NCBI GenBank assembly: GCA_964592195.1
Contig: CAZQEI010000007.1
Location: 5,082-69,081 of the forward strand
Length of the DNA: 64,000 nucleotides
Source of the DNA: an uncultured Gammaproteobacteria bacterium
Lineage (GTDB): Bacteria; Patescibacteriota; Patescibacteriia; UBA11705
Direction of reading: 5' to 3'
A program made the position numbers and the translations under genes. Under the pieces are notes generated by a model. The model saw only the letters and a list, made by a program, of their open reading frames with translations. It was not told the origin of the DNA and did not search any database. Below are positions 1-64,000 of the stretch, one piece after another. Every line of letters begins with the position of its first letter. The first letter of the stretch is position 1.

Positions 1-154
1 AGATTCTTCTTGTTCTTTACTAATTATATATGAACATCCGAGGTCTCTAAAGAGAACTTGGACAATCACTTTTTATTCAATTCTGATTAACAGAGAACTA
101 CTATATTATAACAAATTTTAAATAAATTGTCAATAGTGCTAATTTTGGCTAATT

Positions 155-463
155 TTATTTCTTTTCAGCCTTTTTAGCCGCAGCATCTTTTTTCTTCTTA
201 CTAATAGAGGACTTCTTTCTCTTGTCACCTTTGATTAACCCTTTGGTAATCATTAAGTTGTGTAAGGTGGCAGAAGGTTGAGCGCCGTGCTTCATCCAGT
301 ATTCGATGCGATCAGCTTTTAATTCAGCTTCTTTAGTGCGAGGATTGTAGTTACCAAGAATTTCGAGAGATTTACCCCACGGATCCTTTTGTTTATCAAC
401 GGCAATAATGCGGTAGTAGGGCATTTTTTTCTTGCCGGTACGACTGAAAATGAGTTTTACCAT
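155..463 (-). CDS. rpsP: 30S ribosomal protein S16 with Lys/Ala-rich C-terminal tail
   Basis: N-terminus MVKLIFSRTGKKKMPYYRIIAVD...YNP matches the S16 family. Tail is KKSSISKKKKDAAAKKAEKK. Confidence 0.85.
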   Translation of the reverse strand: MVKLIFSRTGKKKMPYYRIIAVDKQKDPWGKSLEILGNYNPRTKEAELKADRIEYWMKHGAQPSATLHNLMITKGLIKGDKRKKSSISKKKKDAAAKKAEKK

Positions 464-591
464 AGAAAATTAAATAGAATTGCTTACAAAAATTTATATA
501 GATATAATAATGGTTTTTTATTATTAAGTCAAGCGTTGACAATATTCTCGTTGTTTGCTAATCTGGAGTCACTTTGTTCATTGATCTATGG

Positions 592-620
592 TTGACAAAA
601 ATCAAAATTCGTGCTATAAT
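592..620 (+). promoter_or_regulatory. sigma70-like promoter TTGACA-N17-TATAAT
   Basis: TTGACA at 592-597 and TATAAT at 615-620 with a 17-nt spacer, upstream of the 742 gene. Confidence 0.4.
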
Positions 621-741
621 GATAAGTTCTAAGATGAATAATGAGTTGTAGGGTATTTAAGTATTTTGCTAAAATTAGATAAATTTATTCCTGAGTAGAA
701 TATTTTAGCTAAAATACAACGAATAACTGCAATTCACTTGT

Positions 742-1356
742 ATGACAGACAGTTTAAGTCTTTATCGAAAAGCTGAGTGGAGGGAAAAATTTGTGCTCGT
801 AGCCGCATTGGTGGTATTTTTGGCTAATGTTTTAGTGCCTACCCCAACATTCGCTGCTGATGAACCTATTTTGACCAAAGACGGCGAAGTGGCGGATGAA
901 TTGCTTATTAAAAGTGCAACTCAAACTGATATTTTAACCATTAAGATGGACGAGGCCAAAGAACGTTTGGTGCAAATTCCAAAGACAAAGGTTAAAATTG
1001 ATTATAAAAAGAAGCTTGAAAAAAATCAGATGTATGTGACTACCACCGCTTACTCAAGCGAGAAAGCACAAACTGATGATACTCCTTGTATCACAGCCAA
1101 TGGTTTCGATGTTTGTGAAAACGATATTGAAAACGTGGTAGCTGCTAACTTCTTGAAGTTTGGTACCAAGGTCAAAATTCCTGATTTATTCGGTGATCGT
1201 ATCTTTACTGTTCAAGATAGAATGAATAAACGATATACCAAGCGTATGGATCTTTGGATGACCTCCAAACAACGTGCGAAAAACTATGGTATTCGATATG
1301 TAAAGATTGAAATCGTCAAAGATGAAAAAGTTGAATTAGCCATGAAAACTAAATAA
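742..1356 (+). CDS. 3D-domain (MltA/YuiC-like) cell-wall-associated protein with N-terminal TM/signal
   Basis: Hydrophobic segment after Met. C-terminal TTTAYS...TANG...D...D motifs resemble a 3D domain. Confidence 0.55.
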   Translation: MTDSLSLYRKAEWREKFVLVAALVVFLANVLVPTPTFAADEPILTKDGEVADELLIKSATQTDILTIKMDEAKERLVQIPKTKVKIDYKKKLEKNQMYVTTTAYSSEKAQTDDTPCITANGFDVCENDIENVVAANFLKFGTKVKIPDLFGDRIFTVQDRMNKRYTKRMDLWMTSKQRAKNYGIRYVKIEIVKDEKVELAMKTK

Positions 1357-1382
1357 AGTTATTACAATTTGCGCAATACAAA

Positions 1383-1407
1383 GACCGCCTGAGGAGAGCG
1401 GTTTTTG
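1383..1407 (+). terminator. rho-independent terminator
   Basis: Hairpin ACCGCctgaggagaGCGGT followed by TTTTT. Confidence 0.6.
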
Positions 1408-1581
1408 ATTAGAGAAAAGGAGAGAATGAAGAGAAAATGAGAGACAGGTGAAACGGGGGTGACGGGAGAAACGAGTGATGGAATTATTTGTTTAAATAAA
1501 TATTTCCGATTTTAGAATTTATGATTTTGGATTCAGTGCTTTATTGTGATCAATTTTCCATGATCAATGTTCAATGTACTG

Positions 1582-1610
1582 TTGACATTAACTACATTAA
1601 ATAATAAGAT
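1582..1610 (+). promoter_or_regulatory. sigma70-like promoter TTGACA-N17-TAAGAT
   Basis: TTGACA 1582-1587 and TAAGAT 1605-1610. An AAGGAG RBS and ATG 1657 follow. Confidence 0.4.
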
Positions 1611-1656
1611 CCAAATACAAATTGTTCCTTTCAACCACCAACAAGGAGTTGCCACG

Positions 1657-2073
1657 ATGGCGACGGAAGACAGAGCGCGCATGTTTTTGCGAAAGCTTTA
1701 TAGTTTAGACAATGATGGTGAGACACGATCCATGGAAGAATTAACTAGGCGAATGTTTGCGTATTTGAAGGGCAATAAGAAAACTGTGGCGACATTCAAG
1801 AAAAAGGTTATGCAAGAATTGGTTGAAACTTCAAATACATTTTTCATTGAGCAAATGCTTGAGAAAGTTGTCGAGTCATTTACTGATGCAGACTTGGATT
1901 TTATGCAACAATTCTTCGAGTCACCGTTGATCAAGAAATTGGTTAGTTTGCAGGATGAAATGGACGAAAATGATCATTCTCTTATCCCGTATATGGATGA
2001 AGCCATTGACCGATATGTTGAAGAAGCTAGATCTCTCAAATTACTGCCTCAAGATTTTCAATTGACTTCGTAA
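1657..2073 (+). CDS. hypothetical protein (possibly DUF2059-like), paralog of the next gene
   Basis: Start chosen at ATG 1657 because AAGGAG lies 8 nt upstream. Shares an F-x-E-S/M-P-x-x-K-F/L motif with the 2092 ORF. Confidence 0.5.
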   Translation: MATEDRARMFLRKLYSLDNDGETRSMEELTRRMFAYLKGNKKTVATFKKKVMQELVETSNTFFIEQMLEKVVESFTDADLDFMQQFFESPLIKKLVSLQDEMDENDHSLIPYMDEAIDRYVEEARSLKLLPQDFQLTS

Positions 2074-2091
2074 AACAGAGGGAGACATATC

Positions 2092-2526
2092 ATGGCATCA
2101 CGCGAAAAAGCTTTGGCATTAATTGAAAAATCCGGAGCGCTGAAAGTCTACGATGTTGATTCTCCTGATATAATGGCTCTTCTTGGTACAATATTTCGAT
2201 CTTCTTTTGATCAATCGACTAGAGAATTTTTGATGGGAATAGGAAATAGATTGAGCGTTGCTTTGAAGACGAAAATGGCTGAATTGATGTTGCCTTGTTA
2301 CCTGGAACTGTATACAGATGATGAAATTGATGCGTTGTTGAAGTTCATGGAAATGCCAGAATGGGAGAAGTTCTTGACCACTACTCAAAAAACAAACAAA
2401 CTGGTGACACCTGAGTTTAATATCTATGTGGCTGGAATACGATCGGAATTTATTCGTGAAATAGCGGATTATTTTAAGCATAATGATGTGCTTGGGTTTG
2501 GGGGGAGAGAAGGGTTAATAAAGTAA
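2092..2526 (+). CDS. hypothetical protein, tandem paralog of 1657-2073
   Basis: GGAGA RBS. Shares the MEMPEWEKFL / FFESPLIKKL motif. Confidence 0.5.
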   Translation: MASREKALALIEKSGALKVYDVDSPDIMALLGTIFRSSFDQSTREFLMGIGNRLSVALKTKMAELMLPCYLELYTDDEIDALLKFMEMPEWEKFLTTTQKTNKLVTPEFNIYVAGIRSEFIREIADYFKHNDVLGFGGREGLIK

Positions 2527-2531
2527 ATATT

Positions 2532-2557
2532 GCCAACTAATAGGTTGGCTTTTTTGT
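2532..2557 (+). terminator. rho-independent terminator
   Basis: GCCAACtaatagGTTGGC followed by TTTTTT. Confidence 0.65.
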
Positions 2558-2736
2558 TCTACCAATAACAAATCGGCTACGCCATATCATTCGATATGGC
2601 TGTCATGTCGGATGACATGACGTATCTACGAATATGAATCATAATGATTATGAGATTATTGACAGAGAATTGATAATGTGTTATTGTATTTTGTTGTTCA
2701 TTTCATGACCGAAAACCCCAAACGCAGGAGGCGCTG

Positions 2737-3204
2737 ATGAGTCGATTTAATCTGTTGATGATGGTTGGTCTGTTGGTGGCGTGTCAGCAAGAGATTCCGC
2801 AAATGCCGGCAGTCAAGTCATGTCCGACTGACGTTTCCATTGCTGGTGTTAGCAATAACAACTCGAACACTTTGATTTTTATTCAAGGAGCGGTCACGCA
2901 ACTGGATGTTTTGTATAAAGAAGGAAAGATTTCTGAAGCAGTCTATAAGGATGGTATTAATTATTTTTCTAATCAATTGAGTCTTTTTCTTCCGGGTATT
3001 GCGAATGAATCTTGTCGATTGGAAATAATCAGAAATTTGGATCTGAAAGAGTTTTTGACAGATGGATTGTTGGGCCGAATTGATCACTGGGCGTGGTATT
3101 GGCAGCTTTTGTCAGTTCTTATGTTGATGGTAATTGGTGGTCTTGTTGGTTACTATATTTATTATAGGATTTTGATGAAAGCATTGTTGGGTGCATTTAA
3201 GTAA
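2737..3204 (+). CDS. putative lipoprotein with C-terminal TM helix
   Basis: LLVAC lipobox-like signal near the N-terminus. Hydrophobic C-terminus. Confidence 0.5.
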   Translation: MSRFNLLMMVGLLVACQQEIPQMPAVKSCPTDVSIAGVSNNNSNTLIFIQGAVTQLDVLYKEGKISEAVYKDGINYFSNQLSLFLPGIANESCRLEIIRNLDLKEFLTDGLLGRIDHWAWYWQLLSVLMLMVIGGLVGYYIYYRILMKALLGAFK

Positions 3205-3211
3205 AATATTG

Positions 3212-3236
3212 CTCGCTGAATTCAGCGAGTTTTTTG
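3212..3236 (+). terminator. rho-independent terminator
   Basis: Perfect palindrome CTCGCTGAATTCAGCGAG followed by TTTTTT. Confidence 0.7.
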
Positions 3237-3519
3237 TTCTACGGATCTACGAATCTGCTACAGATACTACGGATATGAAAGTAAAAAGTTTTCTTTACAA
3301 AATGATGTTTTTCCATTATAATCTTTTTGTTCGATGATCAATGATTCATGATCAATGATTTATGTTACGGCCAGATAGCCCCCTCTTCGCTTGTTCCTTC
3401 GCCAAGGCTACGGAACATAAAGAAGCTTCGAGGGGCAGGCAAGTGGTAAGGCAACGGTCCACGCCCAGACTCTCGAGAGAGGCTGAGTGCAAAACCGTTA
3501 TCACAATAAATTAAATCGA

Positions 3520-3594
3520 GGCCACGTAGCCAAGTGGTAAGGCAACGGTCTGCAAAACCGTCATACACCGGTTCAACCCCGGTCGTGGCCTCCA
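3520..3594 (+). tRNA. tRNA-Cys (anticodon GCA)
   Basis: Cloverleaf folded by hand: acceptor GGCCACG/CGTGGCC, anticodon stem ACGGT/ACCGT, loop CTGCAAA, T arm ACCGG-TTCAACC-CCGGT, encoded CCA. Confidence 0.8.
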
Positions 3595-3776
3595 AAATTC
3601 AATAAGGGTTCTCCCGCAGTGCGGGATCCGCCTTCGGCGGAGATTCCCGTTCTGGCCTCCAGTTTAACAAAGAGTATAAAGAGATAATGAGAATGAAGAG
3701 ATAAGAGAGATAATGGGGGAATGAAATTTTTTTACATAAACAAAAAACTCACCGGTTGGTGAGTGTTTATTTTATA

Positions 3777-4811
3777 TTAAGCCACGGCTTTGGCGAGCTT
3801 ATATTCACGCAGTTGTGTGAGTCGCTTGCGTAGTTTTTCAATTTCTTGTTTTACTAATTCATTTTCAATCATCGTGGCTTCGCTATTGCCGTCTTTCTCG
3901 AGATGGCATTCAGCGATTCTTAGAATTTCATTGAGAGATTCTTCAGAATAATTATTTTCTAACGAAGCTTCCAAGTTCTCGCGAACGGTTTTAACATGTG
4001 CGGAAGGTTTAAATTCTTTTTGAGAACGATCATTCAATGCCAGAATGGCAGGAATAATAGTCGTAGCCACAAAGTAATTTTCATCTCGAGTTGCACGACT
4101 GAGTTGATTTTCACACGCTTTAAGTTTACAAATCAATTCGTAGTTTTGGCGTGCGTTGTCAAGAGCAAACCCAAGAGTATTGTCGAGGTTTTCCTTGAAA
4201 TTCATCCTCAATAACAAAGAAGGGTAAACTGATTGAATTCCATTGCAGTCAATAACTAGTTTTTCAGCAATGCGATTGAATCGGAGGATTCTAAGAAGAG
4301 CCAGGCCAGATTGATAGAAATCATGTTCCATTTGAGGCACAACCACGATTGCCCCTTTGTGAAACAGCCCATAGACCGGCACACGGATATACCACATAAA
4401 AGTAAACATCTCAGGTTTGGAATTTTCCAGCGATCGATGAGAATGATCAATCCTGGGATCGAAATAAAAGTATTGACGTTCGGTTTCGTTCTTGGGTCTG
4501 TGGAGCAAGGGTTTTACTTTGTGCAAATGAACATTGCCTTCTTTGTCCATACAAAAGTAGGTATTTTTGTCGACAATGATTTTAATCATTTCGCGAGCGA
4601 AAAAGGTCAAGCATAGAAAAAAGAAAGTAAATACACCTGCTTTTACCGCCATTTCCTCTGTTTCAAGCATGTAAGTAAAGATGAAGAAAGCGAATCCTAA
4701 AACAAATACAATCGTCAAAATTAATCCAAGAAAGAGTAGACCAACTTCAGTAGGAAATGGTAATTTATGGGCATCTTCGCAATCTCGACACCATTTCAAC
4801 TGATTTTTCAT
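3777..4811 (-). CDS. hypothetical membrane protein with C-terminal coiled coil
   Basis: Start set at MKNQLKW, which has a GGGAGG RBS; the ORF track extends to 4907. Two TM helices and a C-terminal EIEKLRKRLTQLRE coiled-coil-like stretch. Confidence 0.5.
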   Translation of the reverse strand: MKNQLKWCRDCEDAHKLPFPTEVGLLFLGLILTIVFVLGFAFFIFTYMLETEEMAVKAGVFTFFFLCLTFFAREMIKIIVDKNTYFCMDKEGNVHLHKVKPLLHRPKNETERQYFYFDPRIDHSHRSLENSKPEMFTFMWYIRVPVYGLFHKGAIVVVPQMEHDFYQSGLALLRILRFNRIAEKLVIDCNGIQSVYPSLLLRMNFKENLDNTLGFALDNARQNYELICKLKACENQLSRATRDENYFVATTIIPAILALNDRSQKEFKPSAHVKTVRENLEASLENNYSEESLNEILRIAECHLEKDGNSEATMIENELVKQEIEKLRKRLTQLREYKLAKAVA

Positions 4812-4980
4812 CCCAAACCTCCCTTCTTGCCGATACCATGACCGGCCAAGAAAGTGCCTGCCATCGACCATCCCCGCACCTGCGAGGCATTTCGACTCAG
4901 GCGTCAATACCTAAATTGTTAAAGTTCGTGCTGGTGATCGGATTTAGTAGGTTAACATGCCGTTGATTGTTGGTCAAGTT

Positions 4981-5140
4981 TAGCGATTAGTAACCGGTAA
5001 CCAGTAACCAGTAACTTGTAATATGTAAATTGTAATAAGTAGCCTGTAACTGGTAACTAGTAAATAGTAATCGTTTCACGTTTTACGTATCACGTATACC
5101 GTATTACGCTTTACGAATATCGATTTACGAATCACGAATA
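4981..5140. repeat. degenerate 9-bp-period tandem array (GTAACCAGT-type then CGTATCACG/TTACGAAT-type units)
   Basis: Visible periodicity in gtaaccggtaaccagtaaccagtaac...cgtttcacgttttacgtatcacg...ttacgaatcacgaat. Confidence 0.7.
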
Positions 5141-5181
5141 ATGAAAAAAGAAAAAACCCTCGCAATGCGGGGGTGTGAAAT

Positions 5182-5583
5182 TTACGCGGCTTTGGGCTGT
5201 TTGGCACTTGAAATGAGAGTGACGAGCTTCCATTTGTTCGGTTCAGGGGTGTGTTGTGGAGGTAGAGGTGGTCGGCGACGTTCAGCTTCTTCTTCTCTCA
5301 TGACTTCAGTCTCAGTCGGACCAAAGGCCGGATGTTGTTCAGTCTGAGTGGTGGCAAGAACAGGAGGAGGTTCAACTTTTTCAACTTTGGTCACCAAGTC
5401 TCTCACAATTTTCAGATTTTTGTTTATCGTTGCATTCAGGTTTGATTTTACAACGTAGAAAATTACCAGAAGAATAATAATCCCAAAAGCATAAAGGAAA
5501 ATGTAAGTCTGATTGGTCTGGACATACTGAAGAAATTTTTCACCATAGATCGGAAGTGTATCAATGAATCCAGTTTCTTCCAT
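5182..5583 (-). CDS. small membrane protein, Pro-rich C-terminus
   Basis: One TM helix and a PPPV/RRRPPLPP tail. No homology recognised. Confidence 0.4.
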   Translation of the reverse strand: MEETGFIDTLPIYGEKFLQYVQTNQTYIFLYAFGIIILLVIFYVVKSNLNATINKNLKIVRDLVTKVEKVEPPPVLATTQTEQHPAFGPTETEVMREEEAERRRPPLPPQHTPEPNKWKLVTLISSAKQPKAA

Positions 5584-5601
5584 GATGTCCCTCCTGGTGT
5601 T

Positions 5602-5853
5602 TTAGGGTCTGCCGTTGTATTGGATGTCGGCAATATGAATGCCAGAGTCGGAATGGAAACCAGGCTTACTGACCCAATTGAGATAGACTTCTTTCGGTGG
5701 TTCTGCTGACTTGGGTGTATCGTGGCAATGACATTTGTCTGATCGGTTATAAATAGAAAGAATGGCATGGCATTGAGGGTGAGAGCAACGACGACCGCTT
5801 GGCATGGTGGCAACTTTTCTTCCGTTTACGATCTCGAATCCATCGGCTACCAT
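5602..5853 (-). CDS. small Cys/His zinc-ribbon-like protein, paralog of 6142-6366
   Basis: Start at MVADGF with an AAAGGAGG RBS. Contains motif CSHPQCH...LSIYNRSDKCHCH. Confidence 0.5.
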   Translation of the reverse strand: MVADGFEIVNGRKVATMPSGRRCSHPQCHAILSIYNRSDKCHCHDTPKSAEPPKEVYLNWVSKPGFHSDSGIHIADIQYNGRP

Positions 5854-6030
5854 GATTCCTCCTTTTTTATCCTCCATAGCTTAAGCGAAGGAGGATTCGG
5901 GCCTTTTGCCCATATTGTGGTTGAAAAGAACTGATTGCTAATTGTATTATACAAATAAAATTGGTTATATTCAAATCTTGAAATAACTTAGAAGTATAGG
6001 ATATTTTGGTAGCTTTGTCAATGATTTGAA

Positions 6031-6120
6031 ATTACGAATGTACGAATTTGTTGCGAATGTTTACGAATTATATCTTTAGTTATTCGCAAGAATTCGTATG
6101 TGATTCGTATATTCGTAATG
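6031..6120. repeat. ~90-bp imperfect palindrome built of TTACGAAT / ATTCGTAA units
   Basis: Four CGAAT units in the first half and four ATTCG units in the second half. Sits upstream of the 6142-6366 gene. Confidence 0.6.
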
Positions 6121-6141
6121 TAAAAATGAGGCTCGTTGGCC

Positions 6142-6366
6142 TCAATGTTTGACTTTGTCATATTTCCTTGTATATTCTTTGCGTTTTGCAGGTGGTGGGG
6201 CGTTAATTTTATCAGTTAATTCCTGCTGCAAACAAGCATAACATTTGTCGTTGGGATTGTACCGGGAAAGTTTTCTTTTACAATTCTTGCATTGACGATT
6301 GGCGGGGTGAACTCCATGTTCTAGTATGTCATACGTTGTCGGGTCATCCTTCAATCCTTTACGCAT
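6142..6366 (-). CDS. small Cys-rich zinc-ribbon-like protein, paralog of 5602-5853
   Basis: Contains CKNCKRKLSRYNPNDKCYAC and has a GGAGGG RBS. Confidence 0.5.
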   Translation of the reverse strand: MRKGLKDDPTTYDILEHGVHPANRQCKNCKRKLSRYNPNDKCYACLQQELTDKINAPPPAKRKEYTRKYDKVKH

Positions 6367-6446
6367 GATGGCCCTCCAGCGTTTTGTGTATTTTAATCAT
6401 ATCAAACCAACTTGAAATAGCAATTAGTCTTGCCCTGAATTGTTAA

Positions 6447-6477
6447 TTGACAAATGTTAAAAATAGGTTAAGATAAT
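6447..6477 (+). promoter_or_regulatory. sigma70-like promoter TTGACA-N16-TAAGAT
   Basis: Upstream of prs. A GGGGGAGGG RBS precedes ATG 6520. Confidence 0.4.
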
Positions 6478-6519
6478 CTTGTCCTTTGACATTTAAACAA
6501 CGGGGGAGGGTGCGAGTCA

Positions 6520-7550
6520 TGCCTCACGAGTTGAAGATTTTTGCAGGGAATTCGCATTTGGATTTTTCGCGTGGAGTTGCTAAAATCCTGAATCGACCAC
6601 TGCATGAACCGAGTATGGAAGATAGAAAAGGCAAGATGGTAACTTGGTTTAGCAACCAAAATGTATTGGTCGATATTAAGACGCATGTTCGTGGTGAACA
6701 TTGTTTCGTAATTCAAACTCAAGCACCAAATGTCAGTGAACATATTATTGAGTTGTTGTGGATGGTGAATGCATTACGAACATCAAAGGCCAAGTCTGTT
6801 ATCGCTGTTATGCCGTATATGCCCTACATTCGTTCTGATAAGAAAGATCATCCTCGAGCTTGTATTGGTGCCAAGTTGTTTGCACAGTTACTCGAAACAG
6901 CTGGCGTTACTGGTGTTTTGATTATGGATCCACACTTTGATCAAATTCATGGATTTTTCAACGAAATAAATACAAACGTCGATGTTCTTCGTTCAAAACC
7001 AATTTTTGCTCATTATATCAGAGCAAATTATGATTTGAGTAATGCGGTTGTCGTGGCTGCTGATGCTGGCGGAACGAAACGAGCCGCGTCTCAAGTGAAT
7101 TTGTTGGAATTGAGTATGGCGGTAATTGATAAAAAGCGCAAAGATGACTCTGAAGACCCGATTCCAAGTGGTATTGTTGGTGATGTTTCTGGTAAAGACG
7201 CCTTTATTTTTGAAGATGAGAGTGCTTCATTGAAAACAATTTTGAAATCAGCGGCTTACTTAAAAGAAGTTTGTGGAGTTAGAAGTGTTAGAGCCTGTGT
7301 TACTCATCCGGTTTTAAGTGTTTTGTCTGCGATCAAGAAAATGCACGAAGGAACTCATGTTGATCAGATGATCGTGTGTAATACAATTCCTGTCCCTCCA
7401 GAAAAACAGAATGACAAAATTGTAGTTATTCCCGTTGAAGAATATTTCGCCAGAGCAATTGATTTGATTTACCGTGGTGAATCGGTTGATGAGTACAAAC
7501 ACAACCTTTATCAAGGTCTGCCAAACACTGAATCAATCACAGTTTATTAA
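6520..7550 (+). CDS. prs: ribose-phosphate pyrophosphokinase-like (PRPP synthetase family), divergent PRPP loop
   Basis: DPHFDQIHGFF and VVVAADAGGTKRA motifs. The PRPP-binding loop reads FEDESASLKT rather than canonical DDMIDTGGT. Confidence 0.7.
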
Positions 7551-7558
7551 TTAACATT

Positions 7559-7584
7559 AGCAGTGAAAACACTGCTTTTTTTTA
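7559..7584 (+). terminator. rho-independent terminator
   Basis: AGCAGTGaaaaCACTGCT followed by T8. Confidence 0.65.
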
Positions 7585-7741
7585 TTGTTAAATTTTGATA
7601 TAATTAGAAGGCTATAAACGTAGCGAGTTTTTGTGTTTTGGTATACATGTAAAAGAGTAAAGTTTTAGAATAAAATAATTATTATGGTTTAATTTTGATA
7701 CTTAGAAACTTACCAACTTATAAACTGACAAACTTCAAGAT

Positions 7742-10585
7742 ATGACAGAAAAGAGAACGAAATTTATCATCATCGACGGGAATGCTTTGGCACATCGAGC
7801 ATGGCACGCTATTCCGCCGTTGAAAACCAAGGATGGACGCATTGTAAATGCGGCGTTTGGGTTTACTTCAATTTTATTGAGAGTATTGAAAGATTTAAAA
7901 CCAGAATATATTGCAGTAACTTTTGATTTGAAAGGTCCGACTTTTCGTCATGAAAAATTTGAAGACTACAAAGCGCAACGGGTGGCACAGGCGGATGAAT
8001 TCTACGAACAATTCCCAATTATAAAAGATATTGTCCGAGCTTTTAATATTCCCATTTACGAAGAACAAGGGTATGAAGCTGATGACGTGATCGGTACTTT
8101 GTGCAAACATCCGCAAGTGGATAAGAAAAATATTTTGTCAGTGATAGTGACTGGAGATAAGGATACCTTGCAATTAATTGATGACAATACTGAAGTATTT
8201 ACTTTGCGTAAAGGCATGAGTGATACAGTGACCTATGATACAAAAGCGGTGATTGAAAAATTCGAAGGGTTAACACCAGCTCAAATGATTGATTACAAAG
8301 CTTTGCGAGGTGATCCGTCTGATAATATTCCCGGTATTAAAGGCATTGGTGAGGTGACGGCGATTCAACTGTTAAATGAATTTGGAACATTGGAAAACCT
8401 TTACGAAGCTTTAGAAAAAAAATCAAAACAAGTCGAAACTATCAAAGAACGTATTCGCGGTTTGATTATTGATCAAAAAGAACAATGCTTGATGAGTAAA
8501 GATTTGGCAACGATTAGAACAAATGTGCCAATGAAATTTGAATTGGAAGATTGCGCGATTAAAAGTTTTAACAAAGATGAAGTCTATCGTTTGTTTTCTA
8601 GTTTGGAATTTCAAAGTTTGTTAGTTCGTTTACCGAGTGAAAGTATGGTGGTGGAGGAAGTGGAAGAGAGGAAGATGGAACAGGGTGGGTTGTTTGCAAG
8701 CGAGATAAGCAAGAATAGCGAGATAAGCGAGGTAATTAAAAAAGCAAAAAATCAAAAAAACAATAAAGCAACGGCAAACGAAATAAAGCAAGTTTACCAC
8801 CTGATTGATAATGAAGAAAAGTTTCAGGGGTTTATTAAAAAATTGGAAAAGCAAAAGATATTTGTTTTTGATACTGAGACAACTGGGTTGAATCCGCGGG
8901 TGGCGGAATTGTTGGGTGTCAGTTTTTCATGGCAGGCGGGGGAAGCCTATTATGTGGCTTTAAACGCAGAGGAGGCGAAGAAAAAAGAGTGGTTATTAAC
9001 CATGAAAAAGATATTTGAAAATGACAAAGTAAAAAAATGCGGGCAGAACATGAAATTTGATGCCATGATGTTGAAGATGAATGGCATTGAAATGGAAAAC
9101 TATTATTTCGACACCATGATTGCTTCCTATTTGTTAAATCCTGGAACCAGACAACATGGTTTAGATCATTTAGCGTTTACCTTATTTCAATATAAAAAAA
9201 TTGCGACCACCGAATTAATTGGCACAGGCAAAAAACAAATTACTATGGCCGAGGTGCCGATTGAAACTGTTTCTAATTATGCTTGTGAAGATGCAGACTT
9301 TACTTGGAGAATCTATGAAGTCTTGGAAAAAGAATTGGAAAAAGAAAATTTGAGAAAATTGTTTAATGAAATCGAAATGCCTTTGGTTCCAGTGCTAATT
9401 GAAATGGAATTTAACGGAGTAAAGATTGACGTTGATCGCATCAAAGAAATAAATCAAAAAGTTTCTCGCACCATTAAATCTTTAGAAAAGAAAATCTTTG
9501 AATTAGCCGGCGAAGAGTTTAATATCAGTTCGCCATTGCAATTGAAAGTTATTTTATTTGATAAATTGTTAATCCCAACTCAAGGATTAAAGAAAACTAA
9601 AACCGGAATTTCAACAGCGGCTCCGGAACTGGAAAAGTTAGCTGGTCAACATGAGATTATTGATTATTTATCTCAATATCGCGAGTTGACCAAGTTGAAA
9701 TCAACTTACTTGGATGCTTTACCAAAATTAATCGATAAAAAAACCGGTCGTGTTCATACCAGTTTCAATCAAACTGTGACTGCGACTGGAAGATTATCTT
9801 CCTCAGATCCAAATTTACAAAATATTCCTATTAGAAATGAGTGGGGCAAGGAAATGCGCAAAGTTTTCGTGGCTGATCATGGCAATCGTTTGATCGCGGC
9901 GGATTACTCACAGGTGGAATTGCGAGTGATTGCCTGTCTGGCCAAAGATGAAGTTATGATGGGCGTGTTTAAACGTGGCGAAGATATTCATCGAGCAACG
10001 GCAGCTAAAATTTTTGGTGTGGAACCAAAAGATGTGACCGATGATATGCGTCGCAAGGCGAAGGAAGTTAACTTCGGCGTTTTATATGGTATGGGCTCCA
10101 GTGGTTTATCCCAACGAACAGGAATTTCCCGCGTTGAAGCTAAAGAATTTATTCAAAAATATTTTGATACTTATAAACGAGTGAGAGAATACACTGAAGA
10201 GATGGTGGAACAAGCACACAAGAACGAAGTGGTAGAAACTTTATTTGGTCGTAAGCGATCGTTGACGGAAATAAACGCTAGTATGCCGATGTTGCGTGCG
10301 GCCGCAGAAAGAATGGCCGTGAACATGCCAATACAAGGCACAGCCGCTGATTTGATGAAAATTGCGATGATTGAAGTTTATAAAGAAGTGAAAAAAGTCA
10401 GTCCGAAAACCAGAATGTTACTTCAGGTTCACGATGAATTGGTGTTTGAAACTCCGTTGGCTGAAGTGGAAAAAGTAGCAAAAATCATTGATGATAAAAT
10501 GGAAAAAATTCATAAACTCGCGGTGCCGATTAAAGTGGAGACTGAGGTGGGGAAGAATTGGGATGAGATGTCTGTGGTGGCGTGA
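7742..10585 (+). CDS. polA: DNA polymerase I (5'-3' exo, 3'-5' exo-like, polymerase domains)
   Basis: 947 aa. Motifs KFIIIDGNALAHRAWHA, ADYSQVELRV, RRKAKEVNFGVLYGMG, VHDELVFE. Confidence 0.95.
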   Translation: MTEKRTKFIIIDGNALAHRAWHAIPPLKTKDGRIVNAAFGFTSILLRVLKDLKPEYIAVTFDLKGPTFRHEKFEDYKAQRVAQADEFYEQFPIIKDIVRAFNIPIYEEQGYEADDVIGTLCKHPQVDKKNILSVIVTGDKDTLQLIDDNTEVFTLRKGMSDTVTYDTKAVIEKFEGLTPAQMIDYKALRGDPSDNIPGIKGIGEVTAIQLLNEFGTLENLYEALEKKSKQVETIKERIRGLIIDQKEQCLMSKDLATIRTNVPMKFELEDCAIKSFNKDEVYRLFSSLEFQSLLVRLPSESMVVEEVEERKMEQGGLFASEISKNSEISEVIKKAKNQKNNKATANEIKQVYHLIDNEEKFQGFIKKLEKQKIFVFDTETTGLNPRVAELLGVSFSWQAGEAYYVALNAEEAKKKEWLLTMKKIFENDKVKKCGQNMKFDAMMLKMNGIEMENYYFDTMIASYLLNPGTRQHGLDHLAFTLFQYKKIATTELIGTGKKQITMAEVPIETVSNYACEDADFTWRIYEVLEKELEKENLRKLFNEIEMPLVPVLIEMEFNGVKIDVDRIKEINQKVSRTIKSLEKKIFELAGEEFNISSPLQLKVILFDKLLIPTQGLKKTKTGISTAAPELEKLAGQHEIIDYLSQYRELTKLKSTYLDALPKLIDKKTGRVHTSFNQTVTATGRLSSSDPNLQNIPIRNEWGKEMRKVFVADHGNRLIAADYSQVELRVIACLAKDEVMMGVFKRGEDIHRATAAKIFGVEPKDVTDDMRRKAKEVNFGVLYGMGSSGLSQRTGISRVEAKEFIQKYFDTYKRVREYTEEMVEQAHKNEVVETLFGRKRSLTEINASMPMLRAAAERMAVNMPIQGTAADLMKIAMIEVYKEVKKVSPKTRMLLQVHDELVFETPLAEVEKVAKIIDDKMEKIHKLAVPIKVETEVGKNWDEMSVVA

Positions 10586-10677
10586 GGAAGAAGTAACCGG
10601 TAACCCGTAATCGGTAACCAGTAAAAAGAAATTTGTTCTCGATAACTATAATCAAAAATCTAAAATCTTTAATCTTT

Positions 10678-11877
10678 GTGTCCACGCACGAAACAATTAA
10701 TCTCACCGGCACTGTTACTCCTGAAAATCAAGGGAGTTTAGTTGACGTTAACGAGGAATTGCATAAAACGAGTGAAGCGATTAAACAACAAGGGAGGACA
10801 CCGGAAAATGTGTTGAGGGCTTTAGCCTTGGTAACTAAAATGGGCGATATTGTTAAGCAAGAAAAACAGGAAATTAAAAAAATACATGTAGATTTTAGCA
10901 AGTTTGAAGAATTGGAAAGAATTGAAAATATAAGAGAGGGTGTTTCCAATATTAATTTTTTAGCGCCTGATAGTTTAATCTTTTCTCTAAAACATCTAAC
11001 TGATGATAAAGAGTTGTTGTATTCAATGAAATTGGATGATTCTCAGACGGTCGCACGTATGCTGAATCCTTCAGGTGGGGCGTTATCTGTCAGCCCCGGG
11101 TTGGATTTTATGGACGCTAGCCAATCTGAATTTTTGGTTTATGGTGGTTCTGATGGTTTGCGAGTTTTGGATTGTAGAAAAAAGGGTGAAGAAAATCTTG
11201 TCTATCTGCCACTGAATGGGATTGCATGTAAGTTTGCCATTTCTTTGGATGATGAAGAAGTTATAACTAATGATGAAGATGGCTTCCAGATTATCCATGG
11301 AGTCCATCCTTTTGTATCAAGAAAGTCGGTGCGTTCAAAAGATTTGATTACTGATTCAATTGGTAGAATTGAGTGTGGGGTTAAGTTAAAGAATGGCAAA
11401 ATAGCGTTTGGAACGGCAGAGGGTGGGTTAGTGGTGTATGATATTGGAAATAATAGTATGTTGAGGGTGCGGGTTGATAATATATTACCGAAATATTCAT
11501 TAATCAGTTTAGCGGAATATGATGATAATAAAGTCCGGGGTGTCTATTTGAGAGTGGGCACAACTACTGCCAAATTTGTAAATTTTGACACAGAAACTGG
11601 TGAGGCGATTCCTTGTGGAGATGCGTCGTTTACCGCCTCGACAATGATGCCATTAGAAAATGGTTTAATTGCTTTTGCTTCCGGTTATAACATATCAATT
11701 GTAAATGGAGAAACCAACAAGTTAGTAACACTTTTAAAGGGTAAAAAAAATGGTAGAAGTACTGGTAAAATTGATCAAAGAATAACTGGTATGACTCGTT
11801 TGCCTGATGGACGAATAGTAGTATGTCGTGAAGATGGAAATATTGTTTTTTATGGTGATCCAGATGTTAGCGAGTAG
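10678..11877 (+). CDS. paralog family member 1: conserved N-terminal about 45 aa and C-terminal RLPDGRIV..DG..FYGDPDV, variable repeat-rich core (beta-propeller-like by inference)
   Basis: GTG start gives MSTHETINLTGTVTPENQGSLVDVNEELHKTSEAIK. Repeated xNGxIAFGTxxGxLVVYD blade-like units. Confidence 0.6.
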   Translation: MSTHETINLTGTVTPENQGSLVDVNEELHKTSEAIKQQGRTPENVLRALALVTKMGDIVKQEKQEIKKIHVDFSKFEELERIENIREGVSNINFLAPDSLIFSLKHLTDDKELLYSMKLDDSQTVARMLNPSGGALSVSPGLDFMDASQSEFLVYGGSDGLRVLDCRKKGEENLVYLPLNGIACKFAISLDDEEVITNDEDGFQIIHGVHPFVSRKSVRSKDLITDSIGRIECGVKLKNGKIAFGTAEGGLVVYDIGNNSMLRVRVDNILPKYSLISLAEYDDNKVRGVYLRVGTTTAKFVNFDTETGEAIPCGDASFTASTMMPLENGLIAFASGYNISIVNGETNKLVTLLKGKKNGRSTGKIDQRITGMTRLPDGRIVVCREDGNIVFYGDPDVSE

Positions 11878-12027
11878 GTGCGAGGGATGAGGTATGAGGG
11901 ATGAGCTATGAGCGGTTAGCGTTAAGCGGTAAGCGGTTAGGGATTGGAATTAAGAATTAAGAATAAAAATATAATTGAATTCGTATCACGTTTAACGTAT
12001 CACGCTTTACGAATTACGAATAACGAA
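11878..12027. repeat. degenerate 9-bp tandem array (GAGCGGTTA / GAATTAAGA / CGTATCACG / TTACGAAT units) abutting the next start codon
   Basis: gatgagctatgagcggttagcg...gaattaagaattaagaa...cgtatcacgctttacgaattacgaataacgaa then ATG. Confidence 0.7.
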
Positions 12028-13236
12028 ATGTCATTTAACGAAACAATTAATCTCACCGGCACTGTTGCTCCTGAAAATAAAGGGAGCTTAGTTGACGTCA
12101 ATGAAAAACTGCATGAAACGAGCGAGGCGATTAAAAGACAAGGACCAACGTCGGGAAATGTGTTGCGAGCTTTGGCGTTGGTGGAGGAAATGAGTGGACT
12201 TGTTCGTGAAAATAGTTTTGGTAATTTTGAGCATAAAGATTTTGCCAAGTTCGAAGAGTTGGATCGGGTGGAATTGAGAATGACATGTTTGGAACAAGTT
12301 GATTTTTTACCTCCGCATTATGTTGTCGTCTCCGGCGTGAGTCAAGCCGTGCATGTTCTTGATTTAACCAAAATGGAAGATAGATCTTCTATCGAAGATA
12401 TTTTAGTCACGAAAAATACAAAAAGAGGAGATTTGAGTGAATTAGTCGCTGACGAGAGGGGTAAATTTGATGCTTTGATAAAACTGAATAGTAAGGCAAT
12501 CGTATATTTACAAGATTATACTTGGTATCGCAAAGAAAAATTCAGTCATAATAATAGATATCCCACTCCTTTGCGACCACGATTCATGCTAAATCTCGAA
12601 AATGGAAAGATGTTGACTAATGATACCGACGGATATCAAGTGTTGGATTTTTCAAGCGGCATTAGGGAAACATCAATGCGTTCAGGTTTCAATATACCCG
12701 ATCAAGAACTCGGACAGCTGACATGCGGGATTAGAATGAAAAATGGACGAGTGGCTCTGGGAAATGAATCTGGTGAATTAATGATTGTTGATCCCCATGA
12801 TAAGCAAGCTTTGAAATGGCGCAGTCGAATTACAGATGATACGGATCGTTATTCGGTACAAAACATTGTTGAATATGATGATAATAAATTATTACTTATA
12901 ATTAACGAAAAGAATAAACCGAATAGTGATAATTTGGTTTTGTCTATTGATTTTAATGCCTCTGCTCCTGATTTTGTTCATAAATTTCAATATCGAAATA
13001 CTGTAATGTTGGGCTTGGGAGGTGGTAAAATTGTTTTTCCTACAGGCTGGACATTGAATTTCGAAGATGCGGATAAGTCTTTGATTATTAATGTAATTTC
13101 TAATAAAAAAGATTTTGTGAACGATGGACCTAGTAATGAACATATTGTTTCCATGATGCGTTTGCCTGATGGCAGAATCGTGGCGGGAAGAATTGACGGG
13201 ACGGTGGTGTTTTATGGGGAAGCGAGAGAAGAATAA
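12028..13236 (+). CDS. paralog family member 2
   Basis: MSFNETINLTGTVAPENKGSLVDVNEKLHETSEAIK ... RLPDGRIVAGRIDGTVVFYGE. Confidence 0.6.
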   Translation: MSFNETINLTGTVAPENKGSLVDVNEKLHETSEAIKRQGPTSGNVLRALALVEEMSGLVRENSFGNFEHKDFAKFEELDRVELRMTCLEQVDFLPPHYVVVSGVSQAVHVLDLTKMEDRSSIEDILVTKNTKRGDLSELVADERGKFDALIKLNSKAIVYLQDYTWYRKEKFSHNNRYPTPLRPRFMLNLENGKMLTNDTDGYQVLDFSSGIRETSMRSGFNIPDQELGQLTCGIRMKNGRVALGNESGELMIVDPHDKQALKWRSRITDDTDRYSVQNIVEYDDNKLLLIINEKNKPNSDNLVLSIDFNASAPDFVHKFQYRNTVMLGLGGGKIVFPTGWTLNFEDADKSLIINVISNKKDFVNDGPSNEHIVSMMRLPDGRIVAGRIDGTVVFYGEAREE

Positions 13237-13466
13237 AGAATTAGGAAGTAAGGGATGAGCTATGAGCGGTTAGCGGTAAGCGGTAAGTGATTAGGGATTG
13301 GAATTAAGAATTAAGAAGTAAGGGATAAGGAATGAGCGATTAGCGATTGGCGGCAAGCGATTAGGAGTTAGAATTAAGAATTAAGAATTAAGAATAAAAA
13401 ATCTAATTGAATTCGTATTACGTTTAACGTTTAACGTATCACGCTTTACGAATTACGAATAACGAA
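13237..13466. repeat. degenerate 9-bp tandem array, same unit families
   Basis: gagcggttagcggtaagcg...gaattaagaa...cgtttaacgtatcacgctttacgaattacgaataacgaa then ATG. Confidence 0.7.
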
Positions 13467-14678
13467 ATGTCATTTAACGAAACAATTAATCTCACTGGCA
13501 CTGTTGCTCCTGATAAACAAGGGAGCATAGTTGACGTCAATGAAAAATTGCACGAAACGAGTGAGGCGATAAAAAAACATGGCCGAACGCCGGAAAATAT
13601 TCGGCGAGCTTTGGATTTAGTTCAAGAAATGTCTAGATTAATTCCGAGAGAGATAAATTTCAGAGAATTTAAACACAAAAACATTAAAAATTTTAAAGAA
13701 TTGGATCGGTTACACGATGTTGGTGTTGGTTTGTGCTCGGTGAACTATTTATCACCTGACAAACTAGTGGTGTCTTACGCCCAAGAAGCAAAACCGAAGG
13801 TTATTGATCTTAGTAAAATTGTAAACAGAGATTTTGAACAAGATGTTTTTGTTGAAGATATAAAAACTGATAAAAGAGTTAATATTGCAACTCGAGAATC
13901 GAATAAACAAGATTATTGGTGTGAGTTGAATGAAAATGATTTTGCTTATATAAACAAAGGAAGAATAACTTTTTGCGTTGATGGCGTTTCTAGGCAAATA
14001 TCTTATCCAAGAGGACATAAATTTTGTTTACCACTTGAAGACCATTTTGTATTGACAGACTCTGATTCAGGTTTTTTGGTGGTTGATTATAAAAATCCTG
14101 AGTACCCTATTGTTAAACGATCGGGTGAAATGATGCCTGATTTAACACTTGGAAAATTACACTCAGCAATTAAATTACAAAATGGTAATTTCGTTTTTGG
14201 TACTGATAACAATGAAATTGCGGTTGTAGATTTTAATAATCAAAATGCACCATTGGTTTGGCACGACGAAATGCCAGGTGGATTTGAATCAGATGTGATA
14301 AAAATTGTTGAATATGCTCCAAATAGATTATATGTCATTTCCAGGAGAAGAACTGGAGGAAATGATTTGATGCTGATTGCTGTTGATATTAATACGTATT
14401 CTATGAGATTGAAGGAATCTAGATTCCCCTCGCAGTATATGCTTCCGTTAGGTGATGGTTTTGTTTGTTACGCAGACGGTTACAGACTTTTTATAAAAGA
14501 CTTAAATACAAACAAAGATGGCAAAGTTATTTATGGAGAATTTGGGGAGCCTAGCGCAGGACCAAAAGAAAGCCAAATTACAGATTTGATTCGATTACCT
14601 GATGGGCGACTCGTGGTTAGTAGATTAGATGGGAAGGTAATATTTTATGGTGATCCCGATGTTGATAATGAGGTGTGA
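13467..14678 (+). CDS. paralog family member 3
   Basis: MSFNETINLTGTVAPDKQGSIVDVNEKLHETSEAIK ... RLPDGRLVVSRLDGKVIFYGDPDV. Confidence 0.6.
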   Translation: MSFNETINLTGTVAPDKQGSIVDVNEKLHETSEAIKKHGRTPENIRRALDLVQEMSRLIPREINFREFKHKNIKNFKELDRLHDVGVGLCSVNYLSPDKLVVSYAQEAKPKVIDLSKIVNRDFEQDVFVEDIKTDKRVNIATRESNKQDYWCELNENDFAYINKGRITFCVDGVSRQISYPRGHKFCLPLEDHFVLTDSDSGFLVVDYKNPEYPIVKRSGEMMPDLTLGKLHSAIKLQNGNFVFGTDNNEIAVVDFNNQNAPLVWHDEMPGGFESDVIKIVEYAPNRLYVISRRRTGGNDLMLIAVDINTYSMRLKESRFPSQYMLPLGDGFVCYADGYRLFIKDLNTNKDGKVIYGEFGEPSAGPKESQITDLIRLPDGRLVVSRLDGKVIFYGDPDVDNEV

Positions 14679-14679
14679 G

Positions 14680-14835
14680 GAAATAGTATTAAGAAGTAAG
14701 AAGTAAGGGATAAGGAGAAGGAGAAGGAGAAGGAGAAAGTAATAAGTAACCAGTAACCTGTAACCGGTAACCAGTAACCAGAAAAGGTACTCTGTAAGTA
14801 TAATCTCGTATTACGCTTTACGAATTACGAATACC
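14680..14835. repeat. degenerate tandem array (AAGGAGAAGGAG, GTAACCAGT, TTACGAAT units)
   Basis: aaggagaaggagaaggagaagg...gtaaccagtaacctgtaaccggtaaccagtaacc...cgctttacgaattacgaataccgag. Confidence 0.65.
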
Positions 14836-14902
14836 GAGTTCCCAATTGACATTAATCATGAATTAATTTAACATAACTAAGCTCTTCAAAAGGGGGGAAC
14901 AT

Positions 14903-15508
14903 ATGACAAAGCTATTAATAGGCTCGAATAATCCGGCGAAGTTGGCGACTTTTAAATTGTTGCTGGATGATTATGGTTTTGATGTTGTTTCTCCGAAGGA
15001 AATTGGAATTAACGAAGATGTGGAAGAAACGGGAAAAACTTTTGAAGAAAATGCTCTTTTGAAAGCTAAGTTTTATCATGAGAAATCAGGGTTACCAACT
15101 TTGGCTGATGATGGTGGTATTGAAATCGATGCGCTTGATGGCGCACCGGGTGTTTACTCTCATCGTTGGGCAGGGGAACCACCTGAAGGTGTGGACGTTG
15201 ATCAACATTTGCTCAATACCACCTTGGAAAAAATGAAAGACGTTCCAGCGGAAAAAAGAACGGCTCAGCTGGCTAGCACGTTATGTTTAATTTTACCGGG
15301 AAAAGAACCTGTCTTTGTTAATTCAGGGATAAAAGGCCACATCACTAGCGAACAACAAGCGCCGATTCGACATGGTTTTCCGTATCGTTCAATATTTGTT
15401 TCCGATGATATGGGCAAGTTGTTGGCTTTAGCAACGGAGGAAGACTTGAAACGATTTGATCACCGGAAGAACGCACTGAAGCAGTTGGATAAATATTTGA
15501 GAAGTTAA
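14903..15508 (+). CDS. rdgB: non-canonical purine NTP pyrophosphatase (RdgB/Ham1 family)
   Basis: LIGSNNPAKL N-terminus, about 200 aa, Ham1-like motifs. GGGGAA RBS. Confidence 0.7.
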   Translation: MTKLLIGSNNPAKLATFKLLLDDYGFDVVSPKEIGINEDVEETGKTFEENALLKAKFYHEKSGLPTLADDGGIEIDALDGAPGVYSHRWAGEPPEGVDVDQHLLNTTLEKMKDVPAEKRTAQLASTLCLILPGKEPVFVNSGIKGHITSEQQAPIRHGFPYRSIFVSDDMGKLLALATEEDLKRFDHRKNALKQLDKYLRS

Positions 15509-15515
15509 AAATAGA

Positions 15516-15538
15516 CCTCGCGATTGCGGGGTTTTTTT
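15516..15538 (+). terminator. rho-independent terminator, CCTCGCnnTGCGGGG hairpin family
   Basis: CCTCGCGATTGCGGGG followed by T7. Confidence 0.7.
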
Positions 15539-15830
15539 GTATTACCGATATACTGATTGATTACCGATTTTACAGATATTACGGATGTATTACTGATAAA
15601 GATTTATGAATTTACTACGGATAATATAAGAAAACACATTTTAAGAGATTGCTTCGTCGTCTAACTCCTCGCAAAATAGTAACCTATTCTGTCCCGAAGG
15701 GATCCCTTTGGGACGAGCCCCGAGATAATCGAGGGGCGTGGCAGTCTCAAAATCATTTTGCTATTTGTTACATGTTCTATGCTACATGTTACATGTTTTT
15801 GCTAATTTTATACAAAATGCTATGCTTTAA

Positions 15831-15859
15831 TTGACAGGCTCTGCCTGAGAAGATAAGAT
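15831..15859 (+). promoter_or_regulatory. sigma70-like promoter TTGACA-N17-TAAGAT
   Basis: Followed by AAGGAGG and ATG 15902. Confidence 0.45.
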
Positions 15860-15901
15860 GAAAAGTCGCTCATTGACAACAAAACACCCAAGGAGGACAT
15901 C

Positions 15902-18271
15902 ATGGCTATCAAGACTGCTACTCAGTTGGGCTTTGATGCCATCAATGGGATTGTGCAGGATCGGCGGTTGGCGCGACAAATTTTGTCTTTGACCGCTTTT
16001 CGTATTCAGTTCTCGGAAGGTTTTATTGAATTAATGGCGCCGAATATGAAGGAACGCGCGTTGTTGGAAAAGTTTGTGTTTCACGCTGATTTGAAAGATC
16101 TCGGTCATCGTTTGTTGCAGATTCATCTGGAAAAAATTATTCTGGGAATTATTCTGGACATTTATCAAACTGAGATTTTGAAGCAGTCGATTCCCAAGGA
16201 TAACTTCAAAGTGCTAGTTGATTGTTTGCATCTGGATTTGATGCTTCAAATTCAGCATGAAAAAACAGAATCGGATTCTTCATCTGTGAGTGATGATCAA
16301 TTTGTTATCATCGCGACTGAAGCTGAAGTGAATATTGAAGCTGGCGCTCTGATGGTCGCGCAACATGAACAGAAGATGCTTTCAATCCAGTCGCCAATGA
16401 ATTATTTAGCTTCACCGGAAGGTCAACAAAAATTCAAGGCGTTTATTGAAGAAAAGTTAATGCAGACAGTTCAAGATTTGGTTGATTTACCAAGAATCTC
16501 TGATCCAACCTTGTTCGCTGAAAAACTTCGTTCTGTCAGCTCTATGATGCGTAACAATCTTAAGCAAGATGATTTTATCCAAGCCGCAACTATGAACTTC
16601 GATGAACGTCCGCCCGAGTCACGTCGCGTGATCGCGGAAGTTTTGAAACATCATGGTTTGAATCCGACTCTGTTGGATAATGTCGCATTCCTGTGCTCAG
16701 ATCGTCCGGCAGCAGTGCAAATCGAGTCAATCAATGTGCTGGTTCGTTGTTTGGACAAGACTGTGGATCAAACTGAAACTGATTTAGCTGCGATTTCCTT
16801 GTTGAAAGTCTTTGCCGAAGGCGCAAAAGTGGAAGTGCAAGTGCACGCCCTTCGCGCTTTAGCGAATAACGCGCAGATCATTCTTCAACGTTTGCCAAAT
16901 TTTCTCGAACGCGGTCGCATTCTGGATACGGTTAAAACAGTTTTGCTGGAAAATCCCACGGCGTTTGTTGAAGATGCCAAACGATTGCTGTTGCATTTCG
17001 GTTTCTTCAAGCGTGACCTGGTAGTCAATTCACTCCTTGATGAACTGCAAAATGTTTCTGATTCAGATGTTATTTGCGTTTACCTGGACCTAGTTGAAGA
17101 TTTGGCTGATAATGATCATGATAAAATTCAAGCCTTCAGTAAGCGATGGAAACTGTTTGAAACTGTTCAAGTCACTCGGCCGGATTTGGCGGAAAAGATT
17201 GAAAAACAATTTCGAGCTCAAGTGCCTAATTCATTGTTGAATTTGTTTACTATTTTCCCTGAATTATCAGTTGAAATGAAAGTGTATTTTGTTGGTGTGC
17301 TTGATGACATCTTCGCGGCTAGAATTAAACAATCAGACTCTGATACTTGTCAATTGATTGCCAAAGAGTTTTATCGCTGGGCGGTTAAAGATCACGAAGA
17401 CGTGGCGCGAGCCATTCTTCTCGGTCATACTGTTTACTGTCTGCGGTTGGATAACAACTATTTGAGTCGGTATTGGCCTTGCATTCTTAGAACTTTGACT
17501 TGGTTGCAAACGCAAGAAAATTTTGAAACGCGTTTGTTGGAATCTGAACATTTGCATTGGATGGAAATGGTCGCTTTGTTGGAAAAAAGCCGTGGTTTGG
17601 AAATGAAAATGTGGTTGGCTAAGGTGGCTGTTCAAAAAGCTTGTAAATTGTCATTGACTTCCAGGACGGTAAGCGCGAATCTGGTCGAGTATCAAAAAAG
17701 TTTGACCAATTTGCTTTTGGCGATCAATAAAATGATTGTTGAAATGACGCTTAGTCATAGTGAATTAGTTACGGTGTTCAGATTCTGTCAGGAATTGGTT
17801 CGTTCTCCTTTGGCAAATGAAAAGTTTGTTAACACCATGATTTTGGAAGTTCAGCTGGCTATCTCTGGAAAGTCAGATAACTACAAGAAATTGTTAATCG
17901 TTCTCTTTACCAATCTGGCAGATAGTCCGTTGATTACCGCTAGAATGGTGACTGAATGTTTGCGTGTCTTTATTCTTACTGTGGAACAAGACATTCCACC
18001 GTTACCAGAAAGTGGACCACCAGCCGTACCGGCATCAGTGCCCGAACTGGTGGAAAAAGCTTTTGCTGGTATGGCGGCGATTATTAACGGTGGTCGTTTG
18101 CCAGATGTGGCAAAGTTCAGTCTGAATCGTAAGTTGCGAGAATGGCATAGTCAGCGTCCGAAGGTCATGACCGGTTATATTCCCGGTTGTCAAACAACAG
18201 AAGTGGAAGATGATTTTAAATCTCAATTGGCTCGGTTAATGGATCTGATCAAGGCTACGAATATTAGTTAA
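15902..18271 (+). CDS. large (789 aa) helical-repeat protein of unknown function
   Basis: Long ORF with a strong RBS, Leu-rich and alpha-helical with ARM/HEAT-like composition. No motif recognised. Confidence 0.6.
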   Translation: MAIKTATQLGFDAINGIVQDRRLARQILSLTAFRIQFSEGFIELMAPNMKERALLEKFVFHADLKDLGHRLLQIHLEKIILGIILDIYQTEILKQSIPKDNFKVLVDCLHLDLMLQIQHEKTESDSSSVSDDQFVIIATEAEVNIEAGALMVAQHEQKMLSIQSPMNYLASPEGQQKFKAFIEEKLMQTVQDLVDLPRISDPTLFAEKLRSVSSMMRNNLKQDDFIQAATMNFDERPPESRRVIAEVLKHHGLNPTLLDNVAFLCSDRPAAVQIESINVLVRCLDKTVDQTETDLAAISLLKVFAEGAKVEVQVHALRALANNAQIILQRLPNFLERGRILDTVKTVLLENPTAFVEDAKRLLLHFGFFKRDLVVNSLLDELQNVSDSDVICVYLDLVEDLADNDHDKIQAFSKRWKLFETVQVTRPDLAEKIEKQFRAQVPNSLLNLFTIFPELSVEMKVYFVGVLDDIFAARIKQSDSDTCQLIAKEFYRWAVKDHEDVARAILLGHTVYCLRLDNNYLSRYWPCILRTLTWLQTQENFETRLLESEHLHWMEMVALLEKSRGLEMKMWLAKVAVQKACKLSLTSRTVSANLVEYQKSLTNLLLAINKMIVEMTLSHSELVTVFRFCQELVRSPLANEKFVNTMILEVQLAISGKSDNYKKLLIVLFTNLADSPLITARMVTECLRVFILTVEQDIPPLPESGPPAVPASVPELVEKAFAGMAAIINGGRLPDVAKFSLNRKLREWHSQRPKVMTGYIPGCQTTEVEDDFKSQLARLMDLIKATNIS

Positions 18272-18279
18272 AAATAATA

Positions 18280-18302
18280 CCTCGCAAATGCGGGGTTTTT
18301 TG
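18280..18302 (+). terminator. rho-independent terminator, same hairpin family
   Basis: CCTCGCAAATGCGGGG followed by TTTTTTG. Confidence 0.7.
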
Positions 18303-18394
18303 TTTGTGAAAGAAAACAATAAAACAACAAAGCAAAAAAGCAATATTAAAACAAAAAACCCTGAATTCTCAGGGTGATTTAATTTTACAAAATA

Positions 18395-19225
18395 TTACTT
18401 TCTCGATTCCGCGTTCCAGGCGTTTACCAGACCAAACTTGGGTCGGTTGATGATCTCGTCGGGCACGCCGAGGTGAGCGGCCAACTGACGGAGGATGATC
18501 TTCCTTCCGGTCGAGTTGGCTCGTTGTGACATGGGAATTCTAACCAATCTATCGAAAGCCGCAAGATAGGGCAACGCTACCGAGACACCAAATTGCTTGG
18601 CATAATAATCAAGCATTGAGAGATGTCGGGTGTAAAGTTCTTCCCAGAATCTTTCAAATACTTCGCGACGAACATCCTCAATATCAGTATCAGGATCAGG
18701 ATGTGTTCCACAAGGAAGCTGATGTTGCCAGTATCCACCGAGAATTTCATCAATCGCATCACCACAAATAACTTGGTCAAAACCTTGCTCCTTCATCGTT
18801 TCAAATAGCACAGAATACATATCAATGGGTTTTTCTTTCATGTTTTTAATCACGACGATATGATTAAAGTCCATTTGATTGAATTCGAACACCTTTGCCA
18901 GAATATTTGCATGGATTAGATCAGGATGATCTTCATGTCCGACAAGTGTAATCGCAGTAAACTTTGCTTCTAATTCCGTAAGTTCTAGAGCTAACACAGA
19001 TGAGTCAACTCCTCCGCTAAAACCTAGAGCGATCGGGCGATTGGTATCAAATGCTTGAATACTGGATAAAAGTGCTTGCTGAAGTAAAAAATCAAGACCT
19101 ATCTTGTTCAGCGGTTTTTCATCTTCCATATTCACAAAGACACTACTAGTTCGAACAATCTTTTCCCAATCACTGGGATGAATGATTCCCGGCATGATGG
19201 TCTCCTGTTTGGGGTTAAAGGACAA
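18395..19225 (-). CDS. stand-alone asparagine-synthetase-like PP-loop (adenine nucleotide alpha-hydrolase) domain protein, no glutaminase domain
   Basis: SGGVDSS PP-loop at about residue 70. CGDAIDEILGGYW resembles the AsnB synthetase-domain motif. 276 aa. Confidence 0.5.
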   Translation of the reverse strand: MSFNPKQETIMPGIIHPSDWEKIVRTSSVFVNMEDEKPLNKIGLDFLLQQALLSSIQAFDTNRPIALGFSGGVDSSVLALELTELEAKFTAITLVGHEDHPDLIHANILAKVFEFNQMDFNHIVVIKNMKEKPIDMYSVLFETMKEQGFDQVICGDAIDEILGGYWQHQLPCGTHPDPDTDIEDVRREVFERFWEELYTRHLSMLDYYAKQFGVSVALPYLAAFDRLVRIPMSQRANSTGRKIILRQLAAHLGVPDEIINRPKFGLVNAWNAESRK

Positions 19226-19270
19226 ACTTGACGTATAACCATATCATGATAAGATAGAAATGTCAATGAT

Positions 19271-19786
19271 TTGACTAACAATATGGACTCAATTTTGTGC
19301 TTATTTCATCATATTTATCACGAAAATGACAAACATGGCGTACACCACGGCCATGAGCATTTTGAGTCTGATTACGAGATTACTCACTGTAAATGTGGTA
19401 AACATAGAATAGACAAAGCTCAGGCTATTGGTCATGATTTTGATGAAAATCAGCACTTAGTGGCTTTTGTTGAATTATGCCCAGAAGGTGGTTGGCATGT
19501 GGAGTCGGGTAAAATTATTTCTATTAATAAACAAGGCAATATCAACTATATTCTAAATTTCTTTCATCATATTCATCACGAAGAAAATGGTCACAAAGTG
19601 CATCATTGTGGTGGTGATCATGTTGGCTTTAATTATCGTATTGAACATTGTCAATGTAATAAACATCAGATTAACCAACCGGAAGCCATTGGTCATGATT
19701 TTGTTGAAAATGAACAACTAGTCACATTTACAGAACCTTGTCCTGAAGGTGGGTGGCATTTAGAGTCTGGAATCATTGATCATTGA
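19271..19786 (+). CDS. His/Cys-rich protein made of two tandem ~80-aa repeats (putative metal-binding)
   Basis: Repeat 1 HHIYHENDKHGVHHGHEHF..HCKCGKH..AIGHDF..CPEGGWHVESG. Repeat 2 HHIHHEENGHKVHHCGGDH..HCQCNKH..AIGHDF..CPEGGWHLESG. Confidence 0.55.
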   Translation: MTNNMDSILCLFHHIYHENDKHGVHHGHEHFESDYEITHCKCGKHRIDKAQAIGHDFDENQHLVAFVELCPEGGWHVESGKIISINKQGNINYILNFFHHIHHEENGHKVHHCGGDHVGFNYRIEHCQCNKHQINQPEAIGHDFVENEQLVTFTEPCPEGGWHLESGIIDH

Positions 19787-19854
19787 ACATTGATCAAGGA
19801 GCATTGACCCAGCTGCTCGCGAGCGGCTGGGTTGATCATTATGAAGAAGGAAAA

Positions 19855-19881
19855 AACTCGTCTTTTTGACGAGTGTTTTTT
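19855..19881 (+). terminator. rho-independent terminator
   Basis: ACTCGTCtttttGACGAGT followed by T6. Confidence 0.6.
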
Positions 19882-19944
19882 ATTAAAAAGTAATGCACAG
19901 TTTCATTTTTTACATAACATGCAACTTTGCTAAAATAGTAGTAT

Positions 19945-20556
19945 ATGAAGCACTTCATTGCAGTGGCGGGAAACATTGGAGCAGGGAAGACAACGTTGGC
20001 GAAAAAGCTGGCTAATCATTTTGGGTTTGAATTGTTTGAAGAGCCATTTGCCATGAATCCTTACTTGGAAAAGTTTTACGCAGATATGAAGACTTGGGCA
20101 TTTCGTTGTGAGTTGTCATTTCTAGGTCATCGTTTACAAAATCATCTTGCGATTGTTCAACGTGAAACATCCGTTATCCAAGATCGTTGCATTTACGAGG
20201 GAGCAGAAGTGTTTGCCAAGAATTTGTATTTGAATAATCATTTGAGTGAACATGACTGGCATACCTTTTGGCATTTGTATGAAAATTTAAAGTTATCATT
20301 ACCTAAACCAGATTTAGTTGTCTATCTAAAATCTTCCAGTCAACGTTGTTTCAATAATTTGCAAGCTAGACAAAGAGATATTGAATTAAATGTCACGCCT
20401 GATTACTTGGCATCATTACACAATTTATATGAACAATGGCGAGCGGAGTTTAATTTGTGTCCGATAGTCGTAGCCGATGCAGATATTTTTGATTTTAAGT
20501 ATGATAGTGAAGCATTTGGTTTATTAGCGGATAAAATAATGGAGTCCTACCAATAA
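19945..20556 (+). CDS. deoxynucleoside kinase (dAK/dGK/dCK family), paralog 1
   Basis: GNIGAGKTT P-loop, DR-x-IYE motif, about 200 aa. Confidence 0.8.
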   Translation: MKHFIAVAGNIGAGKTTLAKKLANHFGFELFEEPFAMNPYLEKFYADMKTWAFRCELSFLGHRLQNHLAIVQRETSVIQDRCIYEGAEVFAKNLYLNNHLSEHDWHTFWHLYENLKLSLPKPDLVVYLKSSSQRCFNNLQARQRDIELNVTPDYLASLHNLYEQWRAEFNLCPIVVADADIFDFKYDSEAFGLLADKIMESYQ

Positions 20557-20655
20557 CGAATCCGCTACGTATCTACGAATCGGAAAAGTATTATTTACAC
20601 ATAGGAGTTTTAATATTCGTAGTTTCGTAGCCAATATGTCATTCGTAGCAAAAAT

Positions 20656-21270
20656 ATGAAACATTTTATCGTTGTATCGGGAAATATAGGCTCAGGCAAA
20701 ACAACGCTAGCGAAAAAGTTGGCGAAACATTTTAATTTTGAAGTTTATCAAGAACCGTTTGAGTTAAATCCGTATTTGGAACAATTTTACAAGGACATGC
20801 GTCAGTGGGCGTTTCATTCTCAAATGGCATTCTTGGCGCATTCGCTCCGTGATCATTTGAATATTTGTAAAAATGAAGTTTCCACCATTCAAGATCGTTC
20901 TTTGTATGAAAATGTGGAAGTGTTCACTCGTAATTTATTTCAATCTCAATATATTAACGAAGAAGATTGGCAGACATTTAGTCATTTATATGAAAATATA
21001 AAAAAGAACTTACCGCCACCGGATTTAATGATCTTTGTAAAAGCTTCACCCGCGCATTGCCATAAAAATGTTATGAAACGTGGTCGGGAAATGGAGAAGA
21101 ATTTGGGATTGTCATATTTAGTAAATTTGGATGAATTGTATAATGCTTGGATTGAATCGTTTTCATTGTGTCCCGTGGTAATGGCTGATGCGGATTTGAA
21201 TGATTTTCGGGATAATGAAGAAAATTTCTCTAATTTAGCTGGCCAAATTGAATCGAGTTTGAATTTGTAG
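20656..21270 (+). CDS. deoxynucleoside kinase, paralog 2
   Basis: GNIGSGKTT and DRSLYE motifs. Roughly half identical to its neighbour. Confidence 0.8.
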   Translation: MKHFIVVSGNIGSGKTTLAKKLAKHFNFEVYQEPFELNPYLEQFYKDMRQWAFHSQMAFLAHSLRDHLNICKNEVSTIQDRSLYENVEVFTRNLFQSQYINEEDWQTFSHLYENIKKNLPPPDLMIFVKASPAHCHKNVMKRGREMEKNLGLSYLVNLDELYNAWIESFSLCPVVMADADLNDFRDNEENFSNLAGQIESSLNL

Positions 21271-21367
21271 ATAGATGAATTATTGACATTTAGATAAAAA
21301 TATGAGACTATCTTGTAACAAACGAACCTATAGAGAGGTTCATTCTTAATATCAATAAACAATCAAT

Positions 21368-22825
21368 ATGGCCGAGGAAGTAATTTTGCGATTTGATAAT
21401 GTCACTTATGAATATGCAGAAAGAAAACCGATTCTTGAAGAAGCGTGTTTTTCAGTTAGAAAAGGCGCAAAGTTAACTTTGATGGGTCAGAACGGAGCGG
21501 GTAAGAGTACTATTTTTAAGTTAATTACTAAAGAAATTAAGCCACTCGAAGGTATTGTTTCGGTTAACAATGAAGTCACTATTGGTACTGCGCAACAGAT
21601 GATTGATAAAAAGGATTTTAATTTAACGGTTGAACAATATTTCTCCAAAGCTTTTAACCCAGTTCCCGGTAACATCAAGAGTCAGATTAGTAAAGTAATG
21701 ACTGCGGTGAATTTAACTTCTCCCACCACGCTCGAAGTGGGTAAATTGTCCGGTGGTCAACAAGCTCGCATTTTGTTAGCTTATGCTTTGATTCAAAACC
21801 CTGATATTTTGTTACTCGATGAACCAACGAACAATCTTGATAAGGCTGGCATTGATTACTTATTGAACTTTTTAATCATGTATGAAAAGACAGTAATAGT
21901 TATTTCACATGATGCGGATTTTTTAAACTGTTTTACTGAAGGTGTTATTTATTTGGATGTATTTACCAAGAAAACAGAAATGTATGTGGGTGACTATTAC
22001 ACCGTGGTGGAAGATATTCAACGAAGAATTGAACGGGAAATCAAGAAGAACGCTCAATTAGAAAAAGAAATTCAAGATAATAAAGATAAAGTAAACTTCT
22101 TTGCTCACAAAGGTGGTAAGATGCGTAAGTTGGCGAGTAAGCTGAAGCAGGAAGTGGAAGAGCTTGAAGAAAATAAAGTTGACGTGCGACGAGAAGACAA
22201 AACGATTCGTGAATTTTCCATACCAGCCCAAGGAATTACCGGCAATGTCGTGACTATTAATCAAGTAAAAGTAATTAAAGATCATGAGCCAGTAGTTAAA
22301 GATGTAAATATTGTTTTACGTCAACGTGATCGTTTATATGTTTCTGGACCGAATGGTATTGGTAAGAGTACTTTGTTGAGAACATTGGTAAGTCCAGAAC
22401 ATGATGGTGCAGTTATTTTAAAAGATACTCGATTGGGTTATTACAGCCAAGACTTTGCCACATTAGATTATGAGAAAACGGTATTTGATACTTTGAAACA
22501 AGCACTTGAATTTGGTGGTAGCACGGATGTGCAAGAAATGCGATCCATTGCCGCCGGCTTCTTGTTAACAGGTGAATTAATGGGACACACTATCGCACAA
22601 TTGTCAGAAGGACAAAAAGGTCTGTTGGCATTCGCATGTTTAGTGTTAAATCGCCCAGGCTTATTAGTCCTTGACGAGCCAACCAATCATATTAATTTCC
22701 GCCATATTCCAGTCATTGCTGAAGCCATTAATAATTACGAAGGCGCGATTATTCTCATTAGCCATATGTCAGACTTTGTGAGTGAGATAAAGTTTGATCA
22801 GAGATTAGATTTAGGTCGTTTATAA
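21368..22825 (+). CDS. ABC-F family ATPase (two ABC domains, no TMD)
   Basis: Walker A GQNGAGKST and GPNGIGKST. Signatures LSGGQQAR and LSEGQKGL. Confidence 0.85.
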   Translation: MAEEVILRFDNVTYEYAERKPILEEACFSVRKGAKLTLMGQNGAGKSTIFKLITKEIKPLEGIVSVNNEVTIGTAQQMIDKKDFNLTVEQYFSKAFNPVPGNIKSQISKVMTAVNLTSPTTLEVGKLSGGQQARILLAYALIQNPDILLLDEPTNNLDKAGIDYLLNFLIMYEKTVIVISHDADFLNCFTEGVIYLDVFTKKTEMYVGDYYTVVEDIQRRIEREIKKNAQLEKEIQDNKDKVNFFAHKGGKMRKLASKLKQEVEELEENKVDVRREDKTIREFSIPAQGITGNVVTINQVKVIKDHEPVVKDVNIVLRQRDRLYVSGPNGIGKSTLLRTLVSPEHDGAVILKDTRLGYYSQDFATLDYEKTVFDTLKQALEFGGSTDVQEMRSIAAGFLLTGELMGHTIAQLSEGQKGLLAFACLVLNRPGLLVLDEPTNHINFRHIPVIAEAINNYEGAIILISHMSDFVSEIKFDQRLDLGRL

Positions 22826-22894
22826 GGCTACAGATGCTACGCCTGCCTGCCGGCAGGCAGGGATAATACACTACTGATGCTACAGATATAAAAA

Positions 22895-22927
22895 AGCTCC
22901 AGGGTTCTGGAGTCTTTTGATTTTTTA
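22895..22927. terminator. bidirectional rho-independent terminator
   Basis: GCTCCAGggttCTGGAGT flanked by A-run and T-run, between convergent genes. Confidence 0.6.
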
Positions 22928-22933
22928 ATATGT

Positions 22934-23287
22934 TTAATTAGGAAATGCCTGAATGGTTTTCATCGTAATTGATTTGTACCCAGTAGTGTGACGAATGAAA
23001 ACAATACTGAGAATAATACCAATTAATGTGGATAGGAGGATAAATAGGATGTTGGCAAAGGCACTGATCTTGATTGATATGATGTCAACCTCAATAATTC
23101 TCATGCAGTGAATTGCGAAAGAACCGCTATACACACTGAATGCTAGCGTGACAATCCACTCGAGGTTTGACTTAGTTGTAGCCGAAGCGTTCTGCTTTTC
23201 CAGTTTTTTTATGCGAAGATAATAGATAATACCATGATACACACAGGTGAAAAGCGAAAGAATGATCATGCTCAATGCAATTTCCAT
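22934..23287 (-). CDS. small integral membrane protein (3-4 TM)
   Basis: Hydrophobic 117-aa ORF. No motif recognised. Confidence 0.4.
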   Translation of the reverse strand: MEIALSMIILSLFTCVYHGIIYYLRIKKLEKQNASATTKSNLEWIVTLAFSVYSGSFAIHCMRIIEVDIISIKISAFANILFILLSTLIGIILSIVFIRHTTGYKSITMKTIQAFPN

Positions 23288-23793
23288 GGTTCCCCCTGGG
23301 GCGGTTTGTTTGTTTAAGAACGAAATAATAAAAAATTATATACTAAAAGAATACATTTGTCAATGATAAAGCAGGTTTTTTGTCTTATTTTCAATAAAAT
23401 GTTGATATTTCTTGGATTTTTCATTATTGTATGATATTATGAAAGCACAAGATTAAAAGCGTTTGACCTTGGTTATCGCCAGGGAACGCCCTTCTTCGCC
23501 TCCTTCTTCGTTAAAACTACGAAGGACAAGAAGGCTACGAAGGGCACGCTGCAGGAAGAATTTAGTAGAACCTGCCGGATTAGCCCGTTATCGCTAGAAT
23601 TAAGTGAAATACCGAGATGGTAACGCCCTTTGGGCTCTTGGACTGTGTCGGTTTTTTTATTTGCGTTGCCCTTATATCCCCGTTTACGGGGTATCGAAAG
23701 AATACCTACATGATTGAGGATTTAATTATAGGGTAAGACTTTTTTACCACCTGAAGGTGGATATAAGTGACTAGCCTTTAATTTAAATAGTTC

Positions 23794-24390
23794 ATGTTTA
23801 TGCCAATCCAACTATACTTCATTCGCCACGGCGAAAGTGAAAAAAACATCTTAAGACTTCATTCTTGCGCACGCGAGAAATATCCATTGACGGAAAATGG
23901 TCGTAAAGCAGTTGAAGCTTATGCGGAAGAATTTAATGAACCGATTGATATTATTCTGTCTTCTCCGTTATTGCGAGCCAAACAAACAGCGGAAATATTT
24001 AATCAAAGGTTAAAAGTTGAAATAGTGTTAGATGAATATTTGGCTGAAGTTGACAGAGGTGCCTGGGATGATATTGACAGAGAAAAATTAATGGCCGAAT
24101 CAGAGGAATATCGCCAATATCGGCAATTACCTCCGGCGGAAAAAATCAAAACCAAAGCCGGTGTTCATGGTGAATCGAGAGAAGATGTGCAAGCGAGAAC
24201 AAGATTGTTTTTAAGAGAGTTAAAGGAGAAATATCCGAATAAAAAAGTGTTTGTCGTCGCGCATGGTTGTACTTATGCCGCGTTAAGAAAATTATTACAC
24301 GGTTGTGAACCAGATGAATACTTTCAACATGAGAATATTGGACACAATGATATACAGAAGTTTGTGATCGAAGATAATTTTAAAATTTAA
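23794..24390 (+). CDS. histidine phosphatase (phosphoglycerate mutase family)
   Basis: RHGESE catalytic motif near the N-terminus and a C-terminal HG motif. Confidence 0.75.
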   Translation: MFMPIQLYFIRHGESEKNILRLHSCAREKYPLTENGRKAVEAYAEEFNEPIDIILSSPLLRAKQTAEIFNQRLKVEIVLDEYLAEVDRGAWDDIDREKLMAESEEYRQYRQLPPAEKIKTKAGVHGESREDVQARTRLFLRELKEKYPNKKVFVVAHGCTYAALRKLLHGCEPDEYFQHENIGHNDIQKFVIEDNFKI

Positions 24391-24563
24391 TTAGATTTAT
24401 TAGTCACTAAAAAACATGTTATTCTCTGTTCTGTAAGACTCTTACTCCTACCTTCCGCCGGAGGCGGACTAGAAGAAAGGTAGATGTAAAAAGAAACGTT
24501 TTTCTTTACATCCCCGTTTACGGGGGAGTGAAAGTTTAATCGTAGTAGGGAAAATAAAAACAT

Positions 24564-27467
24564 ATGTCGCAAGAAAAATCACAATTCGCTCAAAATGAAG
24601 AGGAAACTCTAAAATATTGGGAAGAAAAAAACATTTTTAAAAAAACTTTGGAAAAAGATTCACCCAAAGGCAATTTTGTGTTTTTTGAAGGCCCGCCAAC
24701 TGCCAATGGCCGCCCTGGTATTCACCACGTGTTAGCTCGCGCTTTTAAAGATGTCATTCCGCGTTTTAAAACTATGAAAGGTTTTCATGTGGAACGAAAA
24801 GCCGGCTGGGACACGCATGGATTACCGGTTGAATTACAAGTAGAAAAACAATTGAATATTTCCGGTAAACCGCAGATTGAAGAATATGGCATTGAAAAAT
24901 TTAATGAACAATGTAAAGCCAGTGTGTGGCAATATCAAGAGGAATGGGAACGCTTAACCAAACGCATAGCGTATTGGGTGGATTTGGAACATCCCTATGT
25001 TACTTATCACAATGAATATATTGAATCTTTGTGGTGGATTTTGGCACAAGCGGAAGCGAGAGGCTTATTATACAAAGGTCACAAAGTCGTGCCTCATTGC
25101 CCACGTTGCGGCACAGCTTTGTCATCACATGAAGTGGCGCAAGGTTATCAAACTGTGAAAGATACTTCTGTTTACGTTAAATTCAAAGTTAAAGATCAAG
25201 AAAATACTTACATTTTATCTTGGACCACCACGCCTTGGACTTTACCAGGTAATGTTGCGTTAGCTGTTGGAGAAGATATTGAATATGTGAAAGTAAAAGT
25301 TGGTGATGATATTTTAATTATTGGAAAACCATTGGTGTCTGTGGTTCTGGGGGAAGGCGTTGAAGTATTAGAAACTTTTAACGGAAAAGATTTAGTTGGT
25401 TTGGAATATGAACCATTATTCCCTGGAGCTGTTGATCCTAAAGGTAAAAAAGCCTGGTATGTTACCACTGCAAATTTCGTCACAACTTCCGATGGTACGG
25501 GCGTGGTTCATACCGCTGTTATGTATGGTGAAGATGACTATGCTTTGGGCGTGGAAAAAGATTTACCATTTGTTCATACTGTTGACGAAGCAGGAAAGTT
25601 TTTACCGTCGGTAACTAAATGGGCGGGTAAGTTTGTAAAAAGTAAAACAGTAGAAACTGAAATTATTGAAGATTTGAATAGCCGAGGTTTATTATTGAGA
25701 CCGGAGGAATACGAACATGAATATCCTTTCTGCTGGCGTTGTGATTCACCTTTGTTGTATTACGCCAAGGATTCTTGGTTTATCAAAATGTCAGCTTTGA
25801 AAAATGAATTAGTCAAAAACAATCAAGCAATTAATTGGGTGCCTGATCATATCAAAGAAGGTCGGTTTGGTGAATGGTTGGAAAATATTAAAGATTGGGC
25901 AATTTCTCGACAGAGATATTGGGGTACACCATTACCGATTTGGCAATGCGCGAAATGCGATAAATATCAGGTGGTCGGTAGCTACGCGGAACTGGAAAAA
26001 CTTTCCGGCTCATTACCAAAGAACAAAAATGGGGAAGTGGATGTTCATCGTCCGTTTGTTGACGAATTAAAATGGTCATGCGAATGCGGTGGGGAAATGA
26101 AACGAAGTCTCGATGTTTTTGATTGTTGGTTTGACTCTGGCGCCATGCCGTTTGCGCAACATCATTATCCATTTGAAAATAAAGATTTAGTTGATTCTGG
26201 TGTCCAATATCCGGCTGACTATATTTCAGAAGCAATTGATCAAACTCGAGGTTGGTTCTACACCTTGTTAGCTGTGGCAACTATTCTTGGAAAAGAAGCA
26301 CCATATAAAAATGTTATTTGTTTAGGCCATATTCGAGATAAGAATGGTAAGAAGATGAGTAAATCCAAAGGCAACGTTGTCGATCCTTGGATGATTACCG
26401 ATAAATACGGAGTGGACGCCTTGCGAATGCATTTGTATTCCATGAATCAACCAGGAGAACCAAAGAACTTTGATGAAAAAAACGTAGAAGAAGTTTTGCG
26501 TAAGACGGTAATGTTGCTGGGAAATGTGATTAACTTCTACGAAATGTACAAAGAGGGAGCGACTGATGTAAAAGTTGGTGAAAATGTTTTGGATCAATGG
26601 ATCTTGGCGAAATTAAATCAGTTTGTTAAAGAGTTAACAGAGGATTTAGATGCTTATCATTTGTTTGAAGCATCAAGACGAATCATGACTTTTATCGAAG
26701 AACTTTCCACTTGGTATGTCCGTCGCAGTCGTGATCGTTTTAAAGTTAATGGCCCGGATAAAGATCAAGCGACAGCAATATTGAAATTAGTTTTGGAAAC
26801 TTTGATTCGTGTTTCTGCTCCTTTTATGCCATTTACTGCCGAAAGATTTTATCAAAAAGTTTCCGGTGTTATGGAATCAGTACACTTAGAATCTTGGCCG
26901 TCATTTGATGAATCTTTAATTGATGAAAATGTTTTGGCTAGCATGACTCAAGCGCGGGCAATTGTTGAAACTGGTTTAGCAGCACGCGATGAAGTGGCGA
27001 TCAAAGTCCGTCAGCCTTTAGCTGAGTTATTTTACACTGGGAATGAACTATCATCTGAATATTCTTCAATTATGGCGGATGAATTGAATGTGTTGAAAGT
27101 CACTGCAGTAAAAGAATTACCATTTGCTGAGAATTTAATTCAAAAAGAACAACCAAACTTGAAAGTCGCTTTGGATATTGTCTTAACTCCCGAATTAAAG
27201 TTAGCCGGTCATTTACGTGAGTTGATTCGCAATGTTAACAATCTTCGTAAGAATGCCGGTTTAACTCCGGGCGATAAAGTGAAATTACATTGGGAAACAA
27301 CAGAGCAAGATTTGTTGACCATGTTCGCGGATGAAAAGTTGGTGGATGAATTGAAAGCCAATGTTATTGCCACAGAAGTAACTCAAGGAAAAGTGGAAGT
27401 TGCAGAAAATTTCTCAGTGGATATGAAAGTGAATGGGATGGATTTGTGGGTTGGGTTAGTAAAGTAA
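24564..27467 (+). CDS. ileS: isoleucyl-tRNA synthetase
   Basis: HIGH variant PPTANGRPGIHH, KMSKSKGN, WAISRQRYWGTPLPIW. 967 aa. Confidence 0.95.
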   Translation: MSQEKSQFAQNEEETLKYWEEKNIFKKTLEKDSPKGNFVFFEGPPTANGRPGIHHVLARAFKDVIPRFKTMKGFHVERKAGWDTHGLPVELQVEKQLNISGKPQIEEYGIEKFNEQCKASVWQYQEEWERLTKRIAYWVDLEHPYVTYHNEYIESLWWILAQAEARGLLYKGHKVVPHCPRCGTALSSHEVAQGYQTVKDTSVYVKFKVKDQENTYILSWTTTPWTLPGNVALAVGEDIEYVKVKVGDDILIIGKPLVSVVLGEGVEVLETFNGKDLVGLEYEPLFPGAVDPKGKKAWYVTTANFVTTSDGTGVVHTAVMYGEDDYALGVEKDLPFVHTVDEAGKFLPSVTKWAGKFVKSKTVETEIIEDLNSRGLLLRPEEYEHEYPFCWRCDSPLLYYAKDSWFIKMSALKNELVKNNQAINWVPDHIKEGRFGEWLENIKDWAISRQRYWGTPLPIWQCAKCDKYQVVGSYAELEKLSGSLPKNKNGEVDVHRPFVDELKWSCECGGEMKRSLDVFDCWFDSGAMPFAQHHYPFENKDLVDSGVQYPADYISEAIDQTRGWFYTLLAVATILGKEAPYKNVICLGHIRDKNGKKMSKSKGNVVDPWMITDKYGVDALRMHLYSMNQPGEPKNFDEKNVEEVLRKTVMLLGNVINFYEMYKEGATDVKVGENVLDQWILAKLNQFVKELTEDLDAYHLFEASRRIMTFIEELSTWYVRRSRDRFKVNGPDKDQATAILKLVLETLIRVSAPFMPFTAERFYQKVSGVMESVHLESWPSFDESLIDENVLASMTQARAIVETGLAARDEVAIKVRQPLAELFYTGNELSSEYSSIMADELNVLKVTAVKELPFAENLIQKEQPNLKVALDIVLTPELKLAGHLRELIRNVNNLRKNAGLTPGDKVKLHWETTEQDLLTMFADEKLVDELKANVIATEVTQGKVEVAENFSVDMKVNGMDLWVGLVK

Positions 27468-27560
27468 ATAATAAAGCAAAAAAACAAGAAAGCAATAAAG
27501 CAAATTTGGAATATTCTTTGTGCTTCATGCTTCATGTTCCATGTTACATGCATAATAACT

Positions 27561-28895
27561 ATGTCAAAAACTATAATCGTCGGCGCTGGTCCGGCTGGGA
27601 TGTTTGCTGCGTATGAATTAAAAAAACTTGATCCGCAAATGGAAGTGTTACTACTGGAAATGGGTCATTGTATTGCTGATCGTCAAAAGCAAGATATTAT
27701 GAGCGGTGTGGGAGGTGCCGGTACTTTTTCCGATGGTAAATTGCATTTTACTCCGGTATTAAGCCATGAAAAAACTTTGCATTTATACGAACCAGAAGAA
27801 TATCAGTTGATTCTAAATTACGTTGATGAAATCTATACCAAGTTTGGTGTGGATGCTCCGTATTATCCAAAAAGTATTGAAAAAACTTTGGAGTTAACTG
27901 ATCGCGCCAAGAAAAAGGGGATTAAATTGTTCGTAAGACGCACTCGCCACGTTGGCTCGGATAAATTGCCGCAAGTGATTGCTAATTTTGAAAAATTTAT
28001 TATTGATGCTGGGGTAGTCTTACGTGACAATTCAGAAGTGGTGGATTTTGTGATTGAAAATAACGAAGCCAAAGGTGTAGTTTTGAAAAATGGAGAAACA
28101 TTGTTAGCCGATAAAATCATTTGCGCGCCCGGTCGTATTCGTGCCAAGTGGATGCAAGATATTGCAGAGAAATATGATCTTGGTTATCACTATGACAAGG
28201 TTGAAGTTGGTGTTCGCGTTGAATTTTGGGAAGGAGTAATGCGTGAGTTTTCAGATGAATTGTATGAAACGGTTTTCATGATGAGAACTCCAACTTTTGA
28301 TGATGTAATCAGAACGTTCTGCCCCTGTCCCAAAGGTCATGTGGCAACGGAAACTTACGATGGTTTTGTATGTGTGAACGGACATTCGAATTCTGATCAT
28401 GATTCTGATAATTCAAATTTTGCATTTGTGGCTGAAGTGAAATTAACCGAGCCAGTTGAAAATACGATTGCTTATGCTAAATCAATTGCTCAATTAGCCT
28501 TTACCATTGGTGGAGGTAAACCGATTGTTCAACGTTTGGCAGATTTACGAAAAGGCCGCCGCAGTACTTGGGATAGAATTAAAATGAGTTTTGTAAAACC
28601 AACATTATTAGACGTTACCCCAGGAGATATTTCTATGGCTTTACCTCACAGAATTGTAACCAATATCATTGAAGGTTTAGATCAATTGGAAACAATCATG
28701 CCCGGTATTGCCAGCGGTCATACTTTGCTTTACGCGCCGGAAATTAAGTTACGTTCATCCAAGATTCAAACAGATAAACATTTGGAAACCAAAGTGAAGA
28801 ATTTTTATGTGGCTGGGGACGGCGCAGGTTTGTCGGGGAATATTATCGGCGCCGCGGCGAATGGTATTATCGCAGCGAGGGGAATAGTTGGATAA
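27561..28895 (+). CDS. FAD-dependent oxidoreductase (HI0933/COG2509-like flavoprotein)
   Basis: IIVGAGPAGMFAA dinucleotide-binding motif and GGAGTFSDGKL. Start chosen at ATG 27561. Confidence 0.6.
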   Translation: MSKTIIVGAGPAGMFAAYELKKLDPQMEVLLLEMGHCIADRQKQDIMSGVGGAGTFSDGKLHFTPVLSHEKTLHLYEPEEYQLILNYVDEIYTKFGVDAPYYPKSIEKTLELTDRAKKKGIKLFVRRTRHVGSDKLPQVIANFEKFIIDAGVVLRDNSEVVDFVIENNEAKGVVLKNGETLLADKIICAPGRIRAKWMQDIAEKYDLGYHYDKVEVGVRVEFWEGVMREFSDELYETVFMMRTPTFDDVIRTFCPCPKGHVATETYDGFVCVNGHSNSDHDSDNSNFAFVAEVKLTEPVENTIAYAKSIAQLAFTIGGGKPIVQRLADLRKGRRSTWDRIKMSFVKPTLLDVTPGDISMALPHRIVTNIIEGLDQLETIMPGIASGHTLLYAPEIKLRSSKIQTDKHLETKVKNFYVAGDGAGLSGNIIGAAANGIIAARGIVG

Positions 28896-29038
28896 ATATA
28901 CCCTTACATCCACCTTTAGGTGGGAGTGAGAATTTTCCCTAAAGTGAAGTTATATTAAATCGACCTTCATATTGCGTAAAGACTTTTACTCCCACCTAAA
29001 GGTGGATGTAATAGATTAACAAATTAAAAAATTTTAAA

Positions 29039-31375
29039 ATGACCAACTTAGCTAAAAAACTATTACTCGCCACGGTTTTCTACACCGGCGCGGTGGTGCT
29101 CATTGTCGAAGTTTTGGCAGTGCGGATTTTGGCGCCGTATTTTGGGAGCACGATGTATTCGGTGTCCAGTGTTTTGAGTGTGGTGTTGGCTGCGTTGTCA
29201 GTTGGCTATTATTTTGGCGGTAAATGGAGTGATTCTCATCCCAGCAAGAAATTATTTTTTGGAATTATATTTGTCAGTGGTATTTCGTTGATTGCAATGC
29301 AATTATTAACTCTATATGTTGTCCCGGATTGGAGTGAAAGCTTGTCAATGATCACTGGCCCATTGTGGGTTTCAATTATTTTATTTTTTATTCCCAGTTT
29401 TTTACTTGGCACGTTGTCTCCTTTGGTAATAAAATTGTTTAGCGTGGGAGAAACCATGGATACGATTGGCAGTTTAGCGGGAAAAGTTTTTTTCTGGTCA
29501 ACTCTTGGTAGTATTGTTGGGAGTTTACTGTCAGGTTTTGTGTTAATTCCCAGCTTTGGATTGAATAATATTGTTCGCGGTTTAGCCATCAGTTTATTAT
29601 TAATCGGAGCCATTGGTTTGTTTATTGATAATAAAAAGAAATTAATTGGTTCGTTGATATTGGTGATTGTTTTGTCTGGAGCTAGCTTGTTAATGGTGGA
29701 AAAAGTAGAAGCGTTGATTTCTTATGAAGGCATTTACCAACGCATTAGCGTGATTGATTCTGATTATAAAGGCACACCGGCCAGGCTATTGATGTTAGAC
29801 AAAAATCCCTCCTCTGCCGTAGATAAAACTGATAATTCTGTGATTTTTACCTATACCAAATATTATAAACTGTATAAATATTTTGCCCCGGAAATGAAAT
29901 CAGCGCTTGTTCTGGGTGGCGGAGCGTTCATTGTGCCGGAGGCTTTAGTGAATAGTTCACCAGAGGTAACCGTGGAGGCGGTGGAGATCGAGCCATCGCT
30001 TTTTAATTTGGGAAAAGAATATTTTGGTGTCAAAGACAGTGATCGTTTAATTGTGAGTAATGATGATGGTCGAGTATATTTAAAACAAACCAAGAAAAAA
30101 TATGATTTGATTTTCGGCGATGTGTTTCATTCACTTTATGGTGTGCCAGTGCAATTTACTACCAAAGAATTTTACGTCTTATCAAAAAGTAAATTGAATA
30201 ATAATGGGGTAATAATGGTCAATGCTATCGGTCAGCTTTCCAATCGCGCGCCTTCGTTTCTAATGTCGGAAATTAAAACTTTCCGTTCGGTTTACCCAAA
30301 TAGCTATTTCCTCGCTGTCTATTCACCATCTTCAAGCAAGTTACAAAATGTCATGATGATTGGTGTGAATGGTGATCAAGCTTTTGATTGGAATAGTATT
30401 AAAGAAAAAGAATTAATTGATTTAACCAAAAATAAATTAGTAGATTTGTCAGCTTATGATTGGGGCAACTACGAATTATTAACTGATGATTTTGCGCCTG
30501 TTGATTATTATAATGCTATAACTCTGCAAGAAGTGGAAAAAGCGAGACATAATTATATTAGCGGGGAAGAAGCCTTGGCTTCAGTGGCGAAACAAGTGTC
30601 TTTTGGCCAACGATATTTAGGTAGTGATGGGCATCAGGCAGAAGTTGAATACATAACAAAGCAATTGAATAAATTTACCCTCAATGTTCAACGTCAAGCA
30701 TGGGAGGAAACTTCCCCGGCGGGTGTGAAATATGAATTTCGCAATGTGCTGGCGCGTTTTTGGCCGGAGAATAAACAACGAATTATATTTGTGACACATT
30801 ATGATACCAAGAAAATTGATAGTGTGAATTTTGTCGGTGCCAATGATGGAGCCTCGGGTGTGGCAGTCATGTTGCAAATGGCGGAATTTTTAAATTTGGT
30901 GGATGAAGAACCAAATGTTGGTGTTGATTTGTTGTTTGTGGACGGTGAGGAAGGTTGGCCAGGTGAGGAACAGGCCACTATTGGAATTGGCGCTAAAAAG
31001 TTTGTAACAGATTTAAATAATTATTATATAGAAAAACCGGTTGAAGTGATTAATATAGATTTAGTGGGTGAGAAAGACGCACAATTTTTCCAAGAAAAAG
31101 ATTCTTTGCAATTTGATAAGAGCAAACATGAAAAGCTTTTTCAAGTTGGTAACGAATTATATGGTGATATGTTCATGGCAATGCCTAAATATCAGATATG
31201 GGATGATTTTACCGCTTTCAATCAACTTGGAATACCGGCGCAATTGTTAATCGATTTTGATTACAAGTATTTTCATACTGCCAAAGATAGTTTGAACAAA
31301 ATTGATTCAATGAGTTTAGCAAATACTGGTAATGTATTATTACGTTATCTCTATACTGAATATGGCAATCATTGA
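29039..31375 (+). CDS. fusion protein: polytopic membrane spermidine-synthase-like (aminopropyltransferase fold) N-terminal domain plus M28-family peptidase-like C-terminal domain
   Basis: About 7 TM helices, then LVLGGGAF...DLIFGDVFHS (methyltransferase/SpeE-like), then NDGASGVAVMLQ and FVDGEEGW (M28 motifs). Confidence 0.55.
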   Translation: MTNLAKKLLLATVFYTGAVVLIVEVLAVRILAPYFGSTMYSVSSVLSVVLAALSVGYYFGGKWSDSHPSKKLFFGIIFVSGISLIAMQLLTLYVVPDWSESLSMITGPLWVSIILFFIPSFLLGTLSPLVIKLFSVGETMDTIGSLAGKVFFWSTLGSIVGSLLSGFVLIPSFGLNNIVRGLAISLLLIGAIGLFIDNKKKLIGSLILVIVLSGASLLMVEKVEALISYEGIYQRISVIDSDYKGTPARLLMLDKNPSSAVDKTDNSVIFTYTKYYKLYKYFAPEMKSALVLGGGAFIVPEALVNSSPEVTVEAVEIEPSLFNLGKEYFGVKDSDRLIVSNDDGRVYLKQTKKKYDLIFGDVFHSLYGVPVQFTTKEFYVLSKSKLNNNGVIMVNAIGQLSNRAPSFLMSEIKTFRSVYPNSYFLAVYSPSSSKLQNVMMIGVNGDQAFDWNSIKEKELIDLTKNKLVDLSAYDWGNYELLTDDFAPVDYYNAITLQEVEKARHNYISGEEALASVAKQVSFGQRYLGSDGHQAEVEYITKQLNKFTLNVQRQAWEETSPAGVKYEFRNVLARFWPENKQRIIFVTHYDTKKIDSVNFVGANDGASGVAVMLQMAEFLNLVDEEPNVGVDLLFVDGEEGWPGEEQATIGIGAKKFVTDLNNYYIEKPVEVINIDLVGEKDAQFFQEKDSLQFDKSKHEKLFQVGNELYGDMFMAMPKYQIWDDFTAFNQLGIPAQLLIDFDYKYFHTAKDSLNKIDSMSLANTGNVLLRYLYTEYGNH

Positions 31376-31991
31376 AAAAGGTGGAAAATTTCATGGCCCA
31401 GTTAATAAATTTTTGCGACGAGCAATCAAGTTTGTTTTGATTGTATTATTTTTGTTAATATTAATAGTTGGTAAAGTACAAAATAAATATAAAGATCAAA
31501 TCTTTACCGTTGAAAACACGCCAAGTGGTTATGATTCAGCCGTGGTGTTTGGTGCTGGATTGCGAAGTAAAGGCACTCCCGGACTAATCCTGGCTGATCG
31601 GGTATATAAAAGTATTGAACTGTATCGTGATGGAAAAGTGAAAAATATTTTGATGAGTGGAGACAATCAAAGTCCCAATCACAATGAAGTACAAGCCATG
31701 AAAAATGCGGCATTAAATGAAGGCGTGCCGGAAAATATTATTTTGATGGATCATGCTGGTCTAAGTACCATTCAAAGTTGTTTGAATTTGAAAAATGAAT
31801 TACATTTGCAAAAAGTAGTCTTAGTTACTCAAGCCTATCATTTACCCCGTGCGTTATATGATTGTAATGAGATTGGAGTAGAAGCCATTGGTGTGGCGGC
31901 AGATGAAAAGCCCTACCCCGGTGCTTTTTCCAGAAAAGTTCGTGAATGGTTTGCTAGTGTGAGGGATTGGGTGGTGGTGAAGTTTAATTGA
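31362..31991 (+). CDS. DUF218 / YdcF-SanA family protein
   Basis: VVFGAGL...ILMSGD...HL.RA resembles DUF218. N-terminal TM helix. Overlaps the preceding stop (ATGGCAATCATTGA). Confidence 0.6.
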   Translation: MAIIEKGGKFHGPVNKFLRRAIKFVLIVLFLLILIVGKVQNKYKDQIFTVENTPSGYDSAVVFGAGLRSKGTPGLILADRVYKSIELYRDGKVKNILMSGDNQSPNHNEVQAMKNAALNEGVPENIILMDHAGLSTIQSCLNLKNELHLQKVVLVTQAYHLPRALYDCNEIGVEAIGVAADEKPYPGAFSRKVREWFASVRDWVVVKFN

Positions 31992-31999
31992 GAAATGAG

Positions 32000-32162
32000 G
32001 GAAGAGGAAAAAGTAATAAGTAACCGGTAACCAGTAATCAGTAACCAGTAATATGTAATAAATAACCTGTAACCGGTAATCTGTAAATTGTAGTCGTTTA
32101 ACGTATCTCGTATGACGTTTCACGATTTACCCTTCACGTATCACGAATACCGAATTACGAAT
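32000..32162. repeat. degenerate 9-bp tandem array (GTAACCAGT then CGTATCACG/TTACGAAT units)
   Basis: gtaaccggtaaccagtaatcagtaaccagtaatatg...cgtttaacgtatctcg...cacgaataccgaattacgaattacc. Confidence 0.7.
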
Positions 32163-32236
32163 TACCCCGCGATGCGGGGCAGGCGATTCACGAAAAGACA
32201 GCGCTAACGCTGTTTTTATTATAAATAAGCCATTTG

Positions 32237-32265
32237 TTGACAGTCTGAGTAATACTTGGTAACAT
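32237..32265 (+). promoter_or_regulatory. sigma70-like promoter TTGACA-N17-TAACAT
   Basis: Followed by an AGGAGAGG RBS and ATG 32315. Confidence 0.4.
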
Positions 32266-32314
32266 GAAGCATTGCTGTTTGACAATTTTAACCGACCACC
32301 AACAGGAGAGGTCC

Positions 32315-32806
32315 ATGCCGCATAATCACAGCGTGGGTGTCATTATTACAGATGGTAAACGTTTTTTGCTGCAACAAAAAGATATTACGCATCCGATTGA
32401 AAGTTGGAGAAATAAGTTCTGTCTGTTTGGCGGAGGAGTGGATGGGAAAGAATCAGTTCAACGAGCTATGCGTAGAGAAATGCAGGAAGAATTCAAACCT
32501 CAACACGTTGCCATGAGAATTGTTCGCGCAGCTCAGTTATTGTGGACGTTTGAATTGCCGATGTTTGATGAGAAGAATTATACGCTCACTGTTTTTGTTA
32601 GCTTAATGCGACCGGATGATATGGATATTCTGATCAAAGCTGTCGCGGAAGAAGAGGCAGTCCAAGAAGGTCGTGGTGTTTTGTTGAATGAAGATACGGT
32701 CAAATGTTTGATGAATCAGCCGGCGGTGAATTTCGTGGCCAGTCATGATCGAGCGTTGGCGGAATATTTTGAAGATAATAACCTTCACCAGGAAACGGAG
32801 GCTTGA
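32315..32806 (+). CDS. NUDIX hydrolase
   Basis: Nudix box GGGVDGKESVQRAMRREMQEEF. Confidence 0.7.
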   Translation: MPHNHSVGVIITDGKRFLLQQKDITHPIESWRNKFCLFGGGVDGKESVQRAMRREMQEEFKPQHVAMRIVRAAQLLWTFELPMFDEKNYTLTVFVSLMRPDDMDILIKAVAEEEAVQEGRGVLLNEDTVKCLMNQPAVNFVASHDRALAEYFEDNNLHQETEA

Positions 32807-33247
32807 ATGAAGAAAATGCTAGTCATTGCCGGAGCGTTTTTCGATGGGTGGGTACTTGAAGGTTGTTTGGTGGATGTTACCAAATTTTTTGGCACAATTG
32901 GATATAATGAGGCCGGCAAAAGAACTGGGTTTATGACTGATGTCTTGGGAACTGCGACTTTGTCACGGATTGTTATTACTAAAAATGAGTTCAGATTCAG
33001 GAAAGAATATACATTACCGCCTTGTACGCCTAAAGTAAAATGGTCAGAAATTGATTTCAAGTTCACTCGTCAAGGTGATCATTGGGTAGGCACTTATCAT
33101 GGCAAGAAGTATGAAAGAGTTTATACAGGCTTGGATTCAGTGGTCGTAGGGAGAGGAACATTTTCTGGCAAAGCTAAGTGTTCGTTGTTCGAGGCACCGG
33201 ATGGATTGTTTGAAAAGGAAGAAGGAAGCCAAGATGGCCAAGGGTAA
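32807..33247 (+). CDS. hypothetical small protein (1 of 3 in tandem)
   Basis: Start overlaps the Nudix stop (TGAATGA). No homology recognised. Confidence 0.4.
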   Translation: MKKMLVIAGAFFDGWVLEGCLVDVTKFFGTIGYNEAGKRTGFMTDVLGTATLSRIVITKNEFRFRKEYTLPPCTPKVKWSEIDFKFTRQGDHWVGTYHGKKYERVYTGLDSVVVGRGTFSGKAKCSLFEAPDGLFEKEEGSQDGQG

Positions 33248-33629
33248 AGATCTGTGGATTCAAGGTGTCTTCTTTTCTTGGCCAAATTTTCAAGTAGCGG
33301 TGATTTATCGTACAACCTTCTCTGCTATTTTTCGACCAACTAAGAAAGCCAATTGTTATTCTGGTGAAATTGAATTGGACTCCGGTGAGTTTACTGTCTC
33401 GGAGATTATTTTCGGTGGAGAAAGATTACGCTTTCGTCTGGTGAATGAAGAAAAGATGATATCTGCGGATGTTGATCTCAGACGTTTGGGCAGTGATCAA
33501 GAGGGATATTACTTCGAAGGTCAGTGTGCTGGTGTTAAAAAGTGGGAGGGGATGAAAGATATGAAATTCAAGAGCAAAGTAAGGTGTGTGATAAATCAAA
33601 TGCCGGCCACTTTTTGGGATAAGGAATAA
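33231..33629 (+). CDS. hypothetical small protein (2 of 3)
   Basis: Starts MAKGKDLW with a GGAAGGAAG RBS. Confidence 0.4.
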   Translation, partial: KMAKGKDLWIQGVFFSWPNFQVAVIYRTTFSAIFRPTKKANCYSGEIELDSGEFTVSEIIFGGERLRFRLVNEEKMISADVDLRRLGSDQEGYYFEGQCAGVKKWEGMKDMKFKSKVRCVINQMPATFWDKE

Positions 33630-33648
33630 ACAAAAAAGGAGAAATGCT

Positions 33649-34017
33649 ATGGAAAGCAAAATGATACATTTCAGTGGAACTATCCTAGGATTGTTTGATT
33701 TTGCAACTCAGGTACATAGAGAAGAAGTGTCGTTCAAAGGAGAATTTGATTGTAAAAAAAAGACTGGGTCTTTGAAAATAGATACACAATCATTGACGAT
33801 TATTGGTTTTAGAGAGATTAGGTCAGGGCAATATTCTTTTCAGGTATCATCTAATGCGAATAATCTAAATATTTCCGGTTCGTTGTTAATGAACGTTGGC
33901 AATCATTCAACCAGTCGTATTGGTGAATATCACTTTAATTCACGTAAGCAAGGTGGTAGAGACTTTAGTTGTAGTGGCAAGATCATCAGATGCCAAGTTG
34001 AAAATAGACAATCGTAA
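33649..34017 (+). CDS. hypothetical small protein (3 of 3)
   Basis: AAGGAG RBS. Beta-rich composition. Confidence 0.4.
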   Translation: MESKMIHFSGTILGLFDFATQVHREEVSFKGEFDCKKKTGSLKIDTQSLTIIGFREIRSGQYSFQVSSNANNLNISGSLLMNVGNHSTSRIGEYHFNSRKQGGRDFSCSGKIIRCQVENRQS

Positions 34018-34056
34018 TCATGACTTCCATTCGTTGGAATATTAAGAATAATAAAT

Positions 34057-34083
34057 ACTCAAGCAAATGCTTGGGTTTTTTTG
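34057..34083 (+). terminator. rho-independent terminator
   Basis: ACTCAAGCAaaTGCTTGGGT followed by T7. Confidence 0.6.
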
Positions 34084-34412
34084 TTTACTACGGATGCTAC
34101 TGATTGGAAAATTTAGTCATTATGAGCTACGGATACTACGCCCTGTCATCCGACAGGGCAGTCATGTCGAATGACATGACGGATACGCAAATGACAAGGG
34201 AAGTATTTATTTGACCACACCTTTCGCAGCGTCCCGCCTCAGGTGGAAGTTGGGGAGGGAGTTTTATCTAACTATCTATTTCACCACGCCTTCAGGCGGG
34301 GAGGAAAGCTTTGTTCCCTCCGTAAACGGAGGGTGAATAATTGTCTATTTCACCACGACTTTTTTATAATCCGTCTTTGGCGGAAGGCGGGGAGGAAGAC
34401 TTTATTCCCTCC

Positions 34413-35708
34413 CTAAAGGGAGGGGGAACTAGTTGTGGAAGTATTGATTTTTTCCAAAATAATTAAACTCTCAATATGCGGAGTTCGAGGGAAGAAGTTA
34501 TAGAGTTTAGCAAACTTAATTTTGTATTGCGGTAATAGTTTAGCAATATCTCGAGCTTGAGTAGCGAGATCGCAAGAGAGATAAATAATTTGCGGCGGTT
34601 TAACTTCCAAAATTTTACTCACCACATCATCATGCATACCAGCACGAGGTGGATCCACAATTAAAAGTTTATCAGATGTAATAACATCCGTAGCTTTTTC
34701 CGCTGGTTTAAGAATGGCTTCGCAGTTCTTGAGTTTATTTAAGTTAATATTATCGTTGGCGTAATTAACAGCTTCGTCGTTTATTTCAACTAGTGTTGTT
34801 GGACGTTTTAATGGTAAAGAGATTGAACCTACACCAGAGTATAAGTCAATCAAATCTAAATTTTTTGGTAGGTGTTCTTCAATGTCGTTTAAGGCGGCGG
34901 TGAAGATTGGAGCGTTCACTTGGAAAAAACTTAAAAGTCCGTATTTTAAGTTTACGCCTTTAATGTTTTCAATTAAATAATCTTGCCCCTCAGAATAAAG
35001 TAATTTGTCCGGGCGAGATGCTGGGCATCTTGGATCAGAATAATATATTTGTAAACCAACGAAGTTGCCAGTTAACTTTGGCGGTGCAATAATTTCAATT
35101 TCATCTTTGATAAACAAGGCCGCGACTGTTTCACCAGCCTGATTAGAACGAACGACTACGGTTTTAAATATTCTTTGGGGCAATTTTGATTGGTTAATCC
35201 AGTCGAGAATTATTTGAGTAGTTTCGTTAATTTCTTTTGAGGCTAATTGACATGGTTCAATGGGATTACGGTAATGACCACCGCGATCATAAAAAGCCGG
35301 GTGAGTAACGCCATCTACTTCCCAGAAACTATATTCAATCTTGTTACGATAATGATAAATATTTTCATCGCTGGTAATTTGAATATCATCCGGCAATGAA
35401 AAGCCGCCAATTTTTTGGAAAACTTCTTTGGCTACGTTAATTTTTTCGTGATTTTCCGCTTCAGCTGTCATGATTTGCCAAGGGGAACAGGATAAATAGT
35501 GTGATTCCGTGGCGGGAATGCGATCTGGGCTGGCTTTAATAATGTTAGTGGCAGTAGCTTCTATAAAGTTTTTCTTTTTCTTAATAATTTCCACTTCCAC
35601 TTCTTCACCAGGTAAAGCATTCCAAATAAAAATCTTGCGACCATCTTCCATTGTGCCGAGGGCTTGACCGCCGAAGACCAGCTTTTCGATTTTGATTATT
35701 TGGGACAT
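34413..35708 (-). CDS. RNA (uracil-C5)-methyltransferase, TrmA/RlmD family with N-terminal TRAM domain
   Basis: TRAM-like N-terminus (KLVFGGQALG...EEVEVEI). SAM motif LIDLYSGVGSISLPL. C-terminal LSCD. Confidence 0.75.
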   Translation of the reverse strand: MSQIIKIEKLVFGGQALGTMEDGRKIFIWNALPGEEVEVEIIKKKKNFIEATATNIIKASPDRIPATESHYLSCSPWQIMTAEAENHEKINVAKEVFQKIGGFSLPDDIQITSDENIYHYRNKIEYSFWEVDGVTHPAFYDRGGHYRNPIEPCQLASKEINETTQIILDWINQSKLPQRIFKTVVVRSNQAGETVAALFIKDEIEIIAPPKLTGNFVGLQIYYSDPRCPASRPDKLLYSEGQDYLIENIKGVNLKYGLLSFFQVNAPIFTAALNDIEEHLPKNLDLIDLYSGVGSISLPLKRPTTLVEINDEAVNYANDNINLNKLKNCEAILKPAEKATDVITSDKLLIVDPPRAGMHDDVVSKILEVKPPQIIYLSCDLATQARDIAKLLPQYKIKFAKLYNFFPRTPHIESLIILEKINTSTTSSPSL

Positions 35709-35868
35709 AATTATCTAATTTTTTATAATCAATTTAATTAGTATCTATTTTTGTCTTGACACTAAAGTGTCAGATAAGGGAAATGGAATGTAAATATTTA
35801 TCTTGGACTTTAGTCCAAAGTCCGCATACTTATTTTCTAAATTAAATTGTATATTTATTATAATAATT

Positions 35869-36864
35869 TTAACAATTCTTCAACGCCAACTGCCCGCACG
35901 CCGCGTGAATGTCTTGACCAAAGCGATAGCGTTCGATGACTTGAATATTATGTTTGATTAAAATATTTACAAATTGCTTAACGCGTTCCATAGGCGGTGC
36001 TTGAAACTTATCCGTGGAATTGTAAACGATAATATTTACCATTAATAATTTATTTTTTAATAATTGAGCCAGTTGTTCTGCTTGTTCGGCTGAATCATTA
36101 ACCCCGTCAATTAGCAAATATTCAATCATGACTTTTCGGTTTTTGTCTTGCAAGTATTCATCAATAACTGAAATTAATTTTTTAAGCGGATAATTTTTTG
36201 CCGCAGGAATTATCGTTTCTCTGAGCTTTTGTTCTGGCGCATGTAAAGAGATGGCCAAATTGAAGTCTTCTTTTTCAGTTGAAAATTTTTCAATACCATC
36301 GACAATACCAATCGTTGAAATAGAAATTTTCCTGGCGCTGATACCGAATAGTCGAGGGTGATTTAATAATCGCGCCGCAGCCATAACATTATCATAATTT
36401 AAAAACGGTTCACCCATTCCCATGAAAACAACATTAGTCACGCGTTCTTCTGTTGTTTGCAATTGACGATTGAAAAGTAGCACTTGCTCGGCAATTTCTT
36501 CAGCGGTTAAATTTCTTTTCAAACCTAAAGTCCCGGTCGCACAAAAAACGCAACCAAGCGGGCAGCCGACTTGACTGGATACACACACTGTTAATCGGCC
36601 TTCATGTCTCATCAAAACAGTTTCAATTTTCAAACCATCCATTAAAGTTACCAACGCTTTGGTTGTTCGACCATCAGCGGAATTAAAAAACTGAGCTGGT
36701 AAATTTAAATCAACTTCCTGTTTTAGTTTTTCTCGTAAAGGTTTTGACAAATTACTTGCCTGATCCCAATCAGTGATATTGTGATGAAAAATCGCCTCCA
36801 TGACCTGGTCACGGCGGAATTTTGGTTCATCTTTTATTAAGCTATTGATAATATTCCAGTTCAT
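35869..36864 (-). CDS. rlmN: radical SAM 23S rRNA/tRNA A-C2 methyltransferase RlmN
   Basis: CxxxCxxC (GCPLGCVFCATG) and MGMGEPFLNYDNV. Confidence 0.85.
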   Translation of the reverse strand: MNWNIINSLIKDEPKFRRDQVMEAIFHHNITDWDQASNLSKPLREKLKQEVDLNLPAQFFNSADGRTTKALVTLMDGLKIETVLMRHEGRLTVCVSSQVGCPLGCVFCATGTLGLKRNLTAEEIAEQVLLFNRQLQTTEERVTNVVFMGMGEPFLNYDNVMAAARLLNHPRLFGISARKISISTIGIVDGIEKFSTEKEDFNLAISLHAPEQKLRETIIPAAKNYPLKKLISVIDEYLQDKNRKVMIEYLLIDGVNDSAEQAEQLAQLLKNKLLMVNIIVYNSTDKFQAPPMERVKQFVNILIKHNIQVIERYRFGQDIHAACGQLALKNC

Positions 36865-36887
36865 ATATAGTCATTGACCATTGATCA

Positions 36888-36933
36888 TTTCCGCCGAAGG
36901 TCGGATCAGCCTCCGGCTGAGAACATTGATCAA
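36888..36933. repeat. 46-bp element, copy 1 of an inverted pair (partner at 55606-55651, 1 mismatch)
   Basis: tttccgccgaaggtcggatcagcctccggctgagaacattgatcaa. The reverse complement matches 55606-55651 at 45 of 46 positions. Confidence 0.7.
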
Positions 36934-37029
36934 CGATAAACAAAGTATGACACTTTTTAATTAATTAATCAAGTTTTTATGTAAAATTAAGCAAAATTAC
37001 AGATAAGTGTAACTCTTTCCCATCTGGCT

Positions 37030-37268
37030 CGTCCTATATAATGTAGGGTGTAGTGCAAATATGAAATACCCATTTTGCACTATCCTTCAAGATAAATTTA
37101 TGAAACGTTGTCAACAACAACCTAACCGTTCTATCGAAACCATGGTGACATTGGTCTCTGGTTTTGCTTATGATACGAATCAGGTCGGTTGTGGTTGGCG
37201 TATAGCGTCTGCATAAGGCGTAATACAATCAATAGGTGTACCCATCCGGCTTGGTAAGGCCGGTTTTT
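37030..37268 (+). ncRNA. candidate structured leader or small RNA ending in an intrinsic terminator, upstream of the MFS transporter (class not identified)
   Basis: No credible ORF. Hairpins include TAGTGCAAAtatgaaatacccaTTTTGCACTA. Ends with CCGGCTTGGTAAGGCCGG followed by T7. Confidence 0.25.
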
Positions 37269-37273
37269 TTGAC

Positions 37274-37366
37274 ATTACGAATTTTCGAATCTGTTACGAA
37301 TGTGTTCGAATAATCTCATTGCTAATCATTCGTAAAAATTCGAAATTAATTCGTATATTCGTAATG
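37274..37366. repeat. ~90-bp TTACGAAT/ATTCGTAA imperfect palindrome
   Basis: First half ttacgaattttcgaatctgttacgaatgtgttcgaat. Second half cattcgtaaaaattcgaaattaattcgtatattcgtaatg. Confidence 0.6.
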
Positions 37367-37415
37367 CTCTTTACAACTGAACGGTCAACCACCAACTCCT
37401 TGAAAGGGGGGAATC

Positions 37416-38612
37416 ATGGACGCGAAAAGAGTGGAGAAAATTTATTACGCGATTTCATTTTTTTACATGTTTCCGATGGCATTGTTTTTCATTGGATATG
37501 TATTGTTCTTAGCTGAGAATGGCATGAGTGATTCGAATATTGGTATTATTAACGGAATGTTTATGCTGGGAGTGTGTTTATTGGAAATTCCAACTGGTGT
37601 CATTGCCGACGCCTTTGGTAGAAAACTGTCGGTTATCCTTGGTTTGTTTGCCTATGCCTTAAGTTATTTTGTCTATTATTTAGGGCATACTTTAGGGGGA
37701 TTTATTTTAGCTGAATTGATATCGTCTTTTGGTTATTGTTTTATGAGCGGTGCTTTGGATGCTTGGTTGAAAGATTCACACGCTTTCTATCATGGTAAAA
37801 AATATTATGGCAAAATCATGACAAATGGTTTCTACTGGAAAAGAGTTGGTATGATGCTGGGCGGATTGACTGGCGCTGTTCTGATGATCAGCGGGAAACG
37901 CTGGGTTTGGTTGATATCATCGATAGTGCAATTAGCAGCGGCTTTAGTCTTTTGTAAATTGATGACTGAAGAATATTTTGTGAAGAGTAAATTCACTTTC
38001 AAATTAGCCAAAGAAAAAGTCAAATTGATTGTGCATAATAGTTTCCACTTTACGTGGAACACACTAATCATTCGCAAGTTAGCGATCCTTTCTGGTATCA
38101 GTTTCTTTGCTTGCCAGGCTTTGAATATGCAATGGACTAAATTGTTCTCTTCTATCTGGGGAGAAAGTTATTTGTGGATTGGTTACTTTTCTTTTAACGT
38201 TTGTATGCTGGGCGCTATCTTAATTGCGAAAAATTTTGTGAAACCGGAAAAAGAAAGATTGATGCTGACTGTCGGAGCATTGATTAGTGGCGTGTTTTTG
38301 TCTGCGTTGTTAATAAATCAGTCCATACCAATGATTGTTGTTGCCTTCTTGGCTTATGAAGTTGGTAGAGGAATTTTTCAGCCAGTGTACAGCGCATATT
38401 TACAACATCATGTTCCTTCCGACATCCGAGCTACCGTTACTTCTGCCACCTCCATTGTTGAACATCTTGGTATGGGCATGGGTTGGTGGTTGTCCGGTGT
38501 GGTGGTGTCGAGTTGGGGGATTGTAAATGTGTGGATGGTTTCCGGCTTGATATTCATGATAACTTTTGTAATGACATTCTGGATCCCGAAAAATCATATT
38601 GTGAAAGAATAA
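37416..38612 (+). CDS. MFS transporter
   Basis: 12 predicted TM segments. GVIADAFGRK resembles the MFS loop 2-3 motif. Confidence 0.75.
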   Translation: MDAKRVEKIYYAISFFYMFPMALFFIGYVLFLAENGMSDSNIGIINGMFMLGVCLLEIPTGVIADAFGRKLSVILGLFAYALSYFVYYLGHTLGGFILAELISSFGYCFMSGALDAWLKDSHAFYHGKKYYGKIMTNGFYWKRVGMMLGGLTGAVLMISGKRWVWLISSIVQLAAALVFCKLMTEEYFVKSKFTFKLAKEKVKLIVHNSFHFTWNTLIIRKLAILSGISFFACQALNMQWTKLFSSIWGESYLWIGYFSFNVCMLGAILIAKNFVKPEKERLMLTVGALISGVFLSALLINQSIPMIVVAFLAYEVGRGIFQPVYSAYLQHHVPSDIRATVTSATSIVEHLGMGMGWWLSGVVVSSWGIVNVWMVSGLIFMITFVMTFWIPKNHIVKE

Positions 38613-38753
38613 AAAAGAACAGCTCAAACGGGCTGTTTTTTTAATTTATTAATTGTGCTATAATTAAAATATAAAAATAAATGTATTGAATGGAGGGTTT
38701 TTGAATTTTGATCTTATGGTCAATGTTCATTGATCAATGTTCAATGAAAAAGT

Positions 38754-39521
38754 ATGGACAAAAATGTTTCGCGTTGGGATGTCTCCACGCGCTTGTTTGT
38801 TCTCTTGGTGATCTTGGCCGTGTTTGTAGTCGGCGCCTTTATTTCAACTGTGGTGAAGGTGGTGATTGACTTCTACAACATGCCAGGCAATTATCCACGA
38901 GAAATTTCTGTGTCTGCAGATGGCAAAGTTTATGCCAAGCCAGACATTGCGAAGATTAACATTGGAACCACATCCGAAGGTTTAGATATCAAAGTGGTGG
39001 TGGATGACAATGCCAAGAAGATGAATGCGATTACCGCGAAGTTGAAGACTTTGGGTGTTGAAGATCGTGATATTCAAACGATTTCTTACAACTTGTATCC
39101 TAATTATGATTGGCCAAACAATGTAAAAACATTGACCAATTACACTTTGGACAATCAGATTGAAGTAAAAGTTCGTGATTTTACCAAGGTGAGTGAAGTG
39201 ATTGCGCAGGCTACCACCTTAGGAGCAAATAATATCAATAATGTTCAATTTACTTTTGAAAATTTTGATAAAGTGAAAGAAGCGGCTCGGGCCAAGGCGA
39301 TTGAAAATGCCAAGGCCAAAGCTGTGTCTTTGACTAAACAAAGTGGTTTGAAATTGGGTAAGTTAGTAAATGTCTGGGACAATGATCAATCTGGTGTTTA
39401 CTATGATTACAAGGCTAGTCCAGCTGGTATGGGTGCTGGTGGTTTAATGGAATCACCTACAGTTGAATCTGGAGAACAGGAAATCGTAGTGAATGTTTCG
39501 TTGACTTATAAGTTGAAATAG
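38754..39521 (+). CDS. SIMPL-domain (DUF541, YggE-like) protein with N-terminal TM anchor
   Basis: DNAKKMNAITAKLKTLGVEDRDIQTISYNLYPNYDW matches the SIMPL family. Confidence 0.7.
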   Translation: MDKNVSRWDVSTRLFVLLVILAVFVVGAFISTVVKVVIDFYNMPGNYPREISVSADGKVYAKPDIAKINIGTTSEGLDIKVVVDDNAKKMNAITAKLKTLGVEDRDIQTISYNLYPNYDWPNNVKTLTNYTLDNQIEVKVRDFTKVSEVIAQATTLGANNINNVQFTFENFDKVKEAARAKAIENAKAKAVSLTKQSGLKLGKLVNVWDNDQSGVYYDYKASPAGMGAGGLMESPTVESGEQEIVVNVSLTYKLK

Positions 39522-39535
39522 GTAGATATAAAAAA

Positions 39536-39562
39536 TTCTCCGGTGATCGGGGAGTTTTTTTA
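39536..39562. terminator. bidirectional rho-independent terminator
   Basis: CTCCGgtgatCGGGGAG flanked by A-run and T-run, between convergent genes. Confidence 0.6.
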
Positions 39563-39592
39563 TTTGGTGAATATTTTAACTACTGGAAAAAT

Positions 39593-40897
39593 CTACTTAA
39601 CTACGGATATTTTTCCAGTTACCATTCCCATCCAGCAACTGAATGAATAAGTTCCAGTTTTTGTGGCCGTAAATTCTTTAACAATAGTTTTTCCGCGTTG
39701 AAGGGCTAAAGTTTCGCTGAATAAACTCTTTGCCACCAAGCGATTAGTGCAACCGCTGGTGCCAGTGTCAGTAATTTCCCAACGAACTGGAATGCCGGCT
39801 TTGACTGTGAATGAATTGGGAGAATAACCGCTGGCGGATGCATCCATATAGATAGTTTGAGTATTTTGATTTGTTAACGTGGAATCAATAGTCGGTTGAT
39901 TATTACTAAAGACGGTTTGCGGAAATATTAAGTTAATTTGATTACGAAGATTGAATAATGCAAAGATTATAATTAATAAACCAGCCGCCAAGGTTAAAGT
40001 TTTTTGATATTTATTCGGTTGCCAGAGTTTTGTTGAAAAATAGCCAATGATTAACAATGGAATGGTGGATCCTAAAGCAAAACTGGCCATGATTAACCCG
40101 CTGTGTAATGGTGAAGCGGCGATTAAACTGGCGCCCTGAGCAGTCAAAGCAAAACCACAAGGTAAGAAGAATGTGGCGACGCCGATTAGAACTGGATGGT
40201 CTATTTTATGTTTGAATTTTTCAAACAAGTTACCGCCATGAAATAGCTTTTTGATTTTTACACCGGCTAAACGTAAACCGATAATTAACATCCAAATTGA
40301 AATAATAATAATTAACCATGGGAAAAATGATTGACTTAAAGTTAAGTTTTTTCCTATCAATCCCAGAATAGTACCAAGAAGAAAGAATCCTCCAATTCTA
40401 CCAAAGTTAAATTGCAAATGTGGCCAAATAGGGGATTTGTCGTTTTTCCATTGTTGTCCCAGTGAAATTACAATACCGCCAATGAGTGCCGCGCAAGTTG
40501 ACACACCGGCGATCAAACCAAGTCCGGCGAATAAACCGAGCGAAGTTGAGCCTTCAATGTTAAAGTATTTATCCAATTGTAGTTTACTGATAAGAAAATA
40601 TATAACAAATACTCCAATCAGCAAACCAAAAGCCAACCACCAGTTGATTCTGTTATTTTGAGTGGTGGAAAATCTATATGGCGAATCTTTGAACAGGCGA
40701 TTGAGATCGTTTTCTGAAAGTTCTTTGTCTTTAAATAAAATTTCCACACGGTCGGGGTTGTGTTTGACTTCCGCTTTTTTGACCACCTCGTGGTCGTTCA
40801 AAGTTTCGGCAATAATTTTACTGCATGCTGGGCAGTGCATTCCGGATATAAAGTATGATTTGGTCATTTTTTTCATGGAGCATGGAACATTGAACAT
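39593..40897 (-). CDS. membrane protein: N-terminal heavy-metal-associated (HMA, CxxC) domain, polytopic TM core, C-terminal cupredoxin-like beta domain
   Basis: GMHCPACSKIIAETL, about 8 TM helices, C-terminal ...FSCWMGM.... Confidence 0.5.
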   Translation of the reverse strand: MFNVPCSMKKMTKSYFISGMHCPACSKIIAETLNDHEVVKKAEVKHNPDRVEILFKDKELSENDLNRLFKDSPYRFSTTQNNRINWWLAFGLLIGVFVIYFLISKLQLDKYFNIEGSTSLGLFAGLGLIAGVSTCAALIGGIVISLGQQWKNDKSPIWPHLQFNFGRIGGFFLLGTILGLIGKNLTLSQSFFPWLIIIISIWMLIIGLRLAGVKIKKLFHGGNLFEKFKHKIDHPVLIGVATFFLPCGFALTAQGASLIAASPLHSGLIMASFALGSTIPLLIIGYFSTKLWQPNKYQKTLTLAAGLLIIIFALFNLRNQINLIFPQTVFSNNQPTIDSTLTNQNTQTIYMDASASGYSPNSFTVKAGIPVRWEITDTGTSGCTNRLVAKSLFSETLALQRGKTIVKEFTATKTGTYSFSCWMGMVTGKISVVK

Positions 40898-41203
40898 GGA
40901 GCAACGAAATGTGCTGTGTTACATGTTATGTGTTACGTGCTGCGTGCTATGTGTTACATGATGTCATTTGTTAGCAAACTTGGAAACAGTGAGGATTTTA
41001 CTGATCATCGATTAATGAGTCTTGATCAATGAAAGACCCATACACTAGGTATAGGTTAAGTTTATCGCAAATGTCAATTATATCAAATTATGGAAGTTTG
41101 TTGAGGTGTTGATAACTTTGGTAAATAGCTTTGTTTGAATCATGTATTTAGGGTATAATAATAAGGTAATGAAATTAACAGTTTGACTAATTAACTGGAT
41201 CAT

Positions 41204-41569
41204 ATGCCCAGTAAAATTTTAATCGCAGAAGATGAAAAACCAATGGCTCGGGCTTTGGTTTTGAAATTAACCAAAGAAGGCTTTGATGCTCAGAGTGCTG
41301 GAGATGGCGAAGAAGCTTTGCAAATCTTAGAAAAAGGTGGAATCGATCTTATGCTTTTGGATTTAGTTATGCCAAAGTTGGATGGCTTCGGAGTGTTGAA
41401 GGCAGTAAAAGAAAGAAAAATTAAAGTTAAAATAATTGTTAGTTCCAATCTTAGCCAGACTGAAGATTTTAACAAGGCAAAAGAATTGGGAGCGTTGGAT
41501 TTTATGGTGAAGTCAAATGTTTCACTCAGCGAAATCGTAGAAAAAGTAAAAAAATATCTAAACGAATAA
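41204..41569 (+). CDS. stand-alone response-regulator receiver (CheY-like)
   Basis: ILIAEDE...D54-equivalent in LLDLVMPKLDG...K. Confidence 0.8.
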   Translation: MPSKILIAEDEKPMARALVLKLTKEGFDAQSAGDGEEALQILEKGGIDLMLLDLVMPKLDGFGVLKAVKERKIKVKIIVSSNLSQTEDFNKAKELGALDFMVKSNVSLSEIVEKVKKYLNE

Positions 41570-41590
41570 AAAGCTTAACAAGCCAAACAT

Positions 41591-43384
41591 ATGGCTAATA
41601 GGAAGGGGACTACTGAGGTCAAGGCCAAAGTAGAAAAAAACAAATCAAATAAAGGTAATCTCGAAGGTCAAACCAAAGCCAAGGTTATAACGCAGGAAGT
41701 GAAACCCGAGGCAGCGGCCAAGAAGTTGACTGACGAAAGTTTGGGAAAGGTATTGCTCGAGCAGAGTTACATCTCGGCTGATGATTTGAAGGCAGCGGAA
41801 AATTATACAAAGTCCGGGCGCGGTAAGCTCACGGAGTTTTTATTATCCAATGGAATTTTGAATAAAGATTTATTGGGCCAAGCTGTAGCTGAGTATTACA
41901 AGGTTCCTTATGCTGATTTAAATACTAATACTCCAAAGCGCGATCAAGTTTTAAAAATTCCAGAATCCTTGGCCATGCAATATCGGGCAGTCTTATATCG
42001 TGAAGATGCGAAAACTGCAGTTATTACCACTGATGCTTTGGTGGAAATGCCACCACTATCAGGTTTTCAACCTTTATTCCCAGGGAAAAAGGTGGTTTTG
42101 GCATATTCAATTTCTGATGATATTGATTTTGTCCTCGGTTACTACAAAAAGTCTCTCGAAACGCAATTCTCAAAGATTATCGAAAACCAAGCTAGGATTG
42201 CGCCTGAGTTGTTGGAAGTTATTTTCAAGGACGCTTTGGCACAAAAAGCATCAGATATTCACTTTGAACCAAACGAAAAAGATGTCTTAGTCCGCTTCAG
42301 AGTTGATGGTCTTTTGTATGCCGCTGGTCATTTACCGGTCAAATTTTATCAAAACATTTTAAATCGCGTCAAAGTTTTGAGCAATATGCGCATTGATGAG
42401 CACTATGCAGCTCAGGATGGTGCTATTCGTTTCTTTGATGATAATCACGAGAAGGTAGATATGCGTGTGTCAGTCAGCCCTACTATCGAAGGTGAAAAGA
42501 TTGTTATTCGTTTGCTCAGTCATTATATCCAAAACTTTTCTTTGGCAGATTTAGGTTTGTCTGATGCTCATCGTGAAATGGTGGCCAAGGCTGCGGCGAA
42601 ACCTTTTGGTATGATTCTCGTTACCGGTCCGACTGGATCAGGCAAGACTACAACTTTGTATTCATTGTTGAAACTGTTAAATAGCTCGGATGTTAATATT
42701 ACTACTATTGAAGACCCGGTAGAATATCGATTGGCCGGTGTCAATCAGATTCAGGTAAATGCTGCTACAAATTTAACTTTTGCGAAAGGTTTGCGTTCTA
42801 TTGTGCGTCAAGATCCGGATATTATTTTGGTGGGCGAAGTTCGTGATACGGAAACTGCTGAAATTAGTGTGAATGCGGCTTTGACCGGACATTTATTATT
42901 ATCAACTTTCCATGCCAACGATGCAGCCTCAGCTATCCCTCGTTTGTTGGATATGGGTGTAGAACCATTCTTGATTTCTTCTACCTTGGAAATAATTGTG
43001 GCACAGCGTTTAGTTCGTCATATTTGTGATAATTGTAGAGTTAGTATGATTATGACGAAGAAGCAAGTGGAGGATAAATTTACCGGCGCCAGTAAGTATT
43101 TTACTGAAGAGCAAAATACGGTTTATGAAGGCAAGGGTTGTCATTTATGTAATAATACTGGCTATCGCGGACGTACTGCTATTTTTGAAGTTATTACCAT
43201 TACTCCAGAAATGGAAGAGTTAATTGTTAAAAGTCCATCGACCAAAGAAATTTGGGATTTGGCCAAAAAACAAGGTGCCAGCTCAGTCTTTGAAGATGGT
43301 ATTTTGAAAATTCGGGAGGGAATTACCACGATTGATGAATTGTTGCGTGTAGCTGAACCGCCAGTTGAACAAGTTGTTAGTTAA
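41591..43384 (+). CDS. pilB: type IV pilus / T2SS assembly ATPase (PilB/GspE family) with Lys-rich N-terminal extension
   Basis: T2SSE_N-like domain, Walker A GPTGSGKTT, Asp and His boxes, tetra-Cys CDNC...CHLC. Confidence 0.9.
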   Translation: MANRKGTTEVKAKVEKNKSNKGNLEGQTKAKVITQEVKPEAAAKKLTDESLGKVLLEQSYISADDLKAAENYTKSGRGKLTEFLLSNGILNKDLLGQAVAEYYKVPYADLNTNTPKRDQVLKIPESLAMQYRAVLYREDAKTAVITTDALVEMPPLSGFQPLFPGKKVVLAYSISDDIDFVLGYYKKSLETQFSKIIENQARIAPELLEVIFKDALAQKASDIHFEPNEKDVLVRFRVDGLLYAAGHLPVKFYQNILNRVKVLSNMRIDEHYAAQDGAIRFFDDNHEKVDMRVSVSPTIEGEKIVIRLLSHYIQNFSLADLGLSDAHREMVAKAAAKPFGMILVTGPTGSGKTTTLYSLLKLLNSSDVNITTIEDPVEYRLAGVNQIQVNAATNLTFAKGLRSIVRQDPDIILVGEVRDTETAEISVNAALTGHLLLSTFHANDAASAIPRLLDMGVEPFLISSTLEIIVAQRLVRHICDNCRVSMIMTKKQVEDKFTGASKYFTEEQNTVYEGKGCHLCNNTGYRGRTAIFEVITITPEMEELIVKSPSTKEIWDLAKKQGASSVFEDGILKIREGITTIDELLRVAEPPVEQVVS

Positions 43385-43398
43385 AAAAAAGGGGGAAT

Positions 43399-44562
43399 AT
43401 GGGAAAACAAGAAAACAAAAAAACAATAAAACAAAAAAGCAAAGAGAATAATAATATAAATAGCAAAAAGTTTGATTTTGCTGAGTTTTGGCGTAAATAT
43501 TTTGTGCGCTATTTTGGTTGGAGCTGGAGAAAAGAGAAAGAATATTTAGTTGAGAACTTGGCTATGTTGTTAACTTCAGGTATGGATATTACTTTGGCCT
43601 TGAAGGCTATCCAATCTGAAATGAAAAGTGCTTTTTTAAAAAAGGTTTTACAAGAAGTCAACGATGATATTACCAATGGTTCCCCGATTTGGGAAGCGAT
43701 GCGCAAGAGTCAGCTTTTTCCAGAGTATGTGATTGCCTTGATTCGCGTTGGTGAAGAGTCTGGTCAGCTAAATGAAAAATTGAAAGTGGTATCAGAGCAA
43801 GAAAAAAGACAAAGAGTTTTAAAATCTCGAATCACTGCGGCTTTGAGTTATCCAGTGTTAATAATATTGTTAACCTTAGTCGTGGGTGTGGCGATCAGCA
43901 CCTTTGTTTTGCCCCGTTTTGTTATGTTGTTTGGTCAAATTGATAAAGAATTGCCGGTAGCCACTAAAGGTTTGATTTGGTTAAGTTCATTTCTAGTAAA
44001 TAATGGTGTTTGGGCTGTGCCAATGTTCTTTGTGTTACTCGCGTTAACGGTATTTTTTGTCTTCATGTTTCCCAAAACCAAATTTATGGGTCAGTGGTTG
44101 TTTTTTCATCTGCCGGTAACAAAAAATTTGGTGCAAGAAATTGAAATTGCGCGTTTTGGTTCCAACTTGGGAACTTTATTAAAAGCTGGTTTGCCAGTGG
44201 GAGATGCTTTGGAAGCCTTGATTCGCTCGGTGAGTTTTTATAATTATAAAAAATTCTATTCATTTATAAAATCGCACGTCATGGATGGTGATACTTTTTT
44301 GCAAGCATTCAATAGCTATCCTCGTAGCCATAAACTGTTACCATTGTCTATCCAGCAAATGATCGGTTCGAGTGAACAATCTTCTTTCTTAGCGGAAAGT
44401 TTGATGGGGCTGGCGGAGGTTTACGAAGTGAAAACTGATATTACTGCCAAAAATTTAACGACCCTTTTAGAGCCAGTTTTGTTGATCTTTATCGGATTAG
44501 CAGTCTTGGGTGTGGCACTGGCTATTATTTTGCCGATTTATGGCTTGATAAATAATTTGTAA
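43399..44562 (+). CDS. pilC: type IV pilus platform protein (PilC/GspF family)
   Basis: Two GspF repeats, 3 TM helices, conserved ALSYP / LLEPVLLIFIG motifs. Confidence 0.85.
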   Translation: MGKQENKKTIKQKSKENNNINSKKFDFAEFWRKYFVRYFGWSWRKEKEYLVENLAMLLTSGMDITLALKAIQSEMKSAFLKKVLQEVNDDITNGSPIWEAMRKSQLFPEYVIALIRVGEESGQLNEKLKVVSEQEKRQRVLKSRITAALSYPVLIILLTLVVGVAISTFVLPRFVMLFGQIDKELPVATKGLIWLSSFLVNNGVWAVPMFFVLLALTVFFVFMFPKTKFMGQWLFFHLPVTKNLVQEIEIARFGSNLGTLLKAGLPVGDALEALIRSVSFYNYKKFYSFIKSHVMDGDTFLQAFNSYPRSHKLLPLSIQQMIGSSEQSSFLAESLMGLAEVYEVKTDITAKNLTTLLEPVLLIFIGLAVLGVALAIILPIYGLINNL

Positions 44563-44567
44563 TAAAC

Positions 44568-45002
44568 ATGAAAAGATCGGGCTTCAGTCTTTTAGAAATG
44601 TTAATCGTGATTACTCTATTGGGACTGCTAGCGGCATTGTCCTTTCCTTTTTATAATCCTCTAGTGGCTCGTCATAATATCGCTAGTGCACGCGATACAG
44701 TAGTCCGTAGTTTGCATCGTACCCAGCTGTTATCCATGGCAATGGCTAATGATACGACTTGGGGTATTCATTTTGAAGCGGGGAAGGTAGTGATTTTCAA
44801 AGGTGCAACCTATATCGGACGTGATGCTGCTTATGATCAGGTAAATACTCTTGCCAGTAATATAACTTTTTCAGGCTTAAATGATTTTATTTTTACTAAG
44901 TTTGACGGTTACCCCGCCAGCACCGGAACAATTACCATTACCGGAGGGAATAGCGAAACAAAAACCATTACCTTGAATGCGAAGGGGATGGTTAGCTATT
45001 AA
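44568..45002 (+). CDS. prepilin-type (class III signal) pilin/pseudopilin
   Basis: MKRSG|FSLLEMLIVITLLGLLAA, with G at -1 and E at +5. Confidence 0.8.
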   Translation: MKRSGFSLLEMLIVITLLGLLAALSFPFYNPLVARHNIASARDTVVRSLHRTQLLSMAMANDTTWGIHFEAGKVVIFKGATYIGRDAAYDQVNTLASNITFSGLNDFIFTKFDGYPASTGTITITGGNSETKTITLNAKGMVSY

Positions 45003-45066
45003 GATAATAAATCGCTACGAATGACATATTTGCTACGAAACTACGAATAATATTTCCAATACGTAG

Positions 45067-46845
45067 ATTTGTAGCCGATTCGTTATTAGTAGTAAATATC
45101 TGCTTACAGAGAATAAACAAAAAACAGGTTACAGTCTCGTCGAAGCGTTGCTTGCCATCGCTTTGTTTGCGTTAATTGCATCTGGATTAGCGGGTAGTTT
45201 GATTTATGGATATTTCTCAACCTCATTGGCTGGCACTAGAGAACGAGCGGCTTTCATTGGGGAAGAAGGTTTAGATGCTAGTCATAATATTCGGGATGCG
45301 GCTTATACAAACTTGGTAAATGGAACTACTGGGGTGTCCGTGGCTAGCAATGTTTGGACTTTTTCTGGAGCTTCGGATACTACCAATGGAATTACTCGCG
45401 CAATAACAATTGCGGACGCTGGTTCCAATCGTAAGCAATTAACTGAAGCGGTGACTTGGACGCAAATGACAGGTCGCGCCGGTAGTTTTAATTTGGTGAC
45501 ATATTTAACTAATTGGAGAAGAGTGGGTGTGGCTTTGTATAATGCATTATTAATATATGGTGATGGTACAACCAGTCCGAAATATAGAACCTATAATAAT
45601 ACTACTAACGTTTTTAGTACAGAAACAACCACTGTTACAAATGCGGTCTCTCCGACATTTATAATGAGAACCTCTCCAACAAAATCAGAAGCAATCGCTG
45701 CTTTTTATAATTCTTCCGGAGATATGTATGTCATGTGTTTTGATGGTACAACATGGACCGATGAGTGGAATGTAAGTGTTGGCGGTACTGGTGCTGGGAG
45801 AAGAGTCGATGTAGCTTATGAAACAGCGTCAGGCGATGTAATGGTCTTATATAGTACTAATACCGCGACAACAAACGAGTTAAACTATCGGACTAAGGCA
45901 GGAAGCGCAGGCTGCGGCACTGTGAATTGGTCGGCCGCTCAAAATCTTAACCCTGTTAGAACTGCGAATATCATTAATTATATCCGTTTGGCTTGGGATC
46001 GTCGCGCCGGACAAAATTTAATTGCTGCAACCTGGGTGGATATCAGTGATGACTTGTCGAGCGCCATTTGGACAGGATCAGCCTGGACGAATGAACCAGC
46101 GACAGTTTCAGATACCAATGTTGAAAGGGTGTCAGTTGGGCATGATCTAGAAAATATGGATATTGAATATGAGTCATTGTCTGGAGATGTCATGATGGTT
46201 TGGGGTACCACCGTTGGTAATAATGCGAATGGTGTCCGATATCGAACTTGTAATGGCGGCACATCATCTTGCACTTGGAGCGCTGTGACGACTCCCCCAA
46301 CATTTAATGATGACGCTACCAACCTTGATTTATCTGCGAATCCAAATACCGACCAAATGGTTTTTGCCTCTATTGGAGAGAATCAGCGCGATTTACAAAT
46401 AGGCTATTGGAGTGGGACTACTTGGACGAATACAGCAAACGTAGATACTTCATGCAATACTCCTTTTGCTGGTTCCAAGTTGGTTTCGACGGGATGGTTG
46501 ATAAATGGTGCCACGACAAGGTCGGTAGTCCTTTATGAAGATCAGAATTCGAACAGCCTTAATTGGTATGTTGGAAATGTTGGTGTTTTTACTGTTCAGG
46601 GGGACTTCGTTGTTTTTCCTGCTCCTGTCAATCCAAATGGTTATTATGATATTCAAATGAATCCGCTTAGCAAAGATCAGCTGATGTTTTGTTTCTCAGA
46701 TAATAATAATGATTTATTCTGTAAACGTTTAGCTATGTCAGCCGTGCCGGCTTTTACATGGACAAATTCCGATGGTGCTGTTTTAGAAACAACTTTACCT
46801 CAAAAGATAACTAGCCCATTTGCGTTTGCGTATTGGAGACAATGA
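45067..46845 (+). CDS. large pilin-like protein with prepilin N-terminus (start codon uncertain)
   Basis: KQKTG|YSLVEALLAIALFALIASG prepilin motif at 45118-45190. No ATG/GTG/TTG upstream in frame back to the stop at 45064. Thr/Ser/Asn-rich body. Confidence 0.55.
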   Translation: MCSRFVISSKYLLTENKQKTGYSLVEALLAIALFALIASGLAGSLIYGYFSTSLAGTRERAAFIGEEGLDASHNIRDAAYTNLVNGTTGVSVASNVWTFSGASDTTNGITRAITIADAGSNRKQLTEAVTWTQMTGRAGSFNLVTYLTNWRRVGVALYNALLIYGDGTTSPKYRTYNNTTNVFSTETTTVTNAVSPTFIMRTSPTKSEAIAAFYNSSGDMYVMCFDGTTWTDEWNVSVGGTGAGRRVDVAYETASGDVMVLYSTNTATTNELNYRTKAGSAGCGTVNWSAAQNLNPVRTANIINYIRLAWDRRAGQNLIAATWVDISDDLSSAIWTGSAWTNEPATVSDTNVERVSVGHDLENMDIEYESLSGDVMMVWGTTVGNNANGVRYRTCNGGTSSCTWSAVTTPPTFNDDATNLDLSANPNTDQMVFASIGENQRDLQIGYWSGTTWTNTANVDTSCNTPFAGSKLVSTGWLINGATTRSVVLYEDQNSNSLNWYVGNVGVFTVQGDFVVFPAPVNPNGYYDIQMNPLSKDQLMFCFSDNNNDLFCKRLAMSAVPAFTWTNSDGAVLETTLPQKITSPFAFAYWRQ

Positions 46846-46970
46846 TTTCATTGAACATCGATCAAGGATCATTGATCATTGAACGTGAAGCAGCAAAGAA
46901 TAATTTAAAATTTTTCTAATCGTTGCACGTTTAACGCTTAACGAATTACGCTTTACGAATATCGAAAAAA

Positions 46971-47504
46971 ATGGCAAATATTATCACAACCAAATTTCAA
47001 ACAAACAAACGAGGTTTTACTCTCGTGGAATTTGTGATTTATGTTGGCATTGTGGCTCTGATGATAACCAGTTTAAGTTCATTTTTAATCATGGCAGTAT
47101 CGGCAAGAACTAAAGCAGAAGCAGTGGCGAATGTGGAAGAGCAGGGTATTGCGGCCATGCAAAGAATTACACAAACGATAAGAAACGCAACTAGTATTAC
47201 CGCTCCTAGTATTGGCACCAGTAGTGCAACTGGAGCGACCGTGGTTGTCCCAACCGGTGCGTTAAGTCCGACTTTGTTTAATTTATCATCAGGTGTTCTT
47301 CAAATGAAAGAAGGGGCTGGCGCGTATGTTGATTTAACTTCCAGTCAAGTAGTCGTTTCAGGTTTAACTTTTTATAATGTATCGAGACCGAGTACTTCTG
47401 GATCAATGAAAATACAATTTACAGTTTCAACACCAGCTACAAGTGTCGCTCCGCATTTTACCTATTCAAAAACTTTTAATGGAACCGCTACTTTAAGACC
47501 ATAA
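46971..47504 (+). CDS. minor pilin (prepilin-type N-terminus)
   Basis: KRG|FTLVEFVIYVGIVALMITS. Confidence 0.7.
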   Translation: MANIITTKFQTNKRGFTLVEFVIYVGIVALMITSLSSFLIMAVSARTKAEAVANVEEQGIAAMQRITQTIRNATSITAPSIGTSSATGATVVVPTGALSPTLFNLSSGVLQMKEGAGAYVDLTSSQVVVSGLTFYNVSRPSTSGSMKIQFTVSTPATSVAPHFTYSKTFNGTATLRP

Positions 47505-47508
47505 TAAA

Positions 47509-47910
47509 ATGAAGAAATTGATTCACAACAAAACCGGATTTGCCTTGATTGTTATGGTTTTGGTTATGGGAGCGGTGGCTCTGACTGTGGTGACAGTAGT
47601 TTTTGCCTTGGGAATTGGCTCCACTATGACTAGTACCGAGTTCGTGGCTTCTCATCAAGCCAAGGCTTTGGCAAACGCTTGTGCTGAGGAAGCTTTGGAG
47701 CAAGTCCGAGCGAGTACGGCCTACACTGGTACTGGAAGTCTAAGTTTGAGTACTGGCAGTTGTTCCTATACGGTTAGCAATACTGGTGGAGAAACGCGAT
47801 CTATTACTACTAACGCTACGGTTAGAAATATGACTCGTCGGGTGGCGATCACGGTGACTGCGATTAATCCATATATTACTATTTCTTCATGGCAGGAAGT
47901 GGCGAATTAG
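47509..47910 (+). CDS. minor pilin, PilX-like
   Basis: KTG|FALIVMVLVMGAVALTVV. No Glu at +5. Confidence 0.6.
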   Translation: MKKLIHNKTGFALIVMVLVMGAVALTVVTVVFALGIGSTMTSTEFVASHQAKALANACAEEALEQVRASTAYTGTGSLSLSTGSCSYTVSNTGGETRSITTNATVRNMTRRVAITVTAINPYITISSWQEVAN

Positions 47911-48135
47911 ATTTGAGCGATTAGCGGTTGGCGAAGAGCGATTAGGGATATGAATTATGAATTAAGGGAATAGGAACCGGTAACCCGTAACCAGTAACTA
48001 GTAATCAGTAATCGGTAACCCGTAACCAGTAATAAGTAATACGTAATATGCAACTAAAATCTATAATCTTTTAACGTTTATCGTATCACGAATAACGCTT
48101 TACGAATTACGAATATCGTTTAACGAATAACGAAC
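47911..48135. repeat. degenerate 9-bp tandem array (GAGCGATTA, GTAACCAGT, CGTATCACG/TTACGAAT units) ending at the sensor kinase start
   Basis: ttgagcgattagcggttggcg...gtaacccgtaaccagtaactagtaatcag...cgtatcacgaataacgctttacgaattacgaatatcg. Confidence 0.7.
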
Positions 48136-48149
48136 TAAAACTCAGGGGT

Positions 48150-50978
48150 ATGAAACTATTTAGCAGTTTGAAAAACAAAATATCCTTCCTGATATCAGGC
48201 TTAATTTTAATTACCGGTTTGGCGGTGGTATTTTTAGTCTTCTTTTTGACCTCTAGTTTTTTCATTCAAGAAAAAAAGGCTGATTTTGTTGCTACTATTT
48301 CAGAGCAAGTGCATGAATCGTCTCGGGTTTTTGCCGAGGCACAGCGGACTGTTCAAGCGTTGAGTGCTCATGAGATGATAGTGAAATATTTTTCTGAAAA
48401 TATCCCAGCTTATCAGGATGCGGCAGTTTTGAACGAGCTAAATAGCATGAATATTGGTCTACAATATAGCGCAATATATTTGTTGAATTTGGATGGCCTG
48501 GCTTTGGTTTCCACTGATCCTCGTTTTGTCAATCAGGATTATGCTTTTCGAGAATATTTTCAAGTGGCTAAAGCTGGGAAACTGGGAGTTATGATGGCAG
48601 TAGGCGTGACCAGTAATGATCCAGGCTATTATTTTTCCGCTCCAGTTTTTAACCAAGATAAACAAGTGATTGGAATCGCAGTAATGAAATTAGATCCAAA
48701 AATTTTAAAGATTACTTTGGAACAAAGTGTTTTGTCGCGTTCGGGAAAATTAATGCTAGTAGATAAATCAGGCGTTATCTTATATTCAAATACTGAGGGT
48801 CGATTATTCAAAAGCTTGGGGGCCTTGTCTGCTCGAGAAATGGAAGTCATTATTACTGAACAAAGATTCTATAATATTGAAATATTACCTCTCCAATATG
48901 AATTAGTTCAAGAAAGGTTACGAAAACCAGTTAATAGTGTAGAATCATTTGAATTTTATGATTCAGAAGACGCTGAAAATGAGTTAATAGTTATCGCGCC
49001 TATTGAAAATGCTCCATTTTTCATAGTTTTGGAAGTAGATATGGATCAAGTCAATATGATTGCTTTTCAGATAGCTGGCTTGTTGGGGGTTTTTGTGCTA
49101 TTTTTGATAATCATTTCCGTAATAGCCAGTATTTTTGGTGTGGCTAGATTATTAAAACCTTTAATCTACTTGAAGAAGAACATTGAAGCTATTGGGCGGG
49201 GTGAAACTGTCAGTGTCAATCAAATTAAAACTAAAGATGAATTACAAACTATTGGTGAATCAGTAGTCTCAGCCTCAAAATTATTGCAGTCCAGTTATAA
49301 AGAGTTGGAAGATCGTGTAGCGGAAAGAACTGAAGCCTTGCAGGCATCTTTGAAGAAAGTTGATGTGACAAAGTCGGCTATTTTAAACGTATTGGATGAT
49401 GTGAATAAGGAACGGGATCGCACGAAACAGTTGGCTGATGATTTAGTTAAATTTAAACAAGCGGTGGAAAATGCCTCTGATCATATTGTGATTACCGACG
49501 CGAACGGTATCATACTGCATGCCAATCAAGCAGTAGAGAAAATTACCGGTTTCAAGATAAAAGATGTCTTGGGTAAAAAAGCTGGTAGTAAAGAGCTCTG
49601 GGGTGGTTATATGGATGAGGAATTTTATAAAAAGTTTTGGGATACTATAAAAAACAAGAAAAAAGTGTTTGTTGGAGAAATTACCAATAAACGTAAAAAT
49701 GGTGAAAAGTATCAAGCTGAAGCAGCGGTGTCTCCCATTTTAGATGATAATGGCGAGGTGAAGTTTTTCCTGGGTATTGAACGAGATATTAGTGAACGTA
49801 AAGATGCGGAAGAGCAGGTACGAAAGGTTTTGAATGATTTACAAGAGAAGAGTTATGTCTTAGCTCAGGAGAAGTCCAAAGACGAAGCTTTGTTAGCCGG
49901 TATCGGAGACGGTATCATCTCTACTGATCAAGATGGTGTCGTGAATATTATCAATCGTTCGGCTGTAGATATGCTTGGTTACTCAGAAAAAGATGTGATG
50001 GGTAAGTCCTTTATTGATACAGTAAAAATTGTTGATAGCAAGGATAATGAAATATCAATGACCGAACATCCATTGGTCTTGGCGTTATCAAACGTAGAAA
50101 AAACCACCACCCCGATTGGAAAGACTAATTATTTCAAGCGTCATGACGGTACTAAATTCGCCGCTGGTATCACCGCTTCTCCGTTTGTGTTGAATGGTAG
50201 AATTGTGGGCGTCATCTTAGTCTTCCGTGATGTTAGTCGTGAAAAAGAGGTTGATATGGCGAAGACTGAGTTTGTGTCTTTGGCCTCACATCAATTGCGC
50301 ACGCCGTTGTCCACTATCAATTGGTACGCAGAAATGCTTTTAGCTGGAGATGCTGGAAAAATTACTGGCGAACAAAAAGAGTATGTAAGTGAAATTTACA
50401 AGGGCAATCAGCGTATGGTGGAATTGGTGAATGCTTTGTTGAATGTCTCGAGAATCGAATTAGGCACTTTCTCGGTAGAGCCGGAAGATACAGATTTGAA
50501 AGAATTGGCGGAAAGCGTATTTGATGAATTGAAGCCTCAGTTATTAACCAAGAAAATGAAGGTGACTAAGAAGTACGATGAAAAATTAAAGCATTTATTT
50601 GTGGACAAGAAACTGATTCGTATCGTTTTCCAAAATTTGTTGACCAATGCTTTGAAATATACCCCAGAAAAGGGCAAAATTGATTTGAATATTCAAAAAC
50701 GCAAGAGTGATATCTTGGTAAGTGTGACTGATACTGGTGCTGGTATTCCCAAGAAGGATCAACAAAACATATTCCAAAAATTGTTCCGTTCTGACAATGT
50801 TAAAGCTCTCGATACCAATGGAACTGGGTTAGGTTTGTATATAGTTAGATCTATTGTTGAGCAATCTGCCAAGGGTAAAATTTGGTTTGAGTCTGAAGAG
50901 GGGAAAGGGACTACCTTCTATGTTTCTCTGCCTTTGACCGGTATGAAGGCCAAAGAGGGGACTAGAGCACTCACCTAA
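48150..50978 (+). CDS. sensor histidine kinase: TM, dCache-like extracytoplasmic domain, TM, coiled-coil/HAMP, two PAS domains, HisKA, HATPase_c
   Basis: H-box SHQLRTPLSTI, N-box, G-box GTGLGLYIVRSIV. PAS segments at about residues 430-660. Confidence 0.85.
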   Translation: MKLFSSLKNKISFLISGLILITGLAVVFLVFFLTSSFFIQEKKADFVATISEQVHESSRVFAEAQRTVQALSAHEMIVKYFSENIPAYQDAAVLNELNSMNIGLQYSAIYLLNLDGLALVSTDPRFVNQDYAFREYFQVAKAGKLGVMMAVGVTSNDPGYYFSAPVFNQDKQVIGIAVMKLDPKILKITLEQSVLSRSGKLMLVDKSGVILYSNTEGRLFKSLGALSAREMEVIITEQRFYNIEILPLQYELVQERLRKPVNSVESFEFYDSEDAENELIVIAPIENAPFFIVLEVDMDQVNMIAFQIAGLLGVFVLFLIIISVIASIFGVARLLKPLIYLKKNIEAIGRGETVSVNQIKTKDELQTIGESVVSASKLLQSSYKELEDRVAERTEALQASLKKVDVTKSAILNVLDDVNKERDRTKQLADDLVKFKQAVENASDHIVITDANGIILHANQAVEKITGFKIKDVLGKKAGSKELWGGYMDEEFYKKFWDTIKNKKKVFVGEITNKRKNGEKYQAEAAVSPILDDNGEVKFFLGIERDISERKDAEEQVRKVLNDLQEKSYVLAQEKSKDEALLAGIGDGIISTDQDGVVNIINRSAVDMLGYSEKDVMGKSFIDTVKIVDSKDNEISMTEHPLVLALSNVEKTTTPIGKTNYFKRHDGTKFAAGITASPFVLNGRIVGVILVFRDVSREKEVDMAKTEFVSLASHQLRTPLSTINWYAEMLLAGDAGKITGEQKEYVSEIYKGNQRMVELVNALLNVSRIELGTFSVEPEDTDLKELAESVFDELKPQLLTKKMKVTKKYDEKLKHLFVDKKLIRIVFQNLLTNALKYTPEKGKIDLNIQKRKSDILVSVTDTGAGIPKKDQQNIFQKLFRSDNVKALDTNGTGLGLYIVRSIVEQSAKGKIWFESEEGKGTTFYVSLPLTGMKAKEGTRALT

Positions 50979-51023
50979 TGTTAATAAGTTTTTATATAAA
51001 TATGCTACAATAATAATGGCTAA

Positions 51024-51407
51024 ATGCCGAAGTTTTGTAGTTTAATTAAAAAAAAATCCTTCTTCGCACGATCAAAAAAACATGAAAGAAAAGAGCCAGT
51101 GGATTTCGAGCCAGGGAATGATAGCGGTAAATATGCTGATGAAGCGATTGACAATTTGATCTTGGGAATTACTAGAAACGGAGGTGCAAAGAAAAATTTA
51201 ATTGCCAAGTTGGTCGGCGGAGCCGCCATGTTCCAAAAATTGATTAATACGGAAAATGGTATTGGTCATCAAAATATTGAAGCGGCGAGAGAACGATTGA
51301 CTGAATTAGGGATTAGAATTGATAAAGAAGATACTGGTGGTAATACGGGGAAATTGGTAGAATTTGATTTACGCAATGGACTGGTGACGGTTCAAACAAG
51401 TTTGTAA
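51024..51407 (+). CDS. CheD-like protein truncated to the C-terminal half (catalytic Cys/His region absent); possible remnant or pseudogene
   Basis: KYADEAIDNLI...AKLVGGAAMFQ...IGHQNIEAARERL...EDTGGNTGKLVEFDLRNGLVTV aligns with the CheD C-terminus. An in-frame stop lies immediately upstream of the ATG. Confidence 0.55.
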   Translation: MPKFCSLIKKKSFFARSKKHERKEPVDFEPGNDSGKYADEAIDNLILGITRNGGAKKNLIAKLVGGAAMFQKLINTENGIGHQNIEAARERLTELGIRIDKEDTGGNTGKLVEFDLRNGLVTVQTSL

Positions 51408-51503
51408 CATTACGAATATACGAATTTCTTAAGAATATTTTCGAATTATTGTTAAAGAGATAATTCGTAACAATTCGAAACTGATTCGTAAATTCGAAAT
51501 TCA
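51408..51503. repeat. ~90-bp TTACGAAT/ATTCGTAA imperfect palindrome
   Basis: acattacgaatatacgaatttc...ttttcgaatt...taattcgtaacaattcgaaactgattcgtaaattcgaa. Ends 3 nt before the CheY-like start. Confidence 0.6.
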
Positions 51504-51505
51504 AT

Positions 51506-51874
51506 ATGAAGAAAACAATTTTATTAGTCGAGGACGAAGAATCTTTGCGACACGCATTGAAAATTAAGTTAGTGAATGCTGGGTATGAAGTGATAGAGGC
51601 AGAGAACGGTAAGGTGGGGTTGGATATGGCTTTGAGACATCAGCCAGATTTAATTCTCCTCGATATTGTTATGCCGGTAATGGATGGGGTGACTATGTTG
51701 GAAAAATTGCGTGCCGATGATAAGGGTGCCAATTTAGATGTTATAATGTTAACTAACTTAAATGATACCGGTAAAGTGGAATCAGCTGAGAAATCGGATG
51801 TTTCAGATTATTTGATTAAAACTGATTGGACTTTGCAAGATTTATTAAAGTTAATTGAGAAAAAAATTGGTTAA
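51506..51874 (+). CDS. stand-alone response-regulator receiver (CheY-like)
   Basis: ILLVEDEESLRHAL...LLDIVMPVMDG...K. Confidence 0.85.
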   Translation: MKKTILLVEDEESLRHALKIKLVNAGYEVIEAENGKVGLDMALRHQPDLILLDIVMPVMDGVTMLEKLRADDKGANLDVIMLTNLNDTGKVESAEKSDVSDYLIKTDWTLQDLLKLIEKKIG

Positions 51875-51885
51875 AAGGGATAATA

Positions 51886-51916
51886 AAAAATAGCTCGTTT
51901 TCACGAGCTATTTTTG
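51886..51916. terminator. bidirectional rho-independent terminator
   Basis: TAGCTCGttttcACGAGCTA flanked by A-run and T-run, between convergent genes. Confidence 0.7.
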
Positions 51917-51923
51917 TTTTGAA

Positions 51924-52397
51924 TTATCTAGTAACTTCGATTTCATCAGCTTGTTCTGGGTTGCAGGCTCCAACAGTTAAGGCACCTGAAACATCTCTTT
52001 TAATATAGTAATCAGTAACAGTTGAGTCACCTGATGATGGATCGACTGGGACTTTGGGTAGATATTTTGCGTCAATCAAATCTTCTATGTCCGCACAACT
52101 GGGAGAAGTAGTGTGAGCCGTACATCCGATATCACCACCCACTGAGCAAGTGCCAATCATATAGTATGTGTCAACTAGTAAACTACCTATTGAGGTTGGG
52201 AAGTTACCATTGTTGTCAACTTGCCGATATTTAGCGGCATCGAGGACTGCTGTGACATCTGACCAGCGATTCGCATCGCGGGCTTGTTCAAACCGAGTGA
52301 GTGGGTCGAGCATGACGAAAATAATTATCGCCAAGATAGCGATGATCCCAATCACAATTAAAAGTTCAATTAAAGTGAACCCTTTTTTGTTTTTCAT
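51924..52397 (-). CDS. type IV pilin (prepilin class III), 157 aa, copy 1
   Basis: MKNKKG|FTLIELLIVIGIIAILA. Four Cys in the C-terminal half. Confidence 0.8.
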   Translation of the reverse strand: MKNKKGFTLIELLIVIGIIAILAIIIFVMLDPLTRFEQARDANRWSDVTAVLDAAKYRQVDNNGNFPTSIGSLLVDTYYMIGTCSVGGDIGCTAHTTSPSCADIEDLIDAKYLPKVPVDPSSGDSTVTDYYIKRDVSGALTVGACNPEQADEIEVTR

Positions 52398-52532
52398 AGT
52401 AAGTAATTATATTAATGATCGTTATGTAAATATTATACCAGATTTTTGTGAATGAGTATACTGGGGTGTTTATAAATTCGTAAATCGCCTGCCCCGCATC
52501 GCGGGGTAAAGCGTTATTTGTAAATGAAATAT

Positions 52533-52566
52533 AAAAAACACTCGCTTCTTTCGAAACGAGTGTTTG
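52533..52566 (-). terminator. rho-independent terminator for pilin copy 2
   Basis: ACACTCGcttctttcgaaaCGAGTGT flanked by A/T runs. Confidence 0.6.
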
Positions 52567-52573
52567 ATTGATA

Positions 52574-53047
52574 TTAACGACTAACAGTGATGGCCGCGCC
52601 ACCTTCAGGATCGCACGCACCGACGGTTAAAACACCGGTGGAGGCTCTCATGATGTAGTAATCGGTTTCAACAGCAGTGCCGGTCGAGGGATCTAGTGGT
52701 ACTGCGGATAAATGGCCGGAGGTAACTAGACCGGTCAAATTCGCACATGCGGCTTGGGTGGTTTGAGCAGTACAACCAGAATCACCACCGGTGGCACAAG
52801 TGCCGATAGTGTAATAATTACCGGCAGTTAATCCGCTTATGGTGGCAATATATGAACCGCCATTGTCAACTTGGTTGAGTTTAGCGGCATCTAGTACTGC
52901 TCCGATATCAGCCCAACGCGTTGCGTCTCGAGCATCTTGGAAGCGGGATAACGGATCGAGCGCTACGAATACGATAACTGCCAAAATAGCAATAATCGCA
53001 ATTACGATGAGCAATTCGATCAAGGTAAAACCTTTTTGTTTTCTCAT
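52574..53047 (-). CDS. type IV pilin, 157 aa, copy 2
   Basis: MRKQKG|FTLIELLIVIAIIAILA. Near-identical to copy 3. Confidence 0.8.
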   Translation of the reverse strand: MRKQKGFTLIELLIVIAIIAILAVIVFVALDPLSRFQDARDATRWADIGAVLDAAKLNQVDNGGSYIATISGLTAGNYYTIGTCATGGDSGCTAQTTQAACANLTGLVTSGHLSAVPLDPSTGTAVETDYYIMRASTGVLTVGACDPEGGAAITVSR

Positions 53048-53130
53048 AGTTATTTTATTTATTAATGATCAAGTATATTATACCATATCCTAAGAGAGTA
53101 GCATATGTAGGTGTGAATAATGATGAATAT

Positions 53131-53167
53131 AAAAAACACTCGCCTATTGCTAAGAGAGTGTTTTGTG
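53131..53167 (-). terminator. rho-independent terminator for pilin copy 3
   Basis: ACACTCgcctattgctaagaGAGTGT flanked by A/T runs. Confidence 0.6.
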
Positions 53168-53172
53168 TCTTT

Positions 53173-53646
53173 TTAACGGCTAACAGTAATGGCTGCGCCA
53201 CCTTCAGGATCGCACGCACCGACGGTTAAAACGCCTGTAGATGCTCTCATGACATAATAATCGGTTTTAGAGGCTGTACCGGTGGAAGGATCCAATGGCA
53301 CGGCTGACAAATGTCCAGAAGTGACCAAACCGGTCAAGTCTGCGCAAGCGGCAACAGTAGTTTGAGCTGTACAGCCTGTATTTCCACCAGTTACACAAGT
53401 GCCAACGGTGTAATAAGTACCGGCAGTTAATCCGCTTATAGCGGCAATGTAGGAACCACCATTATCAACTTGGTTGAGTTTAGCGGCATCTAATACTGCT
53501 CCGATATCAGCCCAACGCGTTGCGTCTCGAGCATCTTGGAAACGAGATAAGGGATCGAGTGCCACGAACACGATGACCGCCAAGATAGCGATGATCGCAA
53601 TCACGATGAGCAACTCAATCAATGTAAAGCCTTTTTGTTTTCTCAT
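53173..53646 (-). CDS. type IV pilin, 157 aa, copy 3
   Basis: Identical N-terminal 80 aa to copy 2. Substitutions cluster in the C-terminal half (AAISGLTAGTYYTVGTCVTGGNTG vs ATISGLTAGNYYTIGTCATGGDSG). Confidence 0.8.
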   Translation of the reverse strand: MRKQKGFTLIELLIVIAIIAILAVIVFVALDPLSRFQDARDATRWADIGAVLDAAKLNQVDNGGSYIAAISGLTAGTYYTVGTCVTGGNTGCTAQTTVAACADLTGLVTSGHLSAVPLDPSTGTASKTDYYVMRASTGVLTVGACDPEGGAAITVSR

Positions 53647-53864
53647 ATGTTATTTATTTGTTATTTGTTTGTTAAATATCAAAATAAGTGTTTGTTTAAC
53701 TGATAAAATTATAGCATTATTGTGTTTAACCAGCAATTTGAGGTGTTGATAAGGGTTAGGGATGAGGTATGAGCGTTAAGCGGTTAGCGATTAGCGACTA
53801 ATAACTATAATCTATAATTTTTAATCGTTTCACGTATACCGCTTTACGTTTATCGAATACCGAA

Positions 53865-54614
53865 TTACGCATTTTTTCCAACTTCCCAAAAATAATCAAA
53901 TACACTTTCCCAACTCTTAATAATTTCTGGATGAGAAATGGCCGTTATAAATGGTGGATGACCGGAGAAGAATACTATTTTATCTGGTAATACCCAGAAA
54001 GATGAAGTGAACTCAACCCCCTTAGGCAAGAATCTAACTTCAATCGGTTGGCGTTTTATTTTGTTCGGATTGATTTCACGTTCAGTGTCAACGCTGATTA
54101 AAGTTCGAGTTTGCAAGTTATTTTTTGTTTTTTGATCCAGTAAAATAAACTCGGTGTCATCAGAAAGTATTTTTGTGTAATCGCCACGGTGGGGTGAATC
54201 AAAAGTTTTAATGACTGTTCCGCGGGGGAGTGATGATATGGTGTTTTTTATGAAATTTTTAATACTTTCTTTTGTGTCATAAACTTGGGCGGTGGGAAAA
54301 GCATTTTCGTGTCGGTAAAGATCTCTTAACTGATCCTTCAAGCTTGTTGCCAGTTGGGCTTGGCTAAGAAAATGTCCCTCAAGTGCTTGCGGACTTTCCA
54401 CCCAATAATATTTTGCACCGCGGTGAGTATTACAAGACACAAAACCGCGTTCAGTTAACAAATTTAAAATGCTGATCACAGTGGTTCGCGGTAAGTTAAC
54501 TTTTTTGGCTACGCGAGAAGCTACAGCTTCGCCGAGTAAAGTTAAGCCGAGATAGACTTTAATTTCGTTGGTTTTGAAACCAAGTTCTTTGAGCGTGGAT
54601 TGGATTTGATTCAT
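53865..54614 (-). CDS. TrmB-family-like HTH transcriptional regulator
   Basis: N-terminus LKELGFKTNEIKVYLGLTLLGEAVASRVAKKVNLPRTTVISILNLLTERGFV resembles a TrmB wHTH. C-terminal domain is unassigned. Confidence 0.5.
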   Translation of the reverse strand: MNQIQSTLKELGFKTNEIKVYLGLTLLGEAVASRVAKKVNLPRTTVISILNLLTERGFVSCNTHRGAKYYWVESPQALEGHFLSQAQLATSLKDQLRDLYRHENAFPTAQVYDTKESIKNFIKNTISSLPRGTVIKTFDSPHRGDYTKILSDDTEFILLDQKTKNNLQTRTLISVDTEREINPNKIKRQPIEVRFLPKGVEFTSSFWVLPDKIVFFSGHPPFITAISHPEIIKSWESVFDYFWEVGKNA

Positions 54615-54619
54615 AGCAT

Positions 54620-54716
54620 TTCGAATTTGCGAATCAGTTACGAATATTTACGAATTATTTCCATAGCCAATAATTCGAACACATTCGAACAAAATTCGTA
54701 CATTCGTAGTTAATTA
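54620..54716. repeat. ~95-bp TTACGAAT/ATTCGTAA imperfect palindrome directly upstream of the TrmB-like gene
   Basis: tcgaatttgcgaatcagttacgaatatttacgaatt...taattcgaacacattcgaacaaaattcgtacattcgtag. Confidence 0.6.
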
Positions 54717-54933
54717 CGATTGCTGTCGAAATAGTTCGACAATATTACCTATAAATTTTAGCTTAAATTAAACAATTATGCAAGTGTGCGTTTTTAGTAT
54801 GGCTAAAGTTACAGAAAAATTAGTTGTTTAGCGATATGATGTTAATGATCAATGATCCTTGATCAATGGTCCACCCCGCTCTTCGCGAGTGGCGGGGTCA
54901 ATGTTCATTACAACTTAACAAGGGGAGACCATT

Positions 54934-55227
54934 ATGGCCCTTACTCGCAAGAACTTTCAAAAGAAAAGAAAGTTATTGGAAGAAAAATTTAAAACTCTTG
55001 AAAATCAGAAGGTTCAATTGCAGTTGGAATGGGAAGAGTTAATGGAAAAAGGGCAGAAGTTTGTTTATGACGAGGAAAGAAAAGAACAGAACGAAAGACG
55101 AATGACTGCGTTAGAAAAGTTCATTGACACTGGCAGGTATGAACAGTCTGCGTCGGTAACGGAAAGATTTTTAAGCTCTCTTCACCCAACAAAGCTGGGA
55201 GGTAAAAATGTTAAAGGATCTTATTGA
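54934..55227 (+). CDS. small coiled-coil protein (97 aa)
   Basis: GGGGAG RBS. Heptad-rich, KKRKLLEEKFKTLENQKVQLQLEWEEL. Confidence 0.45.
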   Translation: MALTRKNFQKKRKLLEEKFKTLENQKVQLQLEWEELMEKGQKFVYDEERKEQNERRMTALEKFIDTGRYEQSASVTERFLSSLHPTKLGGKNVKGSY

Positions 55228-55600
55228 AGTAAAACAAAAGAAATACAAAGAAAAAATTGATGAAATTGATAAGAAAATACAATCTTTAGAACAAAAGAGA
55301 AAGTTATTGGAAGAAAAGTATAAGAAGAGTTTTTGGAAGGTCATTGATAAGCTAAAGGAGTGTTGTTTGGGTGTGGTAGAGCCAAAAGAGTCTTCTGCTA
55401 ATAAGAGTTGTCCAATGTATTGTCCATTCTTGGAAGTAATTACTGAGTATCGTAGTGATGATGATGTTTGGATCGATTCCATTAACTCTTCATCATGGGA
55501 AGAAATTATCGGGCATAAATGTCATTTTCCTAAACGTTATGCTGATGTGAAACGAGAACTCGAAGCAAAATATAAACGTACAAATCGCTTCGGCGATTGA
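55208..55600 (+). CDS. small protein: coiled-coil N-terminus paralogous to the previous ORF plus Cys/His-rich C-terminal domain
   Basis: QKRKLLEEKYKK...CCLG...CPMYCP...HKCH. Overlaps the upstream gene by 20 nt. Confidence 0.45.
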   Translation: MLKDLIEVKQKKYKEKIDEIDKKIQSLEQKRKLLEEKYKKSFWKVIDKLKECCLGVVEPKESSANKSCPMYCPFLEVITEYRSDDDVWIDSINSSSWEEIIGHKCHFPKRYADVKRELEAKYKRTNRFGD

Positions 55601-55605
55601 TTCTT

Positions 55606-55651
55606 TTGATCAATGTTCTCAGCCGGAGGCTGATCCGTCCTTCGGCGGAAA
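55606..55651. repeat. 46-bp element, copy 2 (inverted) of the pair with 36888-36933
   Basis: ttgatcaatgttctcagccggaggctgatccgtccttcggcggaaa. Confidence 0.7.
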
Positions 55652-55670
55652 TGACCAACAGGAGGCTCCC

Positions 55671-56696
55671 ATGAACGCCAAGGTGATCTTCCCCGGTACG
55701 TTCTGTCCGCCGACCTATGGGCACGTCGAGATCGTGAAGCGCGCGGCTGAACTTTTTCCCGAGCTGATCGTGCTGTGCTCGGTCAATCCGGAGAAGAATC
55801 ACAATTGGTTCACTCCGGACGAGTGCGTCGACCTGTGGGCGGCCTATGAACTACCCGTGGGTGTGACGGTTACGACTCTGGAAAAGTTCTTGGTCAATGA
55901 TTGGCACGGTGAAAAGCTGATCATGGTTCGCGGTGTGCGTGATGATAAAGATTTTGAACATGAGAAGTCGGTCATCAAGAGCAACTTTGAAGCGTTTGGT
56001 GTTTCGGATTACTATTTCATCCTGACTGGTAGTGAGTTTACCAATATTTCTTCGTCGCGCGCTAGAGCTTTGGCTGAGGAATTTGACATTGAACACTTGC
56101 CTGAAGTTGTGGCTCCACTGATTGTGACTAAACTGTTGGAAAAAGTAATGGAAGCCAAGAACGTGATCATGGTAGTTGGTCGTCCGGGATGTGGCAAAAC
56201 GACATTTTTGAAAGAGTTGGCGAAAGATTCGAATAATCATGTTATCTTCACCGACGACTTCAATCATCATTTGGCAAAAATTATCAGAGAACATTATCCG
56301 CATGAAAGTTTGTTTGATGCCGGAATGAATCATGAGTTTGAAGTTCAGCGTTTGCTGGCTCCTCATTGGTTCTTCTTGCTGAAGATGTATCTCAAGACCG
56401 CTCCCAAGGGGAAGAACATTTTTATTGAAATCGCCTACGGTTTGTCGCCTCGTTATAGCTTGTTCCGTTATGTTGGTGGTAAGATTTTGCGAGTTTATTG
56501 CTCGGAAAAGATTGAATTGGAAAGATTAGATGCGCGTGGTACGCCAGAACATAGGCGTTTCCTTGAGCGTCTGCCGTCTGAAAATGAAGTTTATGAGATT
56601 GTGAAGGCTAATCACTTGAAAATGAATGAAATTGAGAATAATGGTGATCTCGATTCTTTGGTCTCAAAGGCGCGTGAATTCAAATGGAGGGAATGA
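55671..56696 (+). CDS. two-domain protein: N-terminal phosphopantetheine adenylyltransferase (CoaD/PPAT)-like nucleotidyltransferase fused to a C-terminal P-loop kinase (dephospho-CoA-kinase-like by inference)
   Basis: N-domain IFPGTFCPPTYGHVEIV (T/HxGH), VRGVRDDKDFEHE (PPAT RGxR), ISSSRARAL. C-domain Walker A VVGRPGCGKTT. The first ~230 nt are markedly GC-rich, unlike the rest of the window. Confidence 0.65.
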   Translation: MNAKVIFPGTFCPPTYGHVEIVKRAAELFPELIVLCSVNPEKNHNWFTPDECVDLWAAYELPVGVTVTTLEKFLVNDWHGEKLIMVRGVRDDKDFEHEKSVIKSNFEAFGVSDYYFILTGSEFTNISSSRARALAEEFDIEHLPEVVAPLIVTKLLEKVMEAKNVIMVVGRPGCGKTTFLKELAKDSNNHVIFTDDFNHHLAKIIREHYPHESLFDAGMNHEFEVQRLLAPHWFFLLKMYLKTAPKGKNIFIEIAYGLSPRYSLFRYVGGKILRVYCSEKIELERLDARGTPEHRRFLERLPSENEVYEIVKANHLKMNEIENNGDLDSLVSKAREFKWRE

Positions 56697-56698
56697 TC

Positions 56699-56872
56699 AT
56701 GAAAACGCTGGTAAGTCACATGGTGAAGCTGTTGGCCACTATGATCAGTAACATTTATTTCGAGTTGGTGAAACTCGATGTTGAACTGGCCAGATTAGTT
56801 CTGAGAAGTTTAATTGCCTATTTGGAAGACTTTATTGGTAGTGTGAATTATTTGCTGCTTGGTAATGACTAA
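56699..56872 (+). CDS. small helical protein (58 aa), start overlaps the upstream stop
   Basis: TGATCATGA overlap. Amphipathic sequence. No homology recognised. Confidence 0.35.
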   Translation: MKTLVSHMVKLLATMISNIYFELVKLDVELARLVLRSLIAYLEDFIGSVNYLLLGND

Positions 56873-56956
56873 TTTTAGTGAACAAGAAGGCCCGCCTCTG
56901 CAGAGCAGAGTCGAGGCAGGCCACGTACCGTATGGTAGCGTGGCAGGGAGGTAATT

Positions 56957-57358
56957 ATGCTAAACTTATTCATCAATTTGATTTTCGGACATCTGGTAGG
57001 CGATTATCTGCTTCAGTCAAAGAGTATGGCACTGAAAAAGGGTTTGCCTGGTTGGATCGGCTGGAAGTGGTGTTTGTTTCATTGCTTGGTCTACACTTTT
57101 GCAGTGTGCGCTTTCTTGAAGACTGTAAATCCTCTGGCAATCGCAATTGTATTTCTCAGCCATGTCGCCATTGATCGTTGGTCTCTGGCAGATAAATGGT
57201 TGAAGCTGATTCGTGGTCGAACTTTCTTGGCTGCGTATGCCAGCACTGAACCGACTCGAGAATTCGATATTGCCTTCACTTCAATCGTTTACACGGTAGT
57301 TGATAATACTTGGCATATTTTGATCATGTATTACGGCTTGCTGTTCTTGGTAAAATAA
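56957..57358 (+). CDS. small integral membrane protein (4 TM)
   Basis: GGGAGG RBS. Hydrophobic segments with His/Asp in the loops (FGHLVGDYLLQ, SHVAIDRW). Confidence 0.5.
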   Translation: MLNLFINLIFGHLVGDYLLQSKSMALKKGLPGWIGWKWCLFHCLVYTFAVCAFLKTVNPLAIAIVFLSHVAIDRWSLADKWLKLIRGRTFLAAYASTEPTREFDIAFTSIVYTVVDNTWHILIMYYGLLFLVK

Positions 57359-57361
57359 TAA

Positions 57362-57388
57362 TAACTCGGTTAAAAAGCCGAGTTTTAT
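57362..57388 (+). terminator. rho-independent terminator
   Basis: AACTCGGttaaaaagCCGAGTT followed by TTTA. A second hairpin ACAGCatacGCTGT followed by T6 lies at 57399-57425. Confidence 0.6.
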
Positions 57389-57464
57389 AATAAACAAAAA
57401 ACAGCATACGCTGTTACTTTTTTACTTAGCACTTATTTTACTTATAAACTTACGGACTTGCAAT

Positions 57465-57541
57465 TGGTCGGGGTGAGGGGACTTGAACCTCCGACCTCAC
57501 GCACCCGAAGCGTGCGCTCTAGCCAACTGAGCTACACCCCG
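57465..57541 (-). tRNA. tRNA-Pro (anticodon CGG)
   Basis: Hand fold of the minus strand: C1-G72 acceptor CGGGGTG/CACCCCG, D arm GCTC-AGTTGGCTA-GAGC, anticodon stem CACGC/GCGTG, loop TTCGGGT, T-loop TTCAAGT, A73-CCA encoded. Confidence 0.8.
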
Positions 57542-57665
57542 ACGATAATTTAATTGATAATGGCGGTGCTATGCATCGGATACATGGCGTGCCATCCGTA
57601 GCGCAGGCTTTATCTTGCCCTTCTTCGCATAAAGCTACGAAGGGCATCCTTCGCTGCGCGAAGGA

Positions 57666-57753
57666 TGGTGGGCGGGGAGAGATTTGAACTCTCATGAGGT
57701 TGCCCCCACTGCGCTCTGAACGCAGCGCGTCTACCAGTTTCGCCACTCGCCCA
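57666..57753 (-). tRNA. tRNA-Leu (anticodon CAG), long variable arm
   Basis: GGGCGAG-TG-GCGAAACTGGTAGACGC, anticodon stem CTGCG/CGCAG, loop TTCAGAG, variable arm 17 nt, T arm GAGAG-TTCAAAT-CTCTC, ACCA. One A-C mismatch in the acceptor stem. Confidence 0.75.
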
Positions 57754-57906
57754 TGCAATTTTAAATTCTAAGCACTAAATTTGAAATTCTAAAAAATATG
57801 TGGAGTGCCATTCGTAGCTCGCGTCATTGTTATTGTCACGAACTACTATATTGGTCCTCCTTCGCTGAAGCTACGGAGGACATTCTTCGCTCTAGCGAGC
57901 GAAGAA

Positions 57907-57984
57907 TGGTGGACCTGAGGGGAGTCGAACCCCTGACCTCTGCAATGCGAATGCAGCGCTCTAGCCAAACTGAGCTACAGGCCC
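57907..57984 (-). tRNA. tRNA-Ala (anticodon CGC) with G3-U70
   Basis: Acceptor GGGCCTG/CAGGTCC includes G3:U70. Anticodon stem CTGCA/TGCAG, loop TTCGCAT, T arm AGGGG-TTCGACT-CCCCT, ACCA. Confidence 0.8.
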
Positions 57985-58127
57985 ATGATTTATTGTAACG
58001 TAGCGAAGGTGCTGGGCAAACTGCTTGTCCCGCAGAAACGAAGTGTATGCGGGAAGCTACAGGCCAATGATGTTTGTTAATGGTCGGGCTGATCCCGCTG
58101 AGCGGGACGGCCTCATTTATCTCATGT

Positions 58128-58204
58128 TGGTCGGGCTGACTGGACTTGAACCAGCGGCCTCATGCACCCCATGCATGCGCTCTAGCCAACTGAGCTACAA
58201 CCCG
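58128..58204 (-). tRNA. tRNA-Pro (anticodon GGG)
   Basis: C1-G72 acceptor CGGGTTG/CAGCCCG, anticodon stem CATGC/GCATG, loop ATGGGGT, T arm GCTGG-TTCAAGT-CCAGT, ACCA. Confidence 0.8.
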
Positions 58205-58516
58205 ACGATTGTTATTTGTAGCGAAGGAATGTCCAACCCCGAAGGGGCCCCTTCGGGGCTGCGGAGTCCTCCGAAGCTTTAGCGAAGGAGGAAGCTACAA
58301 CCCGCCGATTCATTAAGTTAATACTAAATTAACAGTATCCAGATTATAAAACAAATAATGATTTTTTTCAAGTGCAGTTAATGTTGTATGTAATATGACA
58401 AGTAAGGTTAGTGACACAGATGTTTTTGATATTTATTGATTTTTTGGGGATGAATAATTTGGTTTGTTATCGACAAAAATGGTATAATAATAACAACTAA
58501 AGATTAATGATTTAAT

Positions 58517-60202
58517 ATGCGTTTACCGGATGAAAAAATCTTGGGAGTTTTGAACAAAAATAAAGTTATTACCAATAAAGAAGGCGAAGATTTAATCGCC
58601 AAAGCCGATGAACAAAAAGTTTCATTGTTTGATTATGTAATTGGTAAAGATTTAATTGATCGAGATAAGCTCGGTCGCATGGTAGCCAAGGATTTTGGTG
58701 TGAATTATATTGATTTATCTAAAACAACGGTTGACCCGGAGGTTTTGAAATTGATGCCTGAGATTGTGGCGAAGAAAAGTGTGGCTGTGGTTTTCGGTCA
58801 TGATAAGAACGGTGTTCATTTGGCCGTCAATGATCCAGAAGATAAAGATTTTATAAAAAACTTTTCCAAACGAGTGGATGATGAAGTGGTTGTGTATTTC
58901 GCTGATATGGAATCTTTGGGTCATGTTTTGAATCAATTCGCCGCACAGGTTGGAGATGAAGACTTGGAGAAATTAATTCGGGGTGCAGGTGAAGGCGAGG
59001 GCAGCCAGGGAAAAGATTTACCGGTAATTAAAATTGTCGACCGTATTTTAGCTTTGAGTTACAATAACAAAGCCTCAGATATTCACATTGAACCATTTGA
59101 TGAAGTCACCTATATTCGTTTTCGCATTGATGGTATCTTGCATGATATTATTTCCATCCCAAAAAACCTGGAAGATTTGATAGTTACTCGTATTAAAATA
59201 TTAGCCAGGTTGAGAACCGATGAACATCGAGCCGCACAAGATGGTCGTTTACGCTTTGTCGTAGATGGTGCAAAGGTAGATGTCCGTGTTTCTATCGTGC
59301 CAGTGATTCACGGAGAAAAGATTGTTATGCGGTTATTGTCTGAACGTTCTCGACAATATGATCTGGAAAATTTAGGATTCAGTCCGGCGGATTTGAAAAA
59401 GATTCAAAATAATATTGATAAGCCGTGGGGCATGATTCTGGCCACCGGACCAACCGGTTCGGGTAAAACCACTACCTTGTATGCCATTTTAAAAAAACTG
59501 TATAGTCGTGAAGTAAACATCTCGACGATTGAAGATCCGGTGGAATACGACATGGAGGGGATCAATCAAATTCAAGTAAATGCTGCCACCAATCTAACTT
59601 TTTCTGATGGTTTACGAGCCATTGTTCGTCAAGATCCCGATATTATCATGGTGGGAGAAATTCGTGATCAGGAAACTGCTAGTATAGCCATTAACTCCGC
59701 TATGACCGGACATTTAGTTCTATCAACATTGCATACTAATGATGCTCCTACCACCTTACCGCGATTGTTAGATATGGGAATCAAATCATTTTTAGTGGCG
59801 TCAACTGTTAATATTGTAGTTGGGCAACGTTTAGTGCGTAAAATTTGTACCGAATGTAAATATCAGACGCATGCGAGTCCTGAAACTATAAAATATATTG
59901 AGAAACAACTATCATCAGACATTATAAAAAAATTCAAGCTCTTGGATAAAAGTACCCAGTTCTCCTATGGTAAAGGTTGTGCTAATTGTCAAAATACCGG
60001 CTTTAAGGGGCGTCAAGGTATTTATGAGATCATGGATATGACCGAGGAATTAAAAGCTTTAATTATGGAACGCGCTAACGCTTCTATCATTCGCGCCAAA
60101 GCGATTGAGCAAGGCATGACTACCATGGTGGAGGATGGCATCCGAAAACTTTTAGAAGGCATCACCACGGTAGAAGAAGTGTTGCGTGTGACAAGAGAGT
60201 AA
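58517..60202 (+). CDS. pilB: second PilB/GspE-family assembly ATPase
   Basis: T2SSE_N-like N-terminus, Walker A GPTGSGKTT, tetra-Cys CTEC...CANC. Paralog of the 41591 gene. Confidence 0.9.
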   Translation: MRLPDEKILGVLNKNKVITNKEGEDLIAKADEQKVSLFDYVIGKDLIDRDKLGRMVAKDFGVNYIDLSKTTVDPEVLKLMPEIVAKKSVAVVFGHDKNGVHLAVNDPEDKDFIKNFSKRVDDEVVVYFADMESLGHVLNQFAAQVGDEDLEKLIRGAGEGEGSQGKDLPVIKIVDRILALSYNNKASDIHIEPFDEVTYIRFRIDGILHDIISIPKNLEDLIVTRIKILARLRTDEHRAAQDGRLRFVVDGAKVDVRVSIVPVIHGEKIVMRLLSERSRQYDLENLGFSPADLKKIQNNIDKPWGMILATGPTGSGKTTTLYAILKKLYSREVNISTIEDPVEYDMEGINQIQVNAATNLTFSDGLRAIVRQDPDIIMVGEIRDQETASIAINSAMTGHLVLSTLHTNDAPTTLPRLLDMGIKSFLVASTVNIVVGQRLVRKICTECKYQTHASPETIKYIEKQLSSDIIKKFKLLDKSTQFSYGKGCANCQNTGFKGRQGIYEIMDMTEELKALIMERANASIIRAKAIEQGMTTMVEDGIRKLLEGITTVEEVLRVTRE

Positions 60203-60203
60203 T

Positions 60204-61478
60204 ATGGTCAAAAAAACAATAAAACAAGAAAACCCGCCAGAGGCGGATCAGCCTCCGGCTGACAAGAAAGCAATAAAGCAAGAAAATAAAGAATTGAAAA
60301 AGCGTAAAGAATCAAAAATAACTTTTGAAGAACCGCCAGTGGATCTCGATAAGGTTGAAGAAAAGGTTGTTAAAAAAATCAAGGTGGAGAAGCCTTCGGT
60401 TGAGGATGTGGTTAAAAAAGCCAAACAACCGATTTATCTTGGTGGTGTGTCGCGCAAGACGATTTTGTATTTTACTAAGAACTTGTCAATTTTATTGAGA
60501 ACTGGGTCCACGGTTTCAGAATCATTGGAAGTACTCAATGTGGAAGTCAAAGATCAGTTTCATAAGATTTTACAGCAAATTATTGATGATGTGCAACGAG
60601 GGGTGTCTCTTAGTGACGCTCTGGCTGAGCATCCCAAAGTGTTTGCTGAGTTGTATGTAAATATTGTAAAAATTGGCGAGGAATCTGGTAATCTTGAAAA
60701 GAACTTGGAATATCTTGCGCAACAATTGAACAGCTCATATCAACTGAGAAAGAAAATCGTGGGTGCCATGATTTATCCAATTATTATTCTTTCTGGTATT
60801 TTTTTCCTAGGGACAGGTTTGGCTATTTATATCTTGCCCAAGATTAGTCAACTGTTTCGCAGTTTCAAGATCAAACTACCGTGGACAACTAATATGTTAA
60901 TTAGTTTGTCTGATTTTATGCAAAAGCATGGTTTTGCGACATTGATGATTATTATCGCGACCTTTATTGCAGTGGTAGTCATTAGAAGAATAAAAGTGAT
61001 TAAACCATTTTTACATTCCATAGTCCTGAAAACACCGGTAGTCGGGCGTATTTCAAGACATTTCAACTTGTCCATGTTTTATCGTAGTCTTTCCATCTTA
61101 TTGAAAAGTGGAGTGACGATTGATGAGGCATTGAAGGTGGTAAGCAAGACAACTACCAACATGGTTTATCGCAATTTTATTTTAGCCACTTGTACCAGTA
61201 TTAAATCAGGTGAAAGCTTGTATGATATTTTGCATCGTAATAGCAAGCTGATTCCCCCGACAGATTCACAGATCATCAATGTGGGGGAGGCCTCTGGCAC
61301 CATGTCAGATTCATTGTCATATATCGCGGAAATACACGAGGAAGAGTTAAATGATATCACTCGCAACTTATCCAGTATCATTGAACCGGTATTATTCATT
61401 TTCTTGGGTGTGGTGGTGGCGATTTTGGCTATGTCAATTATTACTCCAATTTATTCTATTACCGGTCAATTTAAATAA
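60204..61478 (+). CDS. pilC: second PilC/GspF-family platform protein with about 70-aa Lys/Glu-rich N-terminal extension
   Basis: Two GspF repeats, 3 TM helices. Start overlaps the pilB2 stop (TAATATG). Confidence 0.85.
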   Translation: MVKKTIKQENPPEADQPPADKKAIKQENKELKKRKESKITFEEPPVDLDKVEEKVVKKIKVEKPSVEDVVKKAKQPIYLGGVSRKTILYFTKNLSILLRTGSTVSESLEVLNVEVKDQFHKILQQIIDDVQRGVSLSDALAEHPKVFAELYVNIVKIGEESGNLEKNLEYLAQQLNSSYQLRKKIVGAMIYPIIILSGIFFLGTGLAIYILPKISQLFRSFKIKLPWTTNMLISLSDFMQKHGFATLMIIIATFIAVVVIRRIKVIKPFLHSIVLKTPVVGRISRHFNLSMFYRSLSILLKSGVTIDEALKVVSKTTTNMVYRNFILATCTSIKSGESLYDILHRNSKLIPPTDSQIINVGEASGTMSDSLSYIAEIHEEELNDITRNLSSIIEPVLFIFLGVVVAILAMSIITPIYSITGQFK

Positions 61479-61480
61479 TT

Positions 61481-61909
61481 ATGCATAAAGGTTTTACATT
61501 GTTAGAGATGATGGTGGCGCTGGGAATTATTATCCTCTTGGCCGCTGTGACTGTGCCTTTTTATAACCAAATTTCTTTCTCGCGCACGACTGAATCAGCC
61601 AGAGGAGAATTAACGTCTGTATTACGTTTAGCGGCCAGCCAAGCCTCGGCCAGCCAGAATGATAGCGCTTTTGGTGTCTATATTTTATCCAATCATTATA
61701 TTTTATTCCGAGGCAATAGTTATGCCAGCCGGATAGCAGTAGAAGATCGTAGTTTTGATTTACCTGCGGGAATTACTTTGTCTGGTTTGAATGAAGTGGT
61801 TTTTGCCAAACAAACTGGATTACCCAATGTTACGGGAACGATTAGTTTAATTAATCAATTGGGACAAACCATGACGGTTTCTATAAATTCACAAGGCTTG
61901 ATATATTAA
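61481..61909 (+). CDS. prepilin-type pilin/pseudopilin
   Basis: MHKG|FTLLEMMVALGIIILLA. Confidence 0.8.
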   Translation: MHKGFTLLEMMVALGIIILLAAVTVPFYNQISFSRTTESARGELTSVLRLAASQASASQNDSAFGVYILSNHYILFRGNSYASRIAVEDRSFDLPAGITLSGLNEVVFAKQTGLPNVTGTISLINQLGQTMTVSINSQGLIY

Positions 61910-61910
61910 C

Positions 61911-62795
61911 ATGAAAAAAAATAGTGGTTATAATTTGTTGGAAGTAGTGTTGGCCCTAGGTCTTTTTTTTGTATTAATGACAGGTGTTGCTTTGTTGGCT
62001 TCACGCTATGTCGGGGCTTTGACTCGTGCCGTCGAATTGCAGGATGTGTCACTTATCGCCAGTGAAACGCAGGAAGCTTTGGACAAATTAGCCTCGTCGA
62101 GTTGGGCCAGTTTGACCGATGGTCCACATGGTTTGACTACGTTGGGGAGTGATTGGCAATTGTCAGGTAGTTCTGATTTGATTAATAGTAAATACACACG
62201 GCAGATAACTGTGGCTTCGGTAAATCGCGACAGTAGTTGCAATTTAGTTACCTCGGGCGGTACGGCTGATCCAGATACGAAAACAGTTGTGACCCAGCTT
62301 AGTTGGACAGAGAGAGGTCAGAATTTATCGAAATCTTTTTATTCATATGTAACAAATTGGAGAAGCCCAAGTTCCTCATGTCTGATCGTTGGCCAAGCTG
62401 GTGGTTTGGGATTGAATACTGGTACGGCGACTCGTAATGAATATTTTGATTGGATTAATTTTTTGGTCACAATAGACAATGTTCGGATTACCAATAATTA
62501 TTCTGGGAGCGTGACGATTGACAAAGTTCAAGTATATTTTGATAAACCGGGAATGAAGATTACCAATTTTAAAATCAATGGATCAACTCGCTGGGGATGG
62601 TTAGGTCCTGGCTCTCCGGGAGGCATGCAATCATCGGATGCCATTTTGGATATTTCAAACTATACTTTTACTCAAGGTCAAACTGTTACCGTGAAAATGC
62701 AATTTACCACCAGTTCCTCTGGTCCGATAAATTTTCATATTAAATTCATTATGACTGATTTGAGTGAAGTGGAAACTAATGGTTTTACATTATAA
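61911..62795 (+). CDS. large pilin-like protein (prepilin N-terminus)
   Basis: KKNSG|YNLLEVVLALGLFFVLM. Confidence 0.65.
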   Translation: MKKNSGYNLLEVVLALGLFFVLMTGVALLASRYVGALTRAVELQDVSLIASETQEALDKLASSSWASLTDGPHGLTTLGSDWQLSGSSDLINSKYTRQITVASVNRDSSCNLVTSGGTADPDTKTVVTQLSWTERGQNLSKSFYSYVTNWRSPSSSCLIVGQAGGLGLNTGTATRNEYFDWINFLVTIDNVRITNNYSGSVTIDKVQVYFDKPGMKITNFKINGSTRWGWLGPGSPGGMQSSDAILDISNYTFTQGQTVTVKMQFTTSSSGPINFHIKFIMTDLSEVETNGFTL

Positions 62796-63335
62796 TTGAT
62801 TAAATTTGTGAAAAAAATAGGCATTACATTGATAGAATTGCTAATATACATAGGATTGTCTGCGATAATACTATCTGCGTTGGTTTATGTGACCTTTAAT
62901 TTGCTTGGTGACAATGTTCGTGCTGATGTTATGGCTCGATTAAACGATGAAACCAGCTTGGTAAAAGAACGAATAACTTATTATGTCAATCGAGCTGATA
63001 GTCTGGATGCAGGAAGTATTTATGCTATTAATCCGAGTACTTTGATTGTTAATGATGGAGGGATCTTAAATCGATTTGAAATATATACAAAAACAGTGAC
63101 TATTAATGGCAATGCTATTGATATAAAAAAATTGCGATTTAAATCAGGCAGTGGCGACTACGTTGATCTAACCAGTGACACGGTCACGGTTGACCGATTT
63201 ATTGTGACGGATATGTCAAACAGTTCCATCGGTAGTGTTCGCGTGGATTGGCAAGTGCGCTCTCGCAATGCCGCCGGAGGAAAATATTATAATTCACTTT
63301 ATGCCAATACCTTCTCAGCCACCATCAAAAAGTAA
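62796..63335 (+). CDS. minor pilin
   Basis: KKIG|ITLIELLIYIGLSAIILSA. Confidence 0.65.
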   Translation: MIKFVKKIGITLIELLIYIGLSAIILSALVYVTFNLLGDNVRADVMARLNDETSLVKERITYYVNRADSLDAGSIYAINPSTLIVNDGGILNRFEIYTKTVTINGNAIDIKKLRFKSGSGDYVDLTSDTVTVDRFIVTDMSNSSIGSVRVDWQVRSRNAAGGKYYNSLYANTFSATIKK

Positions 63336-63690
63336 AGGTTTTGTTATGATCGCTTTGGTAATTTTACTGGGTGCGATTATGGCTGTGGTCAGCGTGAGGA
63401 CCGCACTTTTCAGTTTGACCGAGTTAGATGTTTCAACAAAACGACTCGCTACCGAGCAAATTAAACAACAAGCCCAAGGTTGTTTGTCTGAAGCAATTTT
63501 ACATCTACGCAAAAATAGTAGTTTTACCACATCCACGGTAAACATTGGCGGTGGTTCCTGTACCACAACTGTTACCGGCGGCGGTAATGACAGAGTGATA
63601 ACTGTCGTGGCGGTTCAAGGTGTTTACAATTACACATTACATGCGACCGTTACTATTTCTCCCTTTGTGGTGAGTGAGTGGGGAAATTAG
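63301..63690 (+). CDS. minor pilin, PilX-like (start uncertain: ATG 63301 or 63346)
   Basis: SKSKG|FVMIALVILLGAIMAVVSV. Overlaps the upstream gene if 63301 is used. Confidence 0.5.
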   Translation: MPIPSQPPSKSKGFVMIALVILLGAIMAVVSVRTALFSLTELDVSTKRLATEQIKQQAQGCLSEAILHLRKNSSFTTSTVNIGGGSCTTTVTGGGNDRVITVVAVQGVYNYTLHATVTISPFVVSEWGN

Positions 63691-63743
63691 CAGGTAGACA
63701 CGCAAGATTTTGCGTGTCCACGGGTTCCCCACCAAAATAAAAA

Positions 63744-63777
63744 AAGCCTCTGTTTTCACAGGGCTTTTCTGTTTTTT
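63744..63777. terminator. bidirectional rho-independent terminator
   Basis: AGCCTCTGttttcaCAGGGCT between an A-run and a T-run. The stop of the minus-strand gene is at 63776-63778. Confidence 0.6.
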
Positions 63778-64000
63778 ATTGAGCTATAGTACCATTTAAA
63801 TCAGTATCGTAGAGAATTCTTTCTGAAACGTGTCGGTAATTGACGATTTCGTCTGGGGTGAACCAAAGATTGATTTCGCGTTCCGCTTCTTCCACTTTGT
63901 CTGAGCAGTGAATCAAGTTTCGAACTGCGCGTTCGTCATAACTAGCTAAATCATACGAGTCAAGCGTTAAATCACCGCGAATAGTTCCGACATCAGAAGT
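63776..64000 (-). CDS. 3' end of a minus-strand gene (partial, product unknown)
   Basis: Open frame to the window edge; C-terminus ...LWFTPDEIVNYRHVSERILYDTDLNGTIAQ then stop. Confidence 0.4.
   Translation of the reverse strand, partial: TSDVGTIRGDLTLDSYDLASYDERAVRNLIHCSDKVEEAEREINLWFTPDEIVNYRHVSERILYDTDLNGTIAQ

Follow-up and report, generated by a model that had tools for sequence, protein, structure and literature searches.

Two sets of type IV pilus genes lie near each other in one stretch of DNA, which raises the question of whether the cell builds one kind of filament or two, and for what function. In the window, which is the whole stretch of 64,000 nucleotides that was analysed, locus A and locus B each encode a PilB-class extension ATPase, a PilC platform protein and four prepilin-like proteins (Table 1). 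All of the open reading frames (ORFs) listed in an earlier note on this DNA were recovered at the positions given there.

Two diverged pilus modules and their class

As judged by the nearest relatives of its IleRS (Falkowbacteria/Magasanikbacteria) and of its pilus genes (Parcubacteria/Patescibacteria MAGs), the window belongs to an ultra-small Patescibacteria (CPR) bacterium near Falkowbacteria/Magasanikbacteria. This agrees with the episymbiotic-type lineage proposed in the earlier note. Domain searches and ORF coordinates confirmed that the gene order is the same in both loci. The A and B paralogues are 41% identical for PilB, 28% for PilC, and 34, 27, 26 and 33% for the four successive pilins. 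With identities of just 26-41%, a recent segmental duplication is excluded, as the note had expected, and the duplication is therefore old. According to their sequences, the loci are two paralogous type IVa-like pilus modules, and the central claim of two anciently diverged, co-linear filament modules without a secretin holds. Eleven prepilin genes with class III signal peptide features (Gly-1, hydrophobic helix, Glu+5) all lie within 44568-63690, and in the prepilin motif scan Glu+5 was absent solely from the last gene of either quartet.

The absences reported earlier were also upheld: among the approximately 45 larger ORFs of the window, there was no Pfam match to a secretin, PilT, peptidase A24 (PilD), PilM/N/O or ComEA/ComEC. 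No short T2SSE ATPase was found beside about 50 related operons. The description of the two sets as "complete" has to be abandoned, as neither locus contains an obvious major pilin, and PilD, PilM/N/O and PilT are missing from the window, so that assembly competence cannot be judged from the window. PilQ is absent from CPR pili generally (PMC6744442).

Table 1. Pilus, signalling and neighbouring features of the window (a slash in a motif marks the processing site)
Feature	Position	Strand	Evidence or remark
RR1, single-domain CheY-like receiver	41204..41569	+	Pfam Response_reg E 5e-23
PilB-A, extension-type ATPase, 597 aa	41591..43384	+	Pfam T2SSE E 8e-124
PilC-A, platform protein	43399..44562	+	Pfam T2SSF, two repeats, E 4e-45
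A minor pilin 1, GspH/FimU/ComGD-like, motif SG/FSLLE	44568..45002	+	N_methyl E 8e-7
A minor pilin 2, bimodular, predicted C-terminal beta-propeller	45100..46845	+	database ORF 45148-46845, 565 aa, TTG start
A minor pilin 3, GspJ/PilW position, motif RG/FTLVE	46971..47504	+	N_methyl E 7e-5
A minor pilin 4, GspK/PilX-like, 133 aa, motif TG/FALIV, no Glu+5	47509..47910	+	motif scan
Membrane histidine kinase, dCache_1-PAS-PAS-HisKA-HATPase_c	48150..50978	+	Pfam
CheD-like protein, 127 aa	51024..51407	+	Pfam CheD E 2e-25
RR2, second single-domain receiver	51506..51874	+	Pfam Response_reg E 1e-21
Terminator-like hairpin, 13 bp, between convergent RR2 and pilin genes	51886..51915	.	
Major-pilin candidate 1, 157 aa, motif KG/FTLIELLIV, 4 Cys	51924..52397	-	N_methyl E 2e-9
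Major-pilin candidate 2, 157 aa	52574..53047	-	N_methyl E 2e-11
Major-pilin candidate 3, 157 aa	53173..53646	-	93% aa, 84% nt identical to copy 2
TrmB-family winged-helix regulator	53865..54614	-	Pfam TrmB E 3e-13
PilB-B, extension-type ATPase, 561 aa, MshEN/T2SSE_N domain	58517..60202	+	T2SSE E 4e-131
PilC-B, platform protein	60204..61478	+	T2SSF, two repeats, E 1e-51
B minor pilin 1, GspH/ComGD-like, motif KG/FTLLE	61481..61909	+	N_methyl
B minor pilin 2, bimodular, predicted C-terminal beta-sandwich, motif SG/YNLLE	61911..62795	+	AlphaFold2
B minor pilin 3, GspJ/PilW position, motif IG/ITLIE	62796..63335	+	N_methyl E 0.004, sub-threshold; motif scan
B minor pilin 4, GspK/PilX-like, motif KG/FVMIA, no Glu+5	63301..63690	+	motif scan

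Sequence comparison places both ATPases in the full-length PilB/PilF/GspE class and not with PilT. The best PDB match of PilB-A is Thermus PilF, not PilT, and that of PilB-B is Geobacter PilB; the translation of PilB-A shows Walker A GPTGSGKTT and CxxC...CxxC. The T2SSE_N/MshEN domain, which had been claimed for both, exceeds the cut-off of 23.1 bits in PilB-B (30.5 bits) and falls short of it in PilB-A (16.5 bits), whose N-terminal extension is rich in Lys and Glu and whose MshEN-like region is weak. The best NCBIfam model for both is PilB (499 bits for A; 552 bits for B, in a full-length alignment), with the equivalog cut-off of 676 missed by both, making them class members and not equivalogs.

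These scores tell against the split into a competence and an adhesion system that was suggested earlier. That one locus would make a pseudopilus for DNA uptake and the other a pilus for adhesion or motility is quite unlikely, even though an ATPase followed by a platform protein and four small pilins recalls the layout of comGA-GB-(GC)-GD-GE-GF-GG, ComGD/ComGE are matched weakly in NCBIfam by the first pilin of each locus, and CPR bacteria are thought to depend on DNA uptake with pili as proposed participants (PMC6744442). ComGA, ComGB and, among the pilins scanned, ComGC/ComGD all stay under their cut-offs; both ATPases resemble PilB in their length of 560-600 aa, their N-terminal domains and their tetracysteine motif; the Pfam scan of the larger ORFs revealed no DprA gene in the window, in addition to the missing ComEA/ComEC; and T4P-2 mutants of Nanosynbacter lyticus TM7x are not competence-deficient (PMC11623550). 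A bulky bimodular pilin of adhesin type is predicted at the tip in both loci, with an acidic propeller in A, and a competence role therefore fits neither. No feature identifies either locus as a competence system.

Two known assemblies were tried and rejected as classes. For the ComG pseudopilus, scores for A and B were 256/249 bits for ComGA (cut-off 300), 131/159 for ComGB (240) and at most 25 for ComGC (75), and the window holds no ComE genes. For the type II secretion system, they were 467/526 bits for GspE (630) and 200/277 for GspF (424), and no GspD/C/L/M domain was found in the window by the Pfam scan of larger ORFs.

Probable minor-pilin quartets and predicted tips

The "short prepilin" of each locus, which had been set apart from the minor pilins, is probably a GspH/FimU-like minor pilin itself. 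Its matches are weak: in A, GspH is sub-threshold in Pfam (E 0.003), as are ComGD and GspH in NCBIfam; in B, neither ComGD (38.8 bits) nor GspH (30.1 bits) reaches its threshold. In each locus, all four pilins resemble the core minor-pilin (tip/priming) set in the order GspH-I-J-K or FimU-PilV-W-X, an assignment based on gene order, motifs and sub-threshold model matches. By analogy with studied systems, the quartet would prime filament assembly and finish at the pilus tip. As in the FimU-PilVWX set of Pseudomonas T4aP and the GspH-I-J-K set of type II secretion, four prepilin-like genes are consecutive, the first matches GspH weakly and the last is without Glu+5, a residue that GspK also lacks. 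Unlike those systems, the loci have neither PilY1 nor PilE, and the sequence matches are sub-threshold; in place of a separate PilY1 protein, an adhesin-like module is fused to the second pilin. The last pilin of A is 58% identical to its orthologue in the Falkowbacteria contig L081, and that of B likely starts at ATG 63301 rather than at GTG 63235 of the mechanical ORF.

The large pilin-like proteins had been proposed as places to look for adhesin domains, and AlphaFold2 models of the second pilin of each locus are indeed bimodular, with a helix, a 4-5-stranded sheet and then a C-terminal module. In A (pLDDT 87.8), this module is a propeller of about 430 residues, acidic (pI 4.4) and Trp-rich (15 Trp), whose modelled fold resembles PLL-type lectins. 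Such lectins are seven-bladed propellers with fucose/sugar-binding pockets between the blades. In B (pLDDT 79.5), a helix (5-67) and a pilin sheet (71-148) precede a beta domain (166-288); fold comparison of this model gave no specific PDB match for the beta-sandwich, and only 8 homologues of the protein were found. The models suggest that both are adhesin-type tip pilins. The 565-aa protein of locus A had been described as prepilin-headed. The motif KTG/YSLVEA is encoded (TG/YSLVE at 45124-45144), but it lies upstream of the TTG start at 45148 and can be reached solely from a CTG (45100) or ATT start, with no ATG, GTG or TTG upstream of the processing site.

Modular pilins are widespread, and Falkowbacteria and Magasanikbacteria are listed among the CPR examples (PMC8179133, Raynaud et al. 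2021). Like Streptococcus sanguinis PilB (vWA) and PilC (lectin), the proteins here combine a small pilin module with a bulky C-terminal functional module that is predicted to be tip-exposed (PMC8179133). They differ from the modular pilins of that paper in that neither module has a Pfam or InterPro signature and that the propeller family, with 656 representative clusters, is present in giant proteins too. The propeller pilin is 50-67% identical among orthologues, above PilC. Conservation of this strength is unusual and odd for a host-specific adhesin.

The finding fits what CPR bacteria are already known for, and both the absence of a secretin and the presence of two type IV pili have precedent. 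In Nanosynbacter lyticus TM7x (Saccharibacteria), two pili have been demonstrated experimentally, the thick T4P-1, which is essential and serves twitching, and the thin T4P-2, which serves host binding; its PilX2, a PLL-lectin-like propeller pilin, mediates host binding (Grossman et al. 2024, PMC11623550). TM7x, too, belongs to the CPR, has two PilB/PilC sets and many divergent pilins, and lacks a secretin; one of its large pilins bears a 7-bladed propeller like that of PLL-type lectins and another a beta-sandwich/jelly-roll module (PMC11623550), with which the predicted propeller and beta-sandwich of the window compare. The parallel is architectural. The window lineage is related to Falkowbacteria/Magasanikbacteria and not to Saccharibacteria. 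In the window, moreover, the minor pilins stand directly behind PilB-PilC without an adjacent PilT, PilM/N/O or PilD, and a kinase and two receivers flank locus A, whereas response regulators are not mentioned in PMC11623550.

The pilin array and the number of filaments

Between the loci, the minus strand carries three tandem 157-aa prepilin genes (51924-53646; N_methyl E 1e-9 to 1e-11) that are missing from the earlier note. They are the best major-pilin candidates and most likely supply the bulk subunit. Copy 1 is 58% identical to copies 2 and 3, and 60% identical to the pilin after the B-type locus of the related contig L001; copy 2 is 73% identical to the pilins immediately downstream of the B-type loci of L001 and L015. 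A terminator-like hairpin follows copy 2 (52565-52536); region-wide, such sites are not above the shuffled-sequence level. The TrmB regulator lies immediately upstream of the array on the same strand and has no homologue in L001 or L015; whether it is part of the pilus system is uncertain.

Both modules are conserved in related contigs. The A order RR-PilB-PilC-H-propeller-J-K-pilins-HK-RR recurs in Falkowbacteria L081 and about 50 metagenome contigs, and in 27 of 30 metagenome contigs, as in L081, homologous pilins come after the A-type locus. The B order recurs in L001, L015 and L163, each time with a homologous 155-aa pilin immediately behind it, which is 72-73% identical to copies 2 and 3 in L001/L015 and 52-55% identical to all three copies in L163; PilB-B itself is 59% identical to its homologues in L001 and L015. 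As in the window, A and B stand tail to tail around pilins in L015. What the analysis shows directly is which genes are present, their order and divergence, the folds predicted for them and the conserved synteny.

In L163, the A-type module has shrunk to a remnant, and A may therefore be dispensable. One module, A sooner than B, could accordingly be decaying or silent here and a single pilus made, as might also be read from the unusual start of the propeller pilin and from the lack of pilin genes behind A, which most A-type operons have. This is very improbable: every gene of A is an intact ORF in which catalytic and processing motifs are conserved, the identity of the propeller pilin to its Falkowbacteria (L081) orthologue is 67% over the full length, and the CTG start at 45100 would yield a leader of normal length.

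The claim of two distinct filaments stays plausible, but the sole major-pilin candidates form one three-gene family between the loci, and its homologues follow A- and B-type loci alike. If the filaments differed in structure and each had a major pilin of its own, one motor would use copy 1 and the other would use copies 2 and 3, or the major pilin of A would be encoded elsewhere. The three pilins do split into two sequence types, A-type operons elsewhere have trailing pilins just 33-38% identical to those of the window, and TM7x builds two filaments of different width (PMC11623550). However, all three window pilins are nearer to the B-adjacent pilins of L001/L015 (54-73%) than to the A-adjacent pilins of L081, and L015 and L163 have solely B-strand pilins between the modules, which renders this arrangement unlikely.

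We consider it probable, though well short of certain, that the window holds two modules of PilB, PilC and minor-pilin quartet with bimodular tips, which share a bulk subunit source in the pilin array and form secretin-free attachment pili, with kinase/receiver control of A. The three tandem pilins would supply the bulk subunit, and the cell would make pili with two different tips and motors, both built from one pilin family or from different paralogues of it. Crossing a monoderm-type envelope with no secretin, the pili would attach the cell to a host cell or a surface. Tip location, ligand type, pilin-motor pairing and regulatory route are inferred.

Signalling genes beside locus A

The earlier observation that, within the window, only locus A stands among signalling genes proved correct, and the coupling is also conserved in other contigs. 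RR1 lies 22 nt upstream of pilB-A, and its translation contains the acidic pair and the conserved Lys as well as LMLLDLVMP with the phospho-acceptor Asp; in 25 of 31 related contigs, an orthologous receiver precedes PilB at a distance of 66 nt or less. The dCache_1 sensor of the kinase is flanked by two hydrophobic segments, and the A-type operons of L081, of L015 and of 16 of 20 metagenome contigs likewise have an orthologue of the kinase beside them. RR2 is 52% identical to the receiver after the kinase in L081. Locus A thus represents, in this window, an operon that is widespread in CPR bacteria and is accompanied by a dCache sensor kinase and two CheY-like receivers of a single domain each. 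This conserved coupling is the modest new angle of the finding.

The CheY-like receivers PilG/PilH (Pseudomonas Chp) and those of the PixG/PixH type (cyanobacteria) control type IV pilus motors. The likeness to them (compare PMC10519157) is that here the genes of single-domain receivers are linked to that of a PilB motor. The locus differs in that it has no CheA, CheW or MCP, its kinase is a classical dCache-PAS HisKA kinase, and the link is known at the level of genes.

The kinase may sense an external signal, which a receiver would then relay to the PilB-A motor or to partners of this motor. As a tentative and rather doubtful proposal, the A-type operon, [kinase-receiver]-receiver-PilB-PilC-H-propeller pilin-J-K-pilins, might encode a signal-gated host-attachment pilus, in which the extracellular dCache domain of the kinase would sense a host or environmental cue and the receiver encoded 22 nt upstream would act directly on PilB-A, assuming the function of its degenerate MshEN-like N-terminus and switching extension of the propeller-tipped pilus. 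The propeller module at this tip is strongly conserved and recurs in giant CPR surface proteins. If true, episymbiont attachment would be under a chemosensory control circuit of which no description was found in the literature searched. The CheD gene between the kinase and RR2, absent from the earlier note, occurs in a like context in just one other contig, L157.

Gene content of the two modules and class of their motors

The ORF map and Pfam scans confirm two pilus modules in the window, locus A (41204-47910) and locus B (58517-63690), with the same gene order and four pilin-type genes after PilC in each. The feature is real and the earlier note described it broadly accurately, but its interpretation was over-extended. 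According to all-against-all BLASTP, identity between the paralogues of A and B is 41% for PilB, 28% for PilC, and 34%, 27%, 26%, and 33% for the pilin pairs in order. Since the proteins are only 26-41% identical, the duplication of the modules is old, and a recent segmental duplication, already considered unlikely in the earlier note, is rejected. The last gene of locus B probably starts at ATG 63301. As had also been noted, no secretin, PilT, peptidase A24, PilM/N/O, or ComE domains were found when the remaining larger ORFs of the window were scanned with Pfam; these gave only matches to housekeeping genes, such as PolA, IleRS, PRPP synthetase, two dNK kinases, an ABC-F protein, and RlmN.

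Features of the window discussed in the text (window positions)
Feature	Position	Strand	Remark
Three tandem paralogous ORFs	10633-14678		414, 430, 403 aa; no Pfam match
Two tandem deoxynucleoside kinase genes	19945-21270		203 and 204 aa; dNK, both E ~1e-54
DsbD_2/HMA/cupredoxin fusion	39593-40897	-	upstream of locus A
Receiver RR1	41204-41569	+	locus A; Pfam
PilB-A, T2SSE ATPase	41591-43384	+	Pfam E 8e-124
PilC-A, T2SSF platform	43399-44562	+	Pfam
First pilin of A	44568-45002	+	N_methyl, Pfam
Propeller pilin (565-aa ORF), second of A	45148-46845	+	no Pfam match
Third pilin of A	46971-47504	+	N_methyl, Pfam
Fourth pilin-like ORF of A, 133 aa	47509-47910	+	
Kinase, dCache_1-PAS-PAS-HisKA-HATPase_c	48150-50978	+	downstream of A; Pfam
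CheD-like gene, 127 aa	51024-51407	+	between kinase and RR2
Receiver RR2	51506-51874	+	downstream of CheD-like gene
Pilin copy 1, 157 aa	51924-52397	-	N_methyl
Pilin copy 2, 157 aa	52574-53047	-	N_methyl
Pilin copy 3, 157 aa	53173-53646	-	N_methyl
TrmB-family winged-helix regulator	53865-54614	-	directly upstream of copies 1-3
tRNA cluster (Pro-CGG, Leu-CAG, Ala-CGC, Pro-GGG)	57465-58204	-	adjoins pilB-B upstream
PilB-B, T2SSE	58517-60202	+	Pfam E 4e-131
PilC-B, T2SSF	60204-61478	+	Pfam
Four pilin-like ORFs of B	up to 63690	+	

With the NCBIfam models, PilB-A and PilB-B score 499 and 552 bits as PilB (cut-off 676), 467 and 526 bits as GspE (cut-off 630), and 256 and 249 bits as ComGA (cut-off 300), and PilC-A and PilC-B score 131 and 159 bits as ComGB (cut-off 240). 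In PDB sequence searches, Thermus PilF and Geobacter/Myxococcus PilB rank first for both ATPases, GspE comes next, and PilT is far behind; together with the NCBIfam scores, this rejects a PilT identity for both. The Walker A and tetracysteine motifs are present in both proteins. On the evidence of these sequences, a Com or type II secretion assignment is not possible for either locus, and both are PilB-class type IV filament modules. The alternative of a split between the loci, one for competence and the other for adhesion, as the earlier note had proposed, is not borne out, the ComGA and ComGB scores being below cut-off in both.

The T2SSE_N domain reported for both ATPases can be confirmed in PilB-B (MshEN/T2SSE_N, 30.5 bits, above threshold) and falls below threshold in PilB-A (16.5 bits). 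Residues 51-101 of PilB-A resemble the MshE-type c-di-GMP-binding motif below threshold (26 bits, cut-off 38), and residues 1-50 (41591-41740) include an N-terminal extension rich in Lys and Glu, about 45 residues long and absent from PilB-B. Sorting of related PilB proteins into A-type and B-type by best BLAST match was abandoned, as distant operons with a propeller pilin came out closer to PilB-B, presumably since PilB-A has diverged further than PilB-B.

Prepilins and the two large pilins

A six-frame regular-expression scan found eleven prepilin-type genes, all within 44568-63690. Three of these, the tandem minus-strand copies 1, 2, and 3 between the loci, were absent from the earlier note. 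Their N_methyl scores are the best of the window (Pfam E 1e-9 to 1e-11), and each protein contains four Cys; the shared motif is KG|FTLIELLIV. Between copies 2 and 3, identity is 93% in protein but only 84% in DNA, and copy 1 is 58% identical to each. The TrmB-family regulator gene on the same strand is not conserved in the related contigs L001 or L015.

The first pilin of each locus, formerly described as a short prepilin, shows only weak GspH/ComGD-type matches, and the last pilin of each block has V or A in place of Glu+5. GspK/PilX-type minor pilins also do not have Glu+5. Therefore, the four pilins of each locus look like a core minor-pilin quartet in H-I-J-K order, rather than a major pilin with accessories.

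The prepilin motif of the propeller pilin, KTG|YSLVEALLA, lies ahead of the TTG start of its ORF (45148). The frame is closed further upstream by a TAG at 45064, and between this stop and the TTG there is no ATG, GTG, or TTG; a full-length prepilin could start solely at CTG 45100 or at ATT 45067 or 45085. The CTG would give a leader of about the length seen in homologues, which have an ordinary Met about 10 residues ahead of the Gly. The AlphaFold2 model (pLDDT 87.8, 50-sequence alignment) has a long helix at the N-terminus (13-64), then a beta-sheet of pilin type (75-137), and last an all-beta domain (149-578), for which the top Foldseek matches in the PDB are the seven-bladed propeller lectins BP39L, PLL, and PHL (E ~4e-9, target TM 0.55-0.69). 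The propeller domain is acidic (pI 4.4) and contains 15 Trp, suggesting that sugar binding fits it better than DNA binding, a role considered less likely on account of the acidic pI.

At least 399 homologues of the propeller pilin at 50-67% identity are spread across Patescibacteria. The propeller domain itself (about 430 residues, 45535-46842) has no Pfam model, and its family counts 656 representative clusters, of which 205 match at E<=1e-30. Pilins of about 600 aa carry it at their end, proteins of 1,000-4,500 aa carry it close to the N-terminus, and giant proteins reaching 7,926 aa also contain it. In the related loci L140-L162, the domain occurs at about 50% identity within giant ORFs of 3,200-5,000 aa.

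The counterpart in locus B, of 294 aa, has only eight detectable homologues. Its model (AlphaFold2, pLDDT 79.5) has a helix (5-67) and a pilin sheet (71-148) and ends in a beta-sandwich (166-288), for which no specific structural match was found. According to the models, both large pilins carry an extra C-terminal domain and are bimodular as Raynaud et al. (PMC8179133) use the term.

Related loci and coupling to signalling genes

The source is a CPR/Patescibacteria genome with the standard genetic code. The IleRS of the window is 69% identical to that of Falkowbacteria, 68% to Magasanikbacteria, and 57% to Komeilibacteria, and the propeller pilin has its best relative in Falkowbacteria. For PilB-B, the best genomic relatives are two MAGs at 59% identity, labelled Parcubacteria group and Gammaproteobacteria; the second label is taken as wrong because the type IV pilus genes match the Parcubacteria MAG and the window. 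Patescibacteria-type pilus loci occur in several "uncultured Gammaproteobacteria" MAG records from binchicken co-assemblies, L015 (CAZMEQ010000004.1), L002, and L042, whose labels look wrong.

In the Falkowbacteria contig L081, the operon begins with a receiver, PilB, PilC, and pilins of 147, 593, 174, and 142 aa, and ends with three further pilins, a kinase, and a receiver, all orthologous to the A set of the window. The propeller pilin is the best conserved in the orthologous Falkowbacteria operon (67%, compared to 61% for PilB and 40% for PilC). When metagenomes were scanned with the propeller pilin as seed, 80 loci came back: 51 have a pilin-type operon, and in 13 the domain lies in ORFs above 1,500 aa, 10 of these exceeding 3,000 aa. 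Among operon-type contigs with enough flank, a receiver is located no more than 66 nt upstream of PilB in 25 of 31, a kinase homologue is present in 16 of 20, and a major-pilin homologue follows within 1.5 kb downstream on the same strand in 27 of 30. The observation that only locus A is wired to signalling genes stands, and the link is kept in most related contigs. No second PilB was found on operon-type metagenome contigs. The CheD-like gene, not named in the earlier note, recurs in operon context only once, in L157 (receiver-CheD-kinase-receiver-receiver-PilB), and is an orphan in the window, which has no CheA, CheW, or MCP.

The order of locus B is kept in L001, L015, and L163, with PilB, PilC, and pilins of about 144, 294, 176, and 116-146 aa. 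One or two 155-aa pilins directly follow on the same strand in L001 and L015, the first being 72-73% identical to copies 2 and 3, and L163 has a single one, 52-55% identical to the three window pilins. By these identities, the tandem pilins are most plausibly orthologues of those following B-type loci in these relatives. L015 has the whole window arrangement of B, pilins, and A tail: an A-type operon tail (J-like, K-like, 526-aa ORF, kinase, receiver) points toward the B-type locus with its pilins, in convergent orientation. L163 carries a reduced A version (K-like, short kinase, receiver). Judged by these layouts, locus A with the signalling genes, the pilin genes, and locus B make up one supercluster in this lineage, of which the window has a rearranged form. 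The pilin genes are not assignable to one motor by position alone; a less likely alternative is that there are two separate major pilins, copy 1 being the divergent member of the three.

Upstream of B, L001 and L163 encode a DsbD_2-HMA-cupredoxin protein and a P-type ATPase, and the window homologue lies upstream of A rather than B. The fusion thus adjoins pilus loci in three genomes (4716-6191 in L001, 834-2288 in L163). Apart from the four Cys of each major-pilin candidate, seven occur in the propeller pilin, and a tie of the fusion protein to disulfide handling of these pilins is conceivable, if speculative.

By analogy with T4aP and T2SS, PilB would power pilus extension, and the minor-pilin quartet would prime assembly on PilC and cap the filament, which would expose the propeller or the beta-sandwich at its tip. 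The filament would cross a monoderm-like envelope without a secretin, with PilD, PilM/N/O, and perhaps PilT supplied from elsewhere. From the gene context, the dCache kinase may phosphorylate the single-domain receivers, one of which may modulate PilB-A; in translation, RR1 and RR2 both retain the acidic pocket, Asp, Ser/Thr, and Lys residues. An unlikely alternative is that locus A is silent.

Likeness to the pili of TM7x and further features of the window

Among the organelles by which ultra-small CPR bacteria might find and hold hosts, type IV pili are the main candidates, and to our knowledge, direct evidence on host-attachment pili has so far come from one cultivated group, the Saccharibacteria. 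A complete Microgenomates genome has the same pilus gene set as other CPR, with PilQ absent. CPR genomes encode PilB, PilT, PilC, PilM/N/O, and pilins and no PilQ (Meheust et al. 2019, PMC6744442). The saccharibacterium Nanosynbacter lyticus TM7x carries two PilB/PilC sets and builds two filaments; the thin one requires PilA2 and PilB2 and binds the host via the propeller pilin PilX2, structurally similar to PLL-type lectins, PilX1 bears a jelly-roll/L-type-lectin-like module, and competence is normal in T4P-2 mutants (Grossman et al. 2024, PMC11623550). The architecture of the window closely parallels that of TM7x, although in another CPR class: a comparable design of two motors and two different bimodular, putatively tip-located pilins, one with a PLL-like propeller, in a distant lineage.

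The advance is incremental, as secretin-less pili and dual pili in CPR have already been published. Its points of interest are a sensory coupling that is conserved, a propeller module that is strongly conserved but has no database signature, and the supercluster layout with pilin genes between two motors. The propeller-pilin operon is widespread, usually with a sensor kinase and CheY-like receivers; in a literature search of incomplete coverage, no description of such an operon and nothing specific on kinase/receiver-linked pili in Patescibacteria was found. The propeller domain, RR1, and the dCache kinase offer targets for probing regulated host attachment.

No regulatory RNA was found by Rfam in the window, five tRNAs being the sole matches; the cluster of four tRNA genes fills the 1.1-kb gap before locus B. 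Predicted promoters (55 sites, 46±6 in shuffles) and terminators (16 sites, 13±4 in shuffles, with two strong hairpins) were not above background. The window end cuts a minus-strand gene whose C-terminus, read by eye, we take to be that of a nucleoside diphosphate kinase. The paired deoxynucleoside kinase genes are consistent with the nucleotide-salvage lifestyle of CPR bacteria. Additionally, the three tandem paralogous ORFs are 32-36% identical to one another and have the common N-terminal motif ETINLTGTV.PE..GS.VDVNE.

Follow-up and report, generated by a model that had tools for sequence, protein, structure and literature searches.

A 5′-truncated cheD gene beside a pilus locus, probably left by deletion of a Patescibacteria chemosensory operon

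Between a sensor histidine kinase gene and a response regulator gene of an uncultured bacterium (GTDB lineage Patescibacteriota), we found an open reading frame of 127 codons that is homologous to the chemoreceptor deamidase CheD and lacks the N-terminal part with the catalytic residues. This ORF is quite probably a non-functional 3′ remnant of cheD, left behind when approximately 6–7 kb of a pilus-linked chemosensory operon was deleted. Such an event would be an ordinary one, a single step of reductive genome evolution in which the operon was lost and a gene stub stayed, and the locus would offer a clean snapshot of chemosensory operon loss with the flanking kinase and receivers retained. In annotation, the ORF should not be counted as evidence of chemotaxis. 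All positions (Table 1) are those of the window, by which we mean the whole stretch of 64,000 nucleotides that was analysed.

Table 1. Coordinates of the truncated cheD and of neighbouring features in the window
Feature	Position	Strand	Remarks
Second single-domain receiver, PilB-like ATPase, PilC-like platform protein, prepilin-type proteins	41204..47910	+	Pfam
Sensor histidine kinase, 942 aa	48150..50978	+	dCache_1, two PAS, HisKA, HATPase_c (Pfam)
Spacer, 45 nt	50979..51023	+	Extended -10-like box TGCTACAAT at 51003-51011
CheD-homologous ORF	51024-51407	+	127 aa; Pfam PF03975
First 15 codons of the ORF (MPKFCSLIKKKSFFA)	51024..51068	+	Not detectably homologous to CheD or the 5′ end of mcp
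Retained 3′ two-thirds of cheD	51069..51407	+	ORF residues 16-127, corresponding to ~53-162 of intact CheD
Palindromic repeat element, ~95 nt	51405..51506	.	Four units of ACGAAT, opposed by four of ATTCG
Single-domain response regulator, 122 aa	51506..51874	+	Pfam Response_reg, E=1.2e-21
Terminator-like hairpin, then T run	51886..51915	+	Directly past the receiver gene

Extent of the CheD match

The ORF matched the Pfam CheD profile PF03975 with E=1.8e-25 and 89.6 bits (gathering score 25), its residues 32–125 covering profile positions 14–108 of 108. The best NCBIfam model was NF041119, for Thermotoga maritima-type CheD, which gave 77.9 bits against a cut-off of 240 over positions 57–147 of 160; none of the NCBIfam cut-offs for full-length CheD equivalogs (223–369 bits) was reached. 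By BLASTP against the closest relatives, homology resumes at ORF residue 16, equivalent to residue 53 of the 162-aa CheD of relative L001, and the natural cheD stop codon is still present. An earlier reading, made from the sequence only, had taken the ORF for the C-terminal half of CheD; the homology holds, and the retained part proved to be two-thirds of the protein (112 of ~162 residues), not half.

What is missing is a stretch of approximately 50 N-terminal residues that in ten full-length homologues (153–174 aa) carries the invariant motifs GSxGSC and GGxAHxMLP, so that the catalytic Cys/His segment is absent, as the sequence-only reading had said. The cysteine of GSxGSC, which we take to be Cys27 in T. 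maritima numbering (2F9Z), and the histidine of AHxMLP, presumably His44 in the same numbering, lie in columns (GSC and His) that are 100% conserved in 80 relatives. Homology of the ORF to CheD restarts just past the position of AHxMLP, and the cysteine found at residue 5 of the ORF stands outside any such motif, in a region of no significant homology. Deamidase activity on receptor glutamines would not be expected of a product lacking both the cysteine and the histidine.

The start of the ORF leaves little room for a longer gene. An in-frame TAA at 51021–51023 immediately precedes the ATG, in agreement with the earlier description, and the kinase stop (50978) and the ATG are separated by just 45 nt, in which we found no CheD-like sequence in any of the three frames. 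That reading had allowed for an N-terminal half encoded upstream, and we sought one in the three frames and throughout the 64-kb window with tblastn (full-length CheD of two relatives as queries) without obtaining a match. A THLML string in another frame, at ~50970–50985, is coincidental and overlaps the final, conserved codons of the kinase gene. Five TAA stops in the spacer rule out read-through from the kinase, whose frame is the same as that of the ORF; because no TGA occurs among these stops, an alternative genetic code would provide no rescue. A split CheD, whose catalytic N-terminal half would be encoded elsewhere in the genome and would form an active enzyme together with this part, has nothing direct in its favour and is extremely unlikely, given the lack of that half in the 64-kb window, the absence of any split cheD among 80 related loci, and the fact that genes for the substrate (MCP) are also missing from the locus.

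Gene neighbourhood and the operon in relatives

Pfam assignments place the ORF between a dCache-PAS histidine kinase and a CheY-like receiver, and pilus genes flank this three-gene locus on either side; the sequence-only reading had given the same two neighbours, had placed the module next to a pilus locus and had noted a lack of CheA, CheW and MCP genes nearby. We extended the last point by tblastn across the 64-kb window with MCP, CheW, CheY, CheB, CheA, CheC and full-length CheD from two relatives, which matched only the C-terminal part of CheD and receiver domains, and found no gene for MCP, CheW, CheA, CheB or CheC.

The order in the window is kinase, 45 nt, truncated cheD, response regulator. 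Among the five nearest relatives of the flanking kinase, four instead show the order HK-MCP-CheW-(CheC-like)-CheY-CheB-CheA-CheC-CheD-RR. One contig (P0161) bears both the closest kinase homologue (54%) and the closest CheD (P0012, 57%), arranged as HK-MCP-CheW-192 aa-RR-CheB-CheA-CheC-CheD (162 aa)-RR, and L001, L002 and L083 are arranged likewise. The kinase of the window has 41–60% full-length similarity to the kinases that immediately precede mcp in these four, and its receiver is 47–53% identical to those that follow cheD in L001, L002, L009 and L083, by which we judge it orthologous to the receiver directly 3′ of cheD in relatives. CheD is intact, with the Cys and His columns, at all 80 genome loci of CheD relatives; 79 of these loci have one or more further che genes, and at 71 of them cheC immediately precedes cheD.

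We regard this arrangement as a pilus-linked chemosensory operon of Patescibacteria (HK-MCP-CheW-CheC-like-CheY-CheB-CheA-CheC-CheD-RR(s)-PilB-PilC-pilins), seen in L001, L002, L005, L008, L083 and the P0161 contig. The window shares with it the left kinase, the right receiver and the families of nearby pilus genes, and differs in lacking the entire core, mcp through cheC, and in having the pilus block upstream of the kinase. In L005, L008, L010, L017 and L036, PilB, PilC and pilins come after a che cluster, and in L083 the order is cheD, RRa, RRb, PilB; the second receiver of the window (41204–41569) is 58% identical to RRb of L083. As a separate observation on gene order, the block of receiver, PilB, PilC and pilins that lies downstream of cheD and its receiver in relatives is found upstream of the kinase in the window. 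A search of the literature available to us for work on CheD, or on chemotaxis, among Patescibacteria or the candidate phyla radiation gave nothing specific.

Of the two explanations that the sequence-only reading had offered, a chemotaxis remnant is the one to which these relatives point, since in them the orthologous kinase and receiver enclose a complete che operon ending in a full-length cheD. Loss of the operon beside the kinase also appears elsewhere, with L081 and L082 having an RR-HK pair without any che genes.

The proposed deletion and its junction

From the kinase stop to the point where CheD homology resumes in the ORF, L001, L002 and L083 have distances of 7.3, 7.0 and 6.4 kb, respectively, compared with 90–147 nt in the window, and we therefore estimate the size of the deletion at ~6–7 kb. 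With the same flanks enclosing a complete operon in relatives, such a deletion would have reached approximately codon 50 of cheD. The operon would formerly have separated the genes for the dCache-PAS kinase and the single-domain response regulator, and the loss would comprise mcp, cheW, the CheC/CheX-like gene, cheY, cheB, cheA and cheC, together with ~50 codons at the start of cheD. The left breakpoint would lie just past the kinase gene, either inside the promoter region of the old operon or a little downstream of it, and the right one just after the codon for the catalytic histidine; both positions are approximate because the nearest relatives are ~55–60% identical in protein. A chance ATG 15 codons before the resumed homology would then have opened the frame of 127 codons.

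The deletion probably had its left edge in or close to the spacer after the kinase gene, where the promoter of the former che operon has probably been retained. Boxes of the TGnTAnAAT type also occur in the kinase-to-mcp spacer of L001, L002 and L005, with a background of 45 in 128 kb (both strands), the argument for the extended -10 element being one of positional conservation only. A two-hexamer promoter scan called no promoter in the spacer, so it is by inference that we assign promoter function to the box. No Shine-Dalgarno motif precedes the ORF; this is uninformative on expression, because the motif is seen before just 11 of the 53 genes in the window.

The first 15 codons of the ORF appear to be junction or filler sequence of the deletion. 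Local DNA alignment of 50979–51068 with the post-kinase/mcp 5′ or cheD 5′ sequences of relatives was no better than with shuffles (p 0.27–0.63; positive control p≤0.004), and the window holds no further copy of 51024–51068. Two candidate matches for these codons, the start of mcp (an MK.F..L resemblance) and the Cys region of cheD (FCSLI versus SCIVI), were rejected as chance, neither giving a DNA alignment better than shuffles, and the order of the two is mutually inconsistent.

Since the proteins of this single metagenome-derived contig occur on one contig only and we found no independent copy of the junction, the latter might also have arisen in assembly, or represent a deletion carried by a minority of the sampled population, in which the dominant genome would keep an intact che operon. 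We consider this very unlikely, as both flanks are natural collinear neighbours of the che operon, which is expected of a real deletion and not of a chimeric join, and the junction sequence is not repeated elsewhere in the window and has nothing in it that would cause assembly collapse.

State and possible role of the retained part

Beyond the junction, the retained part of cheD is well preserved. The GGAxMF, IGxxN and EDTGG motifs of CheD are present in the alignment, and 23 of the 24 columns conserved in at least 80% of the 80 intact CheDs are kept. The HMM score of the ORF (122.8 bits versus 115.6±7.0 for intact CheDs, the 84th percentile) is inflated by the selection of loci for similarity to the ORF itself. 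No stops, frameshifts or losses of conserved residues were seen in the retained part beyond that one of 24 columns, which implies either that the deletion is recent or that the fragment is under selection; with no visible decay, a formal pseudogene call is impossible from sequence alone. If the ORF is a deletion remnant, too little time would have passed since the event for it to decay. It resembles the 5′-truncated remnants that deletions produce in reductive genome evolution in its fortuitous ATG inside what was a longer gene, in having on both sides the genes that once adjoined a lost operon, and in having a related lineage (L081/L082) that keeps the kinase without che genes, and it differs from 5′-truncated pseudogenes in that the retained part shows no decay yet.

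The same preservation bears on the second explanation of the sequence-only reading, a repurposed adaptor. The ORF would then be a non-catalytic CheD-like protein kept by selection, binding a partner such as the kinase, a receiver or a pilus component through its remaining surface, the Met-Phe motif included, which we consider unlikely; that it provides a link from two-component signalling to the pilus with no need of a chemoreceptor array is likewise doubtful. An intact frame, a start codon directly behind the promoter-like box, the conserved columns and the Met-Phe pair (M69 and F70 in GGAAMF, columns 100% conserved in 80 relatives) would all fit such a fragment. In Bacillus subtilis CheD, the corresponding M101 and F102 contact CheC and receptors, and it is the binding by CheD, not its catalysis, that counts in chemotaxis (PMC3513319). 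If the fragment did prove functional, it would mean that the C-terminal part of CheD can act alone as a binding module, for which we see no support. We hold it decidedly unlikely that these C-terminal two-thirds form a stand-alone binding module, expressed from the old che promoter, that links the dCache-PAS kinase and the receivers to the type IV pilus, and hardly more than slightly plausible that a Patescibacteria lineage rid of its receptor-CheA core has in this way minimally repurposed a chemotaxis adaptation protein.

Against an adaptor, an intact frame is expected for a while after any in-gene deletion, and the ORF is a singleton: no orthologue with the same truncation appeared in either of two protein collections. 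Neither 5.8 billion proteins nor the JGI metagenomes yielded a close relative, the nearest proteins being 57–61% identical, and 1.84 billion proteins gave 1888 matches, of which the best 150 included no coherent family of truncated CheDs. The short matches among these 150 were heterogeneous 5′-cut gene calls starting at MLP, MAH or LGGLAH; inspection of ~25 of them led us to discard a natural short-CheD clade, as they were unrelated 5′-cut calls that begin at or near the methionine of AHxMLP.

Structure prediction gives a similar picture. With the same 11-sequence alignment, AlphaFold modelled a full-length relative at a pLDDT of 85.7 and a pTM of 0.85, in comparison with 55.8 and 0.47 for the fragment, a loss of confidence that is not in itself proof of misfolding. 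The full-length model matched T. maritima CheD (PDB 2F9Z chain C) with E=4e-16 and TM 0.76–0.81 (by sequence, the closest full-length relative matches this chain with E=5e-27), compared with E=4e-4 and TM 0.44–0.51 for the fragment model. Five of nine beta-strands, at residues 4–7, 12–16, 20–23, 30–36 and 41–47 of the full-length model, have no counterpart in the fragment. The sequence-only reading had proposed structure prediction to see whether the fragment folds independently; its adaptor explanation is not favoured by the poor prediction confidence, by the absence of a conserved truncated family or by the lack of all known CheD partners at the locus.

Relative to the CheD deamidases (PF03975, including those of T. 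maritima and B. subtilis), the ORF is alike over residues ~53–162 and different in lacking the Thr/Cys/His catalytic residues, five beta-strands and any adjoining cheC, mcp or cheA. Without these residues and strands, and with its usual partners gone from the locus, the product, if there is one, is most likely non-functional. The known partners, CheC and MCP, are not in the window; as 64 kb of the genome were examined, partners could be encoded elsewhere.

Downstream of the retained part, the spacer between cheD and the receiver gene is occupied by the palindromic repeat element, the same spacer in relatives being 9–62 nt long. The element has no match among Rfam families. It occurs in four copies in the window by nhmmer (6027–6120, 37268–37371, 51405–51506 and 54612–54714), and its hairpin folds have a z of approximately -4.

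The cheD-like frame and its neighbours

The 127-codon cheD-like frame (cheD′) matched the Pfam CheD family (PF03975) at E=1.8e-25, scoring 89.6 bits against a gathering score of 25, with residues 32-125 aligned to profile positions 14-108. Of the full-length NCBIfam CheD models, it spanned only positions 57-147 of 160, and scored 77.9 bits versus an equivalog cut-off of 240. When aligned with ten full-length homologues (153-174 aa, 42-57% identical), the frame lacked the N-terminal ~50 residues and, with them, the invariant motifs GSxGSC and GGxAHxMLP. Judged by T. maritima CheD (PDB 2F9Z chain C), which the relative P0002 matched at E=5e-27, these motifs hold the catalytic Cys and His. The sequence-only reading had described a CheD homologue without its N-terminal Cys/His segment, starting just after an in-frame stop, and both the profile match and the alignment bear this out, as does a TAA immediately before the ATG. 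BLASTP homology restarts at ORF residue 16, equivalent to residue 53 of 162 in the closest relative.

The frame begins only 45 nt after the stop of a dCache-PAS histidine kinase (HK) and is followed after 98 nt by a single-domain receiver (RR), neighbours whose domains are those named in the earlier reading; type IV pilus genes flank the locus on both sides. CheD-like sequence was absent from every frame of the kinase-ORF spacer. When MCP (chemoreceptor), CheW, CheY, CheB, CheA, CheC and CheD queries from two relatives were searched by tblastn against all 64 kb, only cheD′ and receiver domains were matched, so that the reported absence of nearby CheA, CheW or MCP genes holds across the window, and an N-terminal CheD half, which that reading had named as contrary evidence if encoded upstream, was not found anywhere in it. 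A split CheD, with this half encoded elsewhere, we consider very improbable. While homologous to the CheD enzyme, the ORF lacks the Cys, the His, the complete fold, the equivalog score and the che neighbourhood, which are defining features of that enzyme. It should not be filed as CheD.

Features of the locus and its surroundings (window coordinates)
Feature	Coordinates	Strand	Length	Description
Kinase	48150-50978			dCache_1/PAS/PAS/HisKA/HATPase_c
Extended -10-like box	51003-51011			TGCTACAAT
cheD′ ORF	51024-51407	+	127 aa	
Receiver	51506-51874			single-domain
Palindromic intergenic element	6027-6120, 37268-37371, 51405-51506, 54612-54714		~95 nt	four copies
ATTCGWAA sites	12007-12021, 13446-13460, 14818-14832, 46953-46960, 48100-48114 and others			
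Degenerate heptamer array	47975-48050			GTAACCN / GTAATNA
Receiver preceding first pilus set	41204-41569			single-domain
Pilus gene sets	41204-47910, 58517-63690			PilB-like/PilC-like/prepilin
Prepilin genes	51924-52397, 52574-53047, 53173-53646	minus	157 aa each	N_methyl motif
tRNA cluster	57468-58204	minus		four genes
Further tRNA	3520-3591			

The che operon in relatives and the proposed deletion

The earlier description and its first interpretation, a chemotaxis remnant, are both supported, the interpretation by gene order in relatives. The closest CheD by word-indexed search (P0002) sits on a 111-kb Taylorbacteria contig (L002) in the order HK-MCP-CheW-195aa-RR-CheB-CheA-CheC-CheD(164)-RR-RR, where the 937-aa kinase has the architecture of the window kinase, and a Parcubacteria contig (L001) shows the same order. 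The window kinase is 41-60% identical to these two kinases across essentially its full length, and the window receiver 47-53% identical to their post-cheD receivers. Searching with the kinase identified P0161 (54%) as its closest homologue, on a 111-kb contig ordered HK-MCP-CheW-192aa-RR-CheB-CheA-CheC-CheD(162)-RR; the CheD encoded there (P0012) is the ORF's best full-length match in a library of 1.84 billion proteins. In locus L083 (kinase 45% identical), the order is HK-MCP-CheW-CheY-CheB-CheA-CheC-CheD-RRa-RRb-PilB, with RRa corresponding to the window receiver at 51506 (49%), RRb to that at 41204 (58%), and PilB to the gene at 41591. In a comparison of 80 CheD loci taken from species-representative genomes, all 80 had both the Cys and the His column intact, 71 had cheC directly upstream of cheD, and 79 had at least one other che gene within the fetched locus; the window is the sole exception seen to an intact CheD.

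Measured by coordinates, homology restarts 7.3 kb past the kinase stop in L001, 7.0 kb past it in L002 and 6.4 kb past it in L083, versus 90-147 nt in the window. In the simplest account, one deletion would have removed the start of mcp through about codon 50 of cheD. The best explanation, which we hold to be probable, is that a 6-7 kb deletion took out a pilus-linked chemosensory operon and left cheD′ behind as a non-functional 3′ remnant. The flanks are collinear with relatives, which argues against an assembly artefact or minority variant, an explanation we regard as quite unlikely. Deletion in reduced genomes is well known to leave 5′-truncated gene remnants, and the ORF behaves like one; the window lineage looks to have been caught with the cheD stub still present.

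An extended -10-like box in the spacer after the kinase (TGCTACAAT) has comparable counterparts in the kinase-to-mcp spacers of L001 (TGGTATACT), L002 (TGTTATAAT) and a further relative, L005 (TGGTATAAT), against a background of about one such box per 2.8 kb of window sequence. Because a two-hexamer scan called no promoter in the kinase-cheD′ spacer, we only infer, from these boxes, that the putative che operon promoter has been retained, in which case the left breakpoint would fall between it and ORF residue 16. The first 15 codons (51024-51068) did not align significantly with the mcp 5′ or cheD 5′ regions of L001 and L002 (p 0.27-0.63 against shuffles, versus p<=0.004 for the positive control) and have no second copy in the window. 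The collections searched contained no relatives near enough for nucleotide-level breakpoint mapping.

In relatives the receiver/PilB/PilC/pilin block lies downstream of cheD and its receiver, whereas in the window it lies upstream of the kinase, which implies at least one further rearrangement. Absence of the che operon beside such a kinase is not unique to the window, since a further relative (loci L081 and L082, kinase 49% identical) has RR-HK followed by unrelated genes without che genes, either through independent complete operon loss or as an alternative ancestral order. In these loci (L081 9601-14101; L082 941-5441), the receiver and orthologous kinase precede a 399-aa protein without a Pfam hit.

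More generally, the order that recurs in many Patescibacteria (L001-L036, L083 and the P0161 contig) is dCache-PAS kinase, MCP, CheW, a CheC/CheX-like protein of ~195 aa, CheY, CheB, CheA, CheC, CheD and receivers. One to four single-domain receivers end the operon, with PilB, PilC and pilins next in several, and the operon is recurrently linked to these pilus genes and the kinase. CheB is present; judged by gene size, no CheR-sized gene is evident inside the operon. A literature search returned nothing specific on a Patescibacteria pilus-linked chemosensory system.

Retained conservation and possible function

The sequence-only reading had also offered a repurposed, non-catalytic adaptor. Of the columns conserved in at least 80% of intact CheDs, 23 of the 24 in the retained part are kept, the one change being R to K, common in that CheD clade. 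With an HMM of the same segment, the ORF scored 122.8 bits versus 115.6±7.0 for leave-one-out intact CheDs, a comparison based on loci chosen by similarity to the ORF. The Met-Phe pair, which in B. subtilis CheD mediates binding to CheC and receptors, is also kept, and in chemotaxis of that species CheD binding, rather than catalysis, matters (PMC3513319). All these features fit either recent deletion or selection and do not separate them.

Counting against function are the loss of the catalytic residues and the absence from the window of genes for CheD's known partners, receptors and CheC. In AlphaFold2 runs on the same 11-sequence alignment, mean pLDDT and pTM reached 85.7 and 0.85 for a full-length relative, whose model matched 2F9Z_C at E=4e-16 (TM 0.76-0.81), versus 55.8 and 0.47 for the fragment (residues 1-32 below 30), which matched only at E=4e-4 (TM 0.44-0.51). 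Of the nine beta-strands in the full-length model, five belong to the missing segment, and this loss, with the low predicted confidence, would likewise speak against function. No lineage with the same truncation was found among the best 150 of 1888 matches in 1.84 billion representatives; the ~25 short CheDs there come from unrelated branches and start at MLP, MAH, LGGLAH or arbitrary internal positions, as cut gene calls do and members of a family would not. Shine-Dalgarno evidence is uninformative for the ORF, as only 11 of 53 window genes have the motif. Overall, we judge retention as an adaptor unlikely.

Repeats, pilins and tRNA genes in the window

The cheD′-receiver spacer is occupied by one of the palindromic elements, whose left arm carries four ACGAAT units spaced ~10 nt apart and whose right arm carries four ATTCG units. 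All four copies fold into long hairpins (z of about -4), without a match to any Rfam family. Start codons mark the exact ends of two copies (the receiver at 51506 and a TrmB-like regulator at 54614, minus strand); the element may be a repeat of the MITE/REP type, or else serve as a shared operator or leader. The window contains 31 occurrences of the octamer ATTCGWAA (reverse complement TTWCGAAT), versus 11.2±2.9 expected. It often forms a 7-nt tandem, TTACGAATTACGAAT, no more than ~90 nt ahead of a start codon, as at the kinase (48150) and at the starts at 13467, 14903 and 46971, and is possibly a genome-specific promoter or regulator site. The degenerate heptamers are arrayed in tandem ahead of the kinase, in the gap that follows the last minor-pilin-like gene.

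Two separate pilus gene sets are present, and the receiver preceding the first is 57-58% identical to the second post-cheD receiver of L083 and to the L081 receiver upstream of the kinase. The three tandem prepilin genes resemble a small array of pilin paralogues that possibly serves pilin variation; the last two are ~90% identical by inspection, and each gene has its own upstream region. The clustered tRNA genes lie between a DUF3307 gene and the second pilus set, and these, like the single further tRNA, are Rfam gathering hits.
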